NCBI GenBank assembly: GCA_958295515.1
Contig: CATQGW010000001.1
Coordinates: forward strand, 777,522-841,521
DNA from: an uncultured Dehalococcoidia bacterium
GTDB taxonomy: Bacteria > Chloroflexota > Dehalococcoidia > Bin125
Length of the DNA: 64,000 bases
Direction of reading: 5' to 3'
Notes under the pieces: model-generated
Database searches by the model: none
The model's input: the letters and a program-made list of their open reading frames with translations, nothing else
Told to the model about the DNA's origin: nothing
Translations under genes and position numbers: made by a program
Part shown: in pieces, positions 1 to 64,000 of the stretch
How the letters are laid out: the number at the start of each line of letters is the position of its first letter
Position numbering within the stretch: position 1 is the stretch's first letter

Positions 1-1557
1 GGGGGACTCGCGGCGCTCCTGGGTGATGGAGGCCGCCGCGCCGATTTTGCCCGCGACATGGCGGTTGATCGCGTTGATGTAGGCGCGCGCGCTGGCGACC
101 AGGATGTCCTGGTCGGCCGCGCGGCCGGTGTGGATCACGTCCTCGACGCGGATGCGGATGGTCACGTCGCCCTGGGCGTCGAGGCCCTCGGTGATCGACT
201 TGACGCTGTACTCCTCGAGGGCATCCTCGATGCCGATGATCGCGCGCAGCGTGCGGTAGATCGCGTCGACGGGACCGCTGCCCGTCTCGGAGCCCGAGCA
301 CTCCTCGCCGTCCGGCGAGCGGAGGGTGATCGATGCGCTGGGCGTTTCCGCGGTGCCGGTTGAGATTGAGATCGTGACCAGGTCCCAGGCGTTCTCGATC
401 TGGCCCATGCGGTCGAGCACGATCGCTTCGAGGTCGCGGTCGTCGACCACCGTCTTGGTGTCGGCGAGGGACTGAAAGCGCTCGAAGGCGGTGTTGAAGT
501 CGTCGCTCTCCAGCGCGTAGCCGAGGTCTTCGAGGCGCGAGCGGAAGCCGGCGCGTCCGGAGAGCTTGCTCAGCACGAACTGGCTGCCTTCCGTCCAGCC
601 GACCTCTTTGGGGTCCATGATCTCGTAGGTCTCGCGCAGCTTGACCACGCCGTCCTGGTGGATGCCGGACTGGTGGCGGAAGGCGTTCAGTCCGACGATG
701 GCCTTGTTGGGCTGCACGTGCATGCCGGCGAAGTCCTGCACCATGCGCGAGGCGGGGACGAGGAATTGCGGCTGCACGCCGATTTCCACGCCGAGGTGGT
801 CGGCGCGGGTGCGGATCGACATCACGGTTTCTTCCAGCGAGGCGTTGCCGGCGCGCTCGCCGAGGCCGTTGATGGTGCATTCCACCTGGCGCGCGCCGGC
901 GCGCACCGCGGCCAGGCTGTTGGCCGTGCTCAGCCCGAGGTCGTTGTGGCAGTGTACGGAGACGATCACGTTGTCTGCGCCGGGCACATCCTCGAGGATG
1001 CCGCGGATGAACGCTTCGAACTCGTCGGGAATGGCGTAGCCGACGGTGTCGGGGATGTTGATTGTGGTTGCGCCTGCCTCGATCACTTCGGCCAGCATGC
1101 GGCGCACGAAGTCGACATCGGAGCGCGTGGCGTCCATCGGGCTGAACTCGACGTCGTCGACGTGCTGCTTGGCCTGGGCGACCATCGCGCGGGCCTGTTG
1201 GAGCACCGATTCGCGGTCCTTGCGCAGCTGGTGGGCGATGTGGATGTCGCTGCTGGAGAGGAAGACGTGCAGGCGGGGTGCTTCGGCGTCGCGGATCGCG
1301 GCCCAGCCCTGCTCGACATCGTTGGGGACGGCGCGGCAGAGGGTGGCGATCTGGGTGCCGCGCACTTCGCGGGCGATCTGGTGGACGGCGTCGAAGTCGG
1401 CGGGGCTGGCGGCGGCGAAGCCGGCCTCGATGCAGTCCACGCCCATGCGTTCGAGCAGCTTGGCGATTTGCAGCTTTTCGTCGGCGGAGAAGGAGACGCC
1501 GGCGGCCTGCTCGCCGTCGCGCAGGGTGGTGTCGAAGATTCGGACTCGGTCAGCCAT
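1..1557 (-). CDS. leuA: 2-isopropylmalate synthase / citramalate synthase family (LeuA-like), 3' end truncated by window edge
   Basis: Reverse-complement translation from ATG at 1557 gives MADRVRIFDTTLRDGEQAAGVSFS...HCHNDLGL...; HMGL-like TIM barrel plus C-terminal LeuA dimerisation region; the + strand ORF 658..1749 is its antisense shadow. Confidence 0.85.
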   Translation of the reverse strand, partial: MADRVRIFDTTLRDGEQAAGVSFSADEKLQIAKLLERMGVDCIEAGFAAASPADFDAVHQIAREVRGTQIATLCRAVPNDVEQGWAAIRDAEAPRLHVFLSSSDIHIAHQLRKDRESVLQQARAMVAQAKQHVDDVEFSPMDATRSDVDFVRRMLAEVIEAGATTINIPDTVGYAIPDEFEAFIRGILEDVPGADNVIVSVHCHNDLGLSTANSLAAVRAGARQVECTINGLGERAGNASLEETVMSIRTRADHLGVEIGVQPQFLVPASRMVQDFAGMHVQPNKAIVGLNAFRHQSGIHQDGVVKLRETYEIMDPKEVGWTEGSQFVLSKLSGRAGFRSRLEDLGYALESDDFNTAFERFQSLADTKTVVDDRDLEAIVLDRMGQIENAWDLVTISISTGTAETPSASITLRSPDGEECSGSETGSGPVDAIYRTLRAIIGIEDALEEYSVKSITEGLDAQGDVTIRIRVEDVIHTGRAADQDILVASARAYINAINRHVAGKIGAAASITQERRESP

Positions 1558-1867
1558 GGTGGAGGTGCTCCAGAGTGGTGTGGGGTCTGGCGTGGGGGGA
1601 AGGTGGTCGGCGAGGCGTGGCCGCGTCGGACGGTCCGCTTCGCATCAGGGCAGGAGCAACCCGCGGGCAGCATCGGCCCGCGGCAGCATCCCCCTGGTGG
1701 TCGGTCGCGTCAGCATCATCGTTCGCAGTATACGCACATGCGCGGCTAGGCGGCGCGCCCCGACGAACACACCTGTCTCCCCAGCGGCTCAACCATCGCC
1801 TCGACAACAGGATAGAATCGCCCTGCGGAGCTTCTTGTGCTGGCCAACGAACGTCTTCGGGAGATCA

Positions 1868-2008
1868 CGACAGTTGGACATCCACTTCCGCACGAATCGG
1901 AGAGGGCAGCACGCCATCAAGCTCGGGCATCGGGAGCGCTTGATTGTGACCCTCGCAGACGACGGATCATTGACAATCCAAGAAGTGAGCTTGCGTCATT
2001 ATGAGTAG
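1868..2008 (+). pseudogene. higB-like toxin remnant with internal deletion (about 46 codons left)
   Basis: LDIHFRTNRRG...QHAIKLGHRERLIVTLADDGSLTIQEVSLRHYE aligns to the N- and C-terminal thirds of the intact HigB at 3398..3694 but lacks the middle; abuts higA-like gene. Confidence 0.55.
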
Positions 2009-3119
2009 CGCAAGCTTCCCCCAACTGCTGCGGAATCGCGCGATTCATCCGGGCCGAATCTTGGCGGATGAGCTTGAGGCGCGTTGCCTCTCGTCGGAAG
2101 ACCTGGCTCAACTCGTGCGACCGTCATCCGAACACATTGACCGTGTGCTGCGAGGTCGGGCGCGCATTAGTGGACGTTTCGCCGATGACCTGGAGCAGGC
2201 GCTTGACACCCCGTCGCACGTCTGGCGGCGCTTGCAGGCCGGATACGACGAGACTCTGGCGCGCCTGGCGGCTGAGCCCGACATGCGCCACGACATCGAG
2301 CTGCTGGGCAAGATTCCCTGGCGGGAGTTCGTCAAGCAGGGCTGGATCGCGGATCGCAGTACGGATGTTGAGCGGGTCGGCGAACTACGAACGCTCTACG
2401 CCGCGGACACGTTGAACGGCGCGATGCGCGACCAGCTCGCCGTGGCGTTCCGAATCACTGCGAAAACGAATGTCGATCCCTGGGCGCTCGCCGCATGGCT
2501 GCAACAGGGCGAGTGGCAAGTGATCGAGAGTCGACTGGCTGAGGGCAGCAAGCTCGCCCGCACCTTCAAGCCGTCGCTGTTCGCGGAAAACCTCCGCAGC
2601 ATTCGCGGGCTCATTGGCCGCGAGTCGTTCTGGCCTGAGATGCGCTCACTCTGCGCGTTTGCCGGCGTGCATCTGGAGTACGTACCCCACATTCGCAACT
2701 CCGGAGCGAATGGCCTCACACGCTGGCTTGATGACGACCGCCCGCTGATTCAGCTCAGCCTCTTGCGGAAGCGGGCGGACATCTTCTGGTTCAGCTTTTT
2801 TCACGAAGCGGCCCATGTCCTAAAGAAGGACCGGGACAAACTGTTCATCCATGGGAAAGAGCTCGGTCGCTCCAGCAGCGCTGAGCGGGCGGCCGACGAG
2901 TTTGCTGCGGACCTGTTGATTCCGCCGGAGGACTGGCGGGCGTTTGGCGAGGGCGGGGTCTTCACCAATGAGACGATCATCGAGTTTGCGCGCGACATCG
3001 GCGTCCACCCCGGCATCGTCGTTGGGCGGCTTCAGTATGAGAAGAACGTTCCGCAGAACCGCCACAACGAACTGCGCGTCTCCCTCGACCTCGACGCCTT
3101 CTCCACCGACCCTGTCTGA
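2001..3119 (+). CDS. HigA-type XRE HTH antitoxin fused to ImmA/IrrE (M78) zinc-peptidase-like domain, copy 1
   Basis: N-terminal HPGRILADELEARCLSSEDLAQLV... HigA HTH; C-terminal FHEAAHV HEXXH motif; 372 aa; paralog of 3695..4816. Confidence 0.75.
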   Translation: MSSASFPQLLRNRAIHPGRILADELEARCLSSEDLAQLVRPSSEHIDRVLRGRARISGRFADDLEQALDTPSHVWRRLQAGYDETLARLAAEPDMRHDIELLGKIPWREFVKQGWIADRSTDVERVGELRTLYAADTLNGAMRDQLAVAFRITAKTNVDPWALAAWLQQGEWQVIESRLAEGSKLARTFKPSLFAENLRSIRGLIGRESFWPEMRSLCAFAGVHLEYVPHIRNSGANGLTRWLDDDRPLIQLSLLRKRADIFWFSFFHEAAHVLKKDRDKLFIHGKELGRSSSAERAADEFAADLLIPPEDWRAFGEGGVFTNETIIEFARDIGVHPGIVVGRLQYEKNVPQNRHNELRVSLDLDAFSTDPV

Positions 3120-3131
3120 GCGGCTGGGCCG

Positions 3132-3259
3132 CGCAGGGTGGTGTCGAAGATTCGGACTCGGTCAGCCATGGTGGAGGTGCTCCAGAGTGGTGTGGGGTCT
3201 GGCGTGGGGGGAAGAGGGTCGGCGAGGCGTGGCCGCGTCGGACGGTCCGCCGCCGAGTT
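3132..3259. repeat. ~125 bp near-identical direct repeat copy B (copy A at 1519..1646) containing leuA start codon, first 13 codons and 5' leader
   Basis: gcgcagggtggtgtcgaagattcggactcggtcagccatggtggaggtgctccagagtggtgtggggtctggcgtggggggaag... present twice with about 2 mismatches. Confidence 0.9.
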
Positions 3260-3397
3260 GCCTGGCTGCTGTCGGTCTGTGCTCTCCAATGTGCTCCGTG
3301 ATTCAATGGATCATTGAAGAGATGTCTCCGAGATGCTATCGTGACTGTGGAACGCCCCCGATGTCAGCGCAAGTTCCCGACGTGAGGGAGATCTCCA

Positions 3398-3694
3398 TTG
3401 GACATCGAGTTTCGCAACCGGCGCCTTGAGCGGTTCTACTCGGTGAAGAGCGCCGCGCGAAAGCTGCCCGTTCCAGTTGTGGAGGCGTACGTTGACGCGA
3501 TCGACCTACTCAGGGCAGCGCGTGATCTCAACGCTCTGCGGGCAGTCAAAGGATTGCGTCTCGAACAACTTGAGGGATCGCGGAAGGGGCAGTATTCCAT
3601 CCGGCTCAACCGACAGTGGCGGTTGATTTTGAAGGAAGGCGACAGCAGCACGGTTGTGATCGTCTGGGACGTGAACAACCACTATCAGAAGTGA
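3398..3694 (+). CDS. higB: HigB toxin (plasmid-maintenance killer protein family, PF05015-like)
   Basis: MDIEFRNRRLERFY...LRLEQLEGSRKGQYSIRLNRQWRLILKEGD...VVIVWDVNNHYQK matches Proteus-type HigB; immediately upstream of higA with toxin-first order. Confidence 0.8.
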   Translation: MDIEFRNRRLERFYSVKSAARKLPVPVVEAYVDAIDLLRAARDLNALRAVKGLRLEQLEGSRKGQYSIRLNRQWRLILKEGDSSTVVIVWDVNNHYQK

Positions 3695-4816
3695 GTGAAC
3701 GCCATGACTCATCGACTAGCGGCACGGACGCACGGATACCGCGCGACGCACCCCGGCCGGATCTTGCGCCGCGAGCTTGAGGCGCGCGATATGACGCAAG
3801 CTGCTCTCGCCGCGCGAATGGGCCGCCCGACGCAGGTGATCAACCAGATCATCGGCGAGAAAAAGGCGGTCACCGCCGAGACTGCGCGCGGCCTGGAGCA
3901 TGTCTTGGGCATTCCTCGGCATGTCTGGATGAACCTCCAGTCGAACTACGCGCTCGCGCTTGACCGCCTTGCGGAGGAAGAGCGGCTGGAAGATGAGGAG
4001 CATGCACTGCTGGATGCGCTCGGCGCGGCCACGATCCGCGAAATGATTCGACAGGGCTGGATTGAGAAACGCGAGACGGCAGGGGCGCAGCTCTCGGAGC
4101 TGCTCTCGTTCTTCGGAGTGCAGACGCTCCACGGTCTGGAGCGCACGCCAAGCGCCGCCGCTTTCCGTGTGACGGCCGGCGCGAAGGTTGAACCCTGGCG
4201 GCTCGCGGCTTGGATGCGACGCGGTGAAATCATCGCGGACCAGACGGACCTTCCCGCATCTTTCAACTCCGACCGGTTCCGACGCCTGCTGCCCGACCTT
4301 CGCGGCGAAACGCGAAGCGAGAATCCCTGGCCGCAGCTTCGTGCGCGATGTGCGGCTGTGGGTCTCGCTGTGGTTGTGGTGCCGGCGCTGCCCAAGTCGG
4401 GTGCGAACGGCGTCGCCTATTGGCTTGGGCGCGACCGACCGGTGATCCAGCTCAGCTTGCGGAACAAGCGCGCCGACATCTTCTGGTTCAGCTTCTTCCA
4501 CGAGGCCGCGCATGTCCTGGATGGGTACCGCGCAGACGCGGCGATCAACCTCGAGCGTGTGCCGCGAGACGACCCTATGGAGCGGGCGGCGGATCAGTTT
4601 GCTGCGGACCTCTTGATTCCGCCGGAGGACTGGCGGGTGTTTGGCGAGGGCGGCGTCTTCACCAATGAGACGATCGTTGAGTTTGCGCGCGACATTGGGA
4701 TTCACCCGGGCATCGTCGTCGGGCGGCTTCAGTATGAGAAGAAAGTTCCGCAGAACCGCCATAACGAACTGCGCGTCTCCCTCGACCTCGACGCCTTCTC
4801 CACCGACCCGGTCTGA
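3695..4816 (+). CDS. higA: HigA-type XRE HTH antitoxin fused to ImmA/IrrE (M78) zinc-peptidase-like domain, copy 2
   Basis: HPGRILRRELEARDMTQAALAARMGRPTQVINQIIGEKKAVTAETARGLEHVLGIPRHVWMNLQSNYAL is a HigA HTH signature; FHEAAHV HEXXH motif; start abuts higB stop. Confidence 0.8.
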   Translation: MNAMTHRLAARTHGYRATHPGRILRRELEARDMTQAALAARMGRPTQVINQIIGEKKAVTAETARGLEHVLGIPRHVWMNLQSNYALALDRLAEEERLEDEEHALLDALGAATIREMIRQGWIEKRETAGAQLSELLSFFGVQTLHGLERTPSAAAFRVTAGAKVEPWRLAAWMRRGEIIADQTDLPASFNSDRFRRLLPDLRGETRSENPWPQLRARCAAVGLAVVVVPALPKSGANGVAYWLGRDRPVIQLSLRNKRADIFWFSFFHEAAHVLDGYRADAAINLERVPRDDPMERAADQFAADLLIPPEDWRVFGEGGVFTNETIVEFARDIGIHPGIVVGRLQYEKKVPQNRHNELRVSLDLDAFSTDPV

Positions 4817-4895
4817 GCGGCGACGTTATGCCACTTGGCGTGGCGCGATCCGCTGGCGATCCGCTAGCCTTGCGCTGAGCTCAGGAACTGGGATT

Positions 4896-7800
4896 ATGCA
4901 TAGGCGCACGATCGACATGGCTGTGAGCAGCGCCGCCGGGCGGTTGCTGCTGCGGCAATTGCGGGGGGGGGGGGGTGTAATGTCCCTCCCTGTCGGCGTG
5001 CTTCGGCCGACTGCGCTGCTGATCGCGTTGATCGGCGTGCTTGCGCTGGTCGGCGTGGCGCTGCGCTCGGAGGCCGTGGCGCAGACCAACAACGTGACCG
5101 TGGAGTTCACCCGCGTCGCCGTCGCTGAGCGCCTCGTGACCGATCGGTACAGCCAGACAGGTCCGTTCTCGCAGAACAACTACGGAATCATCCTGCGGCC
5201 CAACGACCTGACCATCAGCGGGGCAGCCCGAGTGCGGATCAGGTTCAGCGAGACGGTCAGCAGCTTCACGCTGGCGAACCTGACGGCAACCAACGCGACG
5301 CTCTCGAACCTGCAGGTGGAGACGGCCAACCGGCGTTGGACGTTCGACGTGACGCCGACGGCGGACGGCGCGGTCAGCATCAGCATCGCGGCCGGCGCAG
5401 TGAACGCCGCCGCCGATGCGACGCGCGGCAATGCGTCGGCGCAATTGAGCATGACCGCGGCGCTCGCCGCGCCCAAAGTGGTCTGGACCGACTTCACCTC
5501 GGCGACAACCCGGCTACAACGCACGGGGCCATATAGCGCCGGCACCCAGATTGACCTGAAGGTGATCTTCAGCGAGAACGTGACGGTTAGCGGCGTCCCG
5601 ACGGTCGGTCTGCACACGCCCAGCAAGACGCCGGGGTCGAAGACGTACAACGCGTCGTATCACAGCGGCAGCGGGACATCGGTGCTGCTCTTCCGCTACA
5701 CCGTGCCGTCCGGGCAGAGCTGGCTAGCCGGCCGCACCACGATCAATTCGTCGGCGATCAGCCTGCCGTCGAGCACCTCGATCGCCGACGCGTCGGGCAA
5801 CGCGGCGACGCTGACCCTGCCGCCGCGGGTGATCAAGGTGGAGCGGCACTTGCCCGCGCCCGCGCCCGGCGAACGCGCGCCGGCCGGGGTGGTCGGCGAC
5901 TCCCACGACTGGGTGTTCACCTTTAGCGAGCCGGTCACGGTGACGCAGGCGCCCGGCGCCGCAGCGCCGTTCTTCCTGGTCGGCTTTACCCTCCGGACCC
6001 CCATCAGCCCCACCCGCACCCGGGGAAACGCGCCCGCGAACTACCTGGAGGGCAGCGGCACGAACCAGCTCACCTTCCGTTACACGGTGCGAGCCGCCGA
6101 CGGTGTCGCTACCGATTCCAGCTTCGTCCCCGACAGCTATCCGTATATCCGGGTCCCCGACGGCTCAGGCGTCCGCAACGCGGCCGGGATTGACGTCCAC
6201 GGGCGAGTTCGCGAGGTCGTCAACCTCATCACCGCGCGCGAAGGGACACGGTTCGGGCGCTCACTCAGACTCTCGTTCTCGTCGATCCACGACGTCATTG
6301 TCCATCTGACCAGCAGCGATCCGGCGCGGGCGACGATCGAACCCAGTTCGTTCACGTTCTTGAGCAGCAACACCGACGCCGACCACTGGAGTACCCGGCA
6401 ACCCTTCATCGTCACGCTGCACCGCGACGATGATGAGGACGACAACGAAGTCACGATCTCCTACCGCTTCGAGAGCGATCTCACGATCATTGACGGCCGC
6501 ACCGGCACGTACTTCAAATTTCTCCTCCAGGAAGCCTTGCCCGGGGTGCCGACGGAGGTCCCCAGCGACACCCGGTCCGAAGGGACGCGGTTCACGATTC
6601 CATTCGCGCTGACGGAGTCGTTCGAGCAGGATGTGATCGTCCACCTGAGCAGCAGCCCTCCGGGGCGGATGACGTTCGAGCCCAGTTCGGTCAGGTTCCT
6701 GGGCTTCAACACCGACCCAGACCACTGGATGATCCCGCAGACCGTGACGGTTACGCTGCTCCCGGACAGCGATGCCGAAGACGACGAAGTCAGGATCCTC
6801 TACCGCTACGAGAGCGTTGACCCGTCCGTTCACGAGACCGCGGGAACGCTTACGACCTACACCGCCGCGGACAGCGCCAACGCGGAGTACGACGCGGCGA
6901 GTCTCCCCACGGACCTGCGGCTGGAGCTGGGCCTGGTGGAGGACTCCGACAATGTGGTGCCGCCCGGGGTGGAGCGGCGGGTTGCGGCGAAGCTGATCTA
7001 CAGCGGCGGCTACGTACCGCTGCAGGTCTCGGCGGACAGCTGGCTTCGGATCAGCGGCAGCGTGGAGTGGGAAGACCGGGATCGTCGGCGGCTGGACCTC
7101 GCGCGGCAGGAGACTCAGTACCTGGGCGACGCGCCGCCCTGCACGAGCCGCACGATTAACAACGTCGAGACCTGGAGCTGCGATGTGACGGTTGACGCGG
7201 CCCGCTTCGTGGTCGCGCCGGGCACGCCGGACGGAGCATTCACGATCTCCGGCAACATAGTCGTCAATGGTCGCGACTACCCCGTCGAGCTGGATGTGAC
7301 GGTGGGCACGGTCGCTGAGGTGGCCTCGGCGGAGCTGGGCTTCGCGACCGATATCGCGCCGGGCGACTCGACCGACACGCCGACCAACAACAACATCGCC
7401 GATGATCGTCCGTACCCGGACGCGATTGCGGTTGGGGAGAGCACGACGCTGCAGCTGGCGGTGCTCAACGAGCGGGGCACGGCCTCGCATACCGGCGAAA
7501 TCAGCTCGCTCGTTTTCACCACCACGGGCGGGACATTGAGTCTCGCCAACCCGGTGGGCGACTGCGTGGGCGGCGGCGGCAGCAGCTGCCAGGTGCCGGT
7601 CAACCTGCTGACCACCGACAACGCGGACGACATCCGGGTGACGCTCACGCATCCCGGGCTGGAGCAGCTGGGCGCGGGTGTGGTGCGGGCGCTCGTGGTG
7701 TCCAAAGACGGCGACACAGTCAACGCCGATCCGCTCACGGTGACCTTCCTCGGCCCCGCCGAGTCGATCGCGATCGCCGAGCCCGCCACGGCGGTGCTGA

Positions 7801-8762
7801 ACTACGACCCGCCCGCCCCAGACGGCGGCGGCGCAGATGTCCGCGATCTGCTGAAGCTGTCGGTTATCGGGTCCGATGCCAGCGGCCGTACGGTGCCGCT
7901 GACGGCGCCGTTCGGCAGAGTGATTGTCAGGGATCCCGACGGGCGGCTGGTCTGGAACGGCTCGAGCTACGCGGTGCAGAACGGGATGCGGATCGACTGG
8001 CCGCTGCGGGAGCGGGATGATGACGGGGCGCTCGTGGATGGCGACTCCAGCAAGAGCGGGGTTCAGCCGAAATATATCCGCGATGCGGACGGCAATCTGC
8101 AGGTGCAAGTTGATATTGAGGTGGATGAGGCGGCGCAGCTGACGAAGGGGGAGTACACGATCGAGCTGCGCGCCATCGGGGAGACGGCTGAGCAGACCTT
8201 CTCGGTCGGCGGCGAGCCGGCGGAGGTCGCGCTGGGCGAACCGACAGGCTCGACGGAGGACGGCGGGCGGCTGACCGTGACCGCGACGCTGACTGATGCG
8301 GACGGCAACCTGGTGGGGGAGGGGACGCCGGTGCGTTGGGAAGAGGGCAGCGTGGGGTCGCATGTGGTGTTGGTGCAGATCTCCGCTGAGGCGAGGACGA
8401 GCGGCGGCAGCGCGTCGGCGACGTATCTGGTGGTGGGGCGGGGAACGGCCTGGGTGCGGGCGAGTTCGGGGGAGGCGACGGACACGCGGGTGATGTTCAA
8501 CCTGGGCGCGCCGCCTGCGCCAGCTGCGCTGGCCAACCCCGCGGAGTCGCTCAGCAGTCATAGGCCGGGCGCGTTTGCGTCCTGGCTCGGCAGGGGGGCG
8601 ACGAGCGCTTCCGCGCTGCTGGCGGGGCTCGACGGGATTGATTCGATCTCCGTGTGGCGCAATGGCGCTTGGCTGCGCTATGAGGTGGTGGACGGCGCGG
8701 CGGCGGGCGGTGGGGTGGACTTTGAGGTGCGGCGGGGCGAGATCCTGCGTTTGGGCGGCTGA
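4896..8762 (+). CDS. giant secreted/surface repeat protein, paralog 1 (alternative start ATG 4979 immediately after G13 tract)
   Basis: From ATG 4896 the frame runs through a G13 tract (encoding RGGGGV) into MSLPVGVLRPTALLIALIGVLALVGVALRSEAVAQ signal peptide; internal ~100 aa duplicated domain (..HLTSSDPARATIEPSS.../..HLSSSPPGRMTFEPSS...); C-terminal region shared with 11032..14442 and 17972..21658. Confidence 0.7.
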   Translation: MHRRTIDMAVSSAAGRLLLRQLRGGGGVMSLPVGVLRPTALLIALIGVLALVGVALRSEAVAQTNNVTVEFTRVAVAERLVTDRYSQTGPFSQNNYGIILRPNDLTISGAARVRIRFSETVSSFTLANLTATNATLSNLQVETANRRWTFDVTPTADGAVSISIAAGAVNAAADATRGNASAQLSMTAALAAPKVVWTDFTSATTRLQRTGPYSAGTQIDLKVIFSENVTVSGVPTVGLHTPSKTPGSKTYNASYHSGSGTSVLLFRYTVPSGQSWLAGRTTINSSAISLPSSTSIADASGNAATLTLPPRVIKVERHLPAPAPGERAPAGVVGDSHDWVFTFSEPVTVTQAPGAAAPFFLVGFTLRTPISPTRTRGNAPANYLEGSGTNQLTFRYTVRAADGVATDSSFVPDSYPYIRVPDGSGVRNAAGIDVHGRVREVVNLITAREGTRFGRSLRLSFSSIHDVIVHLTSSDPARATIEPSSFTFLSSNTDADHWSTRQPFIVTLHRDDDEDDNEVTISYRFESDLTIIDGRTGTYFKFLLQEALPGVPTEVPSDTRSEGTRFTIPFALTESFEQDVIVHLSSSPPGRMTFEPSSVRFLGFNTDPDHWMIPQTVTVTLLPDSDAEDDEVRILYRYESVDPSVHETAGTLTTYTAADSANAEYDAASLPTDLRLELGLVEDSDNVVPPGVERRVAAKLIYSGGYVPLQVSADSWLRISGSVEWEDRDRRRLDLARQETQYLGDAPPCTSRTINNVETWSCDVTVDAARFVVAPGTPDGAFTISGNIVVNGRDYPVELDVTVGTVAEVASAELGFATDIAPGDSTDTPTNNNIADDRPYPDAIAVGESTTLQLAVLNERGTASHTGEISSLVFTTTGGTLSLANPVGDCVGGGGSSCQVPVNLLTTDNADDIRVTLTHPGLEQLGAGVVRALVVSKDGDTVNADPLTVTFLGPAESIAIAEPATAVLNYDPPAPDGGGADVRDLLKLSVIGSDASGRTVPLTAPFGRVIVRDPDGRLVWNGSSYAVQNGMRIDWPLRERDDDGALVDGDSSKSGVQPKYIRDADGNLQVQVDIEVDEAAQLTKGEYTIELRAIGETAEQTFSVGGEPAEVALGEPTGSTEDGGRLTVTATLTDADGNLVGEGTPVRWEEGSVGSHVVLVQISAEARTSGGSASATYLVVGRGTAWVRASSGEATDTRVMFNLGAPPAPAALANPAESLSSHRPGAFASWLGRGATSASALLAGLDGIDSISVWRNGAWLRYEVVDGAAAGGGVDFEVRRGEILRLGG
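4963..4975 (+). repeat. G13 homopolymeric tract at translation start of giant protein paralog 1
   Basis: 13 consecutive G counted directly (gcaattgc-G13-tgtaATG). Confidence 0.9.
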
Positions 8763-8869
8763 GCTGCCTTCCACCGAGCCTGCCTGAGCTGCGCAAGCCC
8801 TTGCGGGAATCTTTATGATCGCCTTATTGGCTTGCGCGCCCGTTGGGCGTTCCCTGAAGGAGTCTGAAA

Positions 8870-10600
8870 ATGGCGAAGTTCGATGTCCTGATTCGCGGCG
8901 GCACGGTGGTGGATGGCACGCGCGTGCCGAGGTTCCAGGCCGATGTCGGGATTAAGGATGGGCGGATCGCGCAGATTGGCGGGCGGATGGATCCGGCCGA
9001 CGCGGACCAGCTGCTCGAGGCCGAGGGGCTGATCGTCGCGCCCGGCTTCGTGGACCTGCACACGCACTACGACGCGCAGATTCAGTGGGATCCCTACTGC
9101 ACGATCTCGGGCTGGCACGGCGTGACCTCGGTGGTGCTGGGCAACTGCGGCTTCGGCTTCGCGCCGGTGCGCGAGGAGGAGCGGGACCGCGCGATGCTGA
9201 CGATGTCGCGCACGGAGGCGATTCCGTTCGACTCGATGAAGGCGGGGATGCTCTGGGACTGGGTTTCCTTCCCGGAGTGGCTGGACACGCTGGACCGCAT
9301 CCCCAAGGGGGTGAACTGCCTGTCGTACATGCCGATTGCGCCGCTGATGATCTGGGTGATGGGCCTGGAGGCGGCGAAGAATCGGCGGGCGACGGAGGAG
9401 GAAATCCGCGAGATGCAGCGGCTGCTGCACGAGGCGATGGATGCCGGGGCGTGCGGCTGGTCGACGCAGCGGCTGGGCGAGAACTCGGTGCAGGCGGACT
9501 ACGACGGCACGCCGATGGTGACCGACATCATGAGCGACAACGAATGCCTGGCGCTGGCCGAGGTGCTGCGGGATCGGGATGAAGGGTTCATCCAAATCAC
9601 ACAGGCGACGGGCGACATCAAGAGCGATCTGGCGTTCGAGGCGGAGCTGGCGCGCGTGTCGGGCCGCCCGATTCTGCACAACGTGATCGCGCCCAACGCG
9701 CAGCGCCCGGAGTCGCACACCAAGTCGCTCAAGTGGCTGGCCGACTGCAACGCGCGGGGCGAGCGGATTTTCGGCCAGGCCTTCACGATTCGCTCGGCCT
9801 TCGCCTACACGCTTGAGGACTGGAACCTCTACGACTCGTCGCCGGCCTGGAACTACGCGACCACCGGCAGCGTGGAGGAGAAGCAGGCGAAGTTCGCCGA
9901 TCCCGAGGTGCGCGAGCGGCTCAAGGCGGAGATGGACGACGCGATTGAGAAGCTCGGCCAGACGCAGGCGATCGGCGGCTCGATTGAGAAGGTGATGGTC
10001 CAGCATCTCGAGGCCAAGCCGGAGCTTGAGCAGTACGTCGGCCTGACGCTCGCCGAGGTCGGGGAGCGGATGGGCAAGCACCCGATCGACGCGATGCTGG
10101 ACCTGGCGCTGGCGACCGACCTCAAGGCGGAGTTCCTGACCGAGGTGACGAACGCCAACGAGGATCACATGGCGGAAATCGTCGAGTCGCCCTTCACCAT
10201 CCCGGGCGTCTCCGACGGCGGCGCGCACACCAAGTTCCTGACGGCGGGCTCGTACCCGACGGACTTCCTGATCTGGATGGTGCGCGACACGGGGAAGGTG
10301 ACGCTCGAAGAGGCGCACTACCGGCTCTCCTACCTGCCGGCGCGGGCGGGCGGCTTCATCGGTCGCGGCGCGCTGACGGAGGGCGCGCCGGCGGATGTGG
10401 TCGTCTACGACCTCGACGCGCTGAAGCTGGATCCGGAGTTCCAGGGCGAAATCGTGCATGATTTCCCGGCCGGGGAGTGGCGGCGGATTCAGCGCCCGCA
10501 CGGTTACCGCTGGATTCTGGTCAACGGCGAGGTGACGATGCAGGACGGGGAGGAGACGGGCGCGACGCCGGGCAAGTTGCTCCGCCACGGCCGCGCGTAG
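8870..10600 (+). CDS. D-aminoacylase / N-acyl-D-amino-acid deacylase family amidohydrolase, copy 1
   Basis: MAKFDVLIRGGTVVDGTRVP...GRIAQIGG...LIVAPGFVDLHTHYDAQ metal-dependent amidohydrolase signature; AAGGAG SD 8 nt upstream; 576 aa. Confidence 0.8.
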   Translation: MAKFDVLIRGGTVVDGTRVPRFQADVGIKDGRIAQIGGRMDPADADQLLEAEGLIVAPGFVDLHTHYDAQIQWDPYCTISGWHGVTSVVLGNCGFGFAPVREEERDRAMLTMSRTEAIPFDSMKAGMLWDWVSFPEWLDTLDRIPKGVNCLSYMPIAPLMIWVMGLEAAKNRRATEEEIREMQRLLHEAMDAGACGWSTQRLGENSVQADYDGTPMVTDIMSDNECLALAEVLRDRDEGFIQITQATGDIKSDLAFEAELARVSGRPILHNVIAPNAQRPESHTKSLKWLADCNARGERIFGQAFTIRSAFAYTLEDWNLYDSSPAWNYATTGSVEEKQAKFADPEVRERLKAEMDDAIEKLGQTQAIGGSIEKVMVQHLEAKPELEQYVGLTLAEVGERMGKHPIDAMLDLALATDLKAEFLTEVTNANEDHMAEIVESPFTIPGVSDGGAHTKFLTAGSYPTDFLIWMVRDTGKVTLEEAHYRLSYLPARAGGFIGRGALTEGAPADVVVYDLDALKLDPEFQGEIVHDFPAGEWRRIQRPHGYRWILVNGEVTMQDGEETGATPGKLLRHGRA

Positions 10601-10669
10601 CGGCCGCCGCTGCTCGAGCTGGCACATCGCCGCAGCTGGTCTACGCTTCCGCCAAGGGGGAATCTGCTG

Positions 10670-10930
10670 ATGGCTTCGGATAGTTCTGCCGTCGTGCGGC
10701 TCCGCTTCGGTGTCGATCTGCTGCGTGTGGTCAGCGGACGCGCCCGCGAGATCCTCACCGCATCTGGCCAGCGTGAGACCGGTACCGATTTCGACAAGCT
10801 TGATGCCGCGATCCAGGAGATGTTCGGCCAGATCACCGACGAGGAGTGGGAACAGTTGCCGACAGACGGTGCGCGACGCCTCGATTTCTATCTCTATGGC
10901 CGAGAAAAGCCGTCCGCGCGCGACGCATGA
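10670..10930 (+). CDS. small acidic hypothetical protein (86 aa)
   Basis: ORF with AAGGGGG SD-like sequence upstream; no recognised family. Confidence 0.35.
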   Translation: MASDSSAVVRLRFGVDLLRVVSGRAREILTASGQRETGTDFDKLDAAIQEMFGQITDEEWEQLPTDGARRLDFYLYGREKPSARDA

Positions 10931-11031
10931 GAGAGGTGTTTGTCGACGCCGAATTCCGCGATCTCGGCTGCCGCTGCCTCCTACGCGACGACTGAGTCGC
11001 TGCCACCCTCTCCGCCGCCACGTGGTAGCTT

Positions 11032-14000
11032 GTGCGGAGCGGGTTGGGAAGATGCGGATCCATCCAAATGCTTCACAATGTCGTGCGTTTGTGGCCGCGC
11101 TTGCTGGGGCTGGTGGTGTTGGCGGGACTGCTGGGCGTGGCGGTGGTGACCATTTCGCTTGCTCGGGCTGCGCCGCCTGGGGACCTTGCGCTGACGTTGA
11201 GCCTGGTTGAGGACTCCGACAACATTGTGCCGCCGGGCTCGACGCTGCGGGTTGCGGCGACGCTGACGTATAGCAGCGATTACCACGTGTTTTTGGATGT
11301 CCCGCCCAGCGCGCTGCGCATCGCCGGGGATCTGGAGTGGGATTCGTTGGGGCGTCGCGCGCACCCCTTGACGCGCCAGGGGCACCTGGGCGGACGAGTG
11401 GGATGGGAAGACATCGCAGTGCAGGCGGATCCTGCGGGCGACATCGCTGTGTTCGGGATGTCTTGGGACTCCGGTATATGCTGCGTGGGATCCGCGGATA
11501 TCTACGTGGGTGGCGCGTTTGCGGCGCATTTTTCAGGCGCAGGACCACGGGCCAACCTATTTGGCCACAGCGTTGATGTCGGCGGAGGTGTGATTGTCAT
11601 CGGCGCGCCTGACGGAGAAAACGGCGCAGCGTATGTGTTTGAGCGCAACGCGGCCGGCGTCTGGACCGAGGTTGCCGAACTCACGCCTGGTTCCAACCCT
11701 GCGTACACGGATCCTGCAACTCAGGATAAGCCGCGGTGGTTCGGCCTCGGCGTCGCGATCAGCGACGACGGGAGCACGATCGTTATCAGCAAAGTCCCTT
11801 CACCGGGCTTGGGCGTGGCGCACAATTGGGGCGCGACCGGGCATGTGTTCACCAGGCCCGCCGGCGGTTGGCGCGATATGGACACCAATCACCCGAGTGT
11901 GACTGCGCTGCGATACCACGACGTCGGCGACGGCAACACCGACCCCGACGACATGTTCAGCATCGCGTCACGCAATGACGCATACGGCGATGCGGACATC
12001 GCCGGCAACGGTTCGGTGGTCGCGCTGGGCGGATATCCCCTGCCGCGCACTGCGGATGCGGCCGACCAGCAGGGCGCGGTGCTGATCTTCCGTCGTCCGG
12101 CGGGCGGTTGGGCCGACGCCGGCGGAGCCGATGGCATGCTGGAGCAGGATGCGGTGCTGACGGCGACGGATGACGACAGCAACAACATTCGGCTCGGTCG
12201 GGCGATTGCGATCAATGTTGATGGCAGCGTGGTGCTGGCAGGCGCCCGCGGCACGGTCGGGACGTCACTTGGATCCCTCAGCTGGCCGGGCTCGGCGTTT
12301 GTCTGGGTGCAGCCCGCGACTGGCTGGGCCGATACGAACGATGCAACGGCGACGTTGAGCGATTCGACCGCGAACAACGAAGATCAGTTTGCTGACCACG
12401 TTGCCATCAGCGACTCGGGCGATCGGATCATCGTGTCCGACAGCGGCAGCCGTGCGGCGCATGTGTTCGATAAGCCTGCGCTCGGTTGGCAGGACGACGC
12501 GTCGGCCGACTTGCTGCTTACCTCGCCGAAACCGACCTCGTTGGATCCGGAAGTTGGGACGTTGGGGGTGGGCTTCGGTGGCCACACGGCGTTGGATGGA
12601 GAGTCGACGGCGATCGTTGGGCAGCTGGTGTGGCAGCTGTCAGTCCTCCGCAGTCACGCTGGCGGCTTCGCGTTCGATCTCGCCGCTGCCGACCCGCAGG
12701 CGGGCGCTGAGCGTCTGTTCCCCTGCACATCCAGGAGCGCTGATGGTCTGACTACTTGGACCTGTTCCGTCTACGTCGGCGATACTTCGATCACGATTCC
12801 GCTGGGGACGCCTGACGGGACGTTTACGATTTCTGGCGTGCTTACTGTGGACGGCGTGGAGTACAGCGATGCGCTGGAAGTTACGATCGACGAGGTCAAT
12901 GAAGTGACTGAGGTGCAGTTCAACTTTGCTGAGTATGAGAGCGGGCTGAAGCAGGGCGAGCGGTATCCGGGCGCGATTGCGGCTGGGGAGACTACGCGGC
13001 TGCGGTTGGGTGTGCTGAATGAGCATGGGAAAGCCTCTGCCGGGGGTAGCATTGCTTCGGTGCTGTTTACGACCACCGCGGGCTCGCTGAGCACGAGCAT
13101 CGGCGGCGGCTGCATGGGCGGTGGGGGGTTGGTTTGCCAGATTCCGGTGTCGGCGCTGACGGCGGCGAACGCCGACAAGATCGACCTGACCGTTGCGCAC
13201 CCCGGGCAGGGGAGCTCCGGCGTCGCCGAAATCCGCGCCACCGTACTGGCTGTCGACGGGGAGACCTTTAACGCCGATCCCTTACGAGTGACGTTGACCG
13301 GCGAGGCTGCGTTGCTGGCGATCAGCGAACCGGCGACCAGCGTGTTGAATGTGCATACTGAGGACTTCGGCGCGGAGCGGGATGACCGCGACATGCTGAC
13401 GCTGACGGTCAGGGCGACGGACGAAGAGGGGCGGAAGGCGGCTGTGCCGACGCATTCGCGGCGCGTGGTGATCACGGGTCCCGACGGTCGCCGGGTTGAT
13501 GTGGGAGACATCCCATCCTCACCCGCGTCGGAACACGCGGTGATCGCGGTCTGGCCCAAGGTGCGGGTGACGTTTGCGCCGCACCTCGGCGCTTCGAGAA
13601 CCGCTGCGGAGCTGCTGGGCAACTATGACGTCGTCAACAAGTGGTCCCTCGGCGGCAGCTGGCAGTGGTACAGCGTTGACGCGAACGGCGATCCTGCGCG
13701 CGGGGCGACCAACTTCGTCGCCAATCAGGGCGACGTACTGCGCTTCGACGATCTCGTTCTGGACGCCGACGGCAACCTGCAGGTGGAGCTCGATGTGGAC
13801 GCCGGCCGCGCGAACCCGCTGACGCCCGGCGAGTACACGCTCGAGCTGCGCGCCGGGGCGCTGACTGCGCGACGCAGCTTCAGCGTGGTCGGGGATGCCG
13901 CCGCGCTGACGCTCAGCGAAGCGACAGGCTCGACGGAGGACGGCGGGCGGCTTTCCCTGACCGCGACGCTGACCGACGGGGACGGTAATACCGTGGCGGA

Positions 14001-14442
14001 CGGCACGCCGGTTGTCTGGGAAGAGGGCAACACGGCGGCGCAGGTGGTGCTGGTGCAGCTCTCTGTTGAGGCGAAGACGACCGATGGCCGCGCCTCGGCG
14101 ACGTATCTGGTCGTCGGGCGGGGGAGCGCCTGGGTGCGGGCGAGTTCAGGCGAGGCGGGCGATACGCGGGTGATGTTCAATCTCGGCGCGCCGCCGCCGC
14201 CGCCCGCGCCTGCCAACCCTGCGGAGTCGCTCAGCAGCCGCACGCCGGGCGCGTTCGCGGCTTGGCTCGGAGTCGGCGCGACGAGCGCGTCGGCGCTGCT
14301 GGCGGGGCTGGACGGGATCGACTCGATTGCTGTGTGGCGCGATGGGGTCTGGCTGCGCTATGAGGTGGTGGGCGGCGCAGCGGCGGGCGGCGCGGTGGAC
14401 TTTGAGGTGCGGCGCGGCGAGATCGTGCGTTTGGGCGGCTGA
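11032..14442 (+). CDS. giant secreted/surface protein, paralog 3, with FG-GAP-like repeats (probable true start at ATG 11068, MLHNVVRLWPRLLGLVVLAGLLGVAVV)
   Basis: N-terminal hydrophobic signal; FG-GAP-like motifs (NLFGHSVDVGGGVIVIGAPDGENGAAYVFE, RWFGLGVAISDDGSTIVIS, RLGRAIAINVDGSVVLAG); C-terminal ~600 aa colinear with other two paralogs ending ...VDFEVRRGEIVRLGG. Confidence 0.7.
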   Translation: MRSGLGRCGSIQMLHNVVRLWPRLLGLVVLAGLLGVAVVTISLARAAPPGDLALTLSLVEDSDNIVPPGSTLRVAATLTYSSDYHVFLDVPPSALRIAGDLEWDSLGRRAHPLTRQGHLGGRVGWEDIAVQADPAGDIAVFGMSWDSGICCVGSADIYVGGAFAAHFSGAGPRANLFGHSVDVGGGVIVIGAPDGENGAAYVFERNAAGVWTEVAELTPGSNPAYTDPATQDKPRWFGLGVAISDDGSTIVISKVPSPGLGVAHNWGATGHVFTRPAGGWRDMDTNHPSVTALRYHDVGDGNTDPDDMFSIASRNDAYGDADIAGNGSVVALGGYPLPRTADAADQQGAVLIFRRPAGGWADAGGADGMLEQDAVLTATDDDSNNIRLGRAIAINVDGSVVLAGARGTVGTSLGSLSWPGSAFVWVQPATGWADTNDATATLSDSTANNEDQFADHVAISDSGDRIIVSDSGSRAAHVFDKPALGWQDDASADLLLTSPKPTSLDPEVGTLGVGFGGHTALDGESTAIVGQLVWQLSVLRSHAGGFAFDLAAADPQAGAERLFPCTSRSADGLTTWTCSVYVGDTSITIPLGTPDGTFTISGVLTVDGVEYSDALEVTIDEVNEVTEVQFNFAEYESGLKQGERYPGAIAAGETTRLRLGVLNEHGKASAGGSIASVLFTTTAGSLSTSIGGGCMGGGGLVCQIPVSALTAANADKIDLTVAHPGQGSSGVAEIRATVLAVDGETFNADPLRVTLTGEAALLAISEPATSVLNVHTEDFGAERDDRDMLTLTVRATDEEGRKAAVPTHSRRVVITGPDGRRVDVGDIPSSPASEHAVIAVWPKVRVTFAPHLGASRTAAELLGNYDVVNKWSLGGSWQWYSVDANGDPARGATNFVANQGDVLRFDDLVLDADGNLQVELDVDAGRANPLTPGEYTLELRAGALTARRSFSVVGDAAALTLSEATGSTEDGGRLSLTATLTDGDGNTVADGTPVVWEEGNTAAQVVLVQLSVEAKTTDGRASATYLVVGRGSAWVRASSGEAGDTRVMFNLGAPPPPPAPANPAESLSSRTPGAFAAWLGVGATSASALLAGLDGIDSIAVWRDGVWLRYEVVGGAAAGGAVDFEVRRGEIVRLGG

Positions 14443-14541
14443 GCTGCTTCCCCATCGTCCTGCAAACTCGTTTTGCAATCTCTATCTTTTGCGCATTCCG
14501 GTTGGACGCCCGCGCGGCGCGGGTCGGCAAGGAGCGCTGAG

Positions 14542-16272
14542 ATGGCCAAGTTTGATGTTCTGATTCGCGGCGGCACGGTTGTGGATGGCACTCGCGTGCC
14601 GAAATTCAAGGCCGATGTCGGGATTGCGGATGGGCGGATCGCCCAGGTGGGCGGCAAGATGGATCCGGCCGATGCGGAGCAGTTGCTTGAGGCGGAGGGG
14701 CTGATCGTCGCGCCCGGCTTCGTGGACCTGCACACTCACTACGACGCGCAGATTCAGTGGGATCCGTACTGCACGATCTCCGGCTGGCATGGGGTCACGT
14801 CGGTGGTGCTGGGCAACTGCGGCTTCGGCTTCGCGCCGGTGCGCGAGGAGGAGCGCGACCGGGCGATGCTGACGATGTCGCGCACCGAAGCGATTCCCTT
14901 CGACTCGATGCAGGCGGGGATGATCTGGGACTGGGTTTCGTTCCCGGAGTGGCTGGACACGCTGGATCGCATCCCCAAGGGGGTGAACTGCCTGTCGTAC
15001 ATGCCGCTCGCGCCGCTGATGACGTGGGTGATGGGTCTGGAGGCGGCGAAGAGCCGTCGCGCCAACGACGGCGAGATTGCGGAGATGCAGCGGCTGCTCG
15101 GCGAGGCGATGGACGCAGGGGCGTGCGGCTGGTCGACGCAGCGGCTGGGCGAGAACTCGGTGCAGGCGGACTACGACGGCACGCCGATGGTGACCGACAT
15201 CATGAGCGATAACGAGTGTCTGGCGCTGGCGGAGGTGCTCGCCGAGCGCGACGAGGGCTTCATCCAGATCACGCAGTTCACCGGCGATCTCGACGCGGAC
15301 CTGGAGTTTCAGTCGCGCCTGGCGGCGGCTGCGCGGCGTCCGATTCTGCACAATCTGATCGCGGTGAGCCGCGAGAACGCCGATGTGCATCGCAACCGCA
15401 TGCGGTGGCTTGAGGAGTGCAACGCGCGGGGGGAGCCGATCTTCGGCCAGGCGGCGACGATTCGCGCGGCGTTCACCTTCACGCTCGAGGACTGGAATCT
15501 CTACGACTCGTCGCCGGCCTGGAACTACGCCACGACCGGCACGCGCGAGGAGAAGCTGGAGAAGTTCGCCGACGCCGGGGTGCGCGCCAACATCAGGGCG
15601 GAGATCGACGAGGCGATCAAGAAACTCGGTCAGACCCAGGCGCTGGGCGGGCCGATTGAGGAGCTGCTGATCCAGGATCTGGCGCACAAGCCCGAGTTGG
15701 AGGAATACGTGGGGATGACCGTGGGGCAGGTCGCCGAAGCGCGCGGCGTTCACGCCGTCGATGCGATGCTCGATCTGGCGCTCGAGACCGACCTTGCGGC
15801 CGAGTTCCTGACGCCGATGCGCGAGCAGAACGACGAGTGGACGGCGGAGATGATGTCCTCGCCCTATGTGGTGCCGGGCGTCTCCGACGGGGGCGCGCAC
15901 ACGAAGTTCCTGACGGCCGGCTCCTACCCGACCGATTTCCTGATCTGGCTGGTGCGGGATACGCAGCGGCTGACGCTGGAGGAGGCGCACTACCGGCTCT
16001 CCTACCTGCCGGCCCGTGCGGCGGGTTTCCGGGACCGCGGCGCGATTATCGAGGGCGCGCCGGCCGATGTGGTCGTCTACGACCTCGACGGGCTGAAGAT
16101 CACGCCGGAGTGGACGGGCGAGGTTGTCCACGACTTCCCGGCGGGGGAGTGGCGGCGGGTGCAGCGTCCGGACGGCTATCGCTGGATTCTGGTCAATGGG
16201 GAGGTGACGTTCGAGGACGGCAAGGAGACGGGCGCGACGCCGGGCAAGCTGCTCCGCCACGGCCGCGGCTAG
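14542..16272 (+). CDS. D-aminoacylase family amidohydrolase, copy 2
   Basis: MAKFDVLIRGGTVVDGTRVPKFKADVGIADGRIAQVGG... about 85% identical to 8870..10600; AAGGAG SD. Confidence 0.8.
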   Translation: MAKFDVLIRGGTVVDGTRVPKFKADVGIADGRIAQVGGKMDPADAEQLLEAEGLIVAPGFVDLHTHYDAQIQWDPYCTISGWHGVTSVVLGNCGFGFAPVREEERDRAMLTMSRTEAIPFDSMQAGMIWDWVSFPEWLDTLDRIPKGVNCLSYMPLAPLMTWVMGLEAAKSRRANDGEIAEMQRLLGEAMDAGACGWSTQRLGENSVQADYDGTPMVTDIMSDNECLALAEVLAERDEGFIQITQFTGDLDADLEFQSRLAAAARRPILHNLIAVSRENADVHRNRMRWLEECNARGEPIFGQAATIRAAFTFTLEDWNLYDSSPAWNYATTGTREEKLEKFADAGVRANIRAEIDEAIKKLGQTQALGGPIEELLIQDLAHKPELEEYVGMTVGQVAEARGVHAVDAMLDLALETDLAAEFLTPMREQNDEWTAEMMSSPYVVPGVSDGGAHTKFLTAGSYPTDFLIWLVRDTQRLTLEEAHYRLSYLPARAAGFRDRGAIIEGAPADVVVYDLDGLKITPEWTGEVVHDFPAGEWRRVQRPDGYRWILVNGEVTFEDGKETGATPGKLLRHGRG

Positions 16273-16343
16273 GGATCGCTCCACCCGCTCCGGCTCTTGC
16301 ACGAATCCCCGCCGCAAGGCGGGGGTTCGGGTACCGTACAGAA

Positions 16344-17168
16344 ATGGATCCGCCCAGCAAGAGCGCGCTCAATCGCCTCGGTAGTCGGCTGAGAAAATCT
16401 GATCCGCCCTCGGCGGAAGATCGGGAGGTTTACCGCGAGTACGCGGCCACGTTTCTTCCTCCGCTCAATGAGGCGATCGAGGCGGTCGTCGAGAACTCCG
16501 GGTCTGTGAACTTGGCCGAGCTCGGGGCGCGAATCAAGAAATTCGAGTCAGTCGTCGCCAAGCTCCGTCGTCAGCCAACGAAGTTAGCCAGCATTGAGGA
16601 CATCGGTGGATGTCGTCTGGTTGTGCTCACGCTGGGAGACATTGAAGATGTTCATCAGTCCTTGGATCGGACATTGAACATCGTGCGGTTCCGCGATTAC
16701 CGCGAGGATGCCCACGATGGCTATCGGGCAGTCCATCTGGTTGCGCAAATGACGCCAAGACACCGCATCGAGATCCAGATTCGGACCGAACTTCAGAACG
16801 AGTGGGCCAACCTCTCCGAGCACTTGTTCCAAAGGGTTGACCCGGAGATCAAATACGGTGGCGGGCCACGAGGCGTTCGTCAGAGGCTTGATGCGCTGTC
16901 GGACGAGGGGTGGGAGCTGGATCGTCTGAGACAACGTCTGGCTGATGGGGACCTAGACTACCGCACGCTACGCCAGGCCGCGTTGTCCTCAGCGAGATTT
17001 GGCGTGGAGTGGAACGCTGAGATGATGGAGAGAGTGAGACACGTTGAGCAAGAGATGGGGCGGATCTTTGAACAGCTAAACATCTCGCTCGGCGATTTTC
17101 GCGCTAGAATAGATGCGCTGAGGCACGATGGGAGTTTGACCGATGAAGCACTTCGTCCTCCTCTATGA
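16344..17168 (+). CDS. RelA/SpoT-domain (alarmone synthetase-like) protein, small stand-alone; toxSAS-like candidate
   Basis: DIGGCRLVVLTLGD...DGYRAVHLVAQ...IEIQIRTELQNEWA matches RelA/SpoT synthetase core (D-x-G-x-R, GYxSxH, EIQIRT..W); 275 aa; 3' end overlaps next gene by 26 nt. Confidence 0.7.
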   Translation: MDPPSKSALNRLGSRLRKSDPPSAEDREVYREYAATFLPPLNEAIEAVVENSGSVNLAELGARIKKFESVVAKLRRQPTKLASIEDIGGCRLVVLTLGDIEDVHQSLDRTLNIVRFRDYREDAHDGYRAVHLVAQMTPRHRIEIQIRTELQNEWANLSEHLFQRVDPEIKYGGGPRGVRQRLDALSDEGWELDRLRQRLADGDLDYRTLRQAALSSARFGVEWNAEMMERVRHVEQEMGRIFEQLNISLGDFRARIDALRHDGSLTDEALRPPL

Positions 17169-17451
17169 CCACCTGACCCACGAGGTACAACTGGACGAGT
17201 TCACCGACCAAGGCGCTGCGTTGGATGCGCTTCGCACAGCAGAGTTGGCGCTGAAACCACACAAAGAAGTCGTGCTTTTTCTGGCAGAGTCGGAGAGAGC
17301 GTTGAAGATCACGCACTCCTCGTATTTCAGCAACGGACGCGGCAACGGCGCGACACAGGATGCGCCCGTCGATCTCGAATCACTCACGAGATTGGTCGAG
17401 CGAGCTGAGTCCGATTTGCAGAGTGCGCACGATGCGCTCGCGGCCAGATAG
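17143..17451 (+). CDS. small acidic protein (102 aa) overlapping 3' end of RelA/SpoT gene; candidate antitoxin-like partner
   Basis: MKHFVLLYDHLTHEVQLDEFTD...EVVLFLAESERALKITHSSYF; start inside upstream gene; paralog at 17610..17861. Confidence 0.5.
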   Translation: MKHFVLLYDHLTHEVQLDEFTDQGAALDALRTAELALKPHKEVVLFLAESERALKITHSSYFSNGRGNGATQDAPVDLESLTRLVERAESDLQSAHDALAAR

Positions 17452-17609
17452 ATGAACAAACCTGGCAGAATGCGCTCGCGCTGTTTCCGCACTGCCCATG
17501 ATCTCGGCTCAGGCGACGAGGGGTCCCGCAGCCACCGGTCTGAGCGGCTCAAAGATGCGTTCATCGCCCGCTTGAGCGCGATGGGCCTTGTGGGACGGGA
17601 GGACGAATC

Positions 17610-17861
17610 ATGAAGTGGATTTTGCTGCACTGCGACCACGACACCGACGAGGTGACGCTGACTGAGTTTGACCGCGAAGACTCCGACGCGGCGATCGCCG
17701 CGCTCAACGCGGCTGAGCGGGGCAAGCGGCCGCAGGACGAAGTTGTGCTCTTCTTCTCCGAAGGTGAAGAGTCGCTCCGCCGCACCCACTCCCGCTATTT
17801 CTACGATGAGCGCGAAATTGCCGAGCAGCTCCGCAAGACGCTCGCCGCTATCCGCCGCTAG
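17610..17861 (+). CDS. small acidic protein (83 aa), paralog of 17143..17451
   Basis: MKWILLHCDHDTDEVTLTEFDRED...EVVLFFSEGEESLRRTHSRYFYDE; same motif set as upstream paralog. Confidence 0.5.
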   Translation: MKWILLHCDHDTDEVTLTEFDREDSDAAIAALNAAERGKRPQDEVVLFFSEGEESLRRTHSRYFYDEREIAEQLRKTLAAIRR

Positions 17862-17956
17862 CCTTACGCTGGGCTCGGGAATTGGGACTATGCGTAGGGG
17901 CACGATGGACATGGCTGTGAGTAGGGCTGCCGGGCGGTTGCTGCTGCGGCAATTGC

Positions 17957-17969
17957 GGGGGGGGGGGGG
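17957..17969 (+). repeat. G13 homopolymeric tract at translation start of giant protein paralog 2
   Basis: 13 consecutive G (gcaattgc-G13-taATG); upstream conserved leader ORF from ATG 17890 is out of frame with the main ORF at this tract length. Confidence 0.9.
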
Positions 17970-17971
17970 TA

Positions 17972-20900
17972 ATGCGCCTCTGGCGGCGCGTGTTTCGGCC
18001 GACTGCGCTGCTGATTGCGTTGATCGGCGTGCTCGCGCTCGGCGGCGTGGCGCTGCGCTCGGAGGTTGCCGCGCAGACCAACGACGTGACCGTGGAGTTC
18101 ACCCGCGTCGCCCACATGAAGCGAAACCAGATCCATGGCTTCCTCCAAGGCACCACCACGCGTCCGAACGACCTGGCCATCAGCGGGGCAGTCCGAGTGC
18201 ACATCAGGTTCAGCGAGGAGGTCAGCGGCTTCACGCTGGCGAGCCTGACGGCGAGCAACGCGACGCTCTCGAACTTGCACATGCGGCAGACCAACTGGCG
18301 TTGGACGTTCAGCGTGACGCCGACGGCGGACGGCGCGGTCAGCATCAGCATCGCGGCGGGCGCGGTGCAGGCCGCCGCCGACGCGACGCGCGGGAATGCG
18401 TCGGGGCAATTGAGCATGACCGCCGCGCTCGGCGCGCCCAAAGTGATCTGGGCCGACCTCACCACCTCGGGGTCAACCTGGCAACGCCATAGGCAGCGGT
18501 ACAGCGCCGGCACCCGGATTGACCTGACGGTGATCTTCAGCGAGTACGTGACGGTCAGCGGCGTCCCGACGGTCGGTCTGCACACGACCAGCAAGCCGGC
18601 GCCCAAGGCGTACGATGTGCCGTTTGCCGCAAGCGACGGGTCGGTGCTGCTCTTCAGCTACACCGTGCCGGCCGGGCAGAACTGGTCCCGCGGCTGGACC
18701 ACGATCACTTCGTCGGCGATCAGCCTGCCGTCGAGCGCCTCGATCACCGACGCGGATGGCAACGCGGCGACGCTGACCCTGCCGCCGCGGGTGATCGAGG
18801 CCGAGCGGCTCTTGGCCATGCCCGCGCCCGGCGAACGCGGGCCGCAAGGCGTGGTCGGCGACTCCCACGACTGGACGATCACCTTTAGCGAGCCGGTCAC
18901 GGTGACTCAGGCGCCCGGCGCCGAAGCGCCGTGGATCGCGATCAGAGCCACCCTCCAGGACGGCAACTCGGGAACGGTGCGCGCGAACTACCTGGAAGGC
19001 AGCGGCACGGATACGCTCACCTTCCGTTACACGGTGCGCGCCGCCGACAACGTCGCTACCGATGCCAGCTATGGCTTCGACAGCGCACGGTATGTCCGCG
19101 TCCCCGACGGCGCAGGCGTCCGCAACGCGGCGGGGCTTGATGTCAGCGGGCGATTTGCCACTGCCGCCAACGTCGCCATCCAGCGCGAAGGGACGCAGTC
19201 CGTGCGCGGAGCCAGACTCTCGTTCTCGTCGGTCCACGACGTCACCTTCCACCTGACCAGCAGCGATCCGGACCGGCTGACGATCGAACCCAGTTCGCTC
19301 ACGTTCTTGAGCAGAAACACCGACGCCGACCACTGGAGGACCTGGCAGGCCGTCACCTACACGGCGCACAGTGACGATGATGAGGAAACCAACGAAGTCA
19401 CGGTCTCCTACCGCTTCGAGAGCGATTACACGGCCATCGACGGCCTCACCGGCAGGTACCTCCTGTTTCGCATCCAGGAAGCCGCAGTCGGGGCGCCGAC
19501 GGAGGTCCCGAGCGGCACCCGGTCCGAAGGGACGCGGTTCACGATTCCATTCGCGCTGACGGAGCCGTTGGAGCAGGATGTGATCGTCCACCTGAGCAGC
19601 AGCGATCCGGCGCGGATGACGTTCGAGCCCAGCGCGGTCAGGTTCCTGGGTACCAACACCGACCCCGACCACTGGATGATCCCGCAGACCGTGACCGTTA
19701 CGCTGCTCCCCGACAGCGATGGCGAAGACGACGAAGTCATGGTTCTCTACCGCTACGAGAGCGTTGACCCGCCCGTTCACGGCACCGAGGGAACGCTCGC
19801 GACATACACCGCCGCGGACAGCGCCAACGCGGACTACGACGCGGCGAGTCTCCCGGCGGACCTGCGGCTGGAGCTGGGGCTGGTCGAGGATTCCGACCAG
19901 ATTGTTCCGCCCGGGGGCGAGCGGAAGGTTGCGGTGAAGCTGATCTACAGCGGCGGCTACGTACCGCTGCAGGTCTCGGCGGACAGCTGGCTACGGATCA
20001 GCGGCAGCGTGGAGTGGGAGGACCGAGATCGGCGGCGGCTCGGTCTCGCGCGGCAGGAGACTCAGTACCTGGGCAGCGCGCCGCCCTGCCAGAGCAGCAC
20101 GATCGACACAGTCGAGACCTGGAGCTGCGATGTGCTGATCGACGCCGCGCGCTTCGTGGTGCCGCCGGGCACGCCCGACGGAGCATTCACGATCTCCGGC
20201 AACATAGTCGTCAATGGTCGCGACTACCCCGGCGAGCTGGAGGTGACGGTGGGCACGGTCGATGAGGTCGCCTCGGCCGAGCTGGACTTTGCGACCGATA
20301 CCGCTGATGATCGTCCGTATCCCGACGCGATTGCGGTTGGTGAGAGCACGACGCTGCAGTTGGCGGTGCTGAACGAGCACGACAAGGCCTCGCATACCGG
20401 CGAAATCAGCTCGCTCGTGTTCACCACCACGGGCGGGGCATTGAGTCTCGCCCACCCGGTGGGCGAGTGCGTGGGCGGGGGCGGCAGCAGCTGCCAGGTG
20501 CCGGTGGATCTGCTGACGACCGACAACACGGACCAGGTGCGGGTGACGCTCACGCATCCCGGGCTGGAGCAGCTGGGCGCGGGTATCGTGCGTGCGCTCG
20601 TGGTGTCCAAAGACGGCGACACCATCAACGCCGATCCGCTCACGGTGACCTTCCTCGGCCCCGCCGAGTCGATCATGATTGGCGAACCTGCCACGGCAGT
20701 ACTTAACTACGACCCGCCGGAGCGGGACGGCGGCGGCGAAGATGTCCGCGATCTGCTGAAGCTGTCGGTCATCGGGTCCGATGACAGCGGCCGCACGGTG
20801 CCGCTGACGGCGCCGTTCGGCAGAGTGATCGTTAGAGCCCCGGATGGCATGGTTGTCTGGAGCGGCTCGAGCTATGAGGTGCAGAACGGGATGCGGATCG

Positions 20901-21658
20901 ACTGGCCGCTGCGCGAGCGGGACGATGACGGGGCGCTCGTGGACGGCGACTCCAGCAAGAGCGGGATTCAGCCGAAATATATCCGCGATGCGGACGGCAA
21001 CCTCCAGGTGCAAATCGATATTGAGGCGGACGAGGCATCGCAGCTGACGAAGGGTGACTACACGATCGAGCTGCGCGCTATCGGGGAGACGGCCGAGCAG
21101 ACCTTCTCGGTCGGCGGCGCGCCGGCGGAGATTGCGCTGAGCGAACCGGGAGGCTCAACGGAAGACGGCGGGCGGCTGACCGTGACGGCGAGATTGACCG
21201 ACAGGGACGGCAACCCGGTGGGGGACGGGACGCCGGTTCGCTGGCAAGAGGGCAGCGTGGGGTCGCATGTGGTGTTGGTGCAGATCTCTGCTGAGTCGAG
21301 GACCAGCGGCGGCAGCGCGTCGGCGACGTATCTGGTGGTTGGGCGGGGCACCGCTTGGGTGCGGGCGAGCTCAGGCGAGGCGGCGGACACGCGGGTGATG
21401 TTCAACCTCGGAGTGCCGCCGCCGCCGCCTAACCCTGCGGAGCAGCTCAGCAGCCGTCGGCCCGGCGCGTTCGCGGCCTGGCTCGGCAGGGGCGCGACGA
21501 GCGCGTCGGAGCTGTTGGCGGGGCTTGACGGGATCGACTCGATCACCGTTTGGCGCGACGGGGGCTGGCTGCGCTATGAGGTGGTGGACGGTGCAGCGGC
21601 ATCCGGTGGGGTGGACTTTGAGGTGCGGCGGGGCGAGATCGTGCGTCTGGGCGGCTGA
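17972..21658 (+). CDS. giant secreted/surface repeat protein, paralog 2
   Basis: MRLWRRVFRPTALLIALIGVLALGGVALRSEVAAQ signal peptide; colinear with paralog 1 throughout including duplicated ~100 aa domain and C-terminal ...VDFEVRRGEIVRLGG. Confidence 0.75.
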   Translation: MRLWRRVFRPTALLIALIGVLALGGVALRSEVAAQTNDVTVEFTRVAHMKRNQIHGFLQGTTTRPNDLAISGAVRVHIRFSEEVSGFTLASLTASNATLSNLHMRQTNWRWTFSVTPTADGAVSISIAAGAVQAAADATRGNASGQLSMTAALGAPKVIWADLTTSGSTWQRHRQRYSAGTRIDLTVIFSEYVTVSGVPTVGLHTTSKPAPKAYDVPFAASDGSVLLFSYTVPAGQNWSRGWTTITSSAISLPSSASITDADGNAATLTLPPRVIEAERLLAMPAPGERGPQGVVGDSHDWTITFSEPVTVTQAPGAEAPWIAIRATLQDGNSGTVRANYLEGSGTDTLTFRYTVRAADNVATDASYGFDSARYVRVPDGAGVRNAAGLDVSGRFATAANVAIQREGTQSVRGARLSFSSVHDVTFHLTSSDPDRLTIEPSSLTFLSRNTDADHWRTWQAVTYTAHSDDDEETNEVTVSYRFESDYTAIDGLTGRYLLFRIQEAAVGAPTEVPSGTRSEGTRFTIPFALTEPLEQDVIVHLSSSDPARMTFEPSAVRFLGTNTDPDHWMIPQTVTVTLLPDSDGEDDEVMVLYRYESVDPPVHGTEGTLATYTAADSANADYDAASLPADLRLELGLVEDSDQIVPPGGERKVAVKLIYSGGYVPLQVSADSWLRISGSVEWEDRDRRRLGLARQETQYLGSAPPCQSSTIDTVETWSCDVLIDAARFVVPPGTPDGAFTISGNIVVNGRDYPGELEVTVGTVDEVASAELDFATDTADDRPYPDAIAVGESTTLQLAVLNEHDKASHTGEISSLVFTTTGGALSLAHPVGECVGGGGSSCQVPVDLLTTDNTDQVRVTLTHPGLEQLGAGIVRALVVSKDGDTINADPLTVTFLGPAESIMIGEPATAVLNYDPPERDGGGEDVRDLLKLSVIGSDDSGRTVPLTAPFGRVIVRAPDGMVVWSGSSYEVQNGMRIDWPLRERDDDGALVDGDSSKSGIQPKYIRDADGNLQVQIDIEADEASQLTKGDYTIELRAIGETAEQTFSVGGAPAEIALSEPGGSTEDGGRLTVTARLTDRDGNPVGDGTPVRWQEGSVGSHVVLVQISAESRTSGGSASATYLVVGRGTAWVRASSGEAADTRVMFNLGVPPPPPNPAEQLSSRRPGAFAAWLGRGATSASELLAGLDGIDSITVWRDGGWLRYEVVDGAAASGGVDFEVRRGEIVRLGG

Positions 21659-21689
21659 GCGAGAGGCCGGCTACGCCGAGTTCTGAGCC

Positions 21690-21765
21690 GCCTTCCTTTC
21701 GCTGCTTCTACGATGCGCGCGGGATCGCCGAGCAGCTCCGCGAGGCGCTCGCTGCTATTGACTGC
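21690..21765 (+). pseudogene. 3'-end remnant of the small MK(H/W)-family gene (…FYDARGIAEQLREALAAI…)
   Basis: cttctacgatgcgcgcgggatcgccgagcagctccgcgaggcgctcgctgct parallels the 3' end of 17610..17861 (SRYFYDEREIAEQLRKTLAAIRR). Confidence 0.5.
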
Positions 21766-21769
21766 CGCG

Positions 21770-23371
21770 CTAGGGGCGGATGATGCGCTTGGGGCGCTGG
21801 GCGAGGCGCTTGAGCATCGGCTGGGCGGCTTCGATGAAGCGGAAGGCGATGCGGCGCGTTTCGCGCGGGTCGATCAGGTCGATCACGTCGAAGTTGTGGG
21901 CGGCTTTCATCGGCGAGCGCAGGCGCAGGAGGCGGTTTTCGATCATCTCGCGGTGCGCTTCGGGGTTCGGCGCGTTCTCGATCTCGCGCTTGTAGGCGGC
22001 GGCGACGCCGCCTTCGATGGGGATGCCACCCCACTCGCCGGCGGGCCAGCCAAAGCGCATGTTGACGCCGAGCGGCTCGCCCATGCTGTTGGGGGCGTCG
22101 GCGGCGACGCCGTAGGACTTGCGGATGTTGAACTCGACTTTGGGCACTTCGGCCTCGTAGGCGGCGATCAGCGCCCGCGTGCCGCGCCGCATTGTGGCCT
22201 GCTTCTCCGCCTGCGAGCCGAGCATGAAGCCGGGCATATCGAGGAAGATCACCATGGGCAGGTTGAAGCCGTCACAGAGGTCGACGAAGTGGGTGAACTT
22301 GTCGGCGGCGTCGCCGTTCATCGCGCCGGCCATGACCAGCGGATCGCTGGCGACCACGCCGACGCTGTAGCCGCCGATCCGGGCGAAGCCGGTGATGATC
22401 GCGCCGCCCCAGTGGGGGCGCATCTCGAAGAACTCGCCGTTGTCCACGACCAGGCGCACCAGCTTGCGCGGGTCGTAGGCGCGCTTGCGGTTTTCGGGGA
22501 TGATTCGCAGCAGTTCTTCGACGCGGCGGTGCGGGTCGTCGCCGGTCTCAATCCGCTCGGGCACTTCGTTGGTGGTGTTGGGCAGGTAGGAGAGGAACTG
22601 CTTGATCTGGTCGAAGGCGTCCTCTTCGGACTCGGCCTCGTTGTCGACCTGACCGCTCTGGTGGACATGCACGGCGGCGCCGCCCAGCTCCTCCTTGTTG
22701 AAGGTCTCGCCGATGGCGCGGCGCACGACGGGGGGTCCTGAGGGGAAGATCTGGGACTGGCCTTTGATCATGACGGTGAAGTGGGAGAGCAGGGCGAAGG
22801 CGGCGGGCGCGCCGGCGACGGAGCCCATGATCCCTGCGGCGACGGGCACCTTGTTGAGCAGCTGGATGTGGCGCCACCAGGTCTGACCGCCGGGCAGCGC
22901 CATGCGGCCCTCTTCCTCGTCGCGCTTGGCGCTGTGCCCCACGCCCTCGATCAGCTGCACGTAGGGCAGCCCGTACTGCGCTGCGAACGGTGTGGCAAAC
23001 TGCGACGCGCCCTTCGAGACGTTGTGCGGGCTGCCGCCGGAGATCGTGAAGTCGTCGCCGCCGATCACGATGTTGCGCCCGTCGATGGAGCCCATGCCCA
23101 TCACGAACGCGCCGGGGGTGAAATCGCGCAGGTTGCCGTCGCCGTCGTACTCGTAGGCGCCGACCAGCGGTCCGGCTTCGAAGAAGGAGTCGGGGTCGAG
23201 GAATCTGTCGATTCGCTCGCGGATGGTCTGGCGCCCGCCGGCGTGCTGGCGGGCGACCCGATCGGGTCCGCCCATCTCGCGCGCCAGCTCCTTGATGTAG
23301 TTGATCTCGTCCACTGCGCCCTGCCAGTCCTGGCCGGGCTTCCACGATTCGCGCGTCTGGTCCGCAGGCAT
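21770..23371 (-). CDS. acyl-CoA carboxylase carboxyltransferase beta subunit (propionyl-/methylmalonyl-CoA carboxyltransferase family)
   Basis: 533 aa; carboxyltransferase N and C subdomains (..GGAMNGDAADKFTHFVDLCDGFNLPMVIFLDMPGFMLG..). Confidence 0.8.
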   Translation of the reverse strand: MPADQTRESWKPGQDWQGAVDEINYIKELAREMGGPDRVARQHAGGRQTIRERIDRFLDPDSFFEAGPLVGAYEYDGDGNLRDFTPGAFVMGMGSIDGRNIVIGGDDFTISGGSPHNVSKGASQFATPFAAQYGLPYVQLIEGVGHSAKRDEEEGRMALPGGQTWWRHIQLLNKVPVAAGIMGSVAGAPAAFALLSHFTVMIKGQSQIFPSGPPVVRRAIGETFNKEELGGAAVHVHQSGQVDNEAESEEDAFDQIKQFLSYLPNTTNEVPERIETGDDPHRRVEELLRIIPENRKRAYDPRKLVRLVVDNGEFFEMRPHWGGAIITGFARIGGYSVGVVASDPLVMAGAMNGDAADKFTHFVDLCDGFNLPMVIFLDMPGFMLGSQAEKQATMRRGTRALIAAYEAEVPKVEFNIRKSYGVAADAPNSMGEPLGVNMRFGWPAGEWGGIPIEGGVAAAYKREIENAPNPEAHREMIENRLLRLRSPMKAAHNFDVIDLIDPRETRRIAFRFIEAAQPMLKRLAQRPKRIIRP

Positions 23372-23438
23372 CGGCGATCCTCCTCACACAGTGCTTCAGT
23401 TGAAGGTCGCGCTCAGTGTACGAGCAGGGCGCGCGGGG

Positions 23439-24335
23439 TCAGGTGACCGCGATCACAACTCCCAGGATCGTGGCAATGGCGATCATCGCGGCGATTGTGA
23501 TGGACATCACCAGTGTGATTCGGTCGTGGACGCCGACGATTGACTTCTGTATCTCCAGCTGAGACTCCAGCACCGATGTCCGCATTTTGCCCTCGACTTC
23601 GGCCAGAGCGTTCTGCGTCTCAACCCGGGCTCCCTTGAGTTCGGCGCGCATTTCGGCGAGGTCTTTCTGGGTTTCGGTGCGCATTTCGGCGAGGTCTTTC
23701 TGGGTTTCGGCGCGTGCCTCTGCCAGCATCGCCTGCATTTCGGCGCGGTCTTTTTGGATTTCGGCGCGCATTTCGGCGAGGTCTTTCTGGGTTTCGGCGC
23801 GTGCCTCTGCCAGCATCGCCTGCATTTCGGCGCGCATTTCGGCGAAGCCTCTCTGGGTTTCGGCGCGCATTTCGGCGAGGTCTCTCTGGGTTTCGGCGCG
23901 CGCCTCTGCCAGCATCGCCTGCATTTCGGCGAAGTCTCTCTGGGTTTCGGCGCGCGCCTCTGCCAGCATCGCCTGCATTTCGGCGAGGTCTTTCTGGGTT
24001 TCGGCGCGGGTCTCTATCAGCATCGCCTGCATTTCGGCGAGGTCTTTTTGGGTTTCGACGCGGGATTCCCTGAGTTCGGCGCGCATTTCGGCGAGGTCTT
24101 TTTGCGTCTGCGCCTGGGATTCCGCGACCAGGGCGCGCATCTCCGCCACCGCCACGCTGATTCCTGATTCAATCCGCTCCAGCGCCCGGTCCTGGTCTTC
24201 CTGCCGCACGAGATCGTTCTGCGAGGCCTCGACCTGCTCGGCGAGCACATCCACCACCTCCACCGCCGCCGCTTCGTCGGCGAGGCCGCGGCGCACCAGC
24301 ACATCGCGCAGTCTCGGCCTGTCGAGGATCGCCAT
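23439..24335 (-). CDS. coiled-coil tandem-repeat protein with C-terminal transmembrane anchor
   Basis: Repeats of AETQKDLAEMQAMLAEAR over about 200 aa; C-terminal LVMSITIAAMIAIATILGVVIAVT; underlying DNA 23640..24110 is a degenerate tandem repeat. Confidence 0.6.
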   Translation of the reverse strand: MAILDRPRLRDVLVRRGLADEAAAVEVVDVLAEQVEASQNDLVRQEDQDRALERIESGISVAVAEMRALVAESQAQTQKDLAEMRAELRESRVETQKDLAEMQAMLIETRAETQKDLAEMQAMLAEARAETQRDFAEMQAMLAEARAETQRDLAEMRAETQRGFAEMRAEMQAMLAEARAETQKDLAEMRAEIQKDRAEMQAMLAEARAETQKDLAEMRTETQKDLAEMRAELKGARVETQNALAEVEGKMRTSVLESQLEIQKSIVGVHDRITLVMSITIAAMIAIATILGVVIAVT

Positions 24336-24363
24336 GCCTCACCCCCACCGCATCATAGCCCGC

Positions 24364-25947
24364 CTACCACCACTCGACATCGGCCTCGATCTGGAGCAGC
24401 GCCGCCGCGAGATCGTCGGCGGTCGCGGCGTCCCCGGCGACGAGTACCCACGCCGTGCGGAGGTGGTCGACCACGCGGATCGCTCCATGCGGGGTGTCCC
24501 AGCCGATTACCCGCTTGTCGGCTGCGCCCCAGGCTTGGCCGTTGGAGAAGGCGACCAGCCACTCGCGCAGGCCGGCGATGCCCTCGGTGTGCTCGCCGGC
24601 ATCGTCGAATGCCAGCGCCCAGAGTGTGAGCCACTCGTCTTGTCCTCCGCCGTCGCGCTGGAACGCGTACAAGCGGTCGCCGCCCCAGCCCGCCGCCGCC
24701 GCGCTCGCCTCCGCCTGCCTGCCGGTCGAAGCTGAGATCAGCAGTCGCAGATAGTACTCGCCGAGCGTGTCCTGGTACGGCGTTACGAGCGACGGCTCCT
24801 GACCGATCACCCTCCATGCTTCCCGCGGCAGCGCTCTTTCGATCAGCGTGTCGAGTACGGTCATGTCCAACGCCGACTCGCGCGACTCGTACTTGTCGAC
24901 ATGCAACAGCTGTTCCATCGTGTCCGGCGGATCGCGCAATCGGTCGTTCAGTGCATCGGGACCGCCTTCGAGCAACAGCTGTGCGACGAACTCAGCGCTG
25001 TCGCGCTCCGGCGACACAAGCCAGTCGGAAACTTCGCTCGCGAGGTCGGAGTAGCGAGGCAGCCCGTGGCCGTCGTCGCTTGTCTCTGGTTCGAGCTGAT
25101 CGATCGCGCCCTGAATCGCCGTGTGGTCCGGCTGAAGCGTCGCACGGGATGCGTCCGCTTCGCGGAGCCACCACAACGACATCCAGCGATCCATCTCTAC
25201 CCGCCAAGGCAGCCGACGCAACTCGCGCCCATCGAGCAAACCACGTTGCAGATACGACGCGACCTGGTGCGAGAGCGCTTGCGCCAGGTTGGCCGTCGAT
25301 GCCGACGCGACCAGAGTGATCGATCCTTGCATCCCGGGGTGGTACACGTGCCAACTCGACTGATCTGCGGTGCTCAATACATCCAACAGTTCGGGCGTCC
25401 AGTCCGACTCGAGCAATCCCAGCCCCACGTGCCAGAGGTGCCATACCCTCGATCGTGCGGGATCGAACTCGCCACGCCGTGGATACCAGTATCCGCACTG
25501 CGACGCGCGCATCCAATCAAGCGACATCATCTGAATCGCCGGCGTTGCGTCAAGGGGTAACCCTCGCGCCTCAGCGGTCGCATGTATCACCGCTCCGATC
25601 CAGGGATGGGTGCTCTGGTCAATGAGCGTCGGTCCGTCCAACTCCTCCCACCGCCCGCTTGCCGTCGGGGTGCCCCAACGGGCGCCGTTCTGCTCGTAGA
25701 GCCGCAACGATTCAGCGCACCATTCCACCTCGCGCTCAATCCGCCGCTGCAAGTCGGCGTTGTCGCGCGCAACCTCGGCCAGCGGACGCCAGCTGTCCCT
25801 CGGCCAACGCGGCGAGAGCGTTGTGCGCTCAACAGGCGACGGCGACGCCGACGCGGAGTTGGCCGTTGCCGCCGGCTCAACGGTGTCCTGCTGCGCAATC
25901 GCGTCGTCCGAGTCTTGGTCCGGCGGCTGCTCAGCGCCTTGACTCAC
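24364..25947 (-). pseudogene. putative lipoprotein (paralog of 26089..27582 with degenerate HExxH) separated from its signal-peptide exon by a C15 homopolymer; phase-OFF or frameshifted in this assembly
   Basis: Upstream minus-strand segment 25984..26044 encodes MRWIATTICLVLLAMIVAC (lipobox IVAC) then a C15 tract (25969..25983); a tract of 14 or 17 would put it in frame with VSQGAEQPP... body; HELVH of the paralog replaced by LAQALSHQ. Confidence 0.55.
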
Positions 25948-25968
25948 CGCCTGCGCTTGCTGTAACGC

Positions 25969-25983
25969 GGGGGGGGGGGGGGG
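25969..25983 (-). repeat. C15 (plus-strand G15) homopolymeric tract between signal peptide and mature domain of lipoprotein gene
   Basis: 15 consecutive G counted on plus strand. Confidence 0.9.
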
Positions 25984-26088
25984 CTGAGCACGCCACGATC
26001 ATGGCGAGCAACACAAGGCAGATCGTCGTCGCTATCCATCGCATGACCAGATCCTACCATCACTCTTTGAGCTGCGGTGGTTCGCCGC

Positions 26089-27582
26089 CTAGTTCCACCA
26101 GCCGGGCTCCTCGGTGAGCAGTAGTGCGTCCCGGGTGATCTTGTCGGCGGTGCGGCGATCGGTGGAGACGATTAGCCAGGCGGTTTGCGCGCTGTTCACG
26201 ATCCGAATTGCGCCTGCTGCGCCGTTGTAGGCGAGCGCCCGCCCGCTGGAATCCGTAACGGCGGAGCTGTTGGACCAGGCGATCAGCCACTCGCGCAGGC
26301 CGCTCACGCCTTCGCGGTGCTCTTTGGCGTTATCAAACGCGATCAGCCAGATTGCAGTGGTGCTGCGGCGTCCGTTCACGACTGACCAGACCGCCAGTTC
26401 GTCGCCGCCCCAGCCGGCCGCCGCCTCGGCTGCCAGCGCCGGCGTGGACAGCCCGATCAGGTTGGCCAGATACTGTTCGCCCATCGTGGTGGCCGACGGT
26501 TCCTCGCGCGGCTCGAATATTTGCCGCCGCAGTTCGGCCAGGCGCTCCGCGTCGATTGGCGGCTCGCGTGATTCGAGCTTGTCGGGGTGCAGAATCTGTT
26601 CCGACGACTGCGGCGGGTCGGCGAGCAGCGCGTTCACCCGCGCCCAGCCGCCCGCGTTCTGCTGCTCCCGCACATAATCCGCGCCGCTGATGTAGGGGGC
26701 AAAGAACTCCTGGCCAATCAGCGGCGCAATACCCAGCGACAGCCCGTTGCGCTCGGGGAGCCAACCTCCATCCTCTCCCCAGTCATACGTTCGAAGCAGC
26801 GCCAGCACTCCGGCCGAGTAGATCACCGCCTCTACGGTGCTGGCGTCTCCTTCAATGATCCAGGAGATGGCGCTGGCATGGTCGCTGGTTACATCTTCGC
26901 GTAACGCTTCGATTCCGCCCTCCAGGTACTGATCCTGCATTGCATGTACGAGCTCGTGTGTAATCATATAGAACTGATGCGACGCGAGCGGCGTATCGCC
27001 GACGAGTGTGACTGCCTTGGTTTCGGTCGAGTACCAGCCGCCCACGCTGTACGCCCAGAGCGCGTTGAGCACGCTCGGCGTCCAATCCTGGTGGTTAATC
27101 CCCAGCGCGCGCTCGAACAGCCAAAAACCCCCCTCGTTCGCGCCCTGATCTTCGTGCAGCAGCGCGTGGCAGGCGACGATGCGCAGGTCGTCGTGCGAGA
27201 TGATCCGAAACTCCGGCAGCGGGTCGAGCGGCAGCTCGCGCAGCTGCGCGGTTGCCGTCGCCAAATCCGTAATCCAGGCCATCTCCGCGTCGCCCAGCGG
27301 GTCGAAGAAGCGCCGCTGGTCGCGCTCCGACGCATCCTCGCCGAAGATCGAGCCCGGGCCGCCGTCGGGCAGCAGCCCCGCGTTGGCGCGGCACCAAACT
27401 CGCTCGGCAAGCACCAGCTCGTGCTGATCGACCAGATACTCGGCCAGTTCGTCCGCGGTGAACCGGAACCCGAGCGGCCATTCGCCCACGACCGGCTCGT
27501 CGCGCCACTCGACGGGCGCGCCTGAGCAGGCCGTGGCGATCAGCGCCGCGACCGCCAGCGCCACTGTCAACCATGTCCGCAT
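26089..27582 (-). CDS. putative secreted/lipoprotein zinc metallopeptidase (HExxH)
   Basis: GGAGGTGGATAC-ATG start at 27582 (MRTWLTVALAVAALIATACSG signal); HELVHAMQ motif; C-terminus ...EEPGWWN similar to paralog ...EADVEWW. Confidence 0.65.
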   Translation of the reverse strand: MRTWLTVALAVAALIATACSGAPVEWRDEPVVGEWPLGFRFTADELAEYLVDQHELVLAERVWCRANAGLLPDGGPGSIFGEDASERDQRRFFDPLGDAEMAWITDLATATAQLRELPLDPLPEFRIISHDDLRIVACHALLHEDQGANEGGFWLFERALGINHQDWTPSVLNALWAYSVGGWYSTETKAVTLVGDTPLASHQFYMITHELVHAMQDQYLEGGIEALREDVTSDHASAISWIIEGDASTVEAVIYSAGVLALLRTYDWGEDGGWLPERNGLSLGIAPLIGQEFFAPYISGADYVREQQNAGGWARVNALLADPPQSSEQILHPDKLESREPPIDAERLAELRRQIFEPREEPSATTMGEQYLANLIGLSTPALAAEAAAGWGGDELAVWSVVNGRRSTTAIWLIAFDNAKEHREGVSGLREWLIAWSNSSAVTDSSGRALAYNGAAGAIRIVNSAQTAWLIVSTDRRTADKITRDALLLTEEPGWWN

Positions 27583-27648
27583 GTATCCACCTCCGCCTGT
27601 GAGCCTATCGCCAGACACGCTGGAATCGTTGGCGGAGAGGCGGGCCGG

Positions 27649-28002
27649 ATGGTGGCTGAGCCGTGGCGCGCTGAGGACCTGCCGTCGGCGGCGATCGAGG
27701 CCAATGAACGCCCGATAGAGGTGGGCGTCATCGCAGTCGGGGACGCTCGCTTGGCCGCCGTGCCTCCGCTCCGTTTCGATGCCGCCTTTGATGCGAACGG
27801 CGGAGTCTACGAACTTACCGGCGAATTCGATATCGTGCTGGCCTCACCGCCCCGCCGCGAACTCGAAGACGCGCTCGACGACACGCTGGCGATGCTCTGG
27901 CGCGAGTACGCGGAGGAGGACCCCGCCGCACTTTCGCCGAAAGCTGCGGCGCTGCGGCGCGAACTTCGCAGCCGATTTGTGCTGGAGCACAATGCCGCTT
28001 GA
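27649..28002 (+). CDS. hypothetical protein (117 aa); possible frameshift continuation to about 28130
   Basis: ORF; protein-like +1 frame continuation LIDGLVRVIARQCKLTRREFDDLVACPLSRDQYEAKLRDADAI immediately after the stop. Confidence 0.3.
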   Translation: MVAEPWRAEDLPSAAIEANERPIEVGVIAVGDARLAAVPPLRFDAAFDANGGVYELTGEFDIVLASPPRRELEDALDDTLAMLWREYAEEDPAALSPKAAALRRELRSRFVLEHNAA

Positions 28003-28198
28003 TCGACGGCCTGGTGCGCGTCATCGCGCGGCAATGCAAGTTGACGCGGCGCGAGTTCGACGATCTGGTCGCCTGCCCGCTCTCGCGGGACCAGTACGAA
28101 GCCAAACTCCGCGACGCCGACGCGATCTGATCCTCTGCGAAGATTGCGGCGGGAATGAGTAGCGGCGTCAGACGCCGAAGAGGCGGCATCGCGTACGG

Positions 28199-29134
28199 TT
28201 AGTCTTGGAAGGTTGGCATTACCTCGGTGGACCAGGCCGCTAGCGCTTGCCAGTCGAGCGGGGGGCGTAGGGCGATGTTGATCCGCTCGACGCCTGCTTC
28301 GGCGTAGGGGGTGAGCTGCGCGATTGCTTCCGATGGTATGCCCGTAACGGCGCCGCGGGTGCGGAAAGCGTCGCCTGCTGCGCCGAAGACTTCGGCGAAA
28401 TGCGCTTCGGCGCGGGCGCGCTGCGCCTCGCCGGCGGCGAGGTGAAACGAGAGGTTGACGTCGCGGCGAATCTGGGACGGATCGCGCCCGACCGCCTCGC
28501 AGTGGCGGTCCAGCACCGCCGACAGCCGCCGCCATTCTTCGGCGGTCACGTAGGGCGAGTTCCAGCCGTCGGCGTGTTGGGCGATCAGCCGCAGGGTGCG
28601 GCGCTCGCCGTTGCCGCCGATCCAGATTGGTACGTGCGCCTGTAGCGGCTTGGGCTCGCAGAGCGCGTCCTGCAGCTGGAAGTACTGCCCCGCAAAGTCG
28701 GCGCGCTGCTGGGTGAATAACAGTTGGATGACCTGCAAGCCCTCTTCGAGGACATCGAGCCTGCGGCCGATTGGGGCGAAGGGGATGCCGTAGGCGTTGT
28801 ATTCCTGCCGGTTCCAGCCCGCGCCGAGGCCGACCTCGAGCCGCCCGTCGGACAGGTGATCAATCGCCGCCAGCGCGTTGGCGAGCACGGCCGGATGGCG
28901 GTAGTCCATGGCCAGCACGATCGTGCCGATTCGCATTCGCTCGGTATCGCAGGCGAGGGCGGTGAGGCAGGCCAGGCACTCGAGGTACGCGCCCTGTTTC
29001 TCGGTCATCGGCGACTCATAGAAGTGGTCGGAGACATCGAACCAGTCGAAGCCCGCGCCATCGGCCCAGCGCCACAGCCTGCGGCATTCGGCGATCGCGA
29101 TGTTCTGCTGGATCAGGTGGATGCCGAATTTCAC
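28199..29134 (-). CDS. LLM-class (luciferase-like) F420-dependent oxidoreductase
   Basis: 311 aa; MKFGIHL... TIM-barrel flavin/F420 oxidoreductase pattern. Confidence 0.7.
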   Translation of the reverse strand: MKFGIHLIQQNIAIAECRRLWRWADGAGFDWFDVSDHFYESPMTEKQGAYLECLACLTALACDTERMRIGTIVLAMDYRHPAVLANALAAIDHLSDGRLEVGLGAGWNRQEYNAYGIPFAPIGRRLDVLEEGLQVIQLLFTQQRADFAGQYFQLQDALCEPKPLQAHVPIWIGGNGERRTLRLIAQHADGWNSPYVTAEEWRRLSAVLDRHCEAVGRDPSQIRRDVNLSFHLAAGEAQRARAEAHFAEVFGAAGDAFRTRGAVTGIPSEAIAQLTPYAEAGVERINIALRPPLDWQALAAWSTEVMPTFQD

Positions 29135-29196
29135 GACTCGCCGTCGCCTTCACTGCGCCTGCGGTTATCATCGGACAGCCTACCTGGGCGCTCTCC

Positions 29197-29763
29197 GTGC
29201 AAAGGAGCTGGTCAATGGCCTCGCCTACCGGCCGTCCCATCCGCGAAGCCGAGTTCGACCGCCGCGTGATGGGCTACGTGCGGATGGTCGTCTCGCTGCT
29301 CTTGGTGATCACCGTGGTCGGCATTCCGCTGATCCCGTTCTGGCTGATCTGGAGTCTCAGCTATGCGCCGCGCGCGCTGGATCGGCTCTCGGCGCGCCTC
29401 ACGGCGCGGGCGCTGGAAGTCGAGACGGGTGTGTATTTCCGCAAGGAGAGCACGATTCCGCTGGACCGGATCACCGACATTCGGCTGCATGACGACCCGA
29501 TTATGCGCCGCTACGGGATACGCGGCATTCGCGTGGAGACGGCCGGCCAGGCCGGTTCCAGCGCTTCCGCAGAGGGCAATCTGGTCGGGATTGTCGACGC
29601 CGAAGATTTTCGCAATGCGATTCTCGCTCAGCGCGAAGCGCTGCTGGACGCGCCGGCGGGCGCCGGCGCGGCTGCGCCGAGCTCCGCGCCGGCGGCAGTC
29701 GGCGATGTCGCGCTGCTGACCGAGATCCGCGACCTGCTGCGGAGCATCGAGCGCAAGACGTAG
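29197..29763 (+). CDS. PH-domain (bPH_2/YdbS-like) membrane protein
   Basis: N-terminal two-TM hairpin (MVVSLLLVITVVGIPLIPFWLIWSL) followed by membrane-flanked PH-like domain (..TIPLDRITDIRLHDDPIMRRYGIRGIRVETAG..). Confidence 0.55.
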   Translation: MQRSWSMASPTGRPIREAEFDRRVMGYVRMVVSLLLVITVVGIPLIPFWLIWSLSYAPRALDRLSARLTARALEVETGVYFRKESTIPLDRITDIRLHDDPIMRRYGIRGIRVETAGQAGSSASAEGNLVGIVDAEDFRNAILAQREALLDAPAGAGAAAPSSAPAAVGDVALLTEIRDLLRSIERKT

Positions 29764-29818
29764 CGTTGGGCTGCCTCCTGCGGAGGGAGCGTTGCACAGC
29801 GGTCTCGCACGCTCTTCG

Positions 29819-30940
29819 TCATTTCCGACCCACGCGGGCCAGCCGGTCCAGCCAGCTGGAGACTTGCTGCTCGAAGCGCGCCCACCACTCGCCCGCCTGC
29901 GTATGTGACGCCGCGAGCTCTGTGCGTAATGCTCGCAGCTCCGCCCTGACCTCGACCAACTCGCTGCGCAGCGCTTCTAACGTTGGCCGACTGTCCGACT
30001 CGCTCTGCCGCTCGCCGACCAGCGCCAGTTGTTTGTCCAACTCTGCGACCCGCACGCCGAGGCCCTGCAGCCCGGCGATTTGTTCCGCGTGCGAGACCTT
30101 TTGCGCCGCCTCCACCGCCCCGATCACCTCCTTCGACTCGCCGCGCATCGCCTCGATCTCGCTCCGCGCCTGCTGCAATTGCTCCGTCAGCGTCAGCACG
30201 CCGTCGCGCACCAAGCTCATCAGCTTGTTCTCGCTCGCCTCGAACCGCTCATTCAATGCGGTCCGATTGGCCGCTCGCGTCTCCGCCGCCGCGGCGCGCG
30301 CATCTTCAAGCTGGCGGTACACATCCGAAACCAGCTCCAACATCTGATTCAGCACCCCCGACAACTGCTCGGTCGGCATGCCGCGCTGTTCCAGCGCCGC
30401 GTGGAGCCGCTCGATTTGCTCGGCGAGGTCCGACGGCGTTGGTGAGTCGAGGTCTGCTTCGCCCACCTCGCGCACCGCATCGGCCGCCTCTTCGTCGAAG
30501 ACCCGCAGCACTCGTTCGCAGAGGTCCACCGCCTTCAGGACATCGTTGCGCGAAAGGTCGCGCAGCGGAGGGTGCGCCCAGGTGTTGCGCAGCTGGTAGA
30601 CGGCGTAGATCGCGTTCGTCGTCTCGGGCTCCGTGAGTTCACCGAACAGATCGCTGCGCGACTTCACGGCCTCCAGGAACATTGCAATGTCGACCAGGAA
30701 CTCGTTCTCCTCCTCTTTGGAACGCGCGACTCCACCCTCGGCGCGCTGCGTGTCCAGCGTCTCTCGCGTGTTGCGGATCTCCTCCTGCTGATGTCCCGTG
30801 AAATATGAGTACAGCTCGTCGAACCACGACTCTGCGTACTTTGCGCGCCACTGATTGGCGATGTGGCGGCGCATGGCGCTGCGGTAGATGTTCAGCACCC
30901 GGGTCAGGCGCTCGTGCTGCGGAAACTCGCTGGCGGCCAC
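29819..30940 (-). CDS. hypothetical protein with N-terminal HEPN-like Rx4H motif and C-terminal coiled coil
   Basis: AVYQLRNTWAHPP (R-x4-H) in N-terminal helical domain; C-terminal 200 aa strongly coiled-coil. Confidence 0.4.
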   Translation of the reverse strand: MAASEFPQHERLTRVLNIYRSAMRRHIANQWRAKYAESWFDELYSYFTGHQQEEIRNTRETLDTQRAEGGVARSKEEENEFLVDIAMFLEAVKSRSDLFGELTEPETTNAIYAVYQLRNTWAHPPLRDLSRNDVLKAVDLCERVLRVFDEEAADAVREVGEADLDSPTPSDLAEQIERLHAALEQRGMPTEQLSGVLNQMLELVSDVYRQLEDARAAAAETRAANRTALNERFEASENKLMSLVRDGVLTLTEQLQQARSEIEAMRGESKEVIGAVEAAQKVSHAEQIAGLQGLGVRVAELDKQLALVGERQSESDSRPTLEALRSELVEVRAELRALRTELAASHTQAGEWWARFEQQVSSWLDRLARVGRK

Positions 30941-30943
30941 GGG

Positions 30944-32500
30944 TCAGTCCAGCCCCAGCTTCTCCGCGAGGCCGATGCGCTGCACTTTGCCTGTCGCCCC
31001 TTTCGGAATCTCATCGAGGATGACGATCCGGCGCGGCGTCTTGAAGTCTGCGAGACGCTCGCCGACGAAGCGGCGGAGCTCGCGCTCTTCGGCTTCGGCG
31101 CCGTCGCGCAGCACGACCGCGGCGGCGACCTCCTCGCCGAGGCGCTCGTGCGGCATGGCGAAGGTCACGGCCTGCCCCACCGCGGGATGTTGCAGCAGCG
31201 CCTCATCGACCTCGCGGGGCGAGATCTTTTCGCCGCCGCGGTTGATGATTTCCTTGAGCCGGCCGGTGATCGTGAGATAGCCCTTGGCGTCGAGTTCGCC
31301 CTGGTCGCCGGTGCGGAACCAGCCGCGGGTGTAGGCCTCGGCGTTGGCTTCGGGGTTGTTGCGGTAGCCGTCGGTCACGTTGGGTCCGCGAATGACGACT
31401 TCGCCGCGCGCGCCGAGCGCCTGGATTGCGCCGTCGGCGTCCATGATTGCGATCTCCGGCCCCGCCGGCAGGCCGACGCTGCCCGGCTTGCGGGCCAGCG
31501 GGGGCATGGGGTTCGAGGTCATCTGGTGCGCCGCCTCGGTCATGCCGTAGGACTCGATGACGGGCGCGCCGAAGGTGGACTCGAGTTCGGCCATCACGGT
31601 CGGCGGGAGCGAGGAGGAGGAGGAGCGGATCAGGCGCAGTTCGGTCTCGGCCAGGATTTCGGCGTTGCGCTCGGCGCGGGTGAGGATCAGCTGGTGCATC
31701 GTGGGCACGGCGGTGTACCAGGAGGGGCGCGCCTCGCGCAGCCAGGCGAAGACTTGCATCGCGTTGAAGCCGGGCGAGCACCAGGTGCAGCCGCCCGCGC
31801 CGAGGCTCGCCAGCACGCCCGCGATCAGCCCGTGAATGTGGAAGAGCGGCATGATGTTCATGCAGCGGTCGTCCGGCGTCAGCGAGAGCGTGTCGCGGAT
31901 GTGGCGCGCCGAGGCGCAGACGTTGCGCTGGCGCAGCGGCACAATCTTGGGGCGCGAGGTGGTGCCCGAGGTGTGCAGCACCAGCGCGGTGTCGTCGGGC
32001 TCGGACGCGCCCGGGGCGGTCGGCGCGCCGCGCAAGTCGGACTCCAGCGCGAATCCGCCGGCTGGTCCGTCGCTCAGCGGGGTGAGCTCGATCAGCGGCA
32101 CGCCTTCGGCGGCGGCTGCTGCGCGCACCGGCGACTCTTCGCCGCGCTGCACCACCACCGCGCGCGCCTCCAGGTCCGAGAGGTAGAAGCTGAACTCGTC
32201 GGTTCGGTAGCCGGGATTGAGCGGCGCGGCGGTCGCGGCGGAGGCGACGCTGAGAAACGCTGCGGCCATTTCAGGCCCGTTGGGCAGCACGATCGCCACC
32301 GGGTCGCCGCGCCCCAGTCCGAAGCCGTTCAGCGCGGCGGTGGTCTGCTCGATCAGCGCCCGCAGCGCGGCGAAGCTGAGCGGCTCGCGGGCCGGCGCGC
32401 CCAGCGCGGGGCTGGCGGCGTCGTGCGCGGCGAGCAGCTCGGCGATGGTGGATGCGGCGGGCGATGCAGTCACGGTCGGCCTCCCTGTAAAGCCCCACAC
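30944..32500 (-). CDS. AMP-forming acyl-CoA synthetase/ligase
   Basis: LHTSGTTSRPKIV AMP-binding motif; ...GEVVIRG...YRN....T......WFRTGD; 518 aa. Confidence 0.8.
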   Translation of the reverse strand: MWGFTGRPTVTASPAASTIAELLAAHDAASPALGAPAREPLSFAALRALIEQTTAALNGFGLGRGDPVAIVLPNGPEMAAAFLSVASAATAAPLNPGYRTDEFSFYLSDLEARAVVVQRGEESPVRAAAAAEGVPLIELTPLSDGPAGGFALESDLRGAPTAPGASEPDDTALVLHTSGTTSRPKIVPLRQRNVCASARHIRDTLSLTPDDRCMNIMPLFHIHGLIAGVLASLGAGGCTWCSPGFNAMQVFAWLREARPSWYTAVPTMHQLILTRAERNAEILAETELRLIRSSSSSLPPTVMAELESTFGAPVIESYGMTEAAHQMTSNPMPPLARKPGSVGLPAGPEIAIMDADGAIQALGARGEVVIRGPNVTDGYRNNPEANAEAYTRGWFRTGDQGELDAKGYLTITGRLKEIINRGGEKISPREVDEALLQHPAVGQAVTFAMPHERLGEEVAAAVVLRDGAEAEERELRRFVGERLADFKTPRRIVILDEIPKGATGKVQRIGLAEKLGLD

Positions 32501-32551
32501 TAAAGCCGCTCCTGCGCTGTGTCAGTCGAATTCGCTTGTACACTTGGAGGT

Positions 32552-32643
32552 GGAGAGGTGTCCGAGTGGCCGAAGGAGCCGATCTCGAAAATCGGTAGGT
32601 GCGGTGACGTGCCTCGTGGGTTCGAATCCCACCCTCTCCGCCA
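32552..32643 (+). tRNA. tRNA-Ser (anticodon CGA)
   Basis: GGAGAGG/CCTCTCC acceptor stem, anticodon loop cTCGAaa, long variable arm, GTTCGAATCC T-loop, encoded CCA. Confidence 0.85.
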
Positions 32644-32694
32644 GTCATCCCGTCCTTCCCGCCGCCGCGCGGGAAGTGGACCGCGCACACGCCC

Positions 32695-32784
32695 GGAGAG
32701 GTGCTGGAGTGGCCGATCAGGCACGCCTGGAAAGCGTGTAGGGGCGCAAGTCCCTCGTGGGTTCGAATCCCACCCTCTCCGCCA
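32695..32784 (+). tRNA. tRNA-Ser (anticodon GGA)
   Basis: Same acceptor stem; anticodon loop cTGGAaa; long variable arm; encoded CCA. Confidence 0.85.
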
Positions 32785-32883
32785 GCCCCCTCTGTCATTC
32801 CCGCCCTCAGATCCGTCATACCCGCCCGCCCCACCTTGCAACCAGGCGAATACCTGTTCTATCATCGCGGCAGGAGCGGCCCG

Positions 32884-33621
32884 ATGCAGCGTTCGCAGAT
32901 CGAGTGGACCGATGCGACCTGGAACCCGGTGACCGGCTGCACGCAGATCAGCCCGGGCTGCGGCCACTGCTACGCGAAGACCTTCGCGGAGCGCTTTCGC
33001 GGCGTGCCCGGCCACCCGTATGAGCGCGGCTTCGATTTGCAACTGCGCCCCGAACGGTTGGACCAGCCGCTGCGCTGGAAGAAGCCGCGCACGATCTTCG
33101 TCAACTCGATGAGCGATCTGTTCCACGAGGAGGTGCCCGACGACTACGTGCATGAGGTTTTTGAGGTGATGGCAGCCGCCAGCCAGCACCGGTTCCAGGT
33201 GCTGACCAAGCGGGCGGAGCGGCTCGCCGAGCTTGCGCCGTCGCTGCCCTGGCCGGAGCACGTGTGGATGGGCGTCTCGGTTGAAAGCCAGCATTGGACT
33301 TCGCGGATTGAACACTTGCGCGAAACGTCGGCGGCGATCAAGTTTCTCTCCTGCGAGCCGTTGCTGGGTCCGCTGGAGCTCGATCTTGAGGGGATTGACT
33401 GGGTGATCGTCGGGGGCGAGAGCGGACCGGGAGCAAGGCCGATGCAGCCGGATTGGGCGCGCGGGGTTCGAGATCGGTGTGTTGAGGTGGCGGTTCCGTT
33501 CTTCTTCAAGCAGTGGGGGGCGCACGACCGCGAGGGTCGGCGCGTCGGCAAGAAGCGGGCGGGGCGGACGCTAGATGACAAATTGTGGATCGAGAAACCG
33601 CAAATGCATACCTTCGTATAG
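32884..33621 (+). CDS. phage Gp37/Gp68 family protein (DUF5131; three-Cys C-x5-C-x2-C motif)
   Basis: MQRSQIEWTDATWNPVTGCTQISPGCGHCYA... hallmark N-terminus of PF07505; CAGGAG SD. Confidence 0.75.
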   Translation: MQRSQIEWTDATWNPVTGCTQISPGCGHCYAKTFAERFRGVPGHPYERGFDLQLRPERLDQPLRWKKPRTIFVNSMSDLFHEEVPDDYVHEVFEVMAAASQHRFQVLTKRAERLAELAPSLPWPEHVWMGVSVESQHWTSRIEHLRETSAAIKFLSCEPLLGPLELDLEGIDWVIVGGESGPGARPMQPDWARGVRDRCVEVAVPFFFKQWGAHDREGRRVGKKRAGRTLDDKLWIEKPQMHTFV

Positions 33622-33690
33622 CCTCAAGTGCAGCTGATCAATGAGCCTCGAGTCGCCTACTGACTGTGTGGTACCCCGAGTCTTGACGTG

Positions 33691-34953
33691 CTACGTGCAG
33701 TTCCGGCACGCGCACAGAGGTGCGCCTCTCACCAATTCGCTCGCCGAGGGAGTGTCAAAGCCCGAATACACAAAGTCTGTAGAATAAGCAGGGAAGAACC
33801 GGTATGCTTTGTGCAAAGCTTTTTTCTCGTCGGGCGACTTGGCCCAATTGACCACTTGGATTCGCGAGATGGTCTCGTTCTCGCCGACGTTTAGCCACTC
33901 GTCGGAATCGGGGGCGATAGGCTCATGCAAGCCGTAGTTTTCAGGATCGAACATCGCGTCTTCGTAACCATTGACGAGATTGTAAATCGCTTGGCGTGCG
34001 TGTGAGTCACCCTTGGGAATCGAATAGCCGATAAAGGCTAGACCAGAGATGTCGTACGGCAGATCACCGAGAATGCGCCACAGCGGTGCGAAACGTGCGC
34101 CGTACGCCAGTTTAGCGTAGGACGGTGCCAGTATCATCGGCGGATGGCGGAAAGGGGCCGCAGGTCCCGATTCGAAGTATTTCATCGGGTCCGACAAGAC
34201 TCGAATTGAACCCAGCGGGTTATCTGGACCTTCTCCACTATCGACTAGCGGTTCCGTCGGATGCGAGCCGAGCGGGTTGTAATCGAGCGCATGCTCGTAT
34301 GCATCCCGCGTATCGTATTGTTGCGCGATCCATTCGATGCCTGCATCAAAGTAGTGTTGGTCTACCCAATCAACCGATCCGTGAAGCTTCATGACCACGA
34401 TTGGGGGATTGGGTTCGGAAGAGAGGTGACTTGGCATATTCCTATTCCGTTTTTCGTCGCCGTAGTCCAGTGGGTACCGTTGATACCGCCGGTTGTATAG
34501 ATCGAGCAGCGACTCGATGATGAGGTCGTAGTTGAATGTGAGTACCACATCACCGGGACGCAGACCGGTTGCGAAGACATGGTAGGCCTTAGGCAGGTCT
34601 TCGGCGGGCGGGGTGTGGCGTAAGAGGGTGAGTGCAGTGGCTTGGCGCAGCAAGCGCTGGTCCGCGTTAGCTTCCGTGTTGGTCTCTGCTCCGTTGAATT
34701 GCAGGAAGTGCCTGTGATCCATGTATTCGACAAATTGTTCCAAGTCGATCTTCGGATCTTGCACGCAAGTTGTGTGTTCTCGATATCGCTTGTACGACGA
34801 AAGCGACCGTTCTAGGGGATTGTCCGGCCCCACGAGATTGCGGGCTTCAGCTCGGACATGATGTAGTAAGTTTTGTGCGGTAGGCAGGCCGGCAAGTGCT
34901 GAGAAGCCAGCTCCAAGGACGAATGCTCTCGGGCGGTAGGGAATGTAGATCAC
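33691..34953 (-). CDS. SIR2-like domain protein (SIR2_2 family, defence-associated type)
   Basis: AFVLGAGFSALAGLP near N-terminus and VVMKLHGSVDWV motif typical of SIR2_2; 420 aa; start overlaps upstream MTase stop (ATGA). Confidence 0.6.
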   Translation of the reverse strand: MIYIPYRPRAFVLGAGFSALAGLPTAQNLLHHVRAEARNLVGPDNPLERSLSSYKRYREHTTCVQDPKIDLEQFVEYMDHRHFLQFNGAETNTEANADQRLLRQATALTLLRHTPPAEDLPKAYHVFATGLRPGDVVLTFNYDLIIESLLDLYNRRYQRYPLDYGDEKRNRNMPSHLSSEPNPPIVVMKLHGSVDWVDQHYFDAGIEWIAQQYDTRDAYEHALDYNPLGSHPTEPLVDSGEGPDNPLGSIRVLSDPMKYFESGPAAPFRHPPMILAPSYAKLAYGARFAPLWRILGDLPYDISGLAFIGYSIPKGDSHARQAIYNLVNGYEDAMFDPENYGLHEPIAPDSDEWLNVGENETISRIQVVNWAKSPDEKKALHKAYRFFPAYSTDFVYSGFDTPSASELVRGAPLCACRNCT

Positions 34954-36320
34954 GGAGGAGCCGCCTCTCGTCGCTGCGATCGCTGCATGCCATGCTGATC
35001 TCTAGTGTAGCTGGGGCACCGGTGCGGAGTTGGAAGGCTAGGTTCGCAGTCGCGCCAGCGCAGGAGCAGGACCTCTTCGTTGAGCTCAGAGCGGGTTGCT
35101 GTGGCTGCGCGCGTGCGGAAGAGGTCCTTGCCCACCACCTCATACCCCAGACGCTCCGCAATCCCCGCCAGCAGATCTGCGGTGCGGATCATGACGCGCA
35201 GGTAGGACGCCTGGTCCCCCACCACGTAGGCCAGCTGCGCGCCTGGTTTCAGCACGCGGCGGAGGGAGGCGAAGTGGCGCGCCATGCCGCCGAAATATAG
35301 GGCGGCGACGCGGTGATACATGCGCTCGAAGCCGGAGGTTTTGCCGAGCTCCAGCCGCGTCTGCTCGATTTGTGCGGCCAGCGCCTGCACTTCGGGGTGC
35401 GCGGCGACCCAGGCATCGTCGTCGTCGCCTTTGTAGACGCCGCGGCTGTTGGAGCGGAGCAGGCCGCGTTTGATGGCGCGCAGCTCGTTGTTGTCGGCGA
35501 GCAGTCCGAGAATCACCGACTCCAGACGGACGGCGCGCGTGTAGTCCTTTTCGTTGGGATACGGGGGCGAGGTGATCACGCAATCGATTGAGCGTTCGGG
35601 AACCGACGCTGCAACGTCCCGCGCGTCTGCTTGCACGACGGAGGCCGGAGCGTCGCCGATCTCGCGCAGGTCGTCCAGATCGCGCGCGAACACTTGCATG
35701 CGGTTGTGCCAGGCGAAAATTGCGGCGATGTCCTCCTTTTTCGCTCCCAGGCCGACCTCGGGGCCGAAGCGCAGATTGCCGATGGTGGTCGGCAGCTCGC
35801 GCGCCAGCGCGAGGCGCAGATGGGCGGGGTGCGCGGAGCCTGATTGCTCGATGGCGTTGCGCAGGACGAGCGCTTTGTGCAGGGGGAGCGGGGAGATCGA
35901 GTTATGCAGCAGCAGGCGCTGCTGCTCGGGCGGCAGCGTCAGCAGCGGCGACGGCGCAGCCGCGCCCGGTTCGTCGCGCCCGCCGTCCCGCTCCAGCCGC
36001 GCGTGGGCGCGCTCGGCGATGGTGTCGGCGTCGCGGCGCAGGGCGTCGCCCTGGGGCGACCAGTCGAGCTTTGTCGCGGCGGCGAAGGCGGACATCGGCA
36101 GCGCTTCGATGCCGACTGAGGCGACGCCCAGTTTCCTGGCCTCGACCAATGTCGTGCCCGTGCCGCAGAACGGATCGAGGATCGTGGCTCCGGCGTCCAG
36201 CCCGAAGCGCTCGACGTAATCGCGCACCAGATGCGGCGGAAACGAGAGCACGAAGCGGTACCAGTCGTGTACCGGGCGGTCGCTCGCCAGCAGCTGGTTG
36301 CGCTCGCGCCCCGATGGCAT
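34950..36320 (-). CDS. DNA methyltransferase (N4/N6 amino-MTase; motif I then SPPY)
   Basis: ILDPFCGTGTTLVEA (motif I) and CVITSPPYPNEKDY (motif IV); 456 aa; translationally coupled to SIR2-like gene. Confidence 0.7.
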   Translation of the reverse strand: MPSGRERNQLLASDRPVHDWYRFVLSFPPHLVRDYVERFGLDAGATILDPFCGTGTTLVEARKLGVASVGIEALPMSAFAAATKLDWSPQGDALRRDADTIAERAHARLERDGGRDEPGAAAPSPLLTLPPEQQRLLLHNSISPLPLHKALVLRNAIEQSGSAHPAHLRLALARELPTTIGNLRFGPEVGLGAKKEDIAAIFAWHNRMQVFARDLDDLREIGDAPASVVQADARDVAASVPERSIDCVITSPPYPNEKDYTRAVRLESVILGLLADNNELRAIKRGLLRSNSRGVYKGDDDDAWVAAHPEVQALAAQIEQTRLELGKTSGFERMYHRVAALYFGGMARHFASLRRVLKPGAQLAYVVGDQASYLRVMIRTADLLAGIAERLGYEVVGKDLFRTRAATATRSELNEEVLLLRWRDCEPSLPTPHRCPSYTRDQHGMQRSQRREAAPP

Positions 36321-36322
36321 GG

Positions 36323-36523
36323 CTACTCGTCGTCGGGCAGATGGCCCTCGCGGCGGGCGGCGGCGTGACGCGCGCGCAGCTGCGCCTCGCGCTCAGCGGC
36401 CGCCGCTTCGGCCTCGCTGCGCGCGGCCTGCCACTGCTCGGTGCGGTCGTCTGCCGACAGAATTCGCCCCACCAGCGCGGCCAGCACGCCCAGCAGCACG
36501 CCCAGCTTGAACCCGCGCCACAT
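36323..36523 (-). CDS. small membrane protein (66 aa)
   Basis: single TM helix LGVLLGVLAALVGRIL; low confidence ORF. Confidence 0.3.
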   Translation of the reverse strand: MWRGFKLGVLLGVLAALVGRILSADDRTEQWQAARSEAEAAAAEREAQLRARHAAARREGHLPDDE

Positions 36524-36529
36524 CTGCCG

Positions 36530-36847
36530 CTAGCCGTCCCGGCGGCCGAGCGTCCGCAGCGCGCGCTGGATGCCCGCCGCCGCGCCGTAGGCCCGAATGA
36601 CCGGCCCCGCCGCCGACTCGCCCAGGAATTCCGCGGTTCCCTTGACCGATTGCATCGTCTCCCGCGCCTGCTCCAGAAGCGGCGGCACGCCCTCGCCGAA
36701 GGTCTGGCGTGTGGTGCGCAGCAGGCGGAACGTCATCCAGCCCAGGACGATCGTGAAGAGCAGAAAGACGGCCGCGGAGACCACGCCGATCAGCCCCATC
36801 ACGATGATCACGATGTCGCGGATGTCGGTGATCGTGCTCAGCGCCAT
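36530..36847 (-). CDS. small membrane protein (105 aa, DUF948-like topology)
   Basis: N-terminal TM VIIVMGLIGVVSAAVFLLFTIVLGW then helical region. Confidence 0.4.
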   Translation of the reverse strand: MALSTITDIRDIVIIVMGLIGVVSAAVFLLFTIVLGWMTFRLLRTTRQTFGEGVPPLLEQARETMQSVKGTAEFLGESAAGPVIRAYGAAAGIQRALRTLGRRDG

Positions 36848-36872
36848 GATTTGGTCATCCTATCGCACGCGC

Positions 36873-37938
36873 TCAGCCGGCTCGCTGCACCGTGCCGCCG
36901 CCCAGCACCTGCTCGCCGTCGTAGAAGACGGCGGCCTGGCCGGGCGCGACCGCCCGCGCCGGCTGGTCGAGATGCAGCACCGCCGTGTCCGCGTCTGCGA
37001 GTTCCACACGGCAGGCGGTGGGCGCGGCGCGGTAGCGCAGCTGCGCGGCGACCCGCTCGCGCGGCTCGCACAGCCAGCGGCAGTCGGTCAGCTCCAGCCG
37101 ACGCGCCAGCAGCGCATCTTCTCCGCCCAGCGTCACGGTCTGCGTCTCCGCGTCGACGGCGGTGACATAGCGGCGTTCGCCGCCGCCGCCCGCGCCCAGC
37201 CCGCGGCGCTGCCCGATCGTGAAGTGCTGCACGCCCTGATGCCGCCCGACGACCGCGCCGGTGGCGTCCACCATCGGCCCCGGCCGCGCTTCGAGCCGCT
37301 GGTCCACGAACGCGCGGTAATCGCCGCCGGGCACGAAGCAGATGTCCGCGCTGTCGGGCTTGTCGGCCACTGCCAGCCCGTGGCGCTCGGCAATCCGCCG
37401 CACCTCGCGCTTCTGCAGGCCGCCGACGGGAAAGCGCGTCATCGCCAGCGCGGCGTCGCTCAGGGTGTAGAGGAAGTAGGACTGATCCTTGTCGGGGTCC
37501 AGACCGCGCAGCAGCGCCGGCCGGCCGCCGCGCGGCGCAATGCGCGCGTAGTGGCCGGTCGCCAGCCAGTCCGCGCCCAGCGCCCGCGCCTGCTCGAGGA
37601 AGCGGTCGAACTTGATGTAGGTGTTGCAGTTTAGGCAGGGGTTGGGGGTGCGCCCGCGCCCGTACTCGGCGACGAACGGCTCGACGACCTGCTCGAGGAA
37701 CGGGCGCTCCATGTTCAGCGTGTAGTGCGGGATGCCCAGCCGGTGGGCGGCGCGGCGGGCGTCCTCGACATCCTCAATCCCGCAGCACTGGGTGCGGCCG
37801 GACAGGCCCGGCGGGCGCGCCTCGGTCCAGAGCCGCATCGTGATCCCGATCACCTCGAAGCCCTGCTCGACCAGCAGTGCGGCCGCGACCGAGGAGTCGA
37901 CGCCGCCGCTCATGCCGACCACGACGCGCTCAGGCATG
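36873..37938 (-). CDS. mnmA: tRNA-specific 2-thiouridylase MnmA
   Basis: [24 protein letters not shown]-loop; ..CLNCNT..; start taken at ATG 37938 rather than the longer ORF. Confidence 0.85.
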
Positions 37939-37977
37939 GTTCGCTCCGCTTCCCGCCGCGTTGCTAGACTGCGCGAT

Positions 37978-38346
37978 GTGCAGACCGAAACCGCCCCGGC
38001 CGCCGCCTCCCCCGAATCGGAGCGGCTGGCGCGGACCATCGTCGAGCGTCTCTCGGAGCGGCAGGCCGAAGCGATCGTGCTGCTCGAAGTCGCGCCGATC
38101 ACCGACCTGGCCGACCACTTTGTGATCGCCACCGCGACCTCGCGGCGGCATTTCGGCGCGCTCGAAGACGCCCTGCGCCACATCCCCGATGCGCCCCAGG
38201 CGCGCCGCGAAGGCGCGGCCGACGGCGGCTGGCAGCTGTTCGATTTCGACGCCGTCGTGGTGCATCTCTTCGACCCTGAAACCCGCGCCTACTACGACCT
38301 CGACGGCCTCTGGTCCGCCGGCCGCACGCTCCTGCGCGTGGAATAG
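37978..38346 (+). CDS. rsfS: ribosome silencing factor RsfS (Iojap)
   Basis: ...[31 protein letters not shown]...[28 protein letters not shown]; GTG start chosen. Confidence 0.75.
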
Positions 38347-38362
38347 CGCGCTGCTGCTGAGC

Positions 38363-38818
38363 CTACTCGTAGATCCAGCGCTCGGTGTCGCGGGTCCAGT
38401 CGAGCAGCTCCTCGGGGGCGAAGAACAGCGCGCTCTCGCGCTCGCCCGACGCGGGCGAATCGGAGCCGTGGATCACGTTGCGGCCCAGATCGACGCCGAA
38501 GTCGCCGCGAATCGAGCCCGGCGCGGCGTCCAGCGGATGCGTCGCGCCCATCGCGTTGCGGGTCAACTGCACGGCGTTTGCGCCCTCGAAGACGGCGGCC
38601 ACGAGCGGTCCGGAGGTGATGAAGTCGCGCAGGCCGGGGAAGAAGGGCTTGTCGACGTGCTCGGCGTAGTGGCGGCGCGCCAGAGCGTCGTCCATCCGGA
38701 GCAGTTTGAGGCCGATCAGCTTGAGCCCGCGCTGTTCGAGGCGCGCGAGGACGGCGCCGACCAACCCGCGCTGCACCCCGTCGGGCTTGACCAACACCAA
38801 CGTTCGTTCGGTCGCCAT
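38363..38818 (-). CDS. ndk: nucleoside diphosphate kinase
   Basis: MATERTLVLVKPDGVQRGLVGAVLARLEQRGLKLIGLK...NVIHGSDS catalytic His. Confidence 0.9.
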   Translation of the reverse strand: MATERTLVLVKPDGVQRGLVGAVLARLEQRGLKLIGLKLLRMDDALARRHYAEHVDKPFFPGLRDFITSGPLVAAVFEGANAVQLTRNAMGATHPLDAAPGSIRGDFGVDLGRNVIHGSDSPASGERESALFFAPEELLDWTRDTERWIYE

Positions 38819-38904
38819 CGTTCGTCCGCTCCTTGCGCATTCGCCGACCCGCTTGTCCGCATTATCCCAGCCGATCGGCGTTCAGCGTCGCCGGCGGACG
38901 GATT

Positions 38905-39873
38905 TCAGTCGAACGACACCGCGTCGGGCAGGGGTTCGGTTTCGGCGTCGTCGAACAGGTCCAGCTGTCGGCTGTCGGCTGCGGCGCGCACGCGATCCTC
39001 ATCGATGATGATGTTGTGCGAGCCGATCCGCTCGGTGCGCAGCCGCTGTTCGGCGTACGCGCAATATTCGGGGTGAAGGTCGATGCCGATCCAGCGCCGA
39101 CCGGTCGATTTTGCCGCGAGCGTGGTCGCGCCCGAGCCGTTGAACATATCGAGCACGATATCGCCCGCGAACCCGGCCTCAGGGTTGGCGCTGAAGGTGT
39201 ACATCATGATCAGGCGTTGCGGCAGCACGGTGGGGAACGGCGCGGGGTGGCCGCCGGCGCGCTTCACGTCCTGCGGATAGATCGGCCAAATCTGCATCGA
39301 GAGGTTGAGCCATTCGGACTGTGAGAGTTTGCTCGGCTCTTTGGCCGCCTTTGCAATTCGCGGCGGCGGTCCATCTTTGACGTAGACGTTGATGAACTCG
39401 ATGGTGTTGTCTTCGTAGATGTTGGGCGGGAACGGGTAGCTGCCGAACATTTTGGTGGTCGTCTGCTTCTTCCAGACGAAGATGCTGAAGCGATGCAGCT
39501 CCGGCAGCTCCAGCAGAATCGAGGACTCGATATCGGCAGCGATGTTCTTCAGGTGGCGCGTATGCTGATCATTGATCTGCGCTTTGGGAATCGGCATCAC
39601 CGGCGTCACGACGGCCAGCTTGCCGTTCGGGATCAGCACGCGCGTCGTTTCGCGCCAGACCTCGACCAGATCGTCGATATATTGCGCGTAGGACGTGTGC
39701 CCGATCTGGCCGTCGACGCCGTAGTCCACCACGTTCCAGTACGGGGGGCTGGTCACCGCGAGCGCGATGCACTCATCGGGCAGCCCACGCAATCGCTCCA
39801 GCGCGTCGCCCTGGATGATGCGGTCCACGTGAGCGGCAGGCCAGTGGGACGGATCGGGAATGCGGTACTCCAT
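38905..39873 (-). CDS. DNA methyltransferase (beta-class amino-MTase, motif IV SPPY before motif I), R-M system M subunit
   Basis: LAVTSPPYWN then DIVLDMFNGSGATTLAA; 322 aa; immediately downstream of nuclease gene. Confidence 0.8.
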   Translation of the reverse strand: MEYRIPDPSHWPAAHVDRIIQGDALERLRGLPDECIALAVTSPPYWNVVDYGVDGQIGHTSYAQYIDDLVEVWRETTRVLIPNGKLAVVTPVMPIPKAQINDQHTRHLKNIAADIESSILLELPELHRFSIFVWKKQTTTKMFGSYPFPPNIYEDNTIEFINVYVKDGPPPRIAKAAKEPSKLSQSEWLNLSMQIWPIYPQDVKRAGGHPAPFPTVLPQRLIMMYTFSANPEAGFAGDIVLDMFNGSGATTLAAKSTGRRWIGIDLHPEYCAYAEQRLRTERIGSHNIIIDEDRVRAAADSRQLDLFDDAETEPLPDAVSFD

Positions 39874-39876
39874 CGT

Positions 39877-41340
39877 TCATACCTCCTCAACCGCGAAAGC
39901 GTGGCGGCGAAACTTCAAGTGCTCGTTCGCATCGTCGCGCATCAACCCGGTCCGCGAGTACTGCGCCTTATCGGAGAACTCGCTGGCGAGAATGATTCCG
40001 CGCACGTTGTCCGCGCCGTCCTCATAGTTCCGGTGAATCCAGCCCATGTACCGCAGAATCTGGCCAAACACCGCGTCGTCCGCAGGCCGCGCCTTGACCT
40101 CGATCACCACGTACTTCCCGTCGGACCCGCGGCAAAGCAGGTCTATCTGGCCAATCGGCGTCTTGACCTGGCGATTCTCGAATTGCAGCGACGGTTCGAG
40201 CGTGTGCAGCAGGTCGGGTTGCGAGGCGTACGATTCCTCGATTGCCCGCTCGATCTGCAGCCGCCGCACTTCGCGGTGTTGCTGTGTGGACAGTTCCGCG
40301 GCGTGCGCCTCAATCTCCTCAGTGGCGGCTGATGAATTCTCGGCGTTCATCACCTGGTGCGCGACATAGGTGAACCACGACGGCTCCTGACTTGGATCGC
40401 CGAAGTATGCGAACCAGTCCTCCCGCTGTTCGAACGCCGTGATCTTGTTCTCACCAAGTCCTGCTTCCAGAATCTCTCTGGCGGCTGCGGCATCCGTGCA
40501 GCGGATGGTCTGGCTGTCGGTGTCGTGTTCGGTGTACTGGGGGAAGCAGAAGATTGAGCGCTGGTAGGAGGCCGTTCGGCTGATGAGCAGCGCGCGTTTC
40601 GATGCCTTTGGATTGTCCGGGTTCGCGCCCCACATCGGGATCGTCGCAAACCGCTCGCGCAGTGTGTGCTGCTGTGACTCGCTGAGTGAGCGCCAGGCCT
40701 CGATGTAGTTGCAAATCCGCTCAGCATCTGCGTGAGACGCAGCTAGGTTGAGGAACAGGTTGTATTCATCGAACGTAATGGCGTCGCCCATGCGTTCGAG
40801 GGCATCAAGGAGAAAGAAGTGCGGGAGAATCCCAATGAAACTGCTGCGGTATTTGTTCGGCATCACCGGATTCGGATACTGGAGCTTGGATACCTGCTGA
40901 GCGATAATGTCGCGCGCTGTGCTCCGATCGTCAGCCGCGTCGATCAGCCGCAAGCCTGCACTGGTCACGACCGGCGTCTGGTTTTGAGCGATCCAGAGCA
41001 GCCCCAATGTCTCGAATAAGTCTTTGGTGATCCGAACGAGCGCTGTGCGGTCTGCTTGGGTCGCGTTGCGCGTCCGCGGCTTCAACAGGCCGGCAGCCGT
41101 GAGCCTGGCGAGCAGCGCATCTTGCGTGTCGCGGTCCCACAACGCGGCGCTGAACTCCGCATCGATGATCGCGAGCGTCTGCGCGCAGACGCTAATGTTC
41201 TGATCGGTCAGTGTGCGGACCTTCGGGACATACCAGAAGGTGCGGCACTCCGCGTACTCGCGGAGCGCGTCGCGTAGGACGGCGCGGTTCGGGTAACCGC
41301 GCGGGATCGAGGGAATTCGCAGGCGTCGTCGATTCGGCAT
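39877..41340 (-). CDS. putative restriction endonuclease (C-terminal PD-(D/E)XK / NucS-DUF91-like nuclease domain)
   Basis: C-terminal IDLLCRGSDGKYVVIEVKARPADDAVFGQILRYMGW; 487 aa; 3 bp from MTase start. Confidence 0.6.
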   Translation of the reverse strand: MPNRRRLRIPSIPRGYPNRAVLRDALREYAECRTFWYVPKVRTLTDQNISVCAQTLAIIDAEFSAALWDRDTQDALLARLTAAGLLKPRTRNATQADRTALVRITKDLFETLGLLWIAQNQTPVVTSAGLRLIDAADDRSTARDIIAQQVSKLQYPNPVMPNKYRSSFIGILPHFFLLDALERMGDAITFDEYNLFLNLAASHADAERICNYIEAWRSLSESQQHTLRERFATIPMWGANPDNPKASKRALLISRTASYQRSIFCFPQYTEHDTDSQTIRCTDAAAAREILEAGLGENKITAFEQREDWFAYFGDPSQEPSWFTYVAHQVMNAENSSAATEEIEAHAAELSTQQHREVRRLQIERAIEESYASQPDLLHTLEPSLQFENRQVKTPIGQIDLLCRGSDGKYVVIEVKARPADDAVFGQILRYMGWIHRNYEDGADNVRGIILASEFSDKAQYSRTGLMRDDANEHLKFRRHAFAVEEV

Positions 41341-41393
41341 TGCACCTCGCCCCGCGTCTCACTTTAGCGCGGCAGCGCAGCGGCCTCCCTCGC

Positions 41394-42092
41394 TCACTGG
41401 GGCTGGGGGCCGATGGCGGGGTCGCGTAGGTAGAGGGGTTCGAGGGCTGCGGGGGGGACGGCGCCGCCGGACTGCCAGCGGCGGCGGCCCAGCTCGGCCA
41501 GCAGCGCGGCGCGGCGGATGTTGAGCGCCGGCGCGCCCATTACGGCGCTGCTCGCCGCCAGACGCTCACGCTGCGCCTCCTCCAACAACTCCGTGTCGCC
41601 GCAGATCACTGCGGCTGAGGATGATTCGAGAGTCTCCAGCAGCTCCTCCACGCTGCCCAGCGACGCTTCGGCGGCGGCTTCCCAGCCGCGCGGCGATGCG
41701 GCGAACGTTTGCCAGACCCAGGAACGGCGGCTGGCGCGATGGATCGCGGTCGCCGAACCGGCGGCGGCGTGCGCGTAGCTCTGCAACTCCAGCCGGCCGA
41801 CGCCCACGCACTGCAGATCGAGCGCCGTGGCCAGGCCGATCGCCGCCGCCATCCCCGCGCGGATGCCGCCGTACGCGCCCGGGCCGACATCCACGATCAC
41901 CACCTCCAGCCGGCTCCGCGTGGCCGTCGCGTCGCCCGCCGGATCGGCCAGCGCGCAGACCCGCTCGATCATCGGCACCAGCGACGGCGTGTGGCGGCGT
42001 CCGGACGCCCAGGTGATTTCGCCGAGCAGTTGGCCGTCGTCGCTGACTGCGACGCTCGACAGCTCGCCGACCGTCTCGATTGCGAGTTCCAT
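41394..42092 (-). CDS. tsaB: tRNA threonylcarbamoyladenosine biosynthesis protein TsaB
   Basis: MELAIETVGELSSVAV...VGPGAYGGIRAGMAAAIGLA YeaZ pattern. Confidence 0.8.
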   Translation of the reverse strand: MELAIETVGELSSVAVSDDGQLLGEITWASGRRHTPSLVPMIERVCALADPAGDATATRSRLEVVIVDVGPGAYGGIRAGMAAAIGLATALDLQCVGVGRLELQSYAHAAAGSATAIHRASRRSWVWQTFAASPRGWEAAAEASLGSVEELLETLESSSAAVICGDTELLEEAQRERLAASSAVMGAPALNIRRAALLAELGRRRWQSGGAVPPAALEPLYLRDPAIGPQPQ

Positions 42093-42095
42093 AGG

Positions 42096-42599
42096 TCAGG
42101 CGAGCACCGTCGCGGCGCGTTCCACCGCTTGCAGCGCGGCGCGCGCGATCGGCCCGCTCGCGGACAGTTCGAGGCGGCGCGGCGCAGCGTCGCCGGCGGC
42201 GTCCGTCAGCGGCGTAATCCGCACCAGCAGATGATCGGCGGGCAGCGCGCCGTCGGCGCGCTCCGGCCACTCGACCAGCAGCACCCCGTCCTCGGCCGCC
42301 TCGAACAGCCCCAACTCGGCGATCAGGTCGGGATCATCGAGCCGGTAGAGGTCGGCGTGACGCAGCGGCAGCCGCCCGCCGAGGTGCTCGTTGACCAACA
42401 CGAAGGTCGGGCTGTTGACCACCGAGGGCGCGGCGAGCCCTGCGCCGACGCCCTGCGCGAAGACCGTCTTGCCCGCGCCCAGCTGGCCCTGCAGCAGCGC
42501 CGCCGTGCCGGGCGCTGCGGCGCGCCCCAGCGCCGCGCCTACCCGGCGCGTCGCGTCGGCGTCCTCGCAGCGCAGCTCGAGCTCAAGCGTCTCGCTCAT
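42096..42599 (-). CDS. tsaE: tRNA threonylcarbamoyladenosine biosynthesis ATPase TsaE
   Basis: LQGQLGAGKTVFAQGV Walker A; ...SPTFVLVNEH...ADLYRL; start at MSETLEL. Confidence 0.8.
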   Translation of the reverse strand: MSETLELELRCEDADATRRVGAALGRAAAPGTAALLQGQLGAGKTVFAQGVGAGLAAPSVVNSPTFVLVNEHLGGRLPLRHADLYRLDDPDLIAELGLFEAAEDGVLLVEWPERADGALPADHLLVRITPLTDAAGDAAPRRLELSASGPIARAALQAVERAATVLA

Positions 42600-42673
42600 C
42601 CACTCAGTATACGAAAGCCTGTCGATCCGCCCAACGGGGCGTATTCTGTAGGCAGCACGACGGGAGACTTGGC

Positions 42674-43696
42674 ATGGACCGCATTCAGATCGCCTCATTC
42701 CTACCCGTGCCCGAGGAGGCGCTGGAGACGATCCGCGCGGTCGATCCGCGCATCGACATTCACCGCGTCAGTCAGAACCTGGCGCGCTACATCCGCGAGC
42801 CGCGCCATCCGCGCGTCGACTCGGCGGCGGCGCTCGCCGAGGCGCGCGAAATCCGCAGCCGCGACGCGATCTGGTTCACCTTCGGCTTCGGCGACCTGGC
42901 CATCGGCGCGCCGGCGCTGGAGTGGGTCGCGCTGGCCAGCGCGGGCGCCGACCAGGCGCTCCGCTTCCCGCCGGACGAACATGTGCAAATCACCAAAATG
43001 CCCGGCCTCGCCGCGCGCGTGATCGCCGAATGGGTGCTCGGCTTCATGCTGATGGATTGCAAGCGCTTCCCGCAGTACCTCGAACAGCAACGCCTCGCGC
43101 AATGGCGCTCCGGCAGCCCGGTTTCGCTCGAAGGCGCGACCGTCGGCGTGATCGGCTACGGCGCGATCGGCGCGGAAATTGCCCACCTCTGCCAGGGCTT
43201 CGACGCGGAGGTGGTCGGCATCCGCCGCCGCGCCTGCGCGGACGGAGCACCGCCCGAGGACGCGCCGCCCTGCGTCCGCGCCGTCTGGCCGCCCGATCGC
43301 CTGCACGCGGTGCTCGCCGAGTCCGACTACGTCGTGCTCGGCACGCCCTTGACGGAGGCGACGCGGCAGATGATCGGCGCGGACGAGCTGGCCGCGATGA
43401 AGCCCGGCGCGGCGCTGATCAACATCGCGCGCGGGGAGATCGTCAACTGGGAGGCGATGATCGCGGCGCTCAACGACGGCTCGCTGCGCGCCTGCTACAC
43501 CGATGTCGCCTCGCCCGAGCCGCTGCCCGACGGCCATCCGGACTGGTCGACCCCGAACCTGATCGTCACGCCGCACAACAGCGGCTTGCAGCCCGACTAC
43601 TTCGGCAAAGCGGCGCATCGCTTCGCCGAGAACCTGCGGCGCTACATCGACGGCGAGCCGCTGCTCGACCCCGTCGACCGCGCCGCGGGGTACTGA
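42674..43696 (+). CDS. D-isomer-specific 2-hydroxyacid dehydrogenase family protein
   Basis: GVIGYGAIGAEIA NAD-binding; ..NIARGEIV.. ..TPHNSG.. Confidence 0.75.
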   Translation: MDRIQIASFLPVPEEALETIRAVDPRIDIHRVSQNLARYIREPRHPRVDSAAALAEAREIRSRDAIWFTFGFGDLAIGAPALEWVALASAGADQALRFPPDEHVQITKMPGLAARVIAEWVLGFMLMDCKRFPQYLEQQRLAQWRSGSPVSLEGATVGVIGYGAIGAEIAHLCQGFDAEVVGIRRRACADGAPPEDAPPCVRAVWPPDRLHAVLAESDYVVLGTPLTEATRQMIGADELAAMKPGAALINIARGEIVNWEAMIAALNDGSLRACYTDVASPEPLPDGHPDWSTPNLIVTPHNSGLQPDYFGKAAHRFAENLRRYIDGEPLLDPVDRAAGY

Positions 43697-43700
43697 GCGC

Positions 43701-44627
43701 ATGCCGCCCGCCGCGCGACACGGCATCCGCATGCCCGAACGGGGCCGCCTGCTGCATGCGCGCGGCAGCGCCCCGGCGCGGCTGCCCACGCCGGAAATCC
43801 ACTTCGGTGTGGCGCTCTGGCCCTACGACCTGCTGCTGCGCTTCGCCTGGGACCTGCCCGAACACGAGCATGTCTGGCCCGACGACTGGTTCGACGACGT
43901 GTTCGAGGCCGCCGCCGTGCGGCTGCGCCAGACCGCGCCCAAGCTGTTGCACGCGCTCAGCGCGATCCAGCCGCCGCTCGAAGCGCTCAAGGACGCCGCG
44001 CTGGCCGACGAACTGACGCGCGAGGCGGTCGAGCGCGTGCCGCTGCAGGTCGACCTGGCATTCATGTACGTCGGGCACATGCTCGACGACTTGGCGGCGA
44101 TAATTCCGCACTGCTACGGGGCGGAGGGGCGCGCGCTGGCCGAGGCGCGTTCGAGCTTGCCGGCGCTCGCCGCCGCGCCGCTCGCGGAGCTCGATGCCGC
44201 CTTGCCCGCGCTGCTCACTCCGGGCGGGGAGCTGCCGCCGGCGGTGCGCGCCTTCAGCGCGCCGCCGCCGACTCACTCGCGCGACATCTACGCGATCGTC
44301 AACGCGCCGGGCTTCGACGCGGCGCTGCCCAAAGCCGCGGCGCGCGCGCTGCGCGAGAGCGCCGCCGCGACGATCGCGGCGGCGGACCGGATCGACGCTC
44401 AGCTGCCGGCGCTGTGCCGCTGGCTCGACGCGCTGCTGGAGCACCTGCTCGACGCCGTCTGCCGCCGCGCCGACGACGGGGAGGACCTGCGCGAGCGCTG
44501 GTCGGAGTTGAACTGGTCGCGGCTGCAACCGCTCAGCTTTGCCGACACTTCGTCGGCGCTGGCGCTGACGCGCGCCCTGCCCGCGATTGCCGACGGTCCA
44601 TTTTTGCCCGGCACCGAGGAGGACTGA
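43701..44627 (+). CDS. hypothetical protein (308 aa)
   Basis: ORF following dehydrogenase; no recognised family. Confidence 0.4.
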   Translation: MPPAARHGIRMPERGRLLHARGSAPARLPTPEIHFGVALWPYDLLLRFAWDLPEHEHVWPDDWFDDVFEAAAVRLRQTAPKLLHALSAIQPPLEALKDAALADELTREAVERVPLQVDLAFMYVGHMLDDLAAIIPHCYGAEGRALAEARSSLPALAAAPLAELDAALPALLTPGGELPPAVRAFSAPPPTHSRDIYAIVNAPGFDAALPKAAARALRESAAATIAAADRIDAQLPALCRWLDALLEHLLDAVCRRADDGEDLRERWSELNWSRLQPLSFADTSSALALTRALPAIADGPFLPGTEED

Positions 44628-44830
44628 CGCCGCGCCGCCCGCCGCCGCCTCACCGCAACCTCCAACACACCCGCCCCTTGCAAAATTTCCCTCGCGGGTG
44701 TCCAATAGAGAACATGAGTGCTCAAGTGCCGCCCCGCCAACTCCGCGAAACCGGTGCTCTGATCCGTTCCATCGCCCGGACCCTCCGCCTCTCCCACTCC
44801 ACACTCGCCGCCTACGCCGCCGACCTGGTC

Positions 44831-44970
44831 ATCGAACGCAATCGATCACAATCGATCACAGTCGATCACAGTCGATCACAGTCGATCACAGTCGATCACA
44901 ATCGATCACAATCGATCACAATCGATCACAATCGATCACAATCGATCACAATCGATCACAATCGATCACA
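44831..44970. repeat. 10-bp tandem repeat TCGATCACAR x13 (+1 degenerate unit), intergenic between convergent genes
   Basis: Directly visible perfect tandem array; units differ only at position 10 (A/G) in a non-random block pattern. Confidence 0.95.
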
Positions 44971-45073
44971 GCCGAACACGCCCCACGCCGACCAGCGCCT
45001 GCTGAACCTGACCAGCCCGCAGCCGCCCGACCAGATAGGGAAGCGCCGCAAACCCCTGAAAACCGCCAAGCCC

Positions 45074-46257
45074 CTACACCACGCAGGCCGCCGCCAGCGT
45101 GCCGATCTCGGCCGTCCGCGCGCGAATCTGCTCGTCCTGCTGGAAGCTGTTGGTCAGGAAGGCGACCGAGAGGCCGGTCTCCGGATCGCCCCAGGTGACC
45201 TGCCCGCCCGCGCCGCCGTGTCCGAAGGCGCGCGGCGATGCGCCGCTGCCGAAGCCCCGCTCGGCGGACAGCCCGTCGTCGCCGGCGAGCACCACGGTCA
45301 GGGCGCGGTTGACCGGGATGCCGCTCAGCGGATCGGTGTGCCGCGCGGGATCCGTCGCCACCGTCGTGCCCAGCTCGATGGTTTCGGGGCGCAGCGGCGT
45401 GGCGGGGCGATCCTCGCCGTCGCCGGCCGGCGCGACCAGCGCCTGGTAGAACATCGCCGCGTCGGCTGCGGTGGCGAACGCGCCGCCGCCGGGGCAGCCG
45501 GCGCGCCGCTGCGAGGCCAGGTTGAAGTGCAGGATCGTCTGCGGGAACACCTCGCCGCCCTCCGGCGGCAGCGGCTGTTCGGTGTAGATGATCGAGGCGG
45601 CGCGCGCGTGCTCGTCGTCGGGCAGGCCGACGAACAGGTTGTCCAGCCCCAGCGGGTCGAGCAGCCGCTCGCGCAGCCATTCGCGGAAGTCGCGCCCGGT
45701 GCGCTGGTTGATGATCTCGGAGAGCACCCAGTGCGCCGAGGTGGCGTGGTATTCCCACTGCGAATCGGGCTGCCAGTTGAGCCGCCAGCCCATCATCCGG
45801 CGCAGCCGCGCCTCGCGATCCTCCCAGAGCCGCGGGTTCATCGGCGCGTGCGGGAAGCCGCCCGTGTGCAGCATCACCTGCTGCACGGTGATCGTCTCGT
45901 AGCCCTCGCCGCCGCCCTCCGCGCACCAGCCCGGGATGATCTCCACCACCCGCTCATCCAGCGAGAGCAGGCCGTCCTCGATCAGGCACCAGGCGCCCAC
46001 CCCGACAATCGCCTTGGTCGAGGAGAACATGCAGAAGAGCGTGTCGTCGGTCGCGGGCTGGAGTGATGCGCCCTGGTGGGACATGCCGTAGGTGCGGAAG
46101 CCGGCCAGCCGCCCCTGCGAGCCGATCGCCAGCTGCGCGCCCTGCAGCCGGCCGCTCTCCACTTGCTGCTCGGCGAAGCTGAACAGCTCCTCAAGCTTGC
46201 TTTCGTCGATTCCGATTTCGCCGGGCGGCGCGAGCCGCGGGTCGCTGCTGGTCATCG
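45074..46257 (-). CDS. serine hydrolase (beta-lactamase/esterase family)
   Basis: FSSTKAIVG (S-x-x-K); start taken at MTSSDPRLAPP. Confidence 0.7.
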
Positions 46258-46347
46258 TTGCTCTCCCTCGTAGTCGTCGTTCGCAGGGAGTGTAGGGATT
46301 TACACGGCGGGGCACTGCGCGCACAGCCGCGCCCTACGATCCGCGCC

Positions 46348-47283
46348 ATGCCTCCCGCCATCGAAGTCCGCGGACTGGTCAAGCGCTACGGCGAGATCCG
46401 CGCCGTGGACGGCGTCGACCTGACCATCGAGTCGGGCCAGGTCTACGCGCTGCTCGGTCCGAACGGAGCGGGCAAGACGACGCTGGTGGAGATCATGGAG
46501 GGCTACCGCGACCGCGACGCGGGCGAGGTGGCCGTGCTCGGCCTGGATCCCGGCAGCCAGCGCGATGCGCTGACGCGGCGCGTGGGCATCGTGCTGCAGC
46601 GCAGCACGCCGATGGAGGGCTTGACCCCGCGCGAGCTGCTCAGCTTCACGGCCAAGCTCTATGAGCATCCGATGGCGGTCGATGAGGCGCTCGAGCTGGT
46701 CGGGCTGACCGAGCACGCGGATCGACGCGGCAGCAAGCTCTCGGGCGGTCAGAAGCGCCGCCTGGACCTCGCCACCAGCGTGATCGGCAACCCGGACCTG
46801 ATTTTCCTCGACGAGCCGACGACCGGCTTCGACGCGGCTGCGCGTCGCCAGGCCTGGAACGTGGTGCAGGGGCTCACGGAGCGCGGCGCGACCGTGCTGC
46901 TGACCACGCACTACCTCGACGAGGCGGAGCATCTCGCGCGTGAGATCGGGATGATCAAGGACGGCAAGATCATCTTCGAGGGCGGCATCGCCGCGCTGCG
47001 CCGCGAGATGCAGACCGATACGCGCATCTCCTGGCTGCCGCCGGCGGGGCTCGAGCTGGATAATCTTCCCGCCGCCTGGTCGGAGCTGCGCCGCGCCGCC
47101 GATGGACACATCGCGCTGCCGACCCAGACGCCCACCCGCGACCTGCGCGAGCTGATTGCCTGGGCGGACGAACGCGGCCTCGCCGAACTGCCGGAGCTGG
47201 TTGTGGAACGCCCCGACCTCGAGCAGATGTACCTCGAACTGGTCGAAGATGCCGCCGCCGATGCCGAGCGAGCGCCGCTGTGA
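46348..47283 (+). CDS. ABC transporter ATP-binding protein (ABC-2 exporter type)
   Basis: GPNGAGKTT Walker A, LSGGQKRRLDLA signature, LDEPT Walker B. Confidence 0.85.
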   Translation: MPPAIEVRGLVKRYGEIRAVDGVDLTIESGQVYALLGPNGAGKTTLVEIMEGYRDRDAGEVAVLGLDPGSQRDALTRRVGIVLQRSTPMEGLTPRELLSFTAKLYEHPMAVDEALELVGLTEHADRRGSKLSGGQKRRLDLATSVIGNPDLIFLDEPTTGFDAAARRQAWNVVQGLTERGATVLLTTHYLDEAEHLAREIGMIKDGKIIFEGGIAALRREMQTDTRISWLPPAGLELDNLPAAWSELRRAADGHIALPTQTPTRDLRELIAWADERGLAELPELVVERPDLEQMYLELVEDAAADAERAPL

Positions 47284-48119
47284 TCGCCGCCGCCGCCGAC
47301 TACAGCCGCTGGCTGCGCGTTCTTCGCCTCGGCTACGCCTATATGCGGCTCCAGCTCAAAGTGATCGTGCGCGAGCCGGCCGCGCTCTTCTTCGTCGCCA
47401 TCTTTCCGGTGTTGTTTCTCGTCATCTTCTCCTCGTTGCTGACCTTCTCGATTGAGCTGCCGCCGGCGGCGGCGGGCGCGGGCGAGATCCGGTTCAGCCA
47501 GTACTTCGTCGCGGGGATCATGGGCGTCGCGATCTTCGGCACCTCGTTCAACCTGCTGGGCAACTCGCTGGCGGTGCAGCAGTTCGACGGCACGCTGAAG
47601 CAGCTCGCCGCCACGCCGCTGCCCAAGACGTCGTTCTTTCTGGGGCAGATCGGCGCGTCGCTGGTGATCACGCTCGGTCAGCTGATCGTGATGCTGATCC
47701 TCGGCGTGCTCGCCTACGACGTGCAGCTGCCCGACGCGGGCGGCTGGTTGACGCTGATCTGGATCCTGCTGCTCGGGGTGCCGGCGGGCTGCGTGATGGG
47801 CATCGCGATCACCGCGATCATCCCCTCGGCGCGCGCCGCGCCGGCGGTCATTCAGGCGCCCTTCATCCTCTTTCAGTTCATCTCCGGCGTCTTCTTCACG
47901 CTCGCCTCGCTGCCGACCTGGCTGCAATGGGTGGCGGGGCTCTTTCCGCTTCGCTGGGTCGCGCAGGGCCTGCGTTCGGTCTTCCTGCCCGACGCCTACA
48001 AGTACGCCGAAGCGGATATGACCTGGCAACTCGACCTGGCGGCGATCGTGCTCGTCGTGTGGATCGTGCTCGGCCTGGCCGTCGCAGCGTTCACATTCAA
48101 GTGGGACCGCTCAGGCTGA
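47280..48119 (+). CDS. ABC-2 family transporter permease
   Basis: 6-TM permease; start overlaps ATPase stop. Confidence 0.75.
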   Translation: MIAAAADYSRWLRVLRLGYAYMRLQLKVIVREPAALFFVAIFPVLFLVIFSSLLTFSIELPPAAAGAGEIRFSQYFVAGIMGVAIFGTSFNLLGNSLAVQQFDGTLKQLAATPLPKTSFFLGQIGASLVITLGQLIVMLILGVLAYDVQLPDAGGWLTLIWILLLGVPAGCVMGIAITAIIPSARAAPAVIQAPFILFQFISGVFFTLASLPTWLQWVAGLFPLRWVAQGLRSVFLPDAYKYAEADMTWQLDLAAIVLVVWIVLGLAVAAFTFKWDRSG

Positions 48120-48175
48120 GCGCCGTTGGCGATGTTGCCCGCGGCAAGCGCGGGTATGACGAGCGGGACGCCCGA

Positions 48176-48643
48176 TCAGCCCCGCCGGCGCAGATTGCGG
48201 CTGCTGCGCTGCTCGCGGGCGCGGCGTAGGCGCTGCGCTTCCAGCATCGCTTCCTTCATCTGCTCCGAACGCGGGGCTTCCACATCCGACGCTTCTACGC
48301 GCTTCGGGCCGCGTTGCAGCTGCTCCTGGCCGGGCAGGTGCCGCTGTTGCTGGGACAGGTCCGCCCCGACGGTGCGACGCGCGCGCTCCGTCGCATCCAG
48401 TGTGTCTTTGGGCATGTGCTGCGACGCATCGATCGCCCCGCTGGCCATGTAGGCGCGGTTGCTGGCGCTTTTCTCAATCTCGTAGATCGTCTGCGCCTCC
48501 GCGCCCATCGCATGCACCTCGCGCAGCACCGCGTCCTCCCAGCGCTTGACCCGCGCCGCCGCGCCCTGGCCGAACAATCGCGCCAGCAGCTTGAGCGGAG
48601 GGAAGATGAGCAAGATCAGGATTTCAAAGATCACGACGGCCAT
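48176..48643 (-). CDS. hypothetical membrane-anchored protein (155 aa)
   Basis: N-terminal TM MAVVIFEILILLIFPPL then charged helical region. Confidence 0.35.
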   Translation of the reverse strand: MAVVIFEILILLIFPPLKLLARLFGQGAAARVKRWEDAVLREVHAMGAEAQTIYEIEKSASNRAYMASGAIDASQHMPKDTLDATERARRTVGADLSQQQRHLPGQEQLQRGPKRVEASDVEAPRSEQMKEAMLEAQRLRRAREQRSSRNLRRRG

Positions 48644-48684
48644 TGTGGTTCCTTTCGCGCGCGGTCGGTCGGGCTACAGACTAG

Positions 48685-51600
48685 CTAGCGGCGCGTGGCC
48701 GCGACCTGGCGGCGCACCAGCCGCGCGTAGAGGCCGTCCTGCGCGGCCAACTCCTCGTGCCGCCCGACCTCGGCGACGCGCCCATCCTCGAGCACCACGA
48801 TCTGGTCTGCGTCGCGCACCGTCGAGAGGCGGTGCGCGATCACCAGGGTGGTGCGGTCGGCCATCAGCTCGTCCAGCGCGCCGCGCACGAGGCGCTCGTT
48901 GTAGCCGTCGAGGTGCGAGGTCGCCTCATCGAGCACCAGCACCGGCGCGTCCTTGAGCAGGGCGCGGCCGATCGCGACGCGCTGGCGCTGCCCGCCGGAG
49001 AGTTGCGCGCCGCGCTCGCCGACCTGCGTGTCCAGGCCGTCGGGCAGCGACTCGACGAACTCCGCCAGACCGGCGCGGGCGATTGCCAGCCGCAGCTCGT
49101 CCTCGTTCGCCTCCGGCCTGGCGATCAGCAGGTTGTCGCGAATCGAGGTGTTGAAGAGGTAGGTGTCCTGCGCGACCAGCGCGACCTGCCCGCGCAACTC
49201 ATCGAGGCGGAAGGTGCGCAGGTCGGCGTCGTCGAGCGAGATGATGCCCTCCTGCGGGTCCCAGAAGCGCAGCAGCAGGTGGGCGGCGGTGGTCTTGCCC
49301 GCGCCGGACGGTCCGACCAGCGCGACGGTGCCGCCCGCTCGGAGGTCGAACGAGACGCCGTTCAAGGCCGTGCGCGGCGTGTCCTCGTAGCTGAACCGAA
49401 CGCCGGCCAGCGCGGCGGCGCTGGGCTGCGCCGACTCCACAGCCTGCGCGCCGGGGCCGTCGATCACCGAGGGCTGCTCGCTGTGTACGGAGGTCAGCCG
49501 CCGCGTCGCGCCGAGCGTGTCGCCCAGCCGCCGCCCGACCTGGGCCAGCTCGGCGACCGGCAGGAACGCGCCCATCGCCAGCAGGGTGAGCAGCGGGGCG
49601 AGGATGGGATTGATCTCGCCTTGCACCGCCAGCGCGCCGCCGATCGCCAGCACGGCGAGGCCGCCGAAGCCGGTCAGCCCTTCGAGCATGATGCGCTGGA
49701 CGGTGATCTGGCGGTTGAAGGCGCGGCGCACGGGCGCGTACTCGCGCATCCGCTCGGCGAACTCGACGCCCCGCGCCTGTTCGCGCTGGAACGCCGTCAC
49801 CTCGCGCAGCCCCTGCAAGGTGTCGACCATGTGCGCGTTGAGATTGCCCAGATGGTCGCGCGAGCGCGAGCCGAGCTGATCGACGATCTGGCGCGTGAAG
49901 AGCGGGCTGAGCGCGGCCAGCAAGAGCAGCGGCGCAAGTCCCAGCCCCAGCCGCCAGTCCACCGCGAAGAGGGTGATCAGCGCCGCCGCCGGGACCACGA
50001 CGGTGACGACCACGTTGGCGATCGTGTGCGCGAAGAAGTATTCGACCGTCTCCACATCCTGGGTGGCCATCGAGACCAGGTCGCCGCTGCGCCGGCGCAG
50101 CAGATAGGCGGGCGCGAGCTGGTCGAGCTTGCGGAACAGCGCGACGCGCAAATCCGCGAGCAGGCGGAAGGCCATGTCGTGCGAAATCCAGTTCTCGAGG
50201 AAGCGGCAGACGCCGGTCAGCACCGCGACCAGGATCAGCAGGGCGGTCAGCAGGGTGATGCTCTCGCCGTCGCGCACCGCGCCGACCATCAGCGCGCCGA
50301 TCACGCCCACCGCGATCGCGCCGAAGAAGTGCGCCACGCCGGTCACGAAGGAGAGCGAGGTCTTGCGCCAGTAGGGCGCGGCCATGGCCAGCAGGCGCAG
50401 CGTGGTTTCGCGCCAGCCCATCCCCTCCGCGCGGACGATCGCCTCGGTATCGCCCTGCTGCGCTCCGTTCAGCGCGGCGGGAGTTGCGGCGGCGGGCGCG
50501 GCCGTATCGAAGTCGGCCAGCGTTTCGCCGCCGCCGATTGTGGGATCGTCCGCGGTCTGCGCGGCCATCAGCTCGGCATACGCGCCGCCGGCCGCGAGCA
50601 GCGCGGCGTGATCTCCGCGCTCCACCAGCCGCCCTTCGTCGAGCACCAGAATCTCGTCGCAGCCCATCACGCTCGACAGCCGGTGCGCCATGATCAGCGT
50701 CGTGCGCCCCGCCATCAAGCGGTCCAGCGCCTCCTGAATGGTCGCCTCGTTCTCCGCGTCGACGCTCGACAGCGCCTCGTCGAGAATCAGAATCGGGGCG
50801 TCGCGCAGCAGCGCGCGGGCGATGGCGATGCGCTGCCGCTCGCCGCCCGAGAGCCGATGCCCGCGCTCGCCGATCACCGTCTGGTAGCCGTCCGGCAGGT
50901 TGGAGATGAATTCGTGCGCGTTGGCCGCCTGCGCGGCGGCGATGATCTGCGCGTCCGTCGCCTCCGGCTGCCCGAAACGCAGATTGTGCAGCACCGTTCC
51001 GTGGAACAGATAGGTGTCCTGCATCACCACCGCCATCCGGCCGCGGATCTGCGCGAAGCTGAGCGTGTTCAGGTCGCGTCCGCCCAGCCGAATTGCGCCC
51101 TGCTGCGGCACGTACATCCGCTGGAGCAGCCAGAGCAGGGTGGATTTGCCGGAGCCGGAGCGCCCCACCACGCCGACCCGCCGGCCGGGCGAGGCGGAGA
51201 AACTGACCCCGCTCAGCGCGTCGCGGCGGCCGGTCGGGTAGGCGAAGGTGACCGAGTCGAACTCGATCTCGGCGCTCAGCTCGCCGTCCAGCTCGCCGGC
51301 GGCGGCATCGGGCACCAGCGGCTCGGCGTCGGCCACTTCGAGCACGCTCTGGGCGGCGGCGACGCCCAGCAGTCCCTGGTGGAAGAGTTGGCTCAGCTCG
51401 CGCAGCGGGCGGAAGACTTCGACGCCGAGCATCAGCACGACGAGCAGCTCGGCAATCTCCATCGCCCCGCTCTCGACGCGCAGCGCGCCGACACTGAGCG
51501 CGACCGCCGCGCCCACCGTGATCGCCAAGATCGTCAACCCCTGCGCCATCGCGTTGTGCAGCAGCACGCCCATCGTGGTGCGGAAGACTTCCTGCGCGCG

Positions 51601-52269
51601 CGCCGCCAGCGCGTCGCCGCGGCGGCGGCTCTGGCCGAACGCCTTGAGCGTCGCCAGCCCCTGGATCGAGTCGAGGAAATCCGCCGCGAAGGAGCCGTAG
51701 GCCTCGCGGCGGCGCAGGCTGGCGACCGCGTTCTGCTTCTGCAGCAGCGAGGGCAGCGCCAGCGTGAACAGCGCGAAGCCGAGGAAGATGCCCGCGACCG
51801 GCAGGTCCAGGAAGGCCATGAAGATGAAGATGCCGATCGGGGCGATCGCGGCGACGACCAGCTGAGGGAGGTATTGGCCGAAGAATGTTTCGAGCTGCTC
51901 GACGCCCTCGACCACGCCGACGGTGACATCGCCGGTGCGGCGGCGGTCGAAGTAGGCGGGTCCGAGCGCCATGACGCGCTCGAAGAGGCGGCGGCGCAGG
52001 CTGAATTGCACCTGCACGGCGGTGCCGTTGGCCAGCTCCTCCTTGGCGTAGAGCAACGCGGAGCGGGCCAGAGTGGTCAGCGCGACGGCGATGATCAGCG
52101 GGGTGAGCGAGCTGAACGCGTCGCCCTCGAAGATGCGCGCGCCCATCCAGCCCAGCAGCGCCAGCCGCGACACGCCGGCCGCGACGGCGAGCAGACCGAG
52201 CACCACGGCCGCCGCGATCCGCGCCCGCACCCCGTCGGTGAACTGCCACAGTTCCCAGGAAAAGGTCAT
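48685..52269 (-). CDS. fused ABC transporter permease/ATP-binding protein (TMD-NBD-TMD-NBD; CydDC-like thiol exporter architecture)
   Basis: Two Walker A (GRSGSGKST, GPSGAGKTT) and two signature/Walker B sets (LSGGERQRIAIARALL..ILILDEA; LSGGQRQRVAIGRALL..VLVLDEA); start at MTFSWELWQF overlapping upstream gene stop as ATGA. Confidence 0.8.
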   Translation of the reverse strand: MTFSWELWQFTDGVRARIAAAVVLGLLAVAAGVSRLALLGWMGARIFEGDAFSSLTPLIIAVALTTLARSALLYAKEELANGTAVQVQFSLRRRLFERVMALGPAYFDRRRTGDVTVGVVEGVEQLETFFGQYLPQLVVAAIAPIGIFIFMAFLDLPVAGIFLGFALFTLALPSLLQKQNAVASLRRREAYGSFAADFLDSIQGLATLKAFGQSRRRGDALAARAQEVFRTTMGVLLHNAMAQGLTILAITVGAAVALSVGALRVESGAMEIAELLVVLMLGVEVFRPLRELSQLFHQGLLGVAAAQSVLEVADAEPLVPDAAAGELDGELSAEIEFDSVTFAYPTGRRDALSGVSFSASPGRRVGVVGRSGSGKSTLLWLLQRMYVPQQGAIRLGGRDLNTLSFAQIRGRMAVVMQDTYLFHGTVLHNLRFGQPEATDAQIIAAAQAANAHEFISNLPDGYQTVIGERGHRLSGGERQRIAIARALLRDAPILILDEALSSVDAENEATIQEALDRLMAGRTTLIMAHRLSSVMGCDEILVLDEGRLVERGDHAALLAAGGAYAELMAAQTADDPTIGGGETLADFDTAAPAAATPAALNGAQQGDTEAIVRAEGMGWRETTLRLLAMAAPYWRKTSLSFVTGVAHFFGAIAVGVIGALMVGAVRDGESITLLTALLILVAVLTGVCRFLENWISHDMAFRLLADLRVALFRKLDQLAPAYLLRRRSGDLVSMATQDVETVEYFFAHTIANVVVTVVVPAAALITLFAVDWRLGLGLAPLLLLAALSPLFTRQIVDQLGSRSRDHLGNLNAHMVDTLQGLREVTAFQREQARGVEFAERMREYAPVRRAFNRQITVQRIMLEGLTGFGGLAVLAIGGALAVQGEINPILAPLLTLLAMGAFLPVAELAQVGRRLGDTLGATRRLTSVHSEQPSVIDGPGAQAVESAQPSAAALAGVRFSYEDTPRTALNGVSFDLRAGGTVALVGPSGAGKTTAAHLLLRFWDPQEGIISLDDADLRTFRLDELRGQVALVAQDTYLFNTSIRDNLLIARPEANEDELRLAIARAGLAEFVESLPDGLDTQVGERGAQLSGGQRQRVAIGRALLKDAPVLVLDEATSHLDGYNERLVRGALDELMADRTTLVIAHRLSTVRDADQIVVLEDGRVAEVGRHEELAAQDGLYARLVRRQVAATRR

Positions 52270-53114
52270 GCTGCGCCCATCGAACGGAAGCGTAGGGCGA
52301 TCGCCATTGGGAGTTCGGGCAGCACGTTCCACATCAGCTTGGACTGCTCGTAGGGCTGCTGCGTCGCCGCCAGCTCCTCGATCCCGTCCAGCGCCAGCCC
52401 GCAGCTGAAGGCGTCCTGCAGCAGCTCGCCGAGCGGGCGGTGAAAGTAGATCTGCTTCTCTTTCTGCTGCACGTTGGTGACGCCGTGGGTGACGAAGCGC
52501 GAGAGGTAGCGCGAGATCGTCAGGCCGTGCGGCTGCTCGTCGTCCTTGCCTTTGGCGAAGCTGTTGGCGGCGGTGGCGTAGGCCGGGTGCAGGGTGACGA
52601 CGACGAACGCGCCGCGCGGCTTGAGCGCCCGCCGCACACCGCCGAACATCGGGCGCAGCAGCGGCATCGACATCACGCCCATCACGCAGACGGCGGCGTC
52701 GAAGGGCTCATCCGAAAGCTCCACAATCGCCCGCTCGTCCGTCGCGTCCAGCACGCGATAGGTCACATCCATTGCCTGATAGGCAATCGTCTCCGTGCGC
52801 TGCTGCGCGCGCTCGATCAGGCGCGGCGAGAGGTCCGTCGCCAGCACCTGCATGCCATCGCGCGCCAGCCGCCGCGCAAACGCACCGTTGCCGCAGGCCA
52901 GTTCCAGCACCCGCGCGCCGCGCGACAGCCCCAGCAACCGCTCCGCCGCCGGCCCGAACAGCTCCACGTGGAACTCATCCCCCTGATCGCCCCAGCGCTC
53001 GTCGAAGAAGTCCGCGCCCGCCTCCCAGCCGCGCAGGATTTCCTGCTTGAGCTGGGCAAGCTGCGCCTCGGGCTGCGCTTCGGGGTCCGGCGGAGTCTGT
53101 TGGGTTTCAGTCAC
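52266..53114 (-). CDS. class I SAM-dependent methyltransferase
   Basis: VLELACGNGAFARRLARDGMQV motif I; alternative ATG start at 53171. Confidence 0.7.
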   Translation of the reverse strand: MTETQQTPPDPEAQPEAQLAQLKQEILRGWEAGADFFDERWGDQGDEFHVELFGPAAERLLGLSRGARVLELACGNGAFARRLARDGMQVLATDLSPRLIERAQQRTETIAYQAMDVTYRVLDATDERAIVELSDEPFDAAVCVMGVMSMPLLRPMFGGVRRALKPRGAFVVVTLHPAYATAANSFAKGKDDEQPHGLTISRYLSRFVTHGVTNVQQKEKQIYFHRPLGELLQDAFSCGLALDGIEELAATQQPYEQSKLMWNVLPELPMAIALRFRSMGAA

Positions 53115-53189
53115 CCGCGAATGGTAGTGGTCGCGCTGCGCAGGGTGTGCGCTACAATCCGAACACGACATGGCGACAGGAGGCCACGG

Positions 53190-55196
53190 ATGAGCAACGA
53201 GCGAAACTATTGGCAGCGAATGCGGCGGTCGCGGATGAGCCGTCGGGCGCTGCTGCGCGCCTCGGGGCGCGCCGGCGTCGGCGCGGCCGGGCTGGCGCTG
53301 GTGGGCTGCGGCGACGATGACGACGACGACGCGCAGCCGTCCACGACGCGGACGGCGAGCCAGCAGCAACAGCAGCAGGACCAGCCGGCGCAGCAGACGG
53401 CGATGCAGCAACAGCAGCAGCAGACGGACGCTGATCAGCAGGCGCAGCAGGCCGACCAGCAGCAGCAGACGGTCGCTGAGCAGCAGCAGGAGCAGCAGCA
53501 GACCGTCGCGCAGCAGACGGGCCCGGCCCGCACCCACGGCGGCACGCTGCGCTTCTCGACGCCGGCGGCGACGCACGACTTCTTCGACCCGCACCGCGGC
53601 GTCTTCGGCCCCACCCAGTACTGGATGGGGTTCTACATGAACTACATGATCCGCTGGGCCAACAAAGAGGCCGGGATCATGGAGGCGGACATCACCTCGC
53701 TGCCCGAGACGCCCGACGGCCAGACGTACATCTTCAACGTCGATCAGGGCGCGCGGTTCTGGGACCAGTACCCGACCGAAGGCGGCCGCGACGTCACCGC
53801 CTCCGACATCGTGATCAACTTCGACCGCCAGATCGCCGCGCTGGACGCGGACGGCAACCCCGACGCGCGTTTCCGCGGGCAGGACGCCTTCCGCAAGACG
53901 AGTTCTTACGAGGCGACGGACGAGCAGACCTTCATCGCCAAGACCGGCGGCCCCGACGCGACGTACCTGGGCGGCACGATCCTGCGCCCCTTCTCCTGGC
54001 TGACCTCGCCCGAGGCGATTCAGGAGTTCGGCTCGCGCTGGCGCGACGAAACCGCGAACGTTGAACTCTCTTCGGGCACCGGGCCGTTCATCCCGCAGAC
54101 CTACGACCCGGACATCGGCATCTTCCTCGAGCGCAACAACGGCTACTGGAAGAACGGCCCCGACGGCGGGCAGCTGCCGTATCCGGACGCGGTGGAGTTC
54201 ATCAACCTGACCGACGCGACGGCGGTCGACGCGGCCTACCGCGCGAAGGGCATCGACATCGGCGGCTTCCCGCTCTCGTCGGTGCAGGTGGAAGAGCTGA
54301 CCGGCGACTTCCCCGACCACGAGACGGCGGAGGGCGCGTTCGGCTTCACGATCGTGACCGTGATGGGCACCTACGAGCCGGGCTGGGAAGGCTCGGATGG
54401 TCTGGGCAACCCGTACCTCGACCGCCGCTTCGCCTACGCGATGCAGGTGGCGGTGGACCGCGACCTGCTGATCGACGCCGTGTACCTGGGCGCGGCGAAG
54501 CCGTCGGCGACGCACTTCTGCCCCTGGTTCAGCACCTACTGGACGGTTCCGCCCGAGGAGCTGCGGACGGTGCCGGGCTTCCGGATCGACCGCGATGCGG
54601 ATATTGCGCTCTGCCGCGAGCTGATCGCCGCCTCCGGCTTCGACACCGACCGCACGGTCACGATCTACATCCCCGACCTCTGGGAGAACACCTACCCGGG
54701 CATCTCGGAGACGACGCGGAACATGTACCGCGAGGCGACGGGGATCAACGTTGAGCTGGACATCCAGCCGTACACGGTGATGCAGGACCGCTACGACAAC
54801 AAGACCTTCCCGGGCCGCGCGCCGACGTGGACGAACCCGCCGGCGGACCTGGATCCCACGGCGCAGTTCACGCTGTCGCTGAAGGTGGGCGGCGCGTCGA
54901 ACCTGACGCAGTACAACTACCCGGCGGTCGAGGAGATCGTGGACGAGATGACGGTGACGCTGGACGCTGAGCAGCGGCGCGACATGGCGCTGCAGGTGCA
55001 GCGGATCGGCCTCGGCGTGGACCCGGATCATGGGCTGGAAGGCATCTTCGGCTGGTTCGGCGTGATGAACGGCGTGGCGCCGCAGATTTGGTGGCCGTAC
55101 GTGAACCGCGACGACAACACGTGGCAGTTCGCGCACGACTCGCACAACCACGACGACACCTGGCTGGACACGACGCACCCGGAATTCCCGGCCTAG
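53190..55196 (+). CDS. ABC transporter substrate-binding lipoprotein, family 5 (peptide/oligosaccharide type), paralog 1
   Basis: Tat-like SRRALLRASGRAGVGAAGLALVGCG lipobox; DDDDDD and Q-rich linker; SBP_bac_5 body. Confidence 0.8.
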   Translation: MSNERNYWQRMRRSRMSRRALLRASGRAGVGAAGLALVGCGDDDDDDAQPSTTRTASQQQQQQDQPAQQTAMQQQQQQTDADQQAQQADQQQQTVAEQQQEQQQTVAQQTGPARTHGGTLRFSTPAATHDFFDPHRGVFGPTQYWMGFYMNYMIRWANKEAGIMEADITSLPETPDGQTYIFNVDQGARFWDQYPTEGGRDVTASDIVINFDRQIAALDADGNPDARFRGQDAFRKTSSYEATDEQTFIAKTGGPDATYLGGTILRPFSWLTSPEAIQEFGSRWRDETANVELSSGTGPFIPQTYDPDIGIFLERNNGYWKNGPDGGQLPYPDAVEFINLTDATAVDAAYRAKGIDIGGFPLSSVQVEELTGDFPDHETAEGAFGFTIVTVMGTYEPGWEGSDGLGNPYLDRRFAYAMQVAVDRDLLIDAVYLGAAKPSATHFCPWFSTYWTVPPEELRTVPGFRIDRDADIALCRELIAASGFDTDRTVTIYIPDLWENTYPGISETTRNMYREATGINVELDIQPYTVMQDRYDNKTFPGRAPTWTNPPADLDPTAQFTLSLKVGGASNLTQYNYPAVEEIVDEMTVTLDAEQRRDMALQVQRIGLGVDPDHGLEGIFGWFGVMNGVAPQIWWPYVNRDDNTWQFAHDSHNHDDTWLDTTHPEFPA

Positions 55197-55323
55197 AGAG
55201 AACCGCTCAGCCGCGGCGCGGCGCCCCTGCGCGGGCGCCGCGCCGCGCCGAGCGCGCTTCACGGCGGGTCGCCGCTGATCGGTTCTGGCAGGTTGCGCCG
55301 CCTCTGCGCGGCCGGAGCGCGAG

Positions 55324-56805
55324 ATGCAGAAGTATCTAATCAACCGCTTCCTGCTGGTGATCCCCACCCTGTGGTTGGTGATCTCGATCCTCTTCGTCGC
55401 GCTCAACCTGCTGCCCGGCGACTACGTCACGATCAAGCTCTCCAATCTGGAGGCTTCGGGTGCGACTACCCAGCCGGCCGAGATCGTCGGCGAGCTTGAA
55501 GTCGAGCGCACGCTGCACCGCGTGGTCGGCGGCAACACGCTCGAATCGGTCGCGCTCCAATACGGGATCACGGTGGAGGAGCTGCTGGCCAACAACCCCT
55601 CGCTCGATTCCAGCGCGGAGCTGCGGCCCGGTTCAACGCTGATCGTGATCGACGGGCAGCTGCTCTCGGCGATCTCGCGCCGCGAGCGGATGGCCTTGCC
55701 GGAGAACACCGCGGACGGCGTCGCGCTGCTGATCGAGCGCAACCCGCAGATTGAATTCGGCAGCGTCGCCGGCGAGCCCTACGCGCCGTCCGGCGAGACG
55801 CTCACGCTGCGCACCAGCACGACGATCAACGAGCTCGCCGCGGTCAACCGCGTCACCCCCGAGGACTACCTCAACGTCAACATCCGCGGCACGCCCTCCA
55901 ACGAAGACGGATTGCTCGCGGCCGACACGCTGCTGCTGCCCGGCGTCACGATCATCGCGCCCACGCGCGAGATCACCGAAGCCAGCATCAAGAACCAGCT
56001 CGGCATCGACAAGCCGTTGGGCATTCAGTACGTCGAGTTCCTCTGGGACACGATCCGCTTGCAGTTCCGCCCCTCTTTCCAGACCAACGAAGCCTCGATG
56101 GACATCTTCCTGCGCGCGCTGCCGCGCACGCTGCACCTCAACGGCTACGCGCTGATCGTGGCCGTGCTCGTCGCCCTGCCGGTCGGCATCCTCTCGGCGA
56201 TGCGCCAGGACCAGGCGGTTGACTACTTGCTGCGCGGCTTCGCGATCCTCGCGCTCGCGGCCCCGCCCTTCTGGATCGCGACGATGCTGATCTTCGTAGT
56301 GTCGCCGGGCGGGATTTTCGACGGTGGGGTCTGGTCGATCCCACTTACGGAGCAGGACGCGCGCAGCATCTTCAGCTCGGTCAGCGGTTTCTTCGCGCTC
56401 TACACGATCCCTGCGGTCGCGGGCGGGATCGCGGCTGGAGCGAGCCTGATGCGGATCACCCGCTCGGAGCTGCTCGAAGTGCTGCGCCAGGACTACGTGC
56501 GCACGGCCTGGTCCAAAGGGTTGCGTGAACGCGCCGTGATTCGACGCCACGCGCTGCGCAACGCGATGGTGCCGGTGCTGAGCGTCTTCGGCCTGCTGAT
56601 CGCGGCGCTGGTCGGCGGCAACATCATCCTCGAAGTGCTCTTCGCCATCCCCGGCATCGGCCTGCTGCTGCTGCAACGCATCTATCAGGCCGATGTCCCC
56701 GTGATCCAGACGATGTTCTTCTTCATCGCGCTGTTCGTGATCGTGCTGAACATCATCATCGATGTCAGTTACGCGCTGATCGACCCGCGAATCCGCTACA
56801 ACTAG
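55324..56805 (+). CDS. ABC transporter permease (DppB/OppB type) with LysM-like insertions in first periplasmic loop
   Basis: HRVVGGNTLESVALQYGITVEELLANNPSLDSSAELRPGSTLIV LysM-like motif; C-terminal half is a typical BPD_transp_1 permease. Confidence 0.75.
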   Translation: MQKYLINRFLLVIPTLWLVISILFVALNLLPGDYVTIKLSNLEASGATTQPAEIVGELEVERTLHRVVGGNTLESVALQYGITVEELLANNPSLDSSAELRPGSTLIVIDGQLLSAISRRERMALPENTADGVALLIERNPQIEFGSVAGEPYAPSGETLTLRTSTTINELAAVNRVTPEDYLNVNIRGTPSNEDGLLAADTLLLPGVTIIAPTREITEASIKNQLGIDKPLGIQYVEFLWDTIRLQFRPSFQTNEASMDIFLRALPRTLHLNGYALIVAVLVALPVGILSAMRQDQAVDYLLRGFAILALAAPPFWIATMLIFVVSPGGIFDGGVWSIPLTEQDARSIFSSVSGFFALYTIPAVAGGIAAGASLMRITRSELLEVLRQDYVRTAWSKGLRERAVIRRHALRNAMVPVLSVFGLLIAALVGGNIILEVLFAIPGIGLLLLQRIYQADVPVIQTMFFFIALFVIVLNIIIDVSYALIDPRIRYN

Positions 56806-56856
56806 GCGCGCTTGTGAGGGCAGCGTCCATGGATCGGGCAGAAGTGAACGCCATGA

Positions 56857-58107
56857 GTGAGCATCATGAGTGAACGATCGGGCGGCGTGGGCAGCGCTGA
56901 CAACGTTGAGCAGTATGCCTCCGCCGAGGGGCTGCGCGTCGCCGAAGCGAGCCGCTGGCGGCGCGCGGCGCGCGGCCTCGGCACGTTCATGCGCACCAAG
57001 CAGCTCGGCGCATTCGGGCTGATCGTGGTGGTCTTGTGGAGTGTGATCGCGGTGGGCACGGTGGGCGACGGCGGGGGCTGGCTCGGCCTGGGCCGCTACG
57101 ACTCCCGCGCGGTCTTCGAGATCGCCTCGGTCTCCTACGCGGACGACAAGCTGGCGAACGCGCTCGACGGGCTGGACGCAGATATCTCGACGGCTGCGCA
57201 GCGGGAGCTCGTCTCCGATCCGCAGATTTTCGGCCAGGTGGCCATCGACAACGCCGTCGCCGGCGAGATGGTCGACTACGGGCTGGAGCTGATCGCGGAC
57301 GGCATCCTGCTGGACACCCTGATCGATGCTGAGCAGATCGAGATCGAGGACGGCCAAATCAAGGATGTGGACGCGCTGCTCGCCACCGGTACGGATAACC
57401 CGCTGATTACGGCCTCGCTGCTGGACCCCTCGGGCAAGCACTGGTTCGGCACCGACCGCGCCGGCCACGACCTCTTCTCGCGCGTCACCGAAGGCGCGCG
57501 CCTCTCGCTCTACATCGGCTTCTTCGCCACCCTGATCGGGGTCGGAATCGGGACGGTCGTCGGCTTGCTGGCCGGCTCGTTGGGCGGCGCCGTCGACCTG
57601 ATGGTGAACCGGGTCATGGACGCCATCCAGGCCTTCCCGCCGATCGTCTTCCTGCTGCTGATCGCCTCGGTCACCGACCCCTCGGCGCTCTGGGTGACGC
57701 TCTCCCTGGCGGTGCTTGGAGTTGCGCCAACCAATCGGATTGTGCGCGGCAGCGTGATTCAGATCCGCGAAATGCCGTACGTGGAGGCGGCGCGGACGAT
57801 TGGGGCCACGGCGGGGCGGATCATGGGCTTCCACATTCTGCCCAACATCTTCGCGCCGCTGATCGTGATCTTCTCGATCACGATCGGCGCGTTCATCCTC
57901 GCCGAAGCCGCGCTCAGCTTCCTCGGCCTGGGCACGCTCGATGTGTCGTGGGGCAAGATGATCGCCGACGGGCGGCAGTTCATCGTGTACTCGCCCTGGA
58001 CTTCGCTCTGGGCCGGTCTCGCCCTCACGTCGCTCGTCTTCGGCTTCAATGTGCTCGGCGACGCGCTGCGCGATGTGCTTGACCCGCGTCTGCGCGGCTC
58101 GCGCTGA
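56857..58107 (+). CDS. ABC transporter permease (DppC/OppC type) with extended periplasmic loop
   Basis: C-terminal BPD_transp_1 with ..EAARTIGAT.. motif; 416 aa. Confidence 0.75.
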   Translation: MSIMSERSGGVGSADNVEQYASAEGLRVAEASRWRRAARGLGTFMRTKQLGAFGLIVVVLWSVIAVGTVGDGGGWLGLGRYDSRAVFEIASVSYADDKLANALDGLDADISTAAQRELVSDPQIFGQVAIDNAVAGEMVDYGLELIADGILLDTLIDAEQIEIEDGQIKDVDALLATGTDNPLITASLLDPSGKHWFGTDRAGHDLFSRVTEGARLSLYIGFFATLIGVGIGTVVGLLAGSLGGAVDLMVNRVMDAIQAFPPIVFLLLIASVTDPSALWVTLSLAVLGVAPTNRIVRGSVIQIREMPYVEAARTIGATAGRIMGFHILPNIFAPLIVIFSITIGAFILAEAALSFLGLGTLDVSWGKMIADGRQFIVYSPWTSLWAGLALTSLVFGFNVLGDALRDVLDPRLRGSR

Positions 58108-58179
58108 TCCCCAGCGCGCCCCGCACCCCAAATTTGCCACCAGCGCCCCATCGGGGCGACTCGGACGCAGGAGGACACG

Positions 58180-60174
58180 ATGAGCAGCGAGCGAAACTAC
58201 TGGCAGCGGATGCGGCGGTCGCGGATGAGTCGGCGCGCGCTGCTGCGCGCCTCGGGGCGCGCCGGCGTGGGCGCGGCAGGTCTGGCGCTGGTCGGCTGCG
58301 GCGACGATGACGACGATGACCAGCAGACGGTCGCGCAACGCGCGCCGCAGCAGCAGGATCAGCCGGCGCAGCAGCCGGCGATGCAGCAGCAACAGACGAC
58401 GCAACAGCAGCAGCAGGCGGCGGACACGCAGGCGCAGGCGGCGGATCAGCAGGACGCGCCGGCCGACGACGAGCAGTCCGACCCGCAGCAGACGGTATCG
58501 CAGAGCAACATCGTGCGCGGCGGCGACCTGCGCTTCTCGACGCCGGCGGCCACGCACGATTATTTCGACCCGCACCGCGGCGTCTTCGGCCCTACCCAGT
58601 TCTGGATGGGCTTCTACATGAACTACCTGATCCGCTGGCGCAACAAGGAGCAGGGCATCCTGGAGGCGGATGTCGCCTCGCTGCCGGAGATTCCCGACGA
58701 GGAGACCTACATCTTCGCCGTGGATCAGGGCGCCCGCTTCTGGGACCGCTACCCGACGGAGGGCGGGCGCGAGGTGACGGCGGAGGACGTGCAGATCAAT
58801 TTCCAGCGGCAGATCGACGCGGTCGACGCGACCGGCACGGAGGACGGCACATTCCTGGGCGCCTCCTCCTTCCAGAAGACGGCGTCGACGGACGTGCCGG
58901 ACAATCAGACCTTCATCGCCCGCACGGCGGGACCGGACGCGACCTGGATGGGCGTGCCGCTGCGCCCGTTCAGCTGGATCACGTCGCCCGAGGCGATTCA
59001 GGAGTTCGGCGACCGCTGGCGCGACGAGCCGACCAACGTCGAGCTCTCCAGCGGCACCGGGCCCTTCATCCCGATCAGCTACGACGCGGATATCGGCGTC
59101 GACATGATTCGCAACGAGAACTACTGGAAGCTGGGCGTCGATGGGCGGCCGCTGCCCTACTACGACAGCGTCACCCACTCCAACCTGACCGACCCGACGG
59201 CGGTGGAGGCGGCCTACCGCGGCAAGGAAATCTTCGTCGGCGGCTTCCCGCTCTCGACTGTGCAGGCGGATGCGATCCTGGCCGATTTCCCGGACCACCG
59301 CTCGGGGCAGATCGCGTTCGGCTTCACGATCATCACGGGCGGCGCGAACTTCAACCCCGACTGGGCCGGCGAGGACGGTCTGGGCAACCCCTGGATTGAC
59401 CGCCGCTTCGCGCAGGCGATGCATGTCGCGGTGGACCGCTACCTGATGATCGACGCGGTCTACCTCGGCTCGGGCAAGCCCAGCGGGATGGGCGAGACGC
59501 CGTGGTACAACGCCTTCTGGGCGGTTCCCGAAGAGGAGCTGCTGGCCACGCCGGGCTTCCGGCCGGACCGCGCGGCGGACATCGAAGAGGCGCGCGCGCT
59601 GCTGGACGCGAGCGGCTACGACCGCAGCCGCTCGCTCACGCTGATCGCGCCGGACATCTGGGAGGGCACCTACCCGGGCATCCTCGAGACCGAAGTGGGG
59701 ATGTACCGCGAGGCGCTGGACATCGACGTGACCTTCGATGTGCAGCCCTACACGGTGATCCTGCAGCGCTGGATCGAGGGCACCTATCCGGGCCAGGGTC
59801 CGCAGTGGACCAACCCGCCTTCGGACCTCGATCCGACGACCTCCTACAACAACAACTACGTGCCCGGCGGCAGCACGAACAACCTCTACTACGACTTCCA
59901 GCCGATGACGGACATCGCGCAGGAGATGCAGACGACGCTGGATCTGGAGCAGCGCCAGTCGATGGCGCACGAGGCGCAGCGGATTCTGCTGGGCACGCAC
60001 CCCGACTACGGGCTGGAGGGGATCGCCAACAGCCCGGCGGTGATGAACGGCATCTCGCCGGCGCTCTGGTGGCCGTTCGTGGAGCGCCCCGACGACAGCC
60101 TGCAGTTCGCCCACGCCTCGCACCGCTACGACGAGGGCTGGATCGATGTGAACCACCCCGACTACCCGGCCTAG
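58180..60174 (+). CDS. ABC transporter substrate-binding lipoprotein, family 5, paralog 2
   Basis: MSSERNYWQRMRRSRMSRRALLRASGRAGVGAAGLALVGCGDDDDDD...Q-rich linker. Confidence 0.8.
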   Translation: MSSERNYWQRMRRSRMSRRALLRASGRAGVGAAGLALVGCGDDDDDDQQTVAQRAPQQQDQPAQQPAMQQQQTTQQQQQAADTQAQAADQQDAPADDEQSDPQQTVSQSNIVRGGDLRFSTPAATHDYFDPHRGVFGPTQFWMGFYMNYLIRWRNKEQGILEADVASLPEIPDEETYIFAVDQGARFWDRYPTEGGREVTAEDVQINFQRQIDAVDATGTEDGTFLGASSFQKTASTDVPDNQTFIARTAGPDATWMGVPLRPFSWITSPEAIQEFGDRWRDEPTNVELSSGTGPFIPISYDADIGVDMIRNENYWKLGVDGRPLPYYDSVTHSNLTDPTAVEAAYRGKEIFVGGFPLSTVQADAILADFPDHRSGQIAFGFTIITGGANFNPDWAGEDGLGNPWIDRRFAQAMHVAVDRYLMIDAVYLGSGKPSGMGETPWYNAFWAVPEEELLATPGFRPDRAADIEEARALLDASGYDRSRSLTLIAPDIWEGTYPGILETEVGMYREALDIDVTFDVQPYTVILQRWIEGTYPGQGPQWTNPPSDLDPTTSYNNNYVPGGSTNNLYYDFQPMTDIAQEMQTTLDLEQRQSMAHEAQRILLGTHPDYGLEGIANSPAVMNGISPALWWPFVERPDDSLQFAHASHRYDEGWIDVNHPDYPA

Positions 60175-60244
60175 GCCGCACGGCGGCGCGCCGAATTCGC
60201 TACCATCGCGCCTCAATCCGAACGACTCGGATGAGGAGGACACG

Positions 60245-62245
60245 ATGAGCAGCGAGCGGAACTACTGGCAGCGGATGCGGCGGTCGCGGATGAGTCGGCG
60301 CGCGCTGCTGCGCGCCTCGGGGCGCGCCGGCGTGGGCGCGGCCGGTCTGGCGCTGGTCGGCTGCGGCGACGATGACGACGACGATGACCAGCAGCAGGCG
60401 GTCGCGCAGACGGCGCGGCAGCAACAGCAGCAGGCCGACGCCGTCCAGCAGGCGCAGCAACAGCAGCAGGCGCAGAGCCGCGCCGATCAGCAGGCGCAGC
60501 AGGCCGATCAGCAGGAGCAGAGCGCCGACGCGCAGGCCGACCAGCAGCAACAACAGCAGGAGCTGGTCGCCGAGAGCAACATCGTGCGCGGCGGCGACCT
60601 GCGCTTCTCGACGCCGGCCGCCTCGCACGACTACTTCGACCCGCACCGCGGCGTCTTCGGGCCCACCCAATACTGGATGGGCTTCTACATGAACAACATG
60701 ATCCGCTGGCGCAACAAAGAGCAGGCGGTCATGGAGTCGGACATCTGCGCGCTGCCGGAAATCCCCGACGAACTAACCTACGTCTTCACGCTCGATCAGG
60801 GCGCGCGCTTCTGGGACCAATACCCCACCGAAGGCGGCCGCCTGGTGACCGCCGAGGATATCCGCGCCAACTTCCAGCGCCACATCGACGGCCAGGACGC
60901 GACGGGCGCGGAGGACGGCTCGTTCCTGCACCAGGACTCCTACGCCAAGACCTCATCAATGGAGACGCCCGACGACATCACGTTCATCGCCAGGACGGAG
61001 GGTCCGGACGCGACCTGGATGGGCGTGCCGCTGGGACCGTTCGCCTGGGTCACCTCGCCGGAGGCGATCTCGGAGTTCGGCGACCGCTGGCGCGACGAAT
61101 CGACCAATGTCGAACTCTCCTCCGGCACCGGCATGATGATCCCGCTCTCCTACGACCCCGATCTGGGGATCGACATGAAGCGCAACGAGAACTACTGGAA
61201 GATGGGCGCGGACGGGCTGCCGCTGCCCTACTTCGATCAGGTCACCTTCGCCAATCTGACCGACCCGACCGCCGTTGAAGCCGCTTACCGCGGGCGCGAA
61301 ATCATCATCGGGGGCTTCCCGCTCTCCTCGGTGCAGGTTGATGCGATCACATCCGACTTCCCCGATCACCCGCGCGGCAACCTCGCCTTCGGCTTCACGA
61401 TCATCACCGGGCTCTTCAACCTCAGCCCCGACTGGAACGGCTGGGACGGGCTGGGCAACCCCTACCTCGACCGCCGCTTCTGCCAGGCGCTGCATGTGGC
61501 GGTGGACCGCTACCTGATGATCGACACCGTGTACCTCGGCTCGGGCAAGCCGAGCGGCCAGGAAGACACGCCCTGGTTTAACACCTACTGGGCGATCCCC
61601 GAGGACGAGCTGCTGCAAACGCCGGGCTTTCGGCCCGACCGCGAGGCCGACATCATGGAGGCGCGCGCGCTGCTCGACGCCTCGGGCTACGACATCAACC
61701 GCCACTTGCAGCTGATCGGCCCGGACATCTGGGAGCAGACCTACCCCGGCATCTTCGAGACCGAGATCAACATGTACCGCGAGGCGCTGGGGCTGGACAT
61801 CTCGTTCGATGTGCAGCCCTACACGGTGATCCTCCAGCGCTGGATTGAGGGCACCTACCCGGGCAGCGGTCCGCAGTGGACCAACCCGCCGGTGGAGTTG
61901 GATCCGACCACGGCCTACAACAACCGCTTCATCCCGGGCGGCAGCTGGAACAACCTCAACTACGAGTACCAGCCGATGGAGGACCTCGCGCGCCGGATGC
62001 GGGTCACGCTGGATCAGGAAGAGCGCCGCGAGATGGCGCACACCGCCCAGCGGATCGCCTTCGGCACGCACCCCGATCACGGCCTCGACGGCATCTCCCC
62101 CACCCCGGCGGTGATGAACGGCATCTCGCCCGCCGTCTGGTGGCCCTTCGTCCACCGCGGTGAGGACACGCTCCAGTTCGCCCACGCCTCGCACCGCATG
62201 GACGACACCTGGATCGATGTGAACCACCCCGACTACCCGGCCTAG
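60245..62245 (+). CDS. ABC transporter substrate-binding lipoprotein, family 5, paralog 3
   Basis: Same leader/lipobox; conserved 5' UTR with GAGGAGG SD. Confidence 0.8.
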   Translation: MSSERNYWQRMRRSRMSRRALLRASGRAGVGAAGLALVGCGDDDDDDDQQQAVAQTARQQQQQADAVQQAQQQQQAQSRADQQAQQADQQEQSADAQADQQQQQQELVAESNIVRGGDLRFSTPAASHDYFDPHRGVFGPTQYWMGFYMNNMIRWRNKEQAVMESDICALPEIPDELTYVFTLDQGARFWDQYPTEGGRLVTAEDIRANFQRHIDGQDATGAEDGSFLHQDSYAKTSSMETPDDITFIARTEGPDATWMGVPLGPFAWVTSPEAISEFGDRWRDESTNVELSSGTGMMIPLSYDPDLGIDMKRNENYWKMGADGLPLPYFDQVTFANLTDPTAVEAAYRGREIIIGGFPLSSVQVDAITSDFPDHPRGNLAFGFTIITGLFNLSPDWNGWDGLGNPYLDRRFCQALHVAVDRYLMIDTVYLGSGKPSGQEDTPWFNTYWAIPEDELLQTPGFRPDREADIMEARALLDASGYDINRHLQLIGPDIWEQTYPGIFETEINMYREALGLDISFDVQPYTVILQRWIEGTYPGSGPQWTNPPVELDPTTAYNNRFIPGGSWNNLNYEYQPMEDLARRMRVTLDQEERREMAHTAQRIAFGTHPDHGLDGISPTPAVMNGISPAVWWPFVHRGEDTLQFAHASHRMDDTWIDVNHPDYPA

Positions 62246-62315
62246 GCCGCACGGCGTCGCGCCGAATTCGCTACCATCGCGCCCTAATCCGAGCAACTCG
62301 GATGAGGAGGGCACG

Positions 62316-64000
62316 ATGAGCAGCGAGCGGAACTACTGGCAGCGGATGCGGCGATCGCGGATGAGTCGGCGCGCGCTGCTGCGCGCCTCGGGCCGCGCCG
62401 GTGTGGGCGCGGCCGGTCTGGCGCTGGTCGGCTGCGGCGACGATGACGACGACGATGACCAGCAGCAGGCGGCCGCGCAGACGGCGCGGGAGCAGCAACA
62501 GCAGCAGGCTCAGCCCGCCGCCGCGCAGCAGGCCGCGCAGCAGCAGCAGGCGGAGGCCGCCGCCGACCGCGCCGACCAGCAGGAGCAGCAGCAGAGCAGC
62601 GCCGATCAGGACGCACAGGCTCAGCAGACGGTCTCGCAATCCAACATCACGCGCGGCGGCACGCTGCGCTTCTCGACGCCGGCGGCGACGCACGACTACT
62701 TCGATCCGCACCGCGCGGTGTTCGGCCCCACCCAGTTCTGGATGGGGTTCTACATGAACTACCTGATCCGCTGGCGCAACAAGGAGCAGGGCATCCTCGA
62801 GAGCGATATCGCCTCGCTGCCCGAGATTCCCGACGCGGAGACCTACATCTTCTCGATCGACCGCGGCGCGCGCTTCTGGGACCAGTACCCGACCGAAGGC
62901 GGCCGAGAGGTGACGGCGCAGGACATCGAGGCCAATTTCCAGCGCCAGATCGACGCGGCCGACGCCTCGGGTGCGGAGGACAGCACCTTCCTCGGCGCCT
63001 CGGCCTTCCGCAAGACCGCTGCGATGGAGACGCCCGACGAGCTCACCTTCATCGCCAAGTCGGACGGGATCGACGCGACCTGGCTGAGTGTGCCGCTGCG
63101 CCCCTTCGCCTGGATCACCTCGCCCGAGGCGATCTCCGAGTTCGGCGACCGCTGGCGCGACGAGGCCGGCAATGTCGACCTGTCGTCGGGCACCGGGGCC
63201 TACATCCCGTTGACCTACGACCCCGACCTCGGCATCGACATGGCGCGCAATCCGAACTACTGGAAGATGGGCGCCGACGGCCAGCCGCTGCCCTACATGG
63301 ACTCCGTGGACATGAAGAATTTGACCGATCCGACGGCGGTCGAAACCGCCTACCGCAGCAAGGAGATCGATGTCGGCGGCTTCCCGCTCTCGACCGTGCA
63401 GGCGGCGGCGATCGGCAACGACTTCCCGGACCACCCGCAGGGCCAGATCGCCTTCGGCTTCACGATCATCACCGGCATCTTCAACTACAACCCCGACTGG
63501 CCCGGCGAAGACGGGCTCGGCAACCCATTCCTCGATCGGCGCTTCTGCTACGCGCTGCACCTCGCGGTGGACCGCTACCTGATGATCGACGCCGTCTATC
63601 TCGGCTCCGGCAAGCCCTCCGGCCAGGAGCACACGCCCTGGTACAACACCTACTGGGCGATCGACGAGGAAGAGCTGCTCGCTACGCCGGGCTACCGCCC
63701 GGACCGGGAGGCGGACATCGCCGACGCCCGCGCCTACCTCGACGCCTCGGGCTACGACAAAGAACGCGAGCTGCTGCTCTACGCGCCCGACATCTGGGAG
63801 GGCACCTACCCGGGCATCCTGGAGACCGAGAAGAACATGTTCGAGGAGGCGCTGGGCATCCCCGTCTCCTTCAACATCCAGCCCTACACGGTGCTGCTCC
63901 AGCGCTGGGTCTCGAAGACCTACCCCGGCGGCGGGCCGCAGTGGACCAACCCGCCCGACGACCTCGACCCGACGACCTCGTATCTGCAGAACCTGACGCC
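62316..64000 (+). CDS. ABC transporter substrate-binding lipoprotein, family 5, paralog 4 (3' end beyond window)
   Basis: MSSERNYWQRMRRSRMSRRALLRASGRAGVGAAGLALVGCGDDDDDDD...; open to window end. Confidence 0.75.
   Translation, partial: MSSERNYWQRMRRSRMSRRALLRASGRAGVGAAGLALVGCGDDDDDDDQQQAAAQTAREQQQQQAQPAAAQQAAQQQQAEAAADRADQQEQQQSSADQDAQAQQTVSQSNITRGGTLRFSTPAATHDYFDPHRAVFGPTQFWMGFYMNYLIRWRNKEQGILESDIASLPEIPDAETYIFSIDRGARFWDQYPTEGGREVTAQDIEANFQRQIDAADASGAEDSTFLGASAFRKTAAMETPDELTFIAKSDGIDATWLSVPLRPFAWITSPEAISEFGDRWRDEAGNVDLSSGTGAYIPLTYDPDLGIDMARNPNYWKMGADGQPLPYMDSVDMKNLTDPTAVETAYRSKEIDVGGFPLSTVQAAAIGNDFPDHPQGQIAFGFTIITGIFNYNPDWPGEDGLGNPFLDRRFCYALHLAVDRYLMIDAVYLGSGKPSGQEHTPWYNTYWAIDEEELLATPGYRPDREADIADARAYLDASGYDKERELLLYAPDIWEGTYPGILETEKNMFEEALGIPVSFNIQPYTVLLQRWVSKTYPGGGPQWTNPPDDLDPTTSYLQNLT

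Follow-up and report, generated by a model that had tools for sequence, protein, structure and literature searches.

Three long ORFs lie on the plus strand of the 64-kb window (the whole stretch of Dehalococcoidia DNA that was analysed), where the preliminary description had placed them, at 4896–8762, 11032–14442 and 17972–21658, with a GC3 of 0.78–0.86 in their coding frame. Paralog 1 (P1; 4896–8762) encodes 1288 aa from the ATG at 4896, as judged by ORF, translation and GC3 frame; an alternative possible start at 4980 yields a standard signal peptide, and the signal-peptide-like segment read from the sequence at 4980–5081 (MSLPVGVLRPTALLIALIGVLALVGVALRSEAVA, with a putative cleavage site before Q) has its hydropathy peak at aa 42 (Kyte-Doolittle score 3.0 over 15 aa). 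A variable head follows (5082–6911), in which Pfam and internal DNA repeats point to a Big_12 domain with additional domains of Ig-like type, and to a tandem pair of repeats each about 110 aa long. The remainder of the gene (6912–8759) encodes a constant C-terminal module, supported by alignments A2 and A3, the AF2 model, motif coordinates and dN/dS; it consists of domains D1, D2 and D3, a Big_1-like domain, a Pro-rich linker and a terminal alpha/beta domain, here called the tail, that occupies the last 78 aa (8526–8759). D1 holds a C-x12-C pair and D2 a CVGGGGSSC loop at 7563–7589.

Amidohydrolase 1 (8870–10600) lies behind P1 on the same strand. Paralog 2 (P2; 11032–14442, plus strand, 1136 aa) has an FG-GAP propeller-like region at 11380–12720, assigned to Pfam FG-GAP_2, with about six to seven repeats as counted from the sequence, and ends in a tail domain at 14206–14439; a second, divergent copy of the tail domain, detected with hmmsearch and hhalign, is inserted in D3 at 13573–13746. 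The Pfam-identified amidohydrolase 2 occupies plus-strand positions 14473–16272, with ATG 14542 as its probable true start. Paralog 3 (P3; 17972–21658, plus strand, 1228 aa) has a Big_12 domain and a constant module at 19859–21655 with its tail at 21422–21655, and is followed by a convergent carboxyl-transferase gene. One permease within the window carries a LysM domain.

P1 and P3 are 78% identical over their full length (BLASTP), and P2 is 51% identical to both across its last 575–586 aa (E 1e-139 to 1e-154), with a further 71-aa piece (P2 aa 46–116) that matches P1 aa 668–738. The colinear C-terminal region of about 600 aa previously attributed to the three genes measures about 620 aa, and every motif listed for it was found. 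The Cys-bracketed loop, C(V/M)GGGG..C, recurs at 13111–13137 in P2 and at 20468–20494 in P3; the second Cys pair, PC-x12-C, and a short Pro-rich stretch are common to all three proteins, and the terminal 78 aa are 85–86% identical pairwise, with exactly three tail copies detected in the window by tblastn. P1 and P3 each contain exactly four cysteines, arranged as two conserved pairs. Together with the signal-peptide-like N-termini and a domain content restricted to beta-sandwiches or propellers, the paired cysteines uphold the initial view of these genes as paralogues encoding surface proteins.

The heads are of two kinds. Big_12 (PF19078) scores 46.7 bits in P1 (aa 98–181) and 49.8 bits in P3 against a Pfam gathering cutoff of 27, with one domain in each, while FG-GAP (PF14312) scores 31.2 bits in P2 against a cutoff of 23, and 53 bits in the orthologue P0025. 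The preliminary description was therefore right about the Ig-like half of P1, but had exchanged those of P2 and P3, assigning Ig-like repeats to the former and FG-GAP repeats to the latter. The FG-GAP region, a predicted beta-propeller head, splits D1 of P2 into two halves; since its flanks (aa 46–116 and 564 onward) align to contiguous P1 sequence (aa 668–738 and 748 onward), it represents an insertion between them. Across 51 family representatives the head domains are Ig, FN3, FG-GAP, MG2 or PKD only, all of them non-enzymatic. Between P1 and P3 the head has a dN/dS of 1.17 overall, and 1.6–2.0 for aa 238–544, whereas that of the module is 0.25 (Fisher test of this contrast, p 1e-13). The heads are the variable, fast-evolving part of these proteins and the stalk formed by the module is the constant part.

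The three genes appear to be the product of local duplication. P3 is a whole-gene duplicate of P1: the DNA at 17855–21660 is 85% identical to that at 4861–8764. P1 and P2 have in common a 2.5-kb segment, probably duplicated or converted later, which took in the 3' end of the surface gene and a passenger amidohydrolase. In blastn, copy A of this segment (8082–10595, plus strand) is 80% identical to copy B (13762–16267) over 2528 bp, and the gene end and the amidohydrolase agree in a dS of about 0.48, whereas upstream of the breakpoint it is about 1.2. Because the segment begins inside the surface gene, only its last 226 codons, the spacer and the amidohydrolase were carried. The unit duplication proposed earlier is therefore real, although it joins P1 to P2 and not to P3; correspondingly, an amidohydrolase does follow P1, but the second copy lies behind P2. 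The two amidohydrolases had also been called near-identical and labelled D-aminoacylases. They are 79% identical in amino acids and 80% in nucleotides, and match the Pfam Amidohydro_3 superfamily only (74.7 and 82.7 bits); membership of the D-aminoacylase (N-acyl-D-amino-acid deacylase) family is not established, as every NCBIfam match is far below cutoff, the best model, PRK09061 (amidohydrolase family), reaching 80–83 bits against a cutoff of 340. We reject a functional link between amidohydrolase and surface protein, since the amidohydrolase is of a cytoplasmic type and the closest orthologue, a gene in Dehalococcoidia MAG OZ251529.1 that is 94% identical in amino acids to amidohydrolase 1, is not immediately preceded by a tail-family gene.

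Four beta-sandwich domains make up most of the module, followed by a short Pro-rich linker and the alpha/beta end domain of 75 aa. AF2 models the module as a chain of beta-sandwiches (pLDDT 82), and the best Foldseek matches of this model are Sap and SbsC, which are S-layer proteins, along with filamin and adhesins. The tail itself is confidently predicted as a folded alpha/beta domain with two helices (pLDDT 88), and alignment A4 identifies invariant or near-invariant aromatics at W46, W51, Y54 and F68. Small alpha/beta domains of the RCK and TrkA_C type are among the closest known systems. The penultimate domain gives no match to Pfam Big_1 (PF02369) in P1–P3 at E ≤ 0.1; an HMM built from it also picks up repeats in the N-terminal part of homologues, proteins in which Pfam itself scores Big_1. 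Neither the module nor the tail is recognized by Pfam, NCBIfam or the PDB. The tail has no counterpart among known families, anchoring ones included, or among known folds, and is a new domain family of DUF grade.

This family extends well beyond the present genome, with 427 cluster representatives. Of the proteins with a tail match at E < 0.01, 171/172 have it within five residues of the C-terminus, always preceded by the same Big_1-like domain and not once joined to an enzyme or to other varied cargo, and the complete D1-D2-D3-Big_1-tail module is present in all 20 full loci. All 22 named genomic loci belong to Dehalococcoidia MAGs, with at least 2–7 copies per genome; the proteins are 600–1700 aa long, and a single genome has several divergent paralogues with very different heads. 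A signal-peptide-like N-terminus without a C-terminal hydrophobic segment is found in P1–P3 and in 112 of 167 Met-starting homologues. The internal tail copy of P2 (hmmsearch E 2e-4) has counterparts at the same insertion in eight orthologues, and a profile of these insertions matches the tail profile with an hhalign probability of 97.8% (E 9e-13). A phage or plasmid origin of the module was rejected, there being no tblastn match in 50,697 phage and 72,556 plasmid records. Stand-alone tail proteins, suggested by matches of 77–138 aa, were likewise rejected as fragments of frameshifted large genes: at both loci where the upstream ORFs were inspected (L026 and L027), the tail-only call overlaps the preceding ORF.

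Known anchors were ruled out with Pfam and NCBIfam, searched both with the complete proteins and with the isolated tail. The translations of P1–P3 contain no LPXTG-like motif with hydrophobic helix and basic tail, nor any match to the corresponding models, and the maximum Kyte-Doolittle 19-aa score in their last 120 aa is only 0.8–1.5; PEP-CTERM, PGF-CTERM and GlyGly-CTERM signals were not found, the proteins ending in ...RLGG with no TM helix; and SLH (PF00395) repeats are absent from a Pfam scan at E ≤ 0.1, which gave only Big_12 or FG-GAP_2. The models of the T9SS C-terminal domain, Por_Secre_tail and type B CTD, gave no Pfam or NCBIfam match, and where a T9SS-like tail would be a beta-sandwich on diverse cargo, the present one is alpha/beta with two helices beneath heads of only Ig, FN3, FG-GAP or MG2 type. 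No sortase- or exosortase-like gene occurs within the 64-kb window. Signal-like C-termini (GSGGL, TM helix, RRxR) do occur in related genomes, on other proteins. The preliminary description was thus correct in separating this tail from LPXTG, PEP-CTERM, SLH and T9SS signals, but its suggestion of a sorting signal is not supported: the domain is confidently predicted to be folded, lacks a hydrophobic helix and a basic tail, sits in a fixed architecture and is copied internally in P2, and does not resemble a classical sorting signal.

We read P1–P3 as members of a lineage-specific family of secreted surface proteins with an uncharacterized stalk. They would be Sec-secreted, non-enzymatic cell-surface proteins of Dehalococcoidia (Chloroflexota), each joining a variable N-terminal head (an Ig-like array in P1 and P3, an FG-GAP beta-propeller in P2) to a constant stalk of about 620 aa, which appears to be a lineage-specific module shared by several paralogues per genome. 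The four beta-sandwich domains of the stalk, two of them putatively disulfide-clamped, together with the Pro-rich linker and the 75-aa end domain, would form the cell-proximal part, leaving the heads to face outward and diversify. Presumably a folded domain, and no sorting peptide to be cleaved off, the end domain would keep the protein on the envelope through non-covalent docking, either to an envelope partner or to neighbouring copies. Its most likely role is non-covalent attachment or assembly, as opposed to that of a processed sorting signal; such a role in anchoring or assembly is a possible one, which we infer and favour over the others. For the reading as a whole, from secretion and constant stalk with variable heads to non-covalent attachment and local duplication, we put the chances at about even. 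SAR202 in culture are monoderm cells with an S-layer-like outer layer and with no genes for peptidoglycan synthesis (PMC10444878), and in such cells attachment through protein–protein or protein–membrane contacts is plausible.

Several observations weigh against attachment by the tail. Among close relatives, conservation of the tail (45%) does not exceed that of the remaining domains of the module (43–46%). Nor do the tails show any within-genome homogenization (concerted evolution) beyond that of those domains, although co-evolution with a genome-specific receptor might be expected to produce it. Clustering of the ORFs from the 22 loci gave no conserved partner gene adjoining the subfamily; all that recurred was a coiled-coil tail-anchored family, in six loci, and a repeated, non-genic intergenic element. 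Candidate partners are the coiled-coil membrane protein encoded at 23439–24335, the Hvo_1808-like proteins and, for the ILYISN subfamily, its membrane-anchored neighbour of about 200 aa. That this particular organism lacks peptidoglycan is an assumption, against which the LysM-bearing permease of the window may count. A constant anchor combined with a variable head is familiar from the CWPs of Clostridioides difficile, with their three CWB2 repeats, and from the SLH proteins of Bacillus. In those families, too, several secreted paralogues per genome share a conserved non-enzymatic module while the rest differs, and the logic proposed here follows theirs, with attachment by the constant part and display of the variable one. 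There is, however, no similarity in sequence or fold: SLH and CWB2 are unmatched in P1–P3, whose module is C-terminal and built of Ig-like domains and a small alpha/beta domain.

Alternatively, the family could supply subunits, or alternative subunits, of an S-layer-like coat, with the constant module and tail making lattice contacts or driving oligomerization. The occurrence of several paralogues with a constant module resembles other S-layer protein families, and in marine Dehalococcoidia the protein of the S-layer-like layer is poorly defined (PMC10444878, PMC11994032). Structurally, the 541-aa module is matched best by Sap of Bacillus anthracis (9g93) and SbsC of Geobacillus (4uj6, 5ftx), both elongated Ig-like strings (Foldseek E 2e-9 to 2e-7), but TM-scores of 0.15–0.28 and sequence identities of 12–14% mark this likeness as one generic to Ig-strings, and Sap and SbsC anchor through N-terminal SLH or SCWP-binding domains. 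Divergent paralogues with different heads and lengths of 600–1700 aa fit accessory surface proteins better than a single lattice protein, and we consider a coat role doubtful.

It is somewhat less probable still, and in our view unlikely, that the proteins are released or loosely attached binders of particles, polymers or other cells, with the tail as a ligand tip, for instance a glycan-binding one. The four conserved tail aromatics, the Big_1-like rod and the absence of a recognizable anchor anywhere in the protein would suit such a role. Intimin and invasin have Big_1 (PF02369) rods similar to the module, whose penultimate domain is Big_1-like; both are beta-sandwich strings ending in a small distinct domain, and in intimin and invasin this C-terminal domain is a ligand-binding tip and not an anchor, so that P1–P3 could be oriented opposite to the way we propose. 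Those proteins, however, are held by an N-terminal outer-membrane barrel while the C-terminal domain binds the receptor, whereas P1–P3 have only a cleavable signal peptide, which once removed leaves no N-terminal anchor either, and a monoderm host. Moreover, it is the N-terminal head that is variable and fast-evolving, ligands are usually bound by FG-GAP propellers and Ig arrays, and a constant tip on variable bases would be unusual.

That the tail is a true sorting signal, recognized and possibly cleaved by dedicated machinery, is very unlikely: its extreme C-terminal position, the several paralogues per genome, the lack of a known family and the T9SS precedent, in which the folded Por_Secre_tail of about 75–80 aa, which closes large secreted multi-domain proteins at their extreme C-terminus and has many copies per genome, acts as a signal, are outweighed by the missing tripartite motif, hydrophobic helix or basic tail, the invariable Big_1-like partner and uniform cargo, the homologous copy inside P2-type proteins, the want of a sortase-like gene in the window, the genuine signal-like C-termini carried by other proteins, and a monoderm host lineage (PMC10444878) in which no outer-membrane translocation step is needed. 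Por_Secre_tail itself, a beta-sandwich on diverse cargo in diderm Bacteroidota, has no HMM match to P1–P3, whose alpha/beta tail serves no diverse cargo and belongs to Chloroflexota.

Little is understood of the envelope of Dehalococcoidia, the abundant marine SAR202 among them; the marine members are monoderm cells without peptidoglycan, and their protein coat is ill-defined. Returning to the reading of a constant stalk held by its end domain, we suggest tentatively, as a possibility and not an expectation, that the module and its 75-aa end domain are an undescribed envelope attachment or coat building block, whose outward heads diversify within a defence-gene-rich island under pressure from phages or grazers. 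As the function of the module is a prediction, the practical value is modest for now, although defining the tail and D1–D3, which lie outside Pfam and NCBIfam, would improve the annotation of Dehalococcoidia genomes. A family this large (at least 427 clusters) and this lineage-specific is a candidate for the building or decoration of the cell surface, and for phage recognition, in these bacteria.

The preliminary description rested on a real observation, although its labels were partly wrong. Its three long paralogous genes, which encode the predicted surface proteins P1, P2 and P3, were all recovered on the forward strand at 4896-8762 (1288 aa), 11032-14442 (1136 aa) and 17972-21658 (1228 aa), each in the frame with high third-position G+C, as real genes should show, in a window of approximately 67% G+C. 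By BLASTP, P1 and P3 share 78% identity from end to end, and P2 aligns with them only over its last 575-586 aa (51% identity, E-values of 1e-139 to 1e-154), besides a 71-aa piece that matches P1 aa 668-738 to P2 aa 46-116. The translations contain every motif listed earlier: the loop C(V/M)GGGG..C, the cysteine pair PC-x12-C, a short Pro-rich segment, and a closely similar end, the terminal 78 aa having pairwise identities of 85-86%. Ig-like and FG-GAP repeats do both occur in the N-terminal halves, but it is P1 and P3 that share the Ig-like type (Pfam Big_12), and P2 that carries FG-GAP repeats.

All three proteins open with a hydrophobic, signal-peptide-like segment, and no hydrophobic stretch lies near any of their C-termini. 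P1 and P3 have exactly four cysteines each, all within the two conserved pairs, as is typical for extracytoplasmic proteins. Just 5' of the P3 start, the translation of 17890-17982 in another frame matches P1 aa 1-31 at 77%, and P3 is thus frameshifted relative to P1; it starts at a downstream ATG with a signal peptide still present. The shared C-terminal module begins at a DLxLxLxLVEDSD motif (P1 aa 673) and comprises domains D1, D2 and D3, a Big_1-like domain, a Pro-rich linker and a terminal tail; in P2 the first of these domains is split into two halves by the FG-GAP-repeat region of about 450 aa. AlphaFold2, run on the 541 C-terminal residues of P1 and an alignment of 26 homologues, models the module (mean pLDDT 82) as consecutive beta-sandwich domains that lead into a small alpha/beta unit. 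The tail modelled separately (80 aa, 32 sequences; pLDDT 88, pTM 0.76) has the order helix-strand-helix-strand-strand-strand, and its sequence has no match in Pfam, NCBIfam, PDB sequences or viral models.

The history of the three genes differs from that first proposed. DNA self-comparison pairs 4861-8764 with 17855-21660 (85%) and 8082-10595 with 13762-16267 (80%), and therefore places an amidohydrolase gene 3' of P1 and of P2, not of P1 and P3; the downstream neighbour of P3 is a convergent carboxyl-transferase gene. The two enzymes (8870-10600 and 14473-16272, both forward) are 79% identical and not near-identical, and reach only the Amidohydro_3 superfamily level, short of the D-aminoacylase name given them; the first is 94% identical to one in OZ251529.1, which places the window in a related member of the Dehalococcoidia. 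By the Nei-Gojobori method, the final 226 codons of P1 and P2 (dN/dS 0.36) and the whole amidohydrolase genes (dN/dS 0.30) have the same dS of 0.48, which rises to about 1.2 in the P1/P2 module upstream of the breakpoint. Because these dS values agree, one event, either duplication or gene conversion of a 2.5-kb stretch with its breakpoint within the gene, accounts both for the likeness of the P1 and P2 ends and for the unrelated enzyme gene that accompanies them; the suggested unit duplication stands as to the shared segment, with P1 and P2 as the pair and only the end of the gene involved.

The same method separates the variable N-terminal heads from the module. Between P1 and P3, dN/dS is 1.17 in the head (aa ≤640; dS 0.16) and 0.25 in the module (dS 0.27), a contrast (p = 1e-13) that codon bias cannot explain even if it raises the absolute values. 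The fastest part of the head, at 5600-6530 (P1 aa 238-544, compared with P3 aa 202-501), reaches 1.6-2.0 (dS 0.10-0.18; Fisher p = 0.006 for the non-synonymous excess), against 0.12-0.6 in the constant module. These values indicate diversifying or strongly relaxed selection on this part of the head; the module is under purifying selection, and the heads are not.

The module was rightly called unrecognised, and it is conserved across Dehalococcoidia. A word-indexed search with the module returned 24 proteins. A full HMMER search of 1.84 billion cluster representatives with a tail profile returned 427 with E-values up to 1e-3, 307 of them with E-values up to 1e-10. Of 173 fetched proteins, 172 matched the tail in a local scan (E < 0.01), and in 171 of those 172 it ends no more than 5 residues from the C-terminus; the sole exception, P0144, has partial repeated matches only. 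The species-representative genomes yielded 22 loci, every one in a Dehalococcoidia MAG, with at least two to seven tail-family loci per genome, and a tblastn search of phage and plasmid collections with the module gave no match.

The suggestion that the terminal domain is a sorting signal was not supported. N-terminal to the tail, the same Big_1-like domain is found in every case, and D3 and D2 in most; the complete D1-D2-D3-Big_1-tail unit is present in 20 of 20 full Dehalococcoidia loci. In 51 diverse representatives the only N-terminal domains are Ig, FN3, FG-GAP, MG2, PKD and Y_Y_Y, with no enzymes among them. Both P2 (at aa 848-905) and eight P2-like orthologues contain a divergent second copy of the tail as an internal insertion, and profile-profile comparison of these insertions with the tail gives a probability of 97.8% (E = 9e-13). 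No sortase- or exosortase-like gene was found within the 64-kb window. The tail therefore belongs to one protein family as a folded, fixed component and is not a promiscuous or peptide-type signal, and that it is a true processed sorting signal is very improbable. Among close relatives it is conserved at 45%, compared with 43-46% for the other module domains, with no extra within-genome homogenisation. Short stand-alone 'tail-only' proteins at two inspected loci (L026 and L027) overlap the preceding ORF, and are pieces of frameshifted large genes.

P1-P3 are secreted, non-enzymatic multi-beta-sandwich proteins with a lineage-specific constant module and variable heads. Cultured SAR202 bacteria have a monoderm envelope with an S-layer-like coat and lack genes for peptidoglycan synthesis (PMC10444878). 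Because of this envelope, the lack of any other anchor in the proteins and their constant-variable polarity, an attachment or assembly role for the tail is plausible; we would give an even chance to an arrangement in which the constant module is the cell-proximal part and the end domain serves non-covalent attachment or assembly at the envelope. That the proteins are themselves lattice or S-layer subunits seems unlikely: the S-layer proteins Sap and SbsC are the top Foldseek matches of the module model in the PDB, but with TM-scores below 0.3 the likeness is only of the generic Ig-string type. Somewhat less likely still, the proteins may be released and act in binding, with the tail as a ligand-binding tip as in invasin.

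Outside the window, a large sister subfamily of 600-750 aa accounts for 103 of 170 fetched proteins; every member has ISN as its last residues, in most cases as part of ILYISN. At L024 (12049-12645), L025 (12030-12638 and 14099-14701), L027 (5496-5927) and twice in the tandem array of L026 (5357-5953 and 8046-8645), the ILYISN-subfamily gene has in each case a gene of about 200 codons behind it. In the product a signal peptide and a small beta domain precede an acidic D/E/S/M spacer, and the C-terminus reads YPGTGSGGLA, a TM helix and RRVRNRA (generally GSGGLA-TM-RRVRxRA, with KVRGRV in the second L025 copy). This membrane-anchored protein is a candidate docking partner of the tail in that subfamily. 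In NCBIfam a GVDTG-type sorting domain (GVDTG_CTERM) is its only match and stays below threshold; its C-terminus looks like a sorting signal outside the known models, an example of such an end in these organisms, and has no equivalent in the window. In the Dehalococcoidia MAG OZ241913, a tandem pair of roughly 630-aa proteins (L013, 17527-19476 and 19589-21460) has a C-terminus in this style, with G(S/T)GGLL, a TM helix and RRR, and no NCBIfam match. We also note a repeated intergenic element in related Dehalococcoidia genomes (L010, 7429-7833; L011, 7503-7907; L012, 12262-12723; L015, 12781-13209; L020, 12020-12884 and 17119-17703) that translates as RRDTRGKRGYDG or AGMTEVA, and mimics a conserved small ORF beside surface-protein genes.

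The ABC transporter locus of peptide type at 52296-64000 has four SBP_bac_5 genes (52296-55196, 58108-60174, 60152-62245 and 62223 to the window end), of which the last three are tandem paralogues with about 79% mutual identity, against about 72% between them and the first; its first permease (55279-56805) has an N-terminal LysM domain. Further genes of envelope type follow shortly after P3 on the reverse strand. They encode a CCDC90-like tail-anchored protein (23439-24335) in which AETQKDLAEM-type repeats stand in tandem and the only TM helix is C-terminal, a topology that suggests a cytoplasmic coiled coil, and two paralogous Hvo_1808-like proteins (24364-25947 and 26089-27843; NCBIfam 40 and 116 bits, cutoff 200). 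In seven related loci (L009, L013, L015, L017, L021, L023 and L025) a member of the coiled-coil family lies no more than about 1 kb from tail-family genes. The Hvo_1808 family consists of surface proteins from haloarchaea; the second copy here carries an HExxH motif, and its N-terminus resembles that of a lipoprotein.

Defence-type genes are interleaved with those of P1-P3. Tandem paralogous HTH and M78 (IrrE-like) peptidase genes (2001-3119 and 3695-4816, forward) match PADLOC PD-Lambda-2_B (E = 3e-28 and 4e-36), and their 3' ends are 81% identical (2696-3124 and 4393-4821). A 98% identical 121-bp direct repeat (1518-1638 and 3130-3250) flanks the first, with one copy inside the 5' end of a leuA-like gene (1-1644, reverse), and may have been left behind by an insertion or duplication. 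Between the P2 unit and P3, a small RelA/SpoT-domain gene (16344-17168; Pfam E = 2e-17) and two small ORFs (17143-17451 and 17610-17861), all forward, look like a split toxSAS-type toxin-antitoxin or defence module. The RelA/SpoT product matches the N-terminal part of the PADLOC candidate PDC-S33 (E = 2e-30), and a downstream 83-aa ORF, adjoined by a 102-aa paralogue, its C-terminal part (E = 1e-7). A further run of defence or mobile-type genes at 28199-39876 includes a HEPN_Swt1-like gene (29819-30943), a DUF5131 gene (32608-33621; PADLOC PDC-M41B and PDC-M30B) and two DNA methyltransferases (34950-36392 and 38905-39876). Local G+C falls to about 0.62 at 2-4, 16-18 and 34-36 kb, and the region looks like a variable genomic island, which would fit fast-evolving exposed heads.

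In summary, the tail and module constitute a new DUF-grade domain family in Dehalococcoidia, on proteins of a familiar kind: paralogous surface proteins that combine a constant module with variable heads.

Follow-up and report, generated by a model that had tools for sequence, protein, structure and literature searches.

A probable toxSAS toxin-antitoxin module of the PhRel/CapRel clade in a Dehalococcoidia genome, with a second antitoxin gene left from an older module

The DNA analysed here (the window) is a stretch of 64,000 nucleotides from the genome of an uncultured Dehalococcoidia bacterium (contig CATQGW010000001.1, positions 777,522 to 841,521). A preliminary description of this DNA had placed a synthetase-like ORF and two small ORFs between positions 16344 and 17861, and all three were found there on the plus strand. 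The features of the locus are the following:

16307-16324, plus strand: GC-rich hairpin CCCCGCC-GCAA-GGCGGGG, just 3' of the amidohydrolase stop codon
16330-17540, plus strand: proposed incoming cassette of 1211 nt, with a promoter-like element, SAS1, A and an 89-nt spacer (17452-17540)
16332-16337, plus strand: -10-like hexamer TACCGT, 6 nt upstream of the SAS1 ATG
16344-17168, plus strand: SAS1, stand-alone RelA/SpoT synthetase of 274 aa and predicted toxin (toxSAS, PhRel/CapRel clade)
17143-17451, plus strand: A, pseudo-zinc-finger (pZFD) antitoxin of 102 aa, predicted to be cognate to SAS1
17541-17613, plus strand: SAS2 remnant, the last ~23 codons of a displaced toxin gene, ending in ERLKDAFIARLSAMGLVGREDES and the stop codon
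17610-17861, plus strand: B, an 83-aa pZFD antitoxin, an intact and conserved orphan, former partner of the lost SAS2
21697-21765, plus strand: second copy of a B-type 3' end, truncated (FRCFYDARGIAEQLREALAAID), just after a 1228-aa Big_12 gene

The synthetase ORF consists of 274 codons plus the stop, not of the 275 aa given before, and its overlap with gene A is exactly the 26 nt described. The ATG at 16344 is the right start, since the N-terminus MDPPSKSALNRLG aligns with those of homologs such as MELPSKGALDRAG. A is acidic (pI 5.2), as had been noted, and B has a pI of 5.0; the two are paralogs, as proposed, with about 43-49% identity (49% over 68 aa, E 2e-13), separated by 158 nt after the stop codon of A instead of 160. 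A 53-aa ORF at 17452-17613 was rejected as a gene, its 3' third being the SAS2 remnant, and a profile search found no second synthetase gene in the window.

The motifs GYRAVH and EIQIRT..W, on which the first reading of SAS1 as a synthetase had been based, are present, and the lack of hydrolase and regulatory domains was confirmed, Pfam RelA_SpoT being the sole significant domain (1.7e-17, residues 63-160). All the 15 invariant columns of the synthetase family are retained, and so are the arginines that coordinate ATP and the tyrosine of the G-loop, R79, R116 and Y155 of CapRel aligning with R63, R91 and Y127 of SAS1. When the profile of the SAS1 family was compared with the PDB, the top match was CapRel (7.5e-23, residues 13-300 of its 373-aa chain), with RelQ at 4e-22 over a shorter span and FaRel2 at 2e-4. 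The toxin family was aligned by hhalign with PhRel (gp29) of Mycobacterium phage Phrann (99.6%, E 2.4e-24) and with CapRelSJ46 (98.8% over 308 columns). The closest homologs of SAS1 are natural fusions of 418-436 aa, made up of a synthetase, a linker and an A-like domain, one of which sits at the same locus, and the model of one of these fused relatives has CapRel as its best match (1.7e-13). By these profile comparisons the SAS1 family is probably nearest to the CapRel/PhRel toxins, although RelQ scores almost as well and the single sequence of SAS1 ranks RelP and RelQ first.

The small proteins were thought to match no recognisable family, and no match was found for them in Pfam or NCBIfam, but a profile of 139 small proteins matched the validated antitoxin gp30 of Phrann (hhalign 99.3%, E 3.8e-20), including an identical LKRTHSRYF motif, which places A and B among the pseudo-zinc-finger antitoxins of the ATphRel/ATcapRel type. 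The PADLOC candidate PDC-S33, for which a literature search returned nothing, matches SAS1 at profile positions 8-207 (2e-30), and its C-terminal part matches A (positions 265-330) and B (positions 265-342, 1.1e-7); as CapRelSJ46 matches PDC-S33 over its full length (7e-87), we equate this candidate with fused CapRel. The family assignment rests on gp30 and on the PDC-S33 profile, not on direct similarity to the solved CapRel, which is marginal (E 0.03-0.085 by hmmsearch, a probability of 37% by hhalign and E 0.15 by Foldseek). In the search of PDB sequences with the small-protein profile the top match was the CapRel antitoxin domain (residues 307-371), and ATfaRel2 was not found among the matches. 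The AlphaFold model of B (pLDDT 92.4) has the element order beta-beta-alpha-beta-alpha-alpha published for pZFD domains, and its top PDB match by Foldseek, a weak one, was CapRel 7ztb (E 0.15).

In the near-invariant family motif T-H-x-x-Y-F the first tyrosine of the published YxxY is a histidine and the second one is kept, giving HxxY; the validated gp30 likewise has HSRY, and the second tyrosine is the critical one in ATfaRel2 (Y54) and CapRel (Y355). The small proteins have V, L, Y and F at the positions aligned with V338, L339, Y355 and F356 of CapRel. Gene A, which is preceded by GGGAG 8 nt upstream of its ATG, encodes a K.TH(S/G)SYF signature and a long loop-plus-helix tail, both of them common to the C-terminal domain of the fused P0023 and to the partner of the P0032-type toxin, and P0023 and the P0032-type toxin are the closest relatives of SAS1. 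Both A and B carry the near-invariant residues A28, E44, V46, T59, H60, Y63 and F64, and they match the family profile at 1.6e-24 and 3.3e-29, respectively; by their sequences, and for B also by a dN/dS of ~0.1 relative to its orthologs, both small ORFs are real genes and not the chance, non-coding ORFs that the preliminary description had also considered. Clustered at 50% identity, the family amounts to about 720 clusters; Pfam lacks a model for it, so annotation pipelines leave it unnamed.

The proposed search for homologs of the small proteins beside synthetase genes in other genomes was also fruitful. Of 25 loci with a member of the small family, in a set that was gathered with a narrow alignment and leans towards relatives containing LRRTHSRYF, 23 have a synthetase gene of the SAS1 family immediately before it on the same strand, so relatives do have an associated small gene. 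These linked loci come from Dehalococcoidia, Chloroflexia, several Actinobacteria, Terriglobia and Phycisphaerae. Split forms of toxin and antitoxin are the majority in the family, and in the Dehalococcoidia relatives the two genes usually overlap by 4 nt (ATGA). A toxin gene with two small paralogs behind it was also seen in L008/L016 and, at a genomic location unrelated to this one, in L042/L043, whose two small partners are 41% identical to each other; solo small genes were found in L027, L032 and P0189. The toxSAS-type order suggested at the outset, toxin and then small protein antitoxin, is thus supported by the CapRel/PhRel profile matches, by the antitoxin-family partner and by this linkage, and we consider it likely that the locus is a type II toxin-antitoxin module of the PhRel/CapRel clade of toxSAS with a history of cassette replacement.

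This history was reconstructed from close relatives. At the corresponding site of the relative L045, between flanks that are 92-95% identical to the window, an intact SAS2 gene is coupled to B. Positions 16330-17540 of the window take the place of 4165-4934 of L045 (left flank 92%, right flank 95% identical), the left flank 13762-16329 having 92-93% identity with both L044 and L045. From window position 17541 onwards the sequence is again homologous to L045 (95% identity); this point is equivalent to L045 4935 and lies 69 nt short of the end of the intact SAS2 gene, and the C-termini align (ERLKDAFIARLSAMGLVGREDES in the window and ERLKDAFIARVSAMSPLEWGES in L045, each followed by the stop codon). 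Within the remnant B still has its Shine-Dalgarno sequence and the ATGA in which stop and start codons overlap. The cassette has a GC content of 0.586 against 0.671 for the window, a value equally low in only 1.75% of equal-sized windows, and GC3 is 0.65 in SAS1 and 0.70 in A compared with 0.82-0.89 in neighbouring genes. SAS1 and A form singleton clusters, present in this contig only, and the cluster of B is found in other genomes.

SAS1 and A would have arrived together on a 1.2-kb cassette of lower GC with its own -10-like element, and this cassette would have overwritten the resident SAS2 gene, leaving its last ~23 codons and an intact B, which makes B the orphan antitoxin of the displaced module. 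The earlier idea of B as a duplicate made from A, a recent tandem one included, was rejected, as B shares 90% identity or more with the gene coupled to SAS2 in L045 and only 43-49% with A. SAS1 and the SAS2-type toxins share about 35-41% identity. At this syntenic site the close Dehalococcoidia relatives show the states SAS2+B, SAS1+A+B and SAS3+sm1+B, and further ones in which B stands alone with remnants of a toxin and of another antitoxin, or in which toxin and antitoxin are one fused gene. B survived in all the replaced or deleted states but one (L010, where it is truncated). The truncated B-type copy at 21697-21765 was detected by tblastn with residues 62-81 of B (75% identity, E 6e-5) and is also present in L045 (8763-8822), so it predates the cassette swap.

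Regarding expression signals, scans for sigma-70 promoters with two hexamers and for intrinsic terminators found none in 16150-18050, the hairpin at 16307-16324 being missed by the terminator scan because it has no T-run; this hairpin is part of the conserved left flank and not of the cassette. By manual comparison of 17 Chloroflexota loci with divergent cassette types we detected a -10-only pattern, TAnnnT, whose distance upstream of the synthetase start is exactly 6 nt in 14 of them and 7 nt in one other. Such a placement suggests a leaderless or near-leaderless SAS1 transcript. Rfam at gathering thresholds gave no match in 14000-24000. Meaningful repeats, direct or inverted, are absent from the cassette borders, among the flanking genes examined none of phage type was noted, and the nearest tRNA genes are at 32.5 kb, so this is not a tRNA-linked integration site. 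The locus also has neighbouring toxin-antitoxin modules of the HigB type, which hint that the region may be accessory.

PhRel:ATphRel and CapRel:ATcapRel are validated toxin-antitoxin pairs with homologous antitoxins (PMC7229694), and pZFD antitoxins block the ATP donor site of the toxSAS that pyrophosphorylate tRNA (PMC9712102, PMC11782079). By analogy with PhRel and CapRel, and from its clade membership and type of antitoxin, the most likely activity of SAS1 would be the transfer of pyrophosphate from ATP to the 3'-CCA end of tRNAs, which would stop translation. A would be its cognate antitoxin, plugging the ATP-donor site with its conserved EVVLF strand and THxxYF turn, as these elements align with V338, L339, A351, Y352 and Y355 of the CapRel plug and homology suggests an equivalent role. 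The validated Mycobacterium CapRel is weakly toxic (PMC7229694), so SAS1 could be a mild toxin.

Other readings of SAS1 and A were weighed against this one. That SAS1 makes (pp)pApp and depletes ATP like FaRel/Tas1, without modifying tRNA, seems unlikely to us: the synthetase fold is shared and no tested sequence motif separates both activities, but toxins of that kind have Tis1-like or hydrolase antitoxins, which act by blocking the acceptor site, and it is the tRNA-modifying toxSAS that are paired with pZFD antitoxins whose motif is intact (PMC11782079). Here both partners belong to the pZFD type and retain the key tyrosine, SAS1 has neither a hydrolase nor a Tis1-like gene beside it, and the FaRel2 match is weak, with Tas1 absent from the PDB matches at E <=0.01. 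There is very little to recommend SAS1 as a non-toxic housekeeping synthetase of the RelQ/RelP type, making (p)ppGpp and accompanied by ordinary small regulators, even if as a single sequence it ranks RelP and RelQ first in the PDB (1e-9 to 1e-8) and the module occupies a syntenic chromosomal site in several Dehalococcoidia genomes. RelQ/RelP orthology, a possibility raised in the preliminary description, is contradicted by the NCBIfam RelQ (YjbM) equivalog NF053588, against which SAS1 scores 41 bits for a cut-off of 320. Moreover, the toxins at this locus are 35-47% identical where the flanking amidohydrolase DNA is 75-93% identical, and from one relative to another they have been exchanged, lost or fused; the partner is conserved and is a member of an antitoxin family already validated, and SAS1 is a singleton with atypical GC. 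We regard as equally improbable that SAS1 and A are a frameshifted, decaying gene of the fused CapRel type, the two-gene layout then being an artefact. The closest homologs of SAS1 are indeed fused, A is in frame +1 with respect to the toxin, joining both would give ~368 aa, near the 373 of CapRel, and the 26-nt overlap is unusual beside the 4-nt ATGA of relatives. Against this, the ATG of A aligns with residue 1 of stand-alone members and has its GGGAG upstream, there is no homopolymer at the SAS1/A junction, split forms predominate in the family, and the invariant residues of SAS1 and A are all intact.

For B, the orphan of the displaced module, a present role may be envisaged. We hold as a tentative possibility that it works as a second antitoxin or a second sensor for SAS1, the three-gene layout being selected and not a relic. 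B is intact, with all the near-invariant family residues and its Shine-Dalgarno sequence kept, there is no terminator-like site between A and B, a toxin with two small paralogs recurs in the other loci mentioned above, and in L044, where a toxin and most of another antitoxin gene are missing, B stayed intact. On the other side, the origin of B as the SAS2 partner is documented, A and B differ as widely as stated above, as do the SAS1 and SAS2-type toxins, and the homologous ATcapRel and ATphRel do not neutralise each other's toxins (PMC7229694, Table 1). The dN/dS of B with respect to its orthologs, ~0.1, comes mostly from divergence before it was orphaned. It is more doubtful that selection keeps B as a gatekeeper that cross-neutralises related toxSAS toxins; if so, B would let new toxin cassettes enter and old ones go at one chromosomal hotspot, and in the three-gene versions one toxin would be under two pZFD proteins, which could be two sensors. 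Orphan or "anti-addiction" antitoxins are known from classical type II toxin-antitoxin systems, in which an antitoxin gene outlives its toxin. B resembles them both in the window and in L044, and so do the solo genes of L027, L032 and P0189, with the difference that the protective role of B is putative and its persistence may be neutral.

toxSAS toxins with pseudo-zinc-finger antitoxins are already well characterised, so the module itself adds little, and its unusual feature is the second antitoxin gene left from an older module whose toxin was overwritten. The predicted pair extends the range of the PhRel/CapRel type to Dehalococcoidia (Chloroflexota) and, through the related loci, to Terriglobia and Phycisphaerae; a full-text literature search returned no paper naming both toxSAS and Chloroflexi. 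The intact, swapped, deleted and fused states at one site of near-identical genomes form a natural series, which offers testable material on antitoxin specificity, cross-protection and the interconversion of split and fused toxSAS.

Compared with known systems, the module is like FaRel2:ATfaRel2 of Coprobacillus sp. D7, which also has two genes and a stand-alone pZFD antitoxin, in that case blocking the ATP donor site (PMC11782079), although FaRel2 is a distant match to the toxin family of SAS1 and ATfaRel2 is reportedly a circularly permuted protein with no similarity in sequence to the CapRel-type domain. In Phrann, where gp29 is toxic and neutralised by gp30 (PMC7229694), a toxin gene is likewise followed by a small antitoxin gene, but the module of the window is chromosomal, in a Dehalococcoidia genome, and not on a prophage, and it has two genes of the antitoxin family instead of one. 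SAS1 and gp29 are about 24-36% identical, and SAS1 and its relatives have a KYGGGP motif where gp29 has RYGAS. With CapRelSJ46 (PDB 7ZTB) the overall identity of SAS1 is about 22%, and phage sensing through binding of a capsid protein is a feature of CapRel that would be hypothetical for the module of the window. CapRelSJ46 is fused, unlike CapRel:ATcapRel of Actinobacteria, and in the module here the toxin gene ends in its own stop codon and the antitoxin gene has its own ATG and Shine-Dalgarno sequence, yet the single profile PDC-S33 covers SAS1 with its N-terminal part and A and B with its C-terminal part.

Three genes on the forward strand make up the locus, as the preliminary description had proposed: a RelA/SpoT synthetase gene (SAS1), a small gene overlapping it (A) and a second small gene (B).

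16344-17168, + strand: SAS1, RelA/SpoT synthetase (274 aa; Pfam RelA_SpoT, 1.7e-17)
17143-17451, + strand: A, small antitoxin-family gene (102 aa; pI 5.2)
17610-17861, + strand: B, small antitoxin-family gene (83 aa; pI 5.0)

RelA_SpoT is the sole Pfam domain of SAS1, whose product has 274 aa and not the 275 first given. A longer GTG-initiated frame from 15837 was rejected as the SAS1 gene, as homologs begin where the ATG at 16344 stands. The 26-nt overlap of the start of A with SAS1 and the acidic character of A were borne out, and B is indeed a paralog of A (49% identity across 68 residues, E 2e-13), separated from its stop by 158 nt instead of 160.

The placement of SAS1 was studied with a profile of 98 synthetase homologs, for which the top PDB match was CapRel (7.5e-23, residues 13-300 of the 373-aa chain), with RelQ nearly level (4e-22, core only) and FaRel2 far behind both (2e-4). 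The possibility that the synthetase is a housekeeping RelQ ortholog was rejected, as the NCBIfam RelQ equivalog model gives SAS1 41 bits against a cut-off of 320 bits. By hhalign, the synthetase family matched PhRel gp29 of Phrann at 99.6% and CapRelSJ46 at 98.8% over 308 columns. SAS1 keeps 15/15 invariant family columns, and its R63, R91 and Y127 align with R79, R116 and Y155 of CapRel. SAS1 most likely falls on the PhRel/CapRel side of the toxic small alarmone synthetase (toxSAS) family, with no choice between the two, which published work treats as sister groups with a homologous antitoxin. The toxSAS reading of the locus is supported.

The small proteins, which have no model in Pfam or NCBIfam, had been described as matching no recognised family. 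This did not hold, as a 139-member profile matched Phrann gp30 (ATphRel), a toxSAS antitoxin validated by experiment (PMC7229694), with 99.3% probability (E 3.8e-20), and also the small gene 3' of a Corynebacterium phage synthetase (99.1%). A and B are members of this known toxSAS antitoxin family. When 1.84 billion representatives were searched by HMMER with a small-protein profile, 720 clusters were obtained at E <=0.001, nearly all of the best 150 being stand-alone proteins of 73-130 aa; the family consensus ends in EVVLL.A.SE..LR.THSRYF, with T, H, Y and F near-invariant. The PADLOC candidate model PDC-S33 (349 positions) is matched by SAS1 at positions 8-207 (2e-30) and by the small proteins at positions 265-342 (B, 1.1e-7; A, 2e-3), in such a way that a fused form must exist somewhere, and since CapRelSJ46 of Salmonella phage SJ46 matches positions 4-342 at 7e-87, PDC-S33 corresponds to the fused CapRel family.

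Run against 177,635 PDB sequences, the 139-member profile found its best match in the antitoxin domain at the C-terminus of CapRel (residues 307-371), with a marginal E of 0.03-0.085. The AlphaFold model of B (pLDDT 92.4) has a sheet of three strands, the second and third connected by a helix, and then two helices at the C-terminus on either side of the THSRYF turn. This predicted fold agrees with what has been published for the pseudo-zinc-finger domain (PMC9712102). Its top Foldseek match in the PDB was CapRel 7ztb, with a probability of 0.90 but an E of 0.15. In the small proteins, V, L, Y and F align with CapRel V338, L339, Y355 and F356, and the histidine with Y352; mutating V338, L339, A351, Y352 or Y355 makes CapRel constitutively toxic. 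The family assignment is thereby shown.

The nearest homologs of SAS1 (core identity 52-56%) are fused proteins of 418-436 aa, consisting of synthetase, coiled coil, acidic repeat linker and an A-like domain, onto which all 75 stand-alone small proteins align (MAFFT). The model of one of them (pLDDT 85) has CapRel as best PDB match (1.7e-13), and one fused gene comes directly after the amidohydrolase gene that also precedes SAS1. In protein P0189, a synthetase N-terminus is fused to a small protein. Species-representative genomes were also scanned, and the loci obtained come from Dehalococcoidia, Chloroflexia, Ilumatobacteraceae, Microbacterium, Rhodococcus, Solirubrobacterales, Vulcanimicrobiales, Terriglobia and Phycisphaerae. 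A small-family member was present in 25/26 loci, with a synthetase gene of the SAS1 family directly upstream on the same strand in 23/25, a conserved linkage. The two exceptions, solo genes from Terriglobia, look like orphaned antitoxins of a different phylum.

L027, 794-1021: solo antitoxin-family gene, no synthetase gene upstream
L032, 2869-3096: solo antitoxin-family gene, no synthetase upstream; the upstream gene encodes a membrane protein on the opposite strand

Several lines of sequence evidence point to A as the cognate SAS1 partner. The K.TH(S/G)SYF signature of A and its long loop-plus-helix tail recur in the partners of the nearest relatives of SAS1 (P0023 and P0032 type). The SAS1 and A clusters are singletons confined to this 1.29-Mb contig; the 90% cluster of B is found in three other genomes, two of them with the gene order of the window (Big_12 protein, amidohydrolase, module, Big_12 protein, carboxyltransferase). 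In one of these two, L045, the synthetase is another one, SAS2 (269 aa), whose gene shares an ATGA overlap with the B ortholog. DNA identity between window and L045 is 92% up to 16329 and resumes from 17541 at 95%, so that the cassette at 16330-17540 (1211 nt) takes the place of 770 nt of L045. The last ~23 codons of SAS2 remain in the window (ERLKDAFIARLSAMGLVGREDES*; L045 counterpart, ERLKDAFIARVSAMSPLEWGES*), and contain the Shine-Dalgarno sequence and ATGA junction of B. The GC content of the replaced segment is 0.586, versus 0.671 for the window, and its GC3 is 0.65-0.70, whereas B has 0.82 and the neighbouring genes have 0.86-0.89. In the replacement history reconstructed from close relatives, the best account of B is that it survives from an older, displaced module, whose antitoxin it was, and is now an orphan.

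The site is a turnover hotspot at which B usually survives. Between two loci with 95% identical flanks, L015 carries SAS2 and B. L016 carries a third synthetase and the small gene that belongs to it (sm1), after which come 16 nt from the 3' end of SAS2 and then B; L008 is arranged in the same way. In L044, a close relative, the toxin slot (4820-4960) holds a chimeric scar in which the first 15 codons of SAS2 are joined to the final 22 codons of an sm1-type antitoxin gene, with the B ortholog intact 3' of it, and this scar is evidence for yet another lost module at the site. L010 shows a decayed fusion of the SAS2 tail and a truncated B-type gene. L042 (1280-2737; L043 alike), whose context is unlike that of the window and adjoins ilvC-like and ACT-domain genes, has a synthetase 50% identical to SAS1 and then two small-family genes (103 and 111 aa, 41% identical mutually, 19 nt apart). 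The dN/dS of B against its orthologs is ~0.1, most divergence being older than the SAS2 loss.

Regarding expression, a TAnnnT hexamer lies exactly 6 nt 5' of the synthetase start codon in 14/17 Chloroflexota loci, divergent cassette types included, and at 7 nt in a further one. The hexamer of the window, TACCGT (16332-16337), is among the first nucleotides of the incoming cassette. The pattern suggests leaderless transcripts from a putative promoter brought by each cassette. No terminator-like site was found between A and B, so transcriptional read-through from A into B is plausible.

The surroundings contain the following genes.

2001-3119, + strand: second HTH/Peptidase_M78 gene, upstream of the HigB-like pair
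3398-3694, + strand: HigB-like toxin gene (Pfam 2.9e-15)
3695-4816, + strand: HTH_3 + Peptidase_M78 gene, immediately 3' of the HigB-like gene
4641-8762, + strand: Big_12/FG-GAP surface-type protein gene (1373 aa)
8870-10600, + strand: Amidohydro_3 paralog
11032-14442, + strand: Big_12/FG-GAP surface-type protein gene (1136 aa)
14473-16272, + strand: Amidohydro_3 paralog
17972-21658, + strand: Big_12/FG-GAP surface-type protein gene (1228 aa)
32552-32643, + strand: tRNA-Ser (CGA)
32695-32784, + strand: tRNA-Ser (GGA), adjacent to the former

The HigB-like/Peptidase_M78 genes are further toxin–antitoxin-type modules; lying 12-14 kb upstream, they mark a region rich in accessory modules, and the same pairs precede the toxSAS locus in L006 and L010. 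The three Big_12 genes are paralogs with 3' ends 80-88% identical in DNA and alternate with the two Amidohydro_3 paralogs, so that the toxin module is surrounded by an array of segmental duplications; in relatives, each of the two kinds of gene is present in one to two copies. Just 3' of the third large gene, the final ~20 codons of a B-type antitoxin gene occur again as a second, truncated copy (21697-21765, + strand), as also in L045 (8763-8822). It suggests insertion of this large gene, or of the block as a whole, within or beside an older B-type gene, and, being common to close relatives, it predates the cassette swap. The tRNA-Ser genes are unrelated to the toxSAS module.

Judging from published work on relatives (PMC11782079, PMC9712102), SAS1 would likely pyrophosphorylate tRNA CCA ends, and the (H/Y)xxY turn of the antitoxin would likely block the ATP donor site of the toxin. 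In SAS1 (residues ~168-175, window ~16845-16868) and its homologs, the synthetase core is followed by an almost invariant KYGGGP motif; Phrann gp29 has RYGAS at this place and CapRelSJ46 is devoid of the motif. No phage genes or trigger were evident at the locus. The module may possibly serve in defence against phages, from which both fused CapRel and Phrann gp29/gp30 give protection.

Follow-up and report, generated by a model that had tools for sequence, protein, structure and literature searches.

Textbooks describe phase variation by mutation at homopolymers for host-adapted pathogens. The Neisseria paralogues pilC1 and pilC2 carry a run of G in the region encoding the signal peptide, where frameshifts turn expression ON or OFF and the two genes switch independently, and Campylobacter jejuni and Helicobacter pylori have intragenic G/C homopolymers of about 8–14 bases in surface-structure genes. 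Homopolymers also serve as switches in promoter spacers, including those of the Neisseria porA/opc type. Bacterial translation can be coupled or re-initiated at overlapping stop and start codons (TAATG or ATGA) and controlled by upstream ORFs, and we know of no described case in which a hypermutable tract chooses among such stop–start or overlap relations. In Treponema pallidum, variable poly-G tracts of tprE/G/J, tprL and tp0126 lie within the promoter and act on transcription (PMC7864442), and poly-G/C contingency genes of Campylobacter autotransporters (PMC7168839) were a further point of comparison. Our literature search found no description of mutational phase variation in Chloroflexota or Dehalococcoidia.

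Here we analyse a 64,000-nucleotide stretch of DNA, hereafter the window, from an uncultured Dehalococcoidia bacterium, in which a run of 13 G residues (G13) marks the 5′ end of two paralogous genes, copy 1 and copy 2. Judging from the sequences of the window and its relatives, the G13 of copy 2 is real, varies in length between close strains and is retained group-wide in uncultured Dehalococcoidia, and it looks like a mutational expression switch. It would belong to an already known kind of switch. As in Neisseria pilC, the poly-G tract of this large putative surface protein lies at the 5′ extreme, in the region for the signal peptide, and the paralogues have independent tract lengths; the distantly related loci L001, L004 and L011 described below fit the pilC scheme, in which the frame decides expression, directly. 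Unlike in pilC, the tract comes before the hydrophobic core and after a leader of 25–40 codons, the window's lineage has a TAATG start after the tract, so that a gene whose leader is out of frame is not necessarily OFF, and the organism is an uncultured member of the Dehalococcoidia (Chloroflexota) rather than a host-adapted proteobacterium. As at the T. pallidum tpr genes, a variable poly-G accompanies a family of paralogous, putative surface proteins and its length differs among strains, but here the tract is within the ORF or 2–4 nt away from the start codon, which does not fit the geometry of a promoter. Frameshifted and intact alleles occur among strains as they do for the contingency genes of C. 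jejuni and H. pylori, whose tracts occupy varied positions in the ORF, whereas the tract described here is fixed before the signal-peptide core down to 38% identity. Lastly, one leader frame ends at a TAA that overlaps the main ATG, as in stop–start coupling, and another passes across the main start in a different frame, an arrangement that in upstream-ORF control is usually repressive; what sets the locus apart from known coupling is that a hypermutable tract would select which relation applies.

Results

Two paralogous genes share a leader and a G13 tract

The features of the two copies are collected in Table 1. Direct reading of copy 2 bears out the preliminary description of this DNA, in which the leader and G13 are followed by TA and ATG and the spacer is thus 2 nt shorter than the TGTA of copy 1. 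The upstream blocks of the two genes (4861–4976 and 17855–17970) are 91% identical. The distance of 82 nt between the leader ATG 17890 and the main ATG 17972 puts the copy 2 leader out of frame by one base, again as described. Start codons 5′ of the tract are present in the leader frame only; translated, the leader reads MRRGTMDMAVSRAAGRLLLRQLR, and its frame continues for 520 nt into the main ORF before it reaches a TAG. In copy 1 the same distance is 84 nt, and leader and main ORF are in frame as reported, although the main start, formerly given as 4979, is at 4980.

Table 1 Features of copy 1 and copy 2 in the window
Feature	Position	Strand	Remarks
Conserved leader block, copy 1	4861–4962	+	Leader ATG at 4896
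G13 tract, copy 1	4963–4975	+	
TGTAATG, copy 1	4976–4982	+	Main ATG 4980–4982; G13 puts the leader in frame, as a fusion (..RGGGGVM-SLP..)
Main ORF, copy 1	4980–8762	+	1260 aa; 78% identical to copy 2
Conserved leader block, copy 2	17855–17956	+	Begins at the stop codon of an upstream 83-aa ORF
Leader starts, copy 2	ATGs 17890, 17905, 17911		In frame; also GTG, and TTG 4 nt before the tract
Leader reading frame with G13, copy 2	17890–18492	+	Passes out of frame over the main ATG; run-through state
G13 homopolymer, hypermutable tract, copy 2	17957–17969	+	Direct read
TAATG, copy 2	17970–17974	+	TAA, read in one of three leader frames, overlaps the main ATG 17972
Main ORF, copy 2	17972–21658	+	1228 aa; Sec-type signal peptide and Big_12 Ig-like domain

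Both proteins contain a Big_12 Ig-like domain. A Sec-type signal peptide can be read directly from copy 2 (MRLWRRVFRPTALLIALIGVLALGGVALRSEVAA, with the boundary before QT, at about 17972–18076), and residues 66–141 match Big_12 (PF19078) in Pfam with 49.8 bits against a gathering cut-off of 27; searches of PDB sequences and NCBIfam gave no matches to the rest of the protein. The copy 2 product is a secreted or surface protein, with the surface location itself being presumptive. Paralogues of the family are clustered and mosaic. When 1.84 billion representatives were searched, most hits were giant, unrelated Big_12 repeat proteins, and one further subfamily with the layout of leader, GGGG and signal peptide was added (its representative, P0188, reads ..LADSGGGGILCPSARRALLAL..).

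The G tracts are not a product of chance. Homopolymer lengths in the window jump from 7 to 13, 13 and 15, with no G/C runs of 8–12, and homopolymers are otherwise depleted; runs of at least 13 number three against 0.06 expected from an iid model, and the 9-G word has 17 matches against 0.79 expected from dinucleotide shuffles. The sole other long run in the window is a C15 at 25969–25983, which follows closely on the signal-peptide region of a gene for a surface lipoprotein and throws that gene out of frame.

Tract length and frame vary among close relatives

The preliminary description had proposed comparing homologous loci in relatives for tract length against frame. Across 15 paralogous and orthologous copies from seven related genomes, with near-identical flanks, the tracts are 6, 6, 6, 6, G4AG6, 12, 12, 13, 13, 13, 14, 14, 15, 17 and 17 G long, and fused, stop-overlap and run-through alleles are all found in nature. 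The orthologues of copy 2 alone comprise G12, G13 (copy 2 itself), G14, G17 and G17, the others being in four related genomes. The natural G12 orthologue, L009 (gene at 16820), reads ..RQLRGGGVMRLG.. and is the fused form that had been predicted for a copy 2 with G12. Paralogues within one genome differ in tract length and in frame state. That much of the earlier proposal of independently phase-varying paralogues stands; the OFF state that it assigned to copy 2 finds no such support. The contigs of the relatives have hifiasm-style names (ptg...c/l) and were taken as long-read assemblies, in which a 13-base homopolymer is possibly miscounted by one, so that we are surer of the tract itself than of the frame state of any one copy.

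A post-tract ATG is present in 13 of the 15 copies. Nine of these have long tracts, and their frame states, small counts from copies related by descent, are two fused, four with a stop overlapping the ATG and three run-through, the last being the state of copy 2 as sequenced. For the four with the overlapping stop, no start other than the post-tract ATG is available. The state in which the leader stops at a conserved TAATG had no place in the preliminary description. The five shortened or interrupted, and in this sense stabilised, tracts comprise four fused copies, one stop-overlap copy and no run-through copy. Fusion is the state of all four copies locked at G6, among them L008 (gene at 323), where the post-tract ATG is replaced by ATA; in a divergent locked copy, L010 (gene at 13456), a strong GGAGGG site precedes the leader GTG by 7 nt. 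Every copy with a downstream start, the distant L002 and L003 among them, has TAA after the tract; L001, L004 and L011, which have no such start, lack the TAA. Fusion to the upstream start is found at 5/5 loci that lack the post-tract ATG and at 6/15 that have it (Fisher p = 0.03).

Distant homologues carry the tract before the signal-peptide core

In Dehalococcoidia MAGs whose proteins are 38–42% identical (L001, L002, L003, L004 and L011), a pure G13–G14 lies directly 5′ of the signal-peptide core. No ATG, GTG or TTG separates the tract from the hydrophobic core in L001, L004 and L011, and their leader starts have strong Shine–Dalgarno sites (AGGAG-N6-GTG; GGAGAGGGAG-N6-GTG) and are in frame through the tract; sites of that type are found at 29/52 genes of the lineage. 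With no other start and a strong leader Shine–Dalgarno site, we infer that the tract of L001, L004, L011 and L008 (gene at 10001) is within a translated ORF, 3′ of a functional start. Read in this manner, the distant homologues without a post-tract start are a classical frameshift switch, started at the leader and in frame. As such relatives need an in-frame leader, frame-dependent ON/OFF switching would be real for the family. In the distant clade the tract is about 110 nt 3′ of the start codon with the strong Shine–Dalgarno site and about 165 nt 3′ of an extended −10-like TGGTAGAAT.

Most called proteins of the distant clades read in frame through GGGG. Three (P0113, P0022 and P0200) have a called start only downstream of the signal peptide, full-length relatives of them exist, and their truncation fits what would be expected of frameshifted OFF variants; one 3.40-Mb contig carries both the fused P0112 and the truncated P0022. 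A scan of a genome collection returned three loci, and metagenome scans with one protein pattern and one 27-nt DNA pattern found none.

Initiation, promoter and RNA signals

The Shine–Dalgarno-like pairing predicted before the copy 2 leader ATG is weak (−5.4 kcal/mol), whereas the G run, located 2–4 nt from the post-tract ATG, is predicted to pair with the canonical anti-Shine–Dalgarno tail at −14.3 kcal/mol, compared with −11.6 kcal/mol for the consensus. Taken together, these values suggest that the main ATG could be used irrespective of tract length. Gene callers place the start of P0001 at the post-tract ATG. The leader of the window's lineage evolves at about the rate of the untranslated upstream block, and its variable columns are distributed over the codon positions as 8:10:6, without third-position bias, in a comparison of little power in which the control is itself only weakly periodic (10:6:10).

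Scanned for the sigma-70 consensus, neither copy yielded a promoter. A candidate picked by hand (TTGCGC-16 nt-GATTAT) has 8/12 matches, is below the threshold of the scan and is a guess; if it were the true promoter, transcription would start downstream of the leader ATG 17890. An Rfam search around the leader gave no matches. In single-strand folding, the G run of copy-1-type leaders pairs with CCCUCCC after the AUG (z about −2.4), and copy-2-type leaders show no structure (z +0.4 to +0.8). Conserved RNA structure was rejected as an explanation, with folding confined to the copy-1-type leaders.

Discussion

These comparisons support the view that selection maintains the tract, a hypervariable homopolymer, at the 5′ end of paralogous genes for secreted surface proteins. 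The explanation that we hold to be probable, taken as a whole, is a slippage-prone contingency locus which, in the window's lineage, sets a three-state relation between the frames of the leader and the main gene. The G13 tract would act from where it lies, with the short upstream leader frame on one side and the signal peptide's hydrophobic core on the other: slippage at replication would alter its length and hence the frame in which ribosomes that started at the leader reach the main gene. Members of the family that have no post-tract start would make the protein only when the leader, a Gly4–5 tract and the signal peptide are in one frame. The window's lineage would have added a start codon just 3′ of the tract, within TAATG, giving rise to three states: (i) fusion, with a long precursor (copy 1 with G13 and TGTA, copy 2 with G12 or G15); (ii) termination of the leader at the TAA overlapping the ATG, with the main ORF started by coupling (copy 2 with G14 or G17); and (iii) passage of the leader over the ATG out of frame (copy 2 with G13). 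Of the three, state (iii) is the likeliest to give low expression, since ribosomes translating the leader would cover the main start; some product may still arise by independent initiation at ATG 17972, with the G run as its Shine–Dalgarno site. In this scheme the leader of the window's lineage would be translated, run-through would lower expression, and switching would be frequent and reversible. Slippage of transcription on a run of 13 G could make the distinction between the three states less sharp.

The preliminary description took copy 2 to be OFF and G12 to be the only length that turns it ON. A strict form of that claim, in which the product is made exclusively as a leader fusion, ATG 17972 is no initiation site, G13 is fully OFF and G12 or G15 is needed, is how the members without a post-tract start must operate, and it agrees with the four fused G6 copies, the ATA of L008 (gene at 323) and the strong leader site of L010 (gene at 13456). 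It would, on the other hand, leave OFF 7/9 long-tract copies and 4/5 orthologues of copy 2, and it has to contend with the retention of the post-tract ATG in most copies, with that ATG being the sole start in 4/9 long-tract copies, with the strong Shine–Dalgarno mimic next to it and with the existence of three frame states rather than two, all of which makes it quite improbable to us for the window's lineage. Nor do we find it likely that the opposite holds, namely that the leader of this lineage is an untranslated 5′ UTR, the G run a plain ribosome-binding site, its length noise and copy 2 constitutively ON. The missing coding signature of the leader, the roughly equal frequency of the three frame states among copies with the ATG, the predicted G-run pairing, the choice of the gene callers for P0001 and the shrinkage or interruption of the tract in 5/15 copies all speak for such neutrality, yet a pure G12–17 far exceeds what a ribosome-binding site needs and would be expected to decay without selection. 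Its retention in homologues down to 38% identity, including clades that have the tract inside the ORF, the TAA that always accompanies a post-tract start, and the lack of locked copies in the run-through frame argue in the same direction.

A role in transcription, with the tract as a spacer between or next to −35 and −10 boxes whose length tunes promoter strength, could draw on the resemblance of the copy 1 TGTAAT to a −10 box and on the poly-G promoter switches documented in paralogous outer-membrane protein families (PMC7864442). The scans gave no promoter-like pair of hexamers near the tract of either copy, and in the distant clade the tract is far downstream of both the start codon and the −10-like element. 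A −10 box 3′ of the tract was rejected: transcription would then begin within the ATG or beyond it, and L008 (gene at 13921) and L009 (gene at 16820) lack the next in-frame GTG. We therefore regard a promoter switch as very unlikely. That the G runs or their lengths are artefacts of assembly or sequencing is a chance we consider practically negligible; homopolymers are the main class of long-read error, but the run occupies the same position in at least four samples or records (the window, ERZ19489113, ERZ25070167, ERZ23495769 and OZ-series MAGs), and lengths of 12–17 go far past an error of plus or minus one.

The contingency locus with three frame relations, our preferred explanation, can be extended to a bolder proposal, which we put forward as speculation and doubt on balance: a three-position translational switch, set by tract length modulo 3, that gives each paralogue two ON isoforms (fused, and coupled by re-initiation) and an OFF state, that evolved from a plain clade-wide frameshift switch, and that is the first contingency-locus system described in Chloroflexota. 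The TAATG arrangement makes the three-state model directly testable. A pure G12–17 at one exact position, in a family that has diverged to 38% identity and has several independently set copies per genome, would imply strong fluctuating selection on the cell surface, be it by phage, grazers or a host. The order of leader, G run, TA and signal peptide offers a signature that can be searched for. Gene callers treat such loci inconsistently, variously giving N-terminal extensions, truncations or a start at the post-tract ATG, which is a warning for the annotation of long-read MAGs.

Frame states of copy 1 and copy 2

The poly-G tracts of the window are not due to chance. Its G+C content is 67%, and homopolymers are nonetheless depleted: there are 13 G/C runs of 6-7 bases and none of 8-12, followed by runs of 13, 13 and 15, and nine-G words occur 17 times against 0.79 expected from dinucleotide shuffles. 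Both G13 runs stand before paralogous surface-protein genes, copy 1 and copy 2, whose products share 78% identity along their full length and each carry a typical N-terminal Sec signal peptide and one Big_12 Ig-like domain. A third, tract-less paralogue has only its C-terminal half in common with them.

In both copies, a short upstream reading frame (the leader) enters the tract, and the blocks holding it (4861-4976 and 17855-17970) share 91% identity. Direct reading confirmed the frame relationships given in the preliminary description: the leader ATG of copy 1 lies 84 nt from the main ATG and in frame with it, whereas that of copy 2 lies 82 nt away, one base out of frame at G13. The main ATG of copy 1, previously placed at 4979, is at 4980. 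The leader frame of copy 2 meets its first stop, a TAG, 520 nt beyond the tract. In copy-1-type leaders (window 4976-5000; 9997-10020 of the related locus L009), the codons after the main ATG, CCC CTC CCT or TCC CTC CCT, are able to pair with the G run so that the AUG falls within a hairpin loop (z about −2.2 to −2.6), a feature not shared by copy-2-type leaders.

Coordinates of features in the window
Feature	Position	Strand	Remarks
Copy 1 leader ATG	4896	+	
Copy 1 G13	4963-4975	+	followed by tgtaATG
Amidohydro_3 gene	8870-10600		after copy 1
Third paralogue	11032-14442		
Amidohydro_3 gene	14473-16272		after third paralogue
Copy 2 leader ATG	17890	+	opens frame MRRGTMDMAVSRAAGRLLLRQLR, which runs into the tract
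Copy 2 G13	17957-17969	+	..caattgc-G13-taATGcgc.., read directly
Copy 2 main ORF, 1228 aa	ATG at 17972	+	read directly
Copy 2 leader-frame stop	18490-18492		TAG
Repeat protein, 298 aa	23439-24335	minus	DNA repeats 23546-24146
DUF8575/Hvo_1808-like surface lipoprotein gene	about 24364-26044	minus	interrupted by C15
C15	25969-25983	minus	directly 3′ of lipobox cysteine (MRWIATTICLVLLAMIVAC)

Tract variation among related genomes

A protein search yielded about 28 colinear family members, all on large contigs of uncultured bacteria, the named relatives being Dehalococcoidia MAGs only, and eleven loci (L001-L011) were retrieved for DNA comparison. The unit of leader, tract and signal peptide occurs in 15 copies in seven genomes of the window's clade, with flanks alignable nearly base for base and tracts of 6, 6, 6, 6, G4AG6, 12, 12, 13, 13, 13, 14, 14, 15, 17 and 17; each length is the population consensus of its assembly and may be off by one, because the related genomes, judging by contig names (ptg...c/l) that resemble hifiasm-meta output, are assumed to be long-read metagenome assemblies. 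A comparison across strains, as proposed in the preliminary description, found G12, G13, G14, G17 and G17 in the five copy 2 orthologues, each the last Big_12 gene ahead of the carboxyltransferase gene. The alignment shows a tract that is hypervariable over a time in which its flanks hardly change.

A post-tract ATG is present in 13 of the 15 copies, 2 or 4 nt 3′ of the tract and always within TAATG; start codons 5′ of the tract occur in the leader frame only. Depending on tract length, the leader is fused to the main ORF (..GGG GTA ATG..), ends in a stop overlapping the main ATG (..GGG TAA TG..) or runs through out of frame (..GGT AAT GCG..), remaining open for 136-520 nt. Six copies are fused (four locked at G6, window copy 1 and the copy 2 orthologue with G12, the last as predicted earlier for copy 2 with G12), five are in the stop-overlap state (including the copy whose tract is interrupted, G4AG6, and the copy 2 orthologues with G14, G17 and G17) and four run through, among them window copy 2 and the L008 gene at 10001, where the only in-frame start is a TTG 4 nt 5′ of the tract; the copies are related by descent and gene conversion, and these counts are therefore not independent. 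Fusion to the upstream start is seen in all five loci without a post-tract ATG (L001, L004, L011 and the L008 genes at 323 and 10001), versus 6/15 with a post-tract start (Fisher p=0.03). We read the comparison as evidence that the leader is a real translation start where one is required and that a post-tract ATG, where present, lifts the frame constraint.

The paralogues P0008 and P0010-P0017 (called proteins from the search) are mosaic with respect to copies 1 and 2, some having a copy-2-type N-terminus yet 57-60% overall identity over 76-78% of their length, which suggests that, besides tract slippage, members of the cluster have undergone recombination or gene conversion with one another. 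In one copy 2 orthologue, a 9-nt duplication (AATTGGGAT; L005 9900-9925) just 5′ of the leader ATG creates GATAAT 16 nt after TTGCGC, compatible with a candidate promoter overlapping the leader ATG.

The tract in distant clades

Homologues with 38-42% protein identity (L001, L003, L004; L002; L011) carry a pure G13-G14 run immediately 5′ of the signal-peptide hydrophobic core, and P0188, representing another subfamily, reads ..LADSGGGGILCPSARRALLAL... In L001, L004 and L011, no ATG, GTG or TTG lies between the tract and the core. About 110 nt upstream lies a start codon that has a strong Shine-Dalgarno site, GTAGGAGCTCCGC-GTG in L001, L003 and L004, where an extended −10-like TGGTAGAAT comes before it, and GGAGAGGGAG-N6-GTG in L011; comparable sites precede 29 of 52 neighbouring genes. 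Because this start is the sole usable one in L001, L004 and L011 and is in frame through the tract, the tract probably lies within the coding sequence as Gly4-5, so that a one-G change would necessarily abolish the protein. The called proteins of the distant clades agree with a putatively coding tract: most read GGGG through in frame, about 11/14 being in frame against one third expected (p about 7e-4, kinship ignored), and P0113, P0022 and P0200 are called with starts lying only 3′ of the signal peptide, which is how a frameshifted allele would be reported by a gene caller. One 3.40-Mb contig carries both P0112 (full length) and P0022 (truncated).

Elsewhere in the retrieved loci, G8-G9 runs occur only within G-rich intergenic repeats of L003 and L004, short tandem or dispersed units (gcaggaatgacggaggggg..; L003 5600-5700; L004 1950-2000 and 7200-7290) 5′ of the distant-clade genes.

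Function of the tract and state of copy 2

In Neisseria pilC, surface-protein paralogues are switched ON or OFF by frameshift at a G run located in the region of the signal peptide. The distant-clade arrangement is similar, and has further parallels in the Campylobacter and Helicobacter contingency genes with poly-G/C tracts. It is unlike Treponema pallidum, where the tpr, tprL and tp0126 tracts are located in promoters and affect transcription (PMC7864442). Literature searches found no account of phase variation for Chloroflexota or Dehalococcoidia. As in translational contingency loci, the tracts are pure and long, vary in length between strains and occur naturally in intact and frameshifted alleles; the product is by inference a surface protein, and in the distant clade the tract appears to lie inside the translated ORF.

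Copy 2 is in the run-through state at G13. If its leader is translated, ribosomes would cross the ATG at 17972 out of frame and expression would be low; if not, copy 2 would be ON from its own ATG. Of the earlier proposal that copy 2 is OFF or needs G12, the out-of-frame leader stands, but a strict ON/OFF reading is quite improbable with a post-tract ATG available. The G run is predicted to pair with the canonical anti-Shine-Dalgarno tail at −14.3 kcal/mol, compared with −10.8 for G6, −11.6 for the consensus AAGGAGGU and just −5.4 kcal/mol for the sequence 5′ of the copy 2 leader ATG, energies computed with an assumed 16S tail rather than this genome's own. In a test of low power, the leader has no third-position bias (8:10:6 variable columns by codon position) and is about as variable as the upstream non-coding block. 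Beside these values stands the reading of leader and tract as a neutral 5′ UTR or ribosome-binding site, which we consider unlikely. A remaining function of the tract is favoured by its persistence at 12-17 G in ten copies, by the absence of stabilised copies with the run-through frame and by the TAA that accompanies every post-tract start, those of the distant L002 and L003 included; it is disfavoured by the roughly equal frequencies of the three states and by the decay of the tract in one third of the copies. On balance, a contingency switch refined to three states probably explains the tract, and we give very little weight to a promoter-spacer mechanism or to an artefact.

The C15 run and the gene neighbourhood

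The C15 run shifts the frame of the lipoprotein gene, leading to a stop after 37 codons; C14 would restore a 559-aa lipoprotein. At this site the L005 and L007 orthologues carry GATCCTCCC or GATCCCCCC and are intact. C15 is a second, strain-specific form of frameshifting by a homopolymer in a surface-protein gene. The nearby 298-aa protein is made up of 11- and 18-residue units, about 20 in tandem (AETQKDLAEMRAE / MQAMLAEAR), ends in a single C-terminal transmembrane helix, and matched no Pfam family in the related loci.

The surface-protein cluster is bordered by toxin-antitoxin-like modules (window 3695-4816, 15837-17168 and 17610-17860; L006 8512-9916). A HigB-like gene and an HTH/Peptidase_M78 gene lie 5′ of copy 1, and a small RelA/SpoT-domain gene with an 82-83-aa ORF ends exactly where the copy 2 leader block starts. 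The two Amidohydro_3 genes share about 80-90% DNA identity, and the pairing of surface-protein and Amidohydro_3 genes recurs in all related genomes.

Follow-up and report, generated by a model that had tools for sequence, protein, structure and literature searches.

A poly-C tract as the candidate phase switch of a DUF8575 surface lipoprotein in uncultivated Dehalococcoidia

Background

Textbooks treat contingency loci that change by slippage as a trait of a few host-adapted pathogens, in which they are read as adaptations to recurrent and unpredictable selection on the cell surface, as exerted by immunity and phage. The closest described systems are NalP and MspA of Neisseria meningitidis, the genes of which contain a coding poly-C tract that ranges from 6 to 15 nt among isolates, with only every third length being ON (PMC3723659). 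More generally, contingency loci with a homopolymer at their 5' end are hypermutable, preferentially affect genes for surface structures and undergo reversible frameshifts (PMC2831843). Three further reports describe contingency loci in Campylobacter jejuni (poly-G), Bordetella pertussis (poly-C/G), Listeria inlA (5' poly-A) and Mycobacterium tuberculosis (PMC1891110, PMC3025981, PMC11898584). A literature search on Chloroflexi, Dehalococcoidia and metagenome-assembled genomes yielded no earlier report of phase variation in them.

Here we describe a locus from an uncultivated member of the Dehalococcoidia, situated in a 64-kb stretch of DNA that was analyzed as a whole (henceforth the window). 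We consider it probable that the product of this locus is a surface lipoprotein of the DUF8575 family, tethered to the membrane, that its expression is gated by a hypermutable poly-C tract, and that the window, with 15 C's, carries an OFF allele.

Anatomy of the tract and its reading frames

Examination of the minus strand of the window reveals that the ATG at 26044 opens a peptide, starting MRWIATTICLVLLAMIVAC, with a basic N-terminus (MRW), a hydrophobic core and the lipobox IVAC (25988..26044; Cys codon at 25988-25990), which agrees with the pattern of lipoprotein signals ([LVI][ASTVI][GAS]C at the lipobox). In a family alignment of 31 homologues the residues A18, C19 and S20 of this segment are nearly invariant. 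On the same strand the Cys codon is followed by TCA and a G, together 4 nt, and then by exactly 15 C's (25969..25983, minus strand; G15 on the plus strand), which constitute the proposed slippage switch. Translation from the ATG through the C15 tract gives a short ORF for a pre-lipopeptide of 37 aa (MRW...CSAPPPPRVTASAGGESRR*; 25931..26044, minus strand). The body of the lipoprotein, comprising 534 codons and a stop (24364..25968, minus strand), lies in the frame that is reached by the loss of one C or the gain of two, and contains a GTG-started ORF of 527 aa (25947..24364). When the frames are simulated, C14 results in a product of 559 aa and C17 in one of 560 aa, whereas C12, C13, C15, C16 and C18 all lead to early termination; the peptide spanning the tract in the fused lipoprotein is (C)SAPPPPALQQAQAVSQGAEQPPDQDSDDAIAQQDTVEPAATANSASASPSPVER.

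These readings bear out several elements of the original prediction, namely the lipoprotein signal, the fusion of signal peptide and body by C14 or C17 and the presence of the 527-aa ORF. Its tract length of 15 is likewise correct, but it had placed the C's directly after the lipobox, and TCAG in fact sits between the Cys codon and the tract. The early stop that it had announced for C15 does occur, albeit at codon 13, and not 15, when counting starts from the codon that contains the last C. Finally, its description of the gene as currently OFF holds for the sequence as assembled, in which a one-base miscall at a 15-mer homopolymer is possible.

In light of this arrangement, we propose that the poly-C tract, 4 nt past the codon of the lipid-anchor Cys, gates expression of the lipoprotein. 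Slipped-strand mispairing at replication would add or remove C's, and every third length (C14, C17) would join the signal peptide and the body in a single frame (ON), with the extra prolines of the ON alleles being absorbed by the disordered tether that follows. At the other lengths translation would end after a short lipopeptide (OFF), and the window would be in this state by one extra base. Under such a mechanism, changes of the tract within a lineage would be frequent and reversible.

The DUF8575 family and its lost active site

The window lipoprotein probably belongs to the DUF8575 family (PF26686), as indicated by precomputed matches on a 95% identical homologue (P0001) and on all 36 homologues; a Pfam-A scan of the window protein itself returned no family, the scanned copy possibly being without the PF26686 model. 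The body begins with a disordered tether of about 50 residues made up of Pro, Gln and Ala, in which, on account of the disorder, a variable number of prolines should be tolerated. It is followed by a helical domain with the fold of zincin-like catalytic domains and by a C-terminal α/β domain that resembles the PknH sensor. With the lipobox at its N-terminus, the protein is predicted to be lipidated and exposed on the surface.

The family alignment of 31 sequences resolves into three clades, A, B and C, and the lipobox is kept in all of them. Clade A, with the window gene and P0001-P0011, has SHQVAS, SALTVR or STQIVR at the position of the metallopeptidase motif HExxH, and its downstream Glu column, at which the third zinc ligand is expected, is variable, being occupied by E, G, I, N or D. 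Clade B (P0012-P0028) displays HEMVH or HELIH, and clade C, which holds P0030 and the paralogue upstream of the window gene, displays HELVH; the Glu column in these two clades is always E (WLIEADA or WLIETDA in B, WIIEGDA in C). Hence both the His and the Glu of HExxH are absent from all clade-A orthologues, whereas clades B and C keep HExxH...E. In the window copy the degenerate active-site helix LSHQVAS (within LAQALSHQVAS; 25255..25275, minus strand) carries HQVAS (residues 259-263 once signal peptide and body are fused) where an active gluzincin or other zincin metallopeptidase would have HExxH, and E295 (WLREADA) is found at the Glu column.

Since the whole of clade A is without the motif, the loss of the catalytic site appears to be old and conserved, as is the pattern in pseudo-enzymes. 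The conjecture that this copy, with LAQALSHQ where HExxH should be, is a catalytically dead paralogue gains support from this clade-wide loss in the presence of a zincin-like fold. Given the loss of HExxH throughout the clade, the protein is probably a pseudo-peptidase repurposed for binding, and the dead peptidase domain could act as the binding module; the original prediction had likewise suggested a decoy or binding variant. The NCBIfam Hvo_1808 family of surface proteins (NF038145) scores 40 bits with clade A and 117 bits with the HELVH paralogue; as both values are below its cut-off of 200 bits, these proteins are only distant relatives of that family.

The HELVH paralogue itself is a DUF8575 lipoprotein of 497 aa (26089..27582, minus strand) with the lipobox ATACS, HELVH at 26944-26958 and WIIEGDA. 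It had been correctly recognized from the sequence as having an intact HELVH, but it was called downstream; in the direction of transcription it is upstream.

Tract alleles among related strains

A protein search with the C14-fused window sequence as query recovered the 95% identical P0001 as an in-frame protein of 559 aa on a 782-kb contig; among JGI metagenome sequences it revealed no close homologue. Its DNA (L001) reads TCAG-CCGACCCCCCC-GCGTTGCAGCAGCAAGCG, a short interrupted tract (C2-GA-C7) that is in frame, as compared to TCAG-C15-GCGTTACAGCAAGCG in the window. The cluster at 90% identity has ten members, and seven of these are in frame and 559 aa long; they contain CSADPPALQQQ, except for P0042, which has CAADPPALQQQ. 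The other three are broken or frameshifted: P0045, which corresponds to the window, is a 527-aa split call identical to the window body; P0038 is a 527-aa split call from a different strain; and in P0039 an out-of-frame translation of the signal peptide forms the N-terminus, with KPPPPE next. At the DNA level P0039 (L082, from a sample shared with L001) has the allele TCAAG-C12-GAGCTACAG, which is out of frame.

Orthologues from a second species group are about 47% identical, have conserved synteny and contain the poly-C right after the lipobox (AACSDG). Four of these loci have identical flanks (GGACGGT...GCAGCAGGCGGCGACTGA) on either side of tracts that differ in length by single bases: C14 in L085 (ON; contig labelled 25.6x), C15 in L084 (OFF; contig labelled 1.97x, from the sample that also yielded L085), C16 in L083 (OFF; a scaffold-style assembly) and C17 in L089 (ON; a circular 3.31-Mb contig at 25x). 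Such frame-toggling differences in length on conserved flanks are what a contingency locus is expected to display. The remaining DNA-level alleles of this group are GGATG-C7 in L004 (ON; record OZ241913, titled Dehalococcoidia bacterium), GGA-C14 in L086 and, identically, in the independent Logan assembly L087 (both OFF), and GGATGGT-C24 in L088 (OFF). At the protein level there are further out-of-frame alleles (P0008, P0070), ORF calls that start at the tract (MVPPPPQQ..., MPPPPPQQ...), tract-less alleles (such as CSDSNSQQQ) and interrupted ones (CSDGPSPPQQ).

Across the two species groups the post-lipobox tracts seen in DNA are 7, 12, 14, 14, 15, 15, 16, 17 and 24 nt long. This range of 7-24 nt covers all three frames in several independent assemblies, and the flanks barely change. 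The long-tract alleles are ON at two of eight loci, or two of seven if L086 and L087 are counted as one, a scarcity for which random drift in the length of the tract, or noise in its measurement, could account as well as selection does. The strains among which the polymorphism is seen are divergent at other sites too (dS 0.04-0.4). Comparison with related strains, which the original prediction had recommended as a check, reveals that both length and frame differ in two species groups, and together with the intact and selected bodies described below this supports its phase-variable reading at the level of strains. The strain alleles also contradict, at the level of the lineage, the opposite scenario of a constitutive frame with no heterogeneity, hidden by a homopolymer sequencing error.

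Integrity of the body and alternative explanations

All bodies are intact, extending for 523-535 codons after the tract with no second lesion. Across body pairs dN/dS, computed pairwise by the Nei-Gojobori method, is 0.10-0.43; for pairs in which both alleles are OFF it is 0.30 (window and L082), 0.22 (L083 and L084) and 0.20 (L086 and L088). These values support the view that the gene is not decaying and that its body is under purifying selection, OFF alleles included, as is characteristic of contingency loci. They also bear on the possibility that we are dealing with an ordinary pseudogene in the process of being lost, with the poly-C as a mutational hotspot at which inactivation is irreversible. 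Such an account would be consistent with the fact that most long-tract alleles are out of frame, and with a gene cluster in flux, a neighboring paralogue having been lost from the window and reduced to a truncated form in L082. However, the OFF bodies, six distinct ones from seven loci, are free of any second lesion over about 1.6 kb, the OFF-OFF dN/dS is confined to 0.20-0.30, and the in-frame tracts C14 and C17 coexist with OFF tracts on identical flanks, which makes simple decay very improbable. The same persistence of frameshifted alleles with intact bodies and low dN/dS would be expected if expression were largely independent of the DNA frame, owing to RNA polymerase slippage or to +1 ribosomal slippage on CCC-C, with the tract tuning the level of expression in place of switching it. 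Insect endosymbiont genes with poly(A) frameshifts, which are reportedly rescued by transcriptional slippage, show this very pattern; furthermore, tracts of 12-24 nt are longer than the known slippage lengths of A/T runs, and ON alleles, at 2/8, are not enriched. Nevertheless, the short interrupted in-frame allele is the one found in most strains of the species to which the window belongs, which argues that recoding is not a conserved requirement and led us to reject conserved programmed frameshifting, a related candidate; we consider an expression indifferent to frame to be unlikely. In a complementary role, slippage on the run could make OFF genotypes leaky, and this would fit the lack of enrichment of ON alleles.

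A separate question is whether the C15 of this particular assembly is a miscall, such that the true length is C14 (or a mixture) and the gene is ON here, with the tract still being hypervariable across the lineage. Long homopolymers are the main residual class of indel errors in long-read consensus sequence, and any single long homopolymer length, the C15 of the window included, could be off by one in assembly. The nearest in-frame length is only one base away, and the C15 allele of L084 (OFF) comes from the contig labelled 1.97x. On the other hand, the split 527-aa ORF identical to that of the window is on record as P0045, and P0038 is split in the same way. Out-of-frame lengths are encountered across assemblies with different naming styles, and one of them recurs in the output of an independent assembler (L086 and L087, the latter from Logan). 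A search for net frameshifts at short homopolymers between the window and L001 found none. We regard a miscall in the window as possible but rather unlikely. As a general explanation of the polymorphism, artefact is countered by the 7-24 nt range, which goes beyond what platform error can produce; and the several styles of contig naming (hifiasm-like, coverage-tagged ctg, scaffold, Logan), from which the platforms are here judged, make a homopolymer error of a single platform an unlikely cause. Together these observations favor a DUF8575 lipoprotein gated by slippage in its poly-C tract, and support its placement among the homopolymer contingency loci, a kind already known.

Gene neighborhood of the lipoprotein

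The 44-nt intergenic region preceding the lipoprotein gene (26045..26088, minus strand) contains the element GGTAGGAT-CTGGTC just before the ATG, and in the second species group GGTAGG(A/C)T followed by 6 nt and the ATG is kept. It might serve as a Shine-Dalgarno sequence or, if the mRNA is leaderless, as an extended -10 box; a scan of 26045..26088 for consensus promoters called none.

In relatives a third DUF8575 paralogue (529 aa, with an intact HEAVH; 8315-9984 in L001) is located between the two genes of the window. The window is without about 1.67 kb at ~26061-26073, the junction of this missing paralogue, and L082 retains only a 154-aa remnant of it (7332-7796). The DUF8575 cluster thus gains and loses members between strains, and each locus of the second species group has three to five DUF8575 genes. 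Just downstream of the lipoprotein gene, 23439-24335 (minus strand) codes for a coiled-coil protein of 298 aa that has a hydrophobic segment toward its C-terminus. Tandem repeats of 33, 54 and 87 nt (AETQKDLAEMQAML...) make up this gene, and their copy number varies between strains, as the product has 298 aa in the window versus 269 aa in L001 and L082.

Farther along, the ORF at 29819-30940 (minus strand; 373 aa) has orthologues in L001 and L082 with faint or weak matches to HEPN_Swt1, and may be a defense or RNase-type gene in the vicinity of the variable surface-protein cluster. Two tRNA genes on the plus strand, 32552-32640 and 32695-32781, have long variable arms and span 87-89 nt; beside them, at ~32787-32820, indels relative to L001 are clustered.

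Long G/C runs and the tracts of the Big_12 genes

The window has a G+C content of 67%, and its G/C runs are distributed by length as 5 (46 runs), 6 (10), 7 (1), 13 (2) and 15 (1), with none between 7 and 13. A first-order model of the window predicts 0.002 runs of at least 13 nt, against three observed, and 0.00015 runs of at least 15 nt, a length that the C15 attains. In view of this excess and of the gap between 7 and 13, the long tracts form a separate class and are not the tail of the base composition; the C15 is accordingly a long 5' coding homopolymer beyond compositional expectation, as are the tracts of contingency loci. Among 830 kb of loci from other phyla, taken from the same search as a control, there is a single run of at least 10 nt, located at a contig end, and among 149 kb of loci from close relatives there are 13, a comparison that is biased in that the loci were chosen around the gene.

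The other two long runs of the window are both G13 on the plus strand and both precede genes for secreted proteins with Ig-like Big_12 domains. One (17957..17969) is separated by 2 nt from the ATG of the 1228-aa protein downstream (17972-21658), and the other (4963..4975) by 4 nt from that of its 1260-aa paralogue (4980-8762). The homologue of the former tract is 14 nt long in both L001 (17689-17702) and L082 (15959-15972), and the tract itself appears to be of the same hypermutable class as the C15. Both G13 tracts may act within a ribosome-binding region or a promoter. Comparable tracts are present in relatives, where a homologous intergenic site has G14 in L004 (13085-13098) versus G16 in L085 (13432-13447), L089 has a G17 (18743-18759) and L003 has a G12 (5717-5728) upstream of a clade-A orthologue. 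The non-coding G tracts of relatives directly precede TAAT, TAAC or TAAA (AGTAAAA in L003), and those of the window are likewise followed by TGTAATG and TAATG. The G12 of L003 was also considered as a promoter-spacer tract (TTGACA-N5-G12-AGTAAA, with a perfect TTGACA); the promoter scan left it uncalled and the orthologous region of L002 is tract-free, so that this is no more than a tentative reading by eye.

Both G13 tracts are preceded by a conserved leader of about 110 nt (4860-4962 and 17855-17956, plus strand). A search of Rfam at gathering thresholds returned only two tRNAs, and the leader corresponds to no known RNA family therein. It holds an ATG-started frame, M[HR]R[RG]T[IM]DMAVS[SR]AAGRLLLRQLR-GGGG, which crosses the tract and, relative to the Big_12 ORF, is in frame for copy 1 but out of frame for copy 2. 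Given this frame, the G13 might be part of a coding sequence extended at its N-terminus. The regions 4980-10600 and 11032-21658 consist of repeated modules, each with a giant Big_12 or FG-GAP protein and an amidohydrolase, and segments of L001 match two regions of the window, at 83% and at 93-97%; the pattern is suggestive of segmental duplication among surface-protein genes.

In a wider and more tentative proposal, for which we put the chances at a little short of even, the C15 would be one of a lineage-wide set of poly-G/C contingency tracts that switch or tune several surface proteins, with the Big_12 and other genes being controlled via upstream G tracts before TAAT or TAAA. If so, these unculturable bacteria would practice stochastic bet-hedging over the composition of their surface, a first for the phylum as far as the literature searched is concerned.

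Implications and comparison with known systems

The signature of slippage in an uncultivated, high-G+C member of the Chloroflexota would carry the contingency strategy into a lineage very different from those in which it is familiar. That several tracts at the 5' ends of genes for exported proteins differ between strains flags these proteins as potentially under fluctuating selection at the surface. Spectra of tract length in existing metagenomic reads would expose the ON/OFF dynamics of populations cheaply and free of culture. At a practical level, as gene callers split or truncate such genes (527-aa, 478-aa and 'MVPPPP...' calls), counts of them from annotation pipelines and pangenome studies will be wrong.

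With regard to the described systems, the locus shares with homopolymer contingency loci in general a tract near the 5' end of a surface-protein gene, and with NalP and MspA in particular a poly-C in the 5' coding region, an exported surface protein as product and a tract length that varies among strains. NalP, moreover, is lipidated, as is predicted of the protein described here, and is a peptidase family member. Unlike NalP, DUF8575 is an unrelated family with a dead peptidase motif. The host is a member of the Chloroflexota with 67% G+C and not a proteobacterial pathogen, and its tracts extend up to 24 nt. Furthermore, the ON/OFF expression of NalP has been demonstrated by immunoblot, whereas the present locus is known from its sequence. 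The poly(A) genes reported from endosymbionts resemble it in that homopolymer frameshifts are kept in genes that are otherwise intact and under purifying selection; yet those belong to AT-rich reduced genomes with fixed frameshifts, while here the run is poly-C and its length varies through all three frames. Most described contingency loci come from host-adapted pathogens, and in this respect the Dehalococcoidia locus, in an uncultivated bacterium, stands apart from them.
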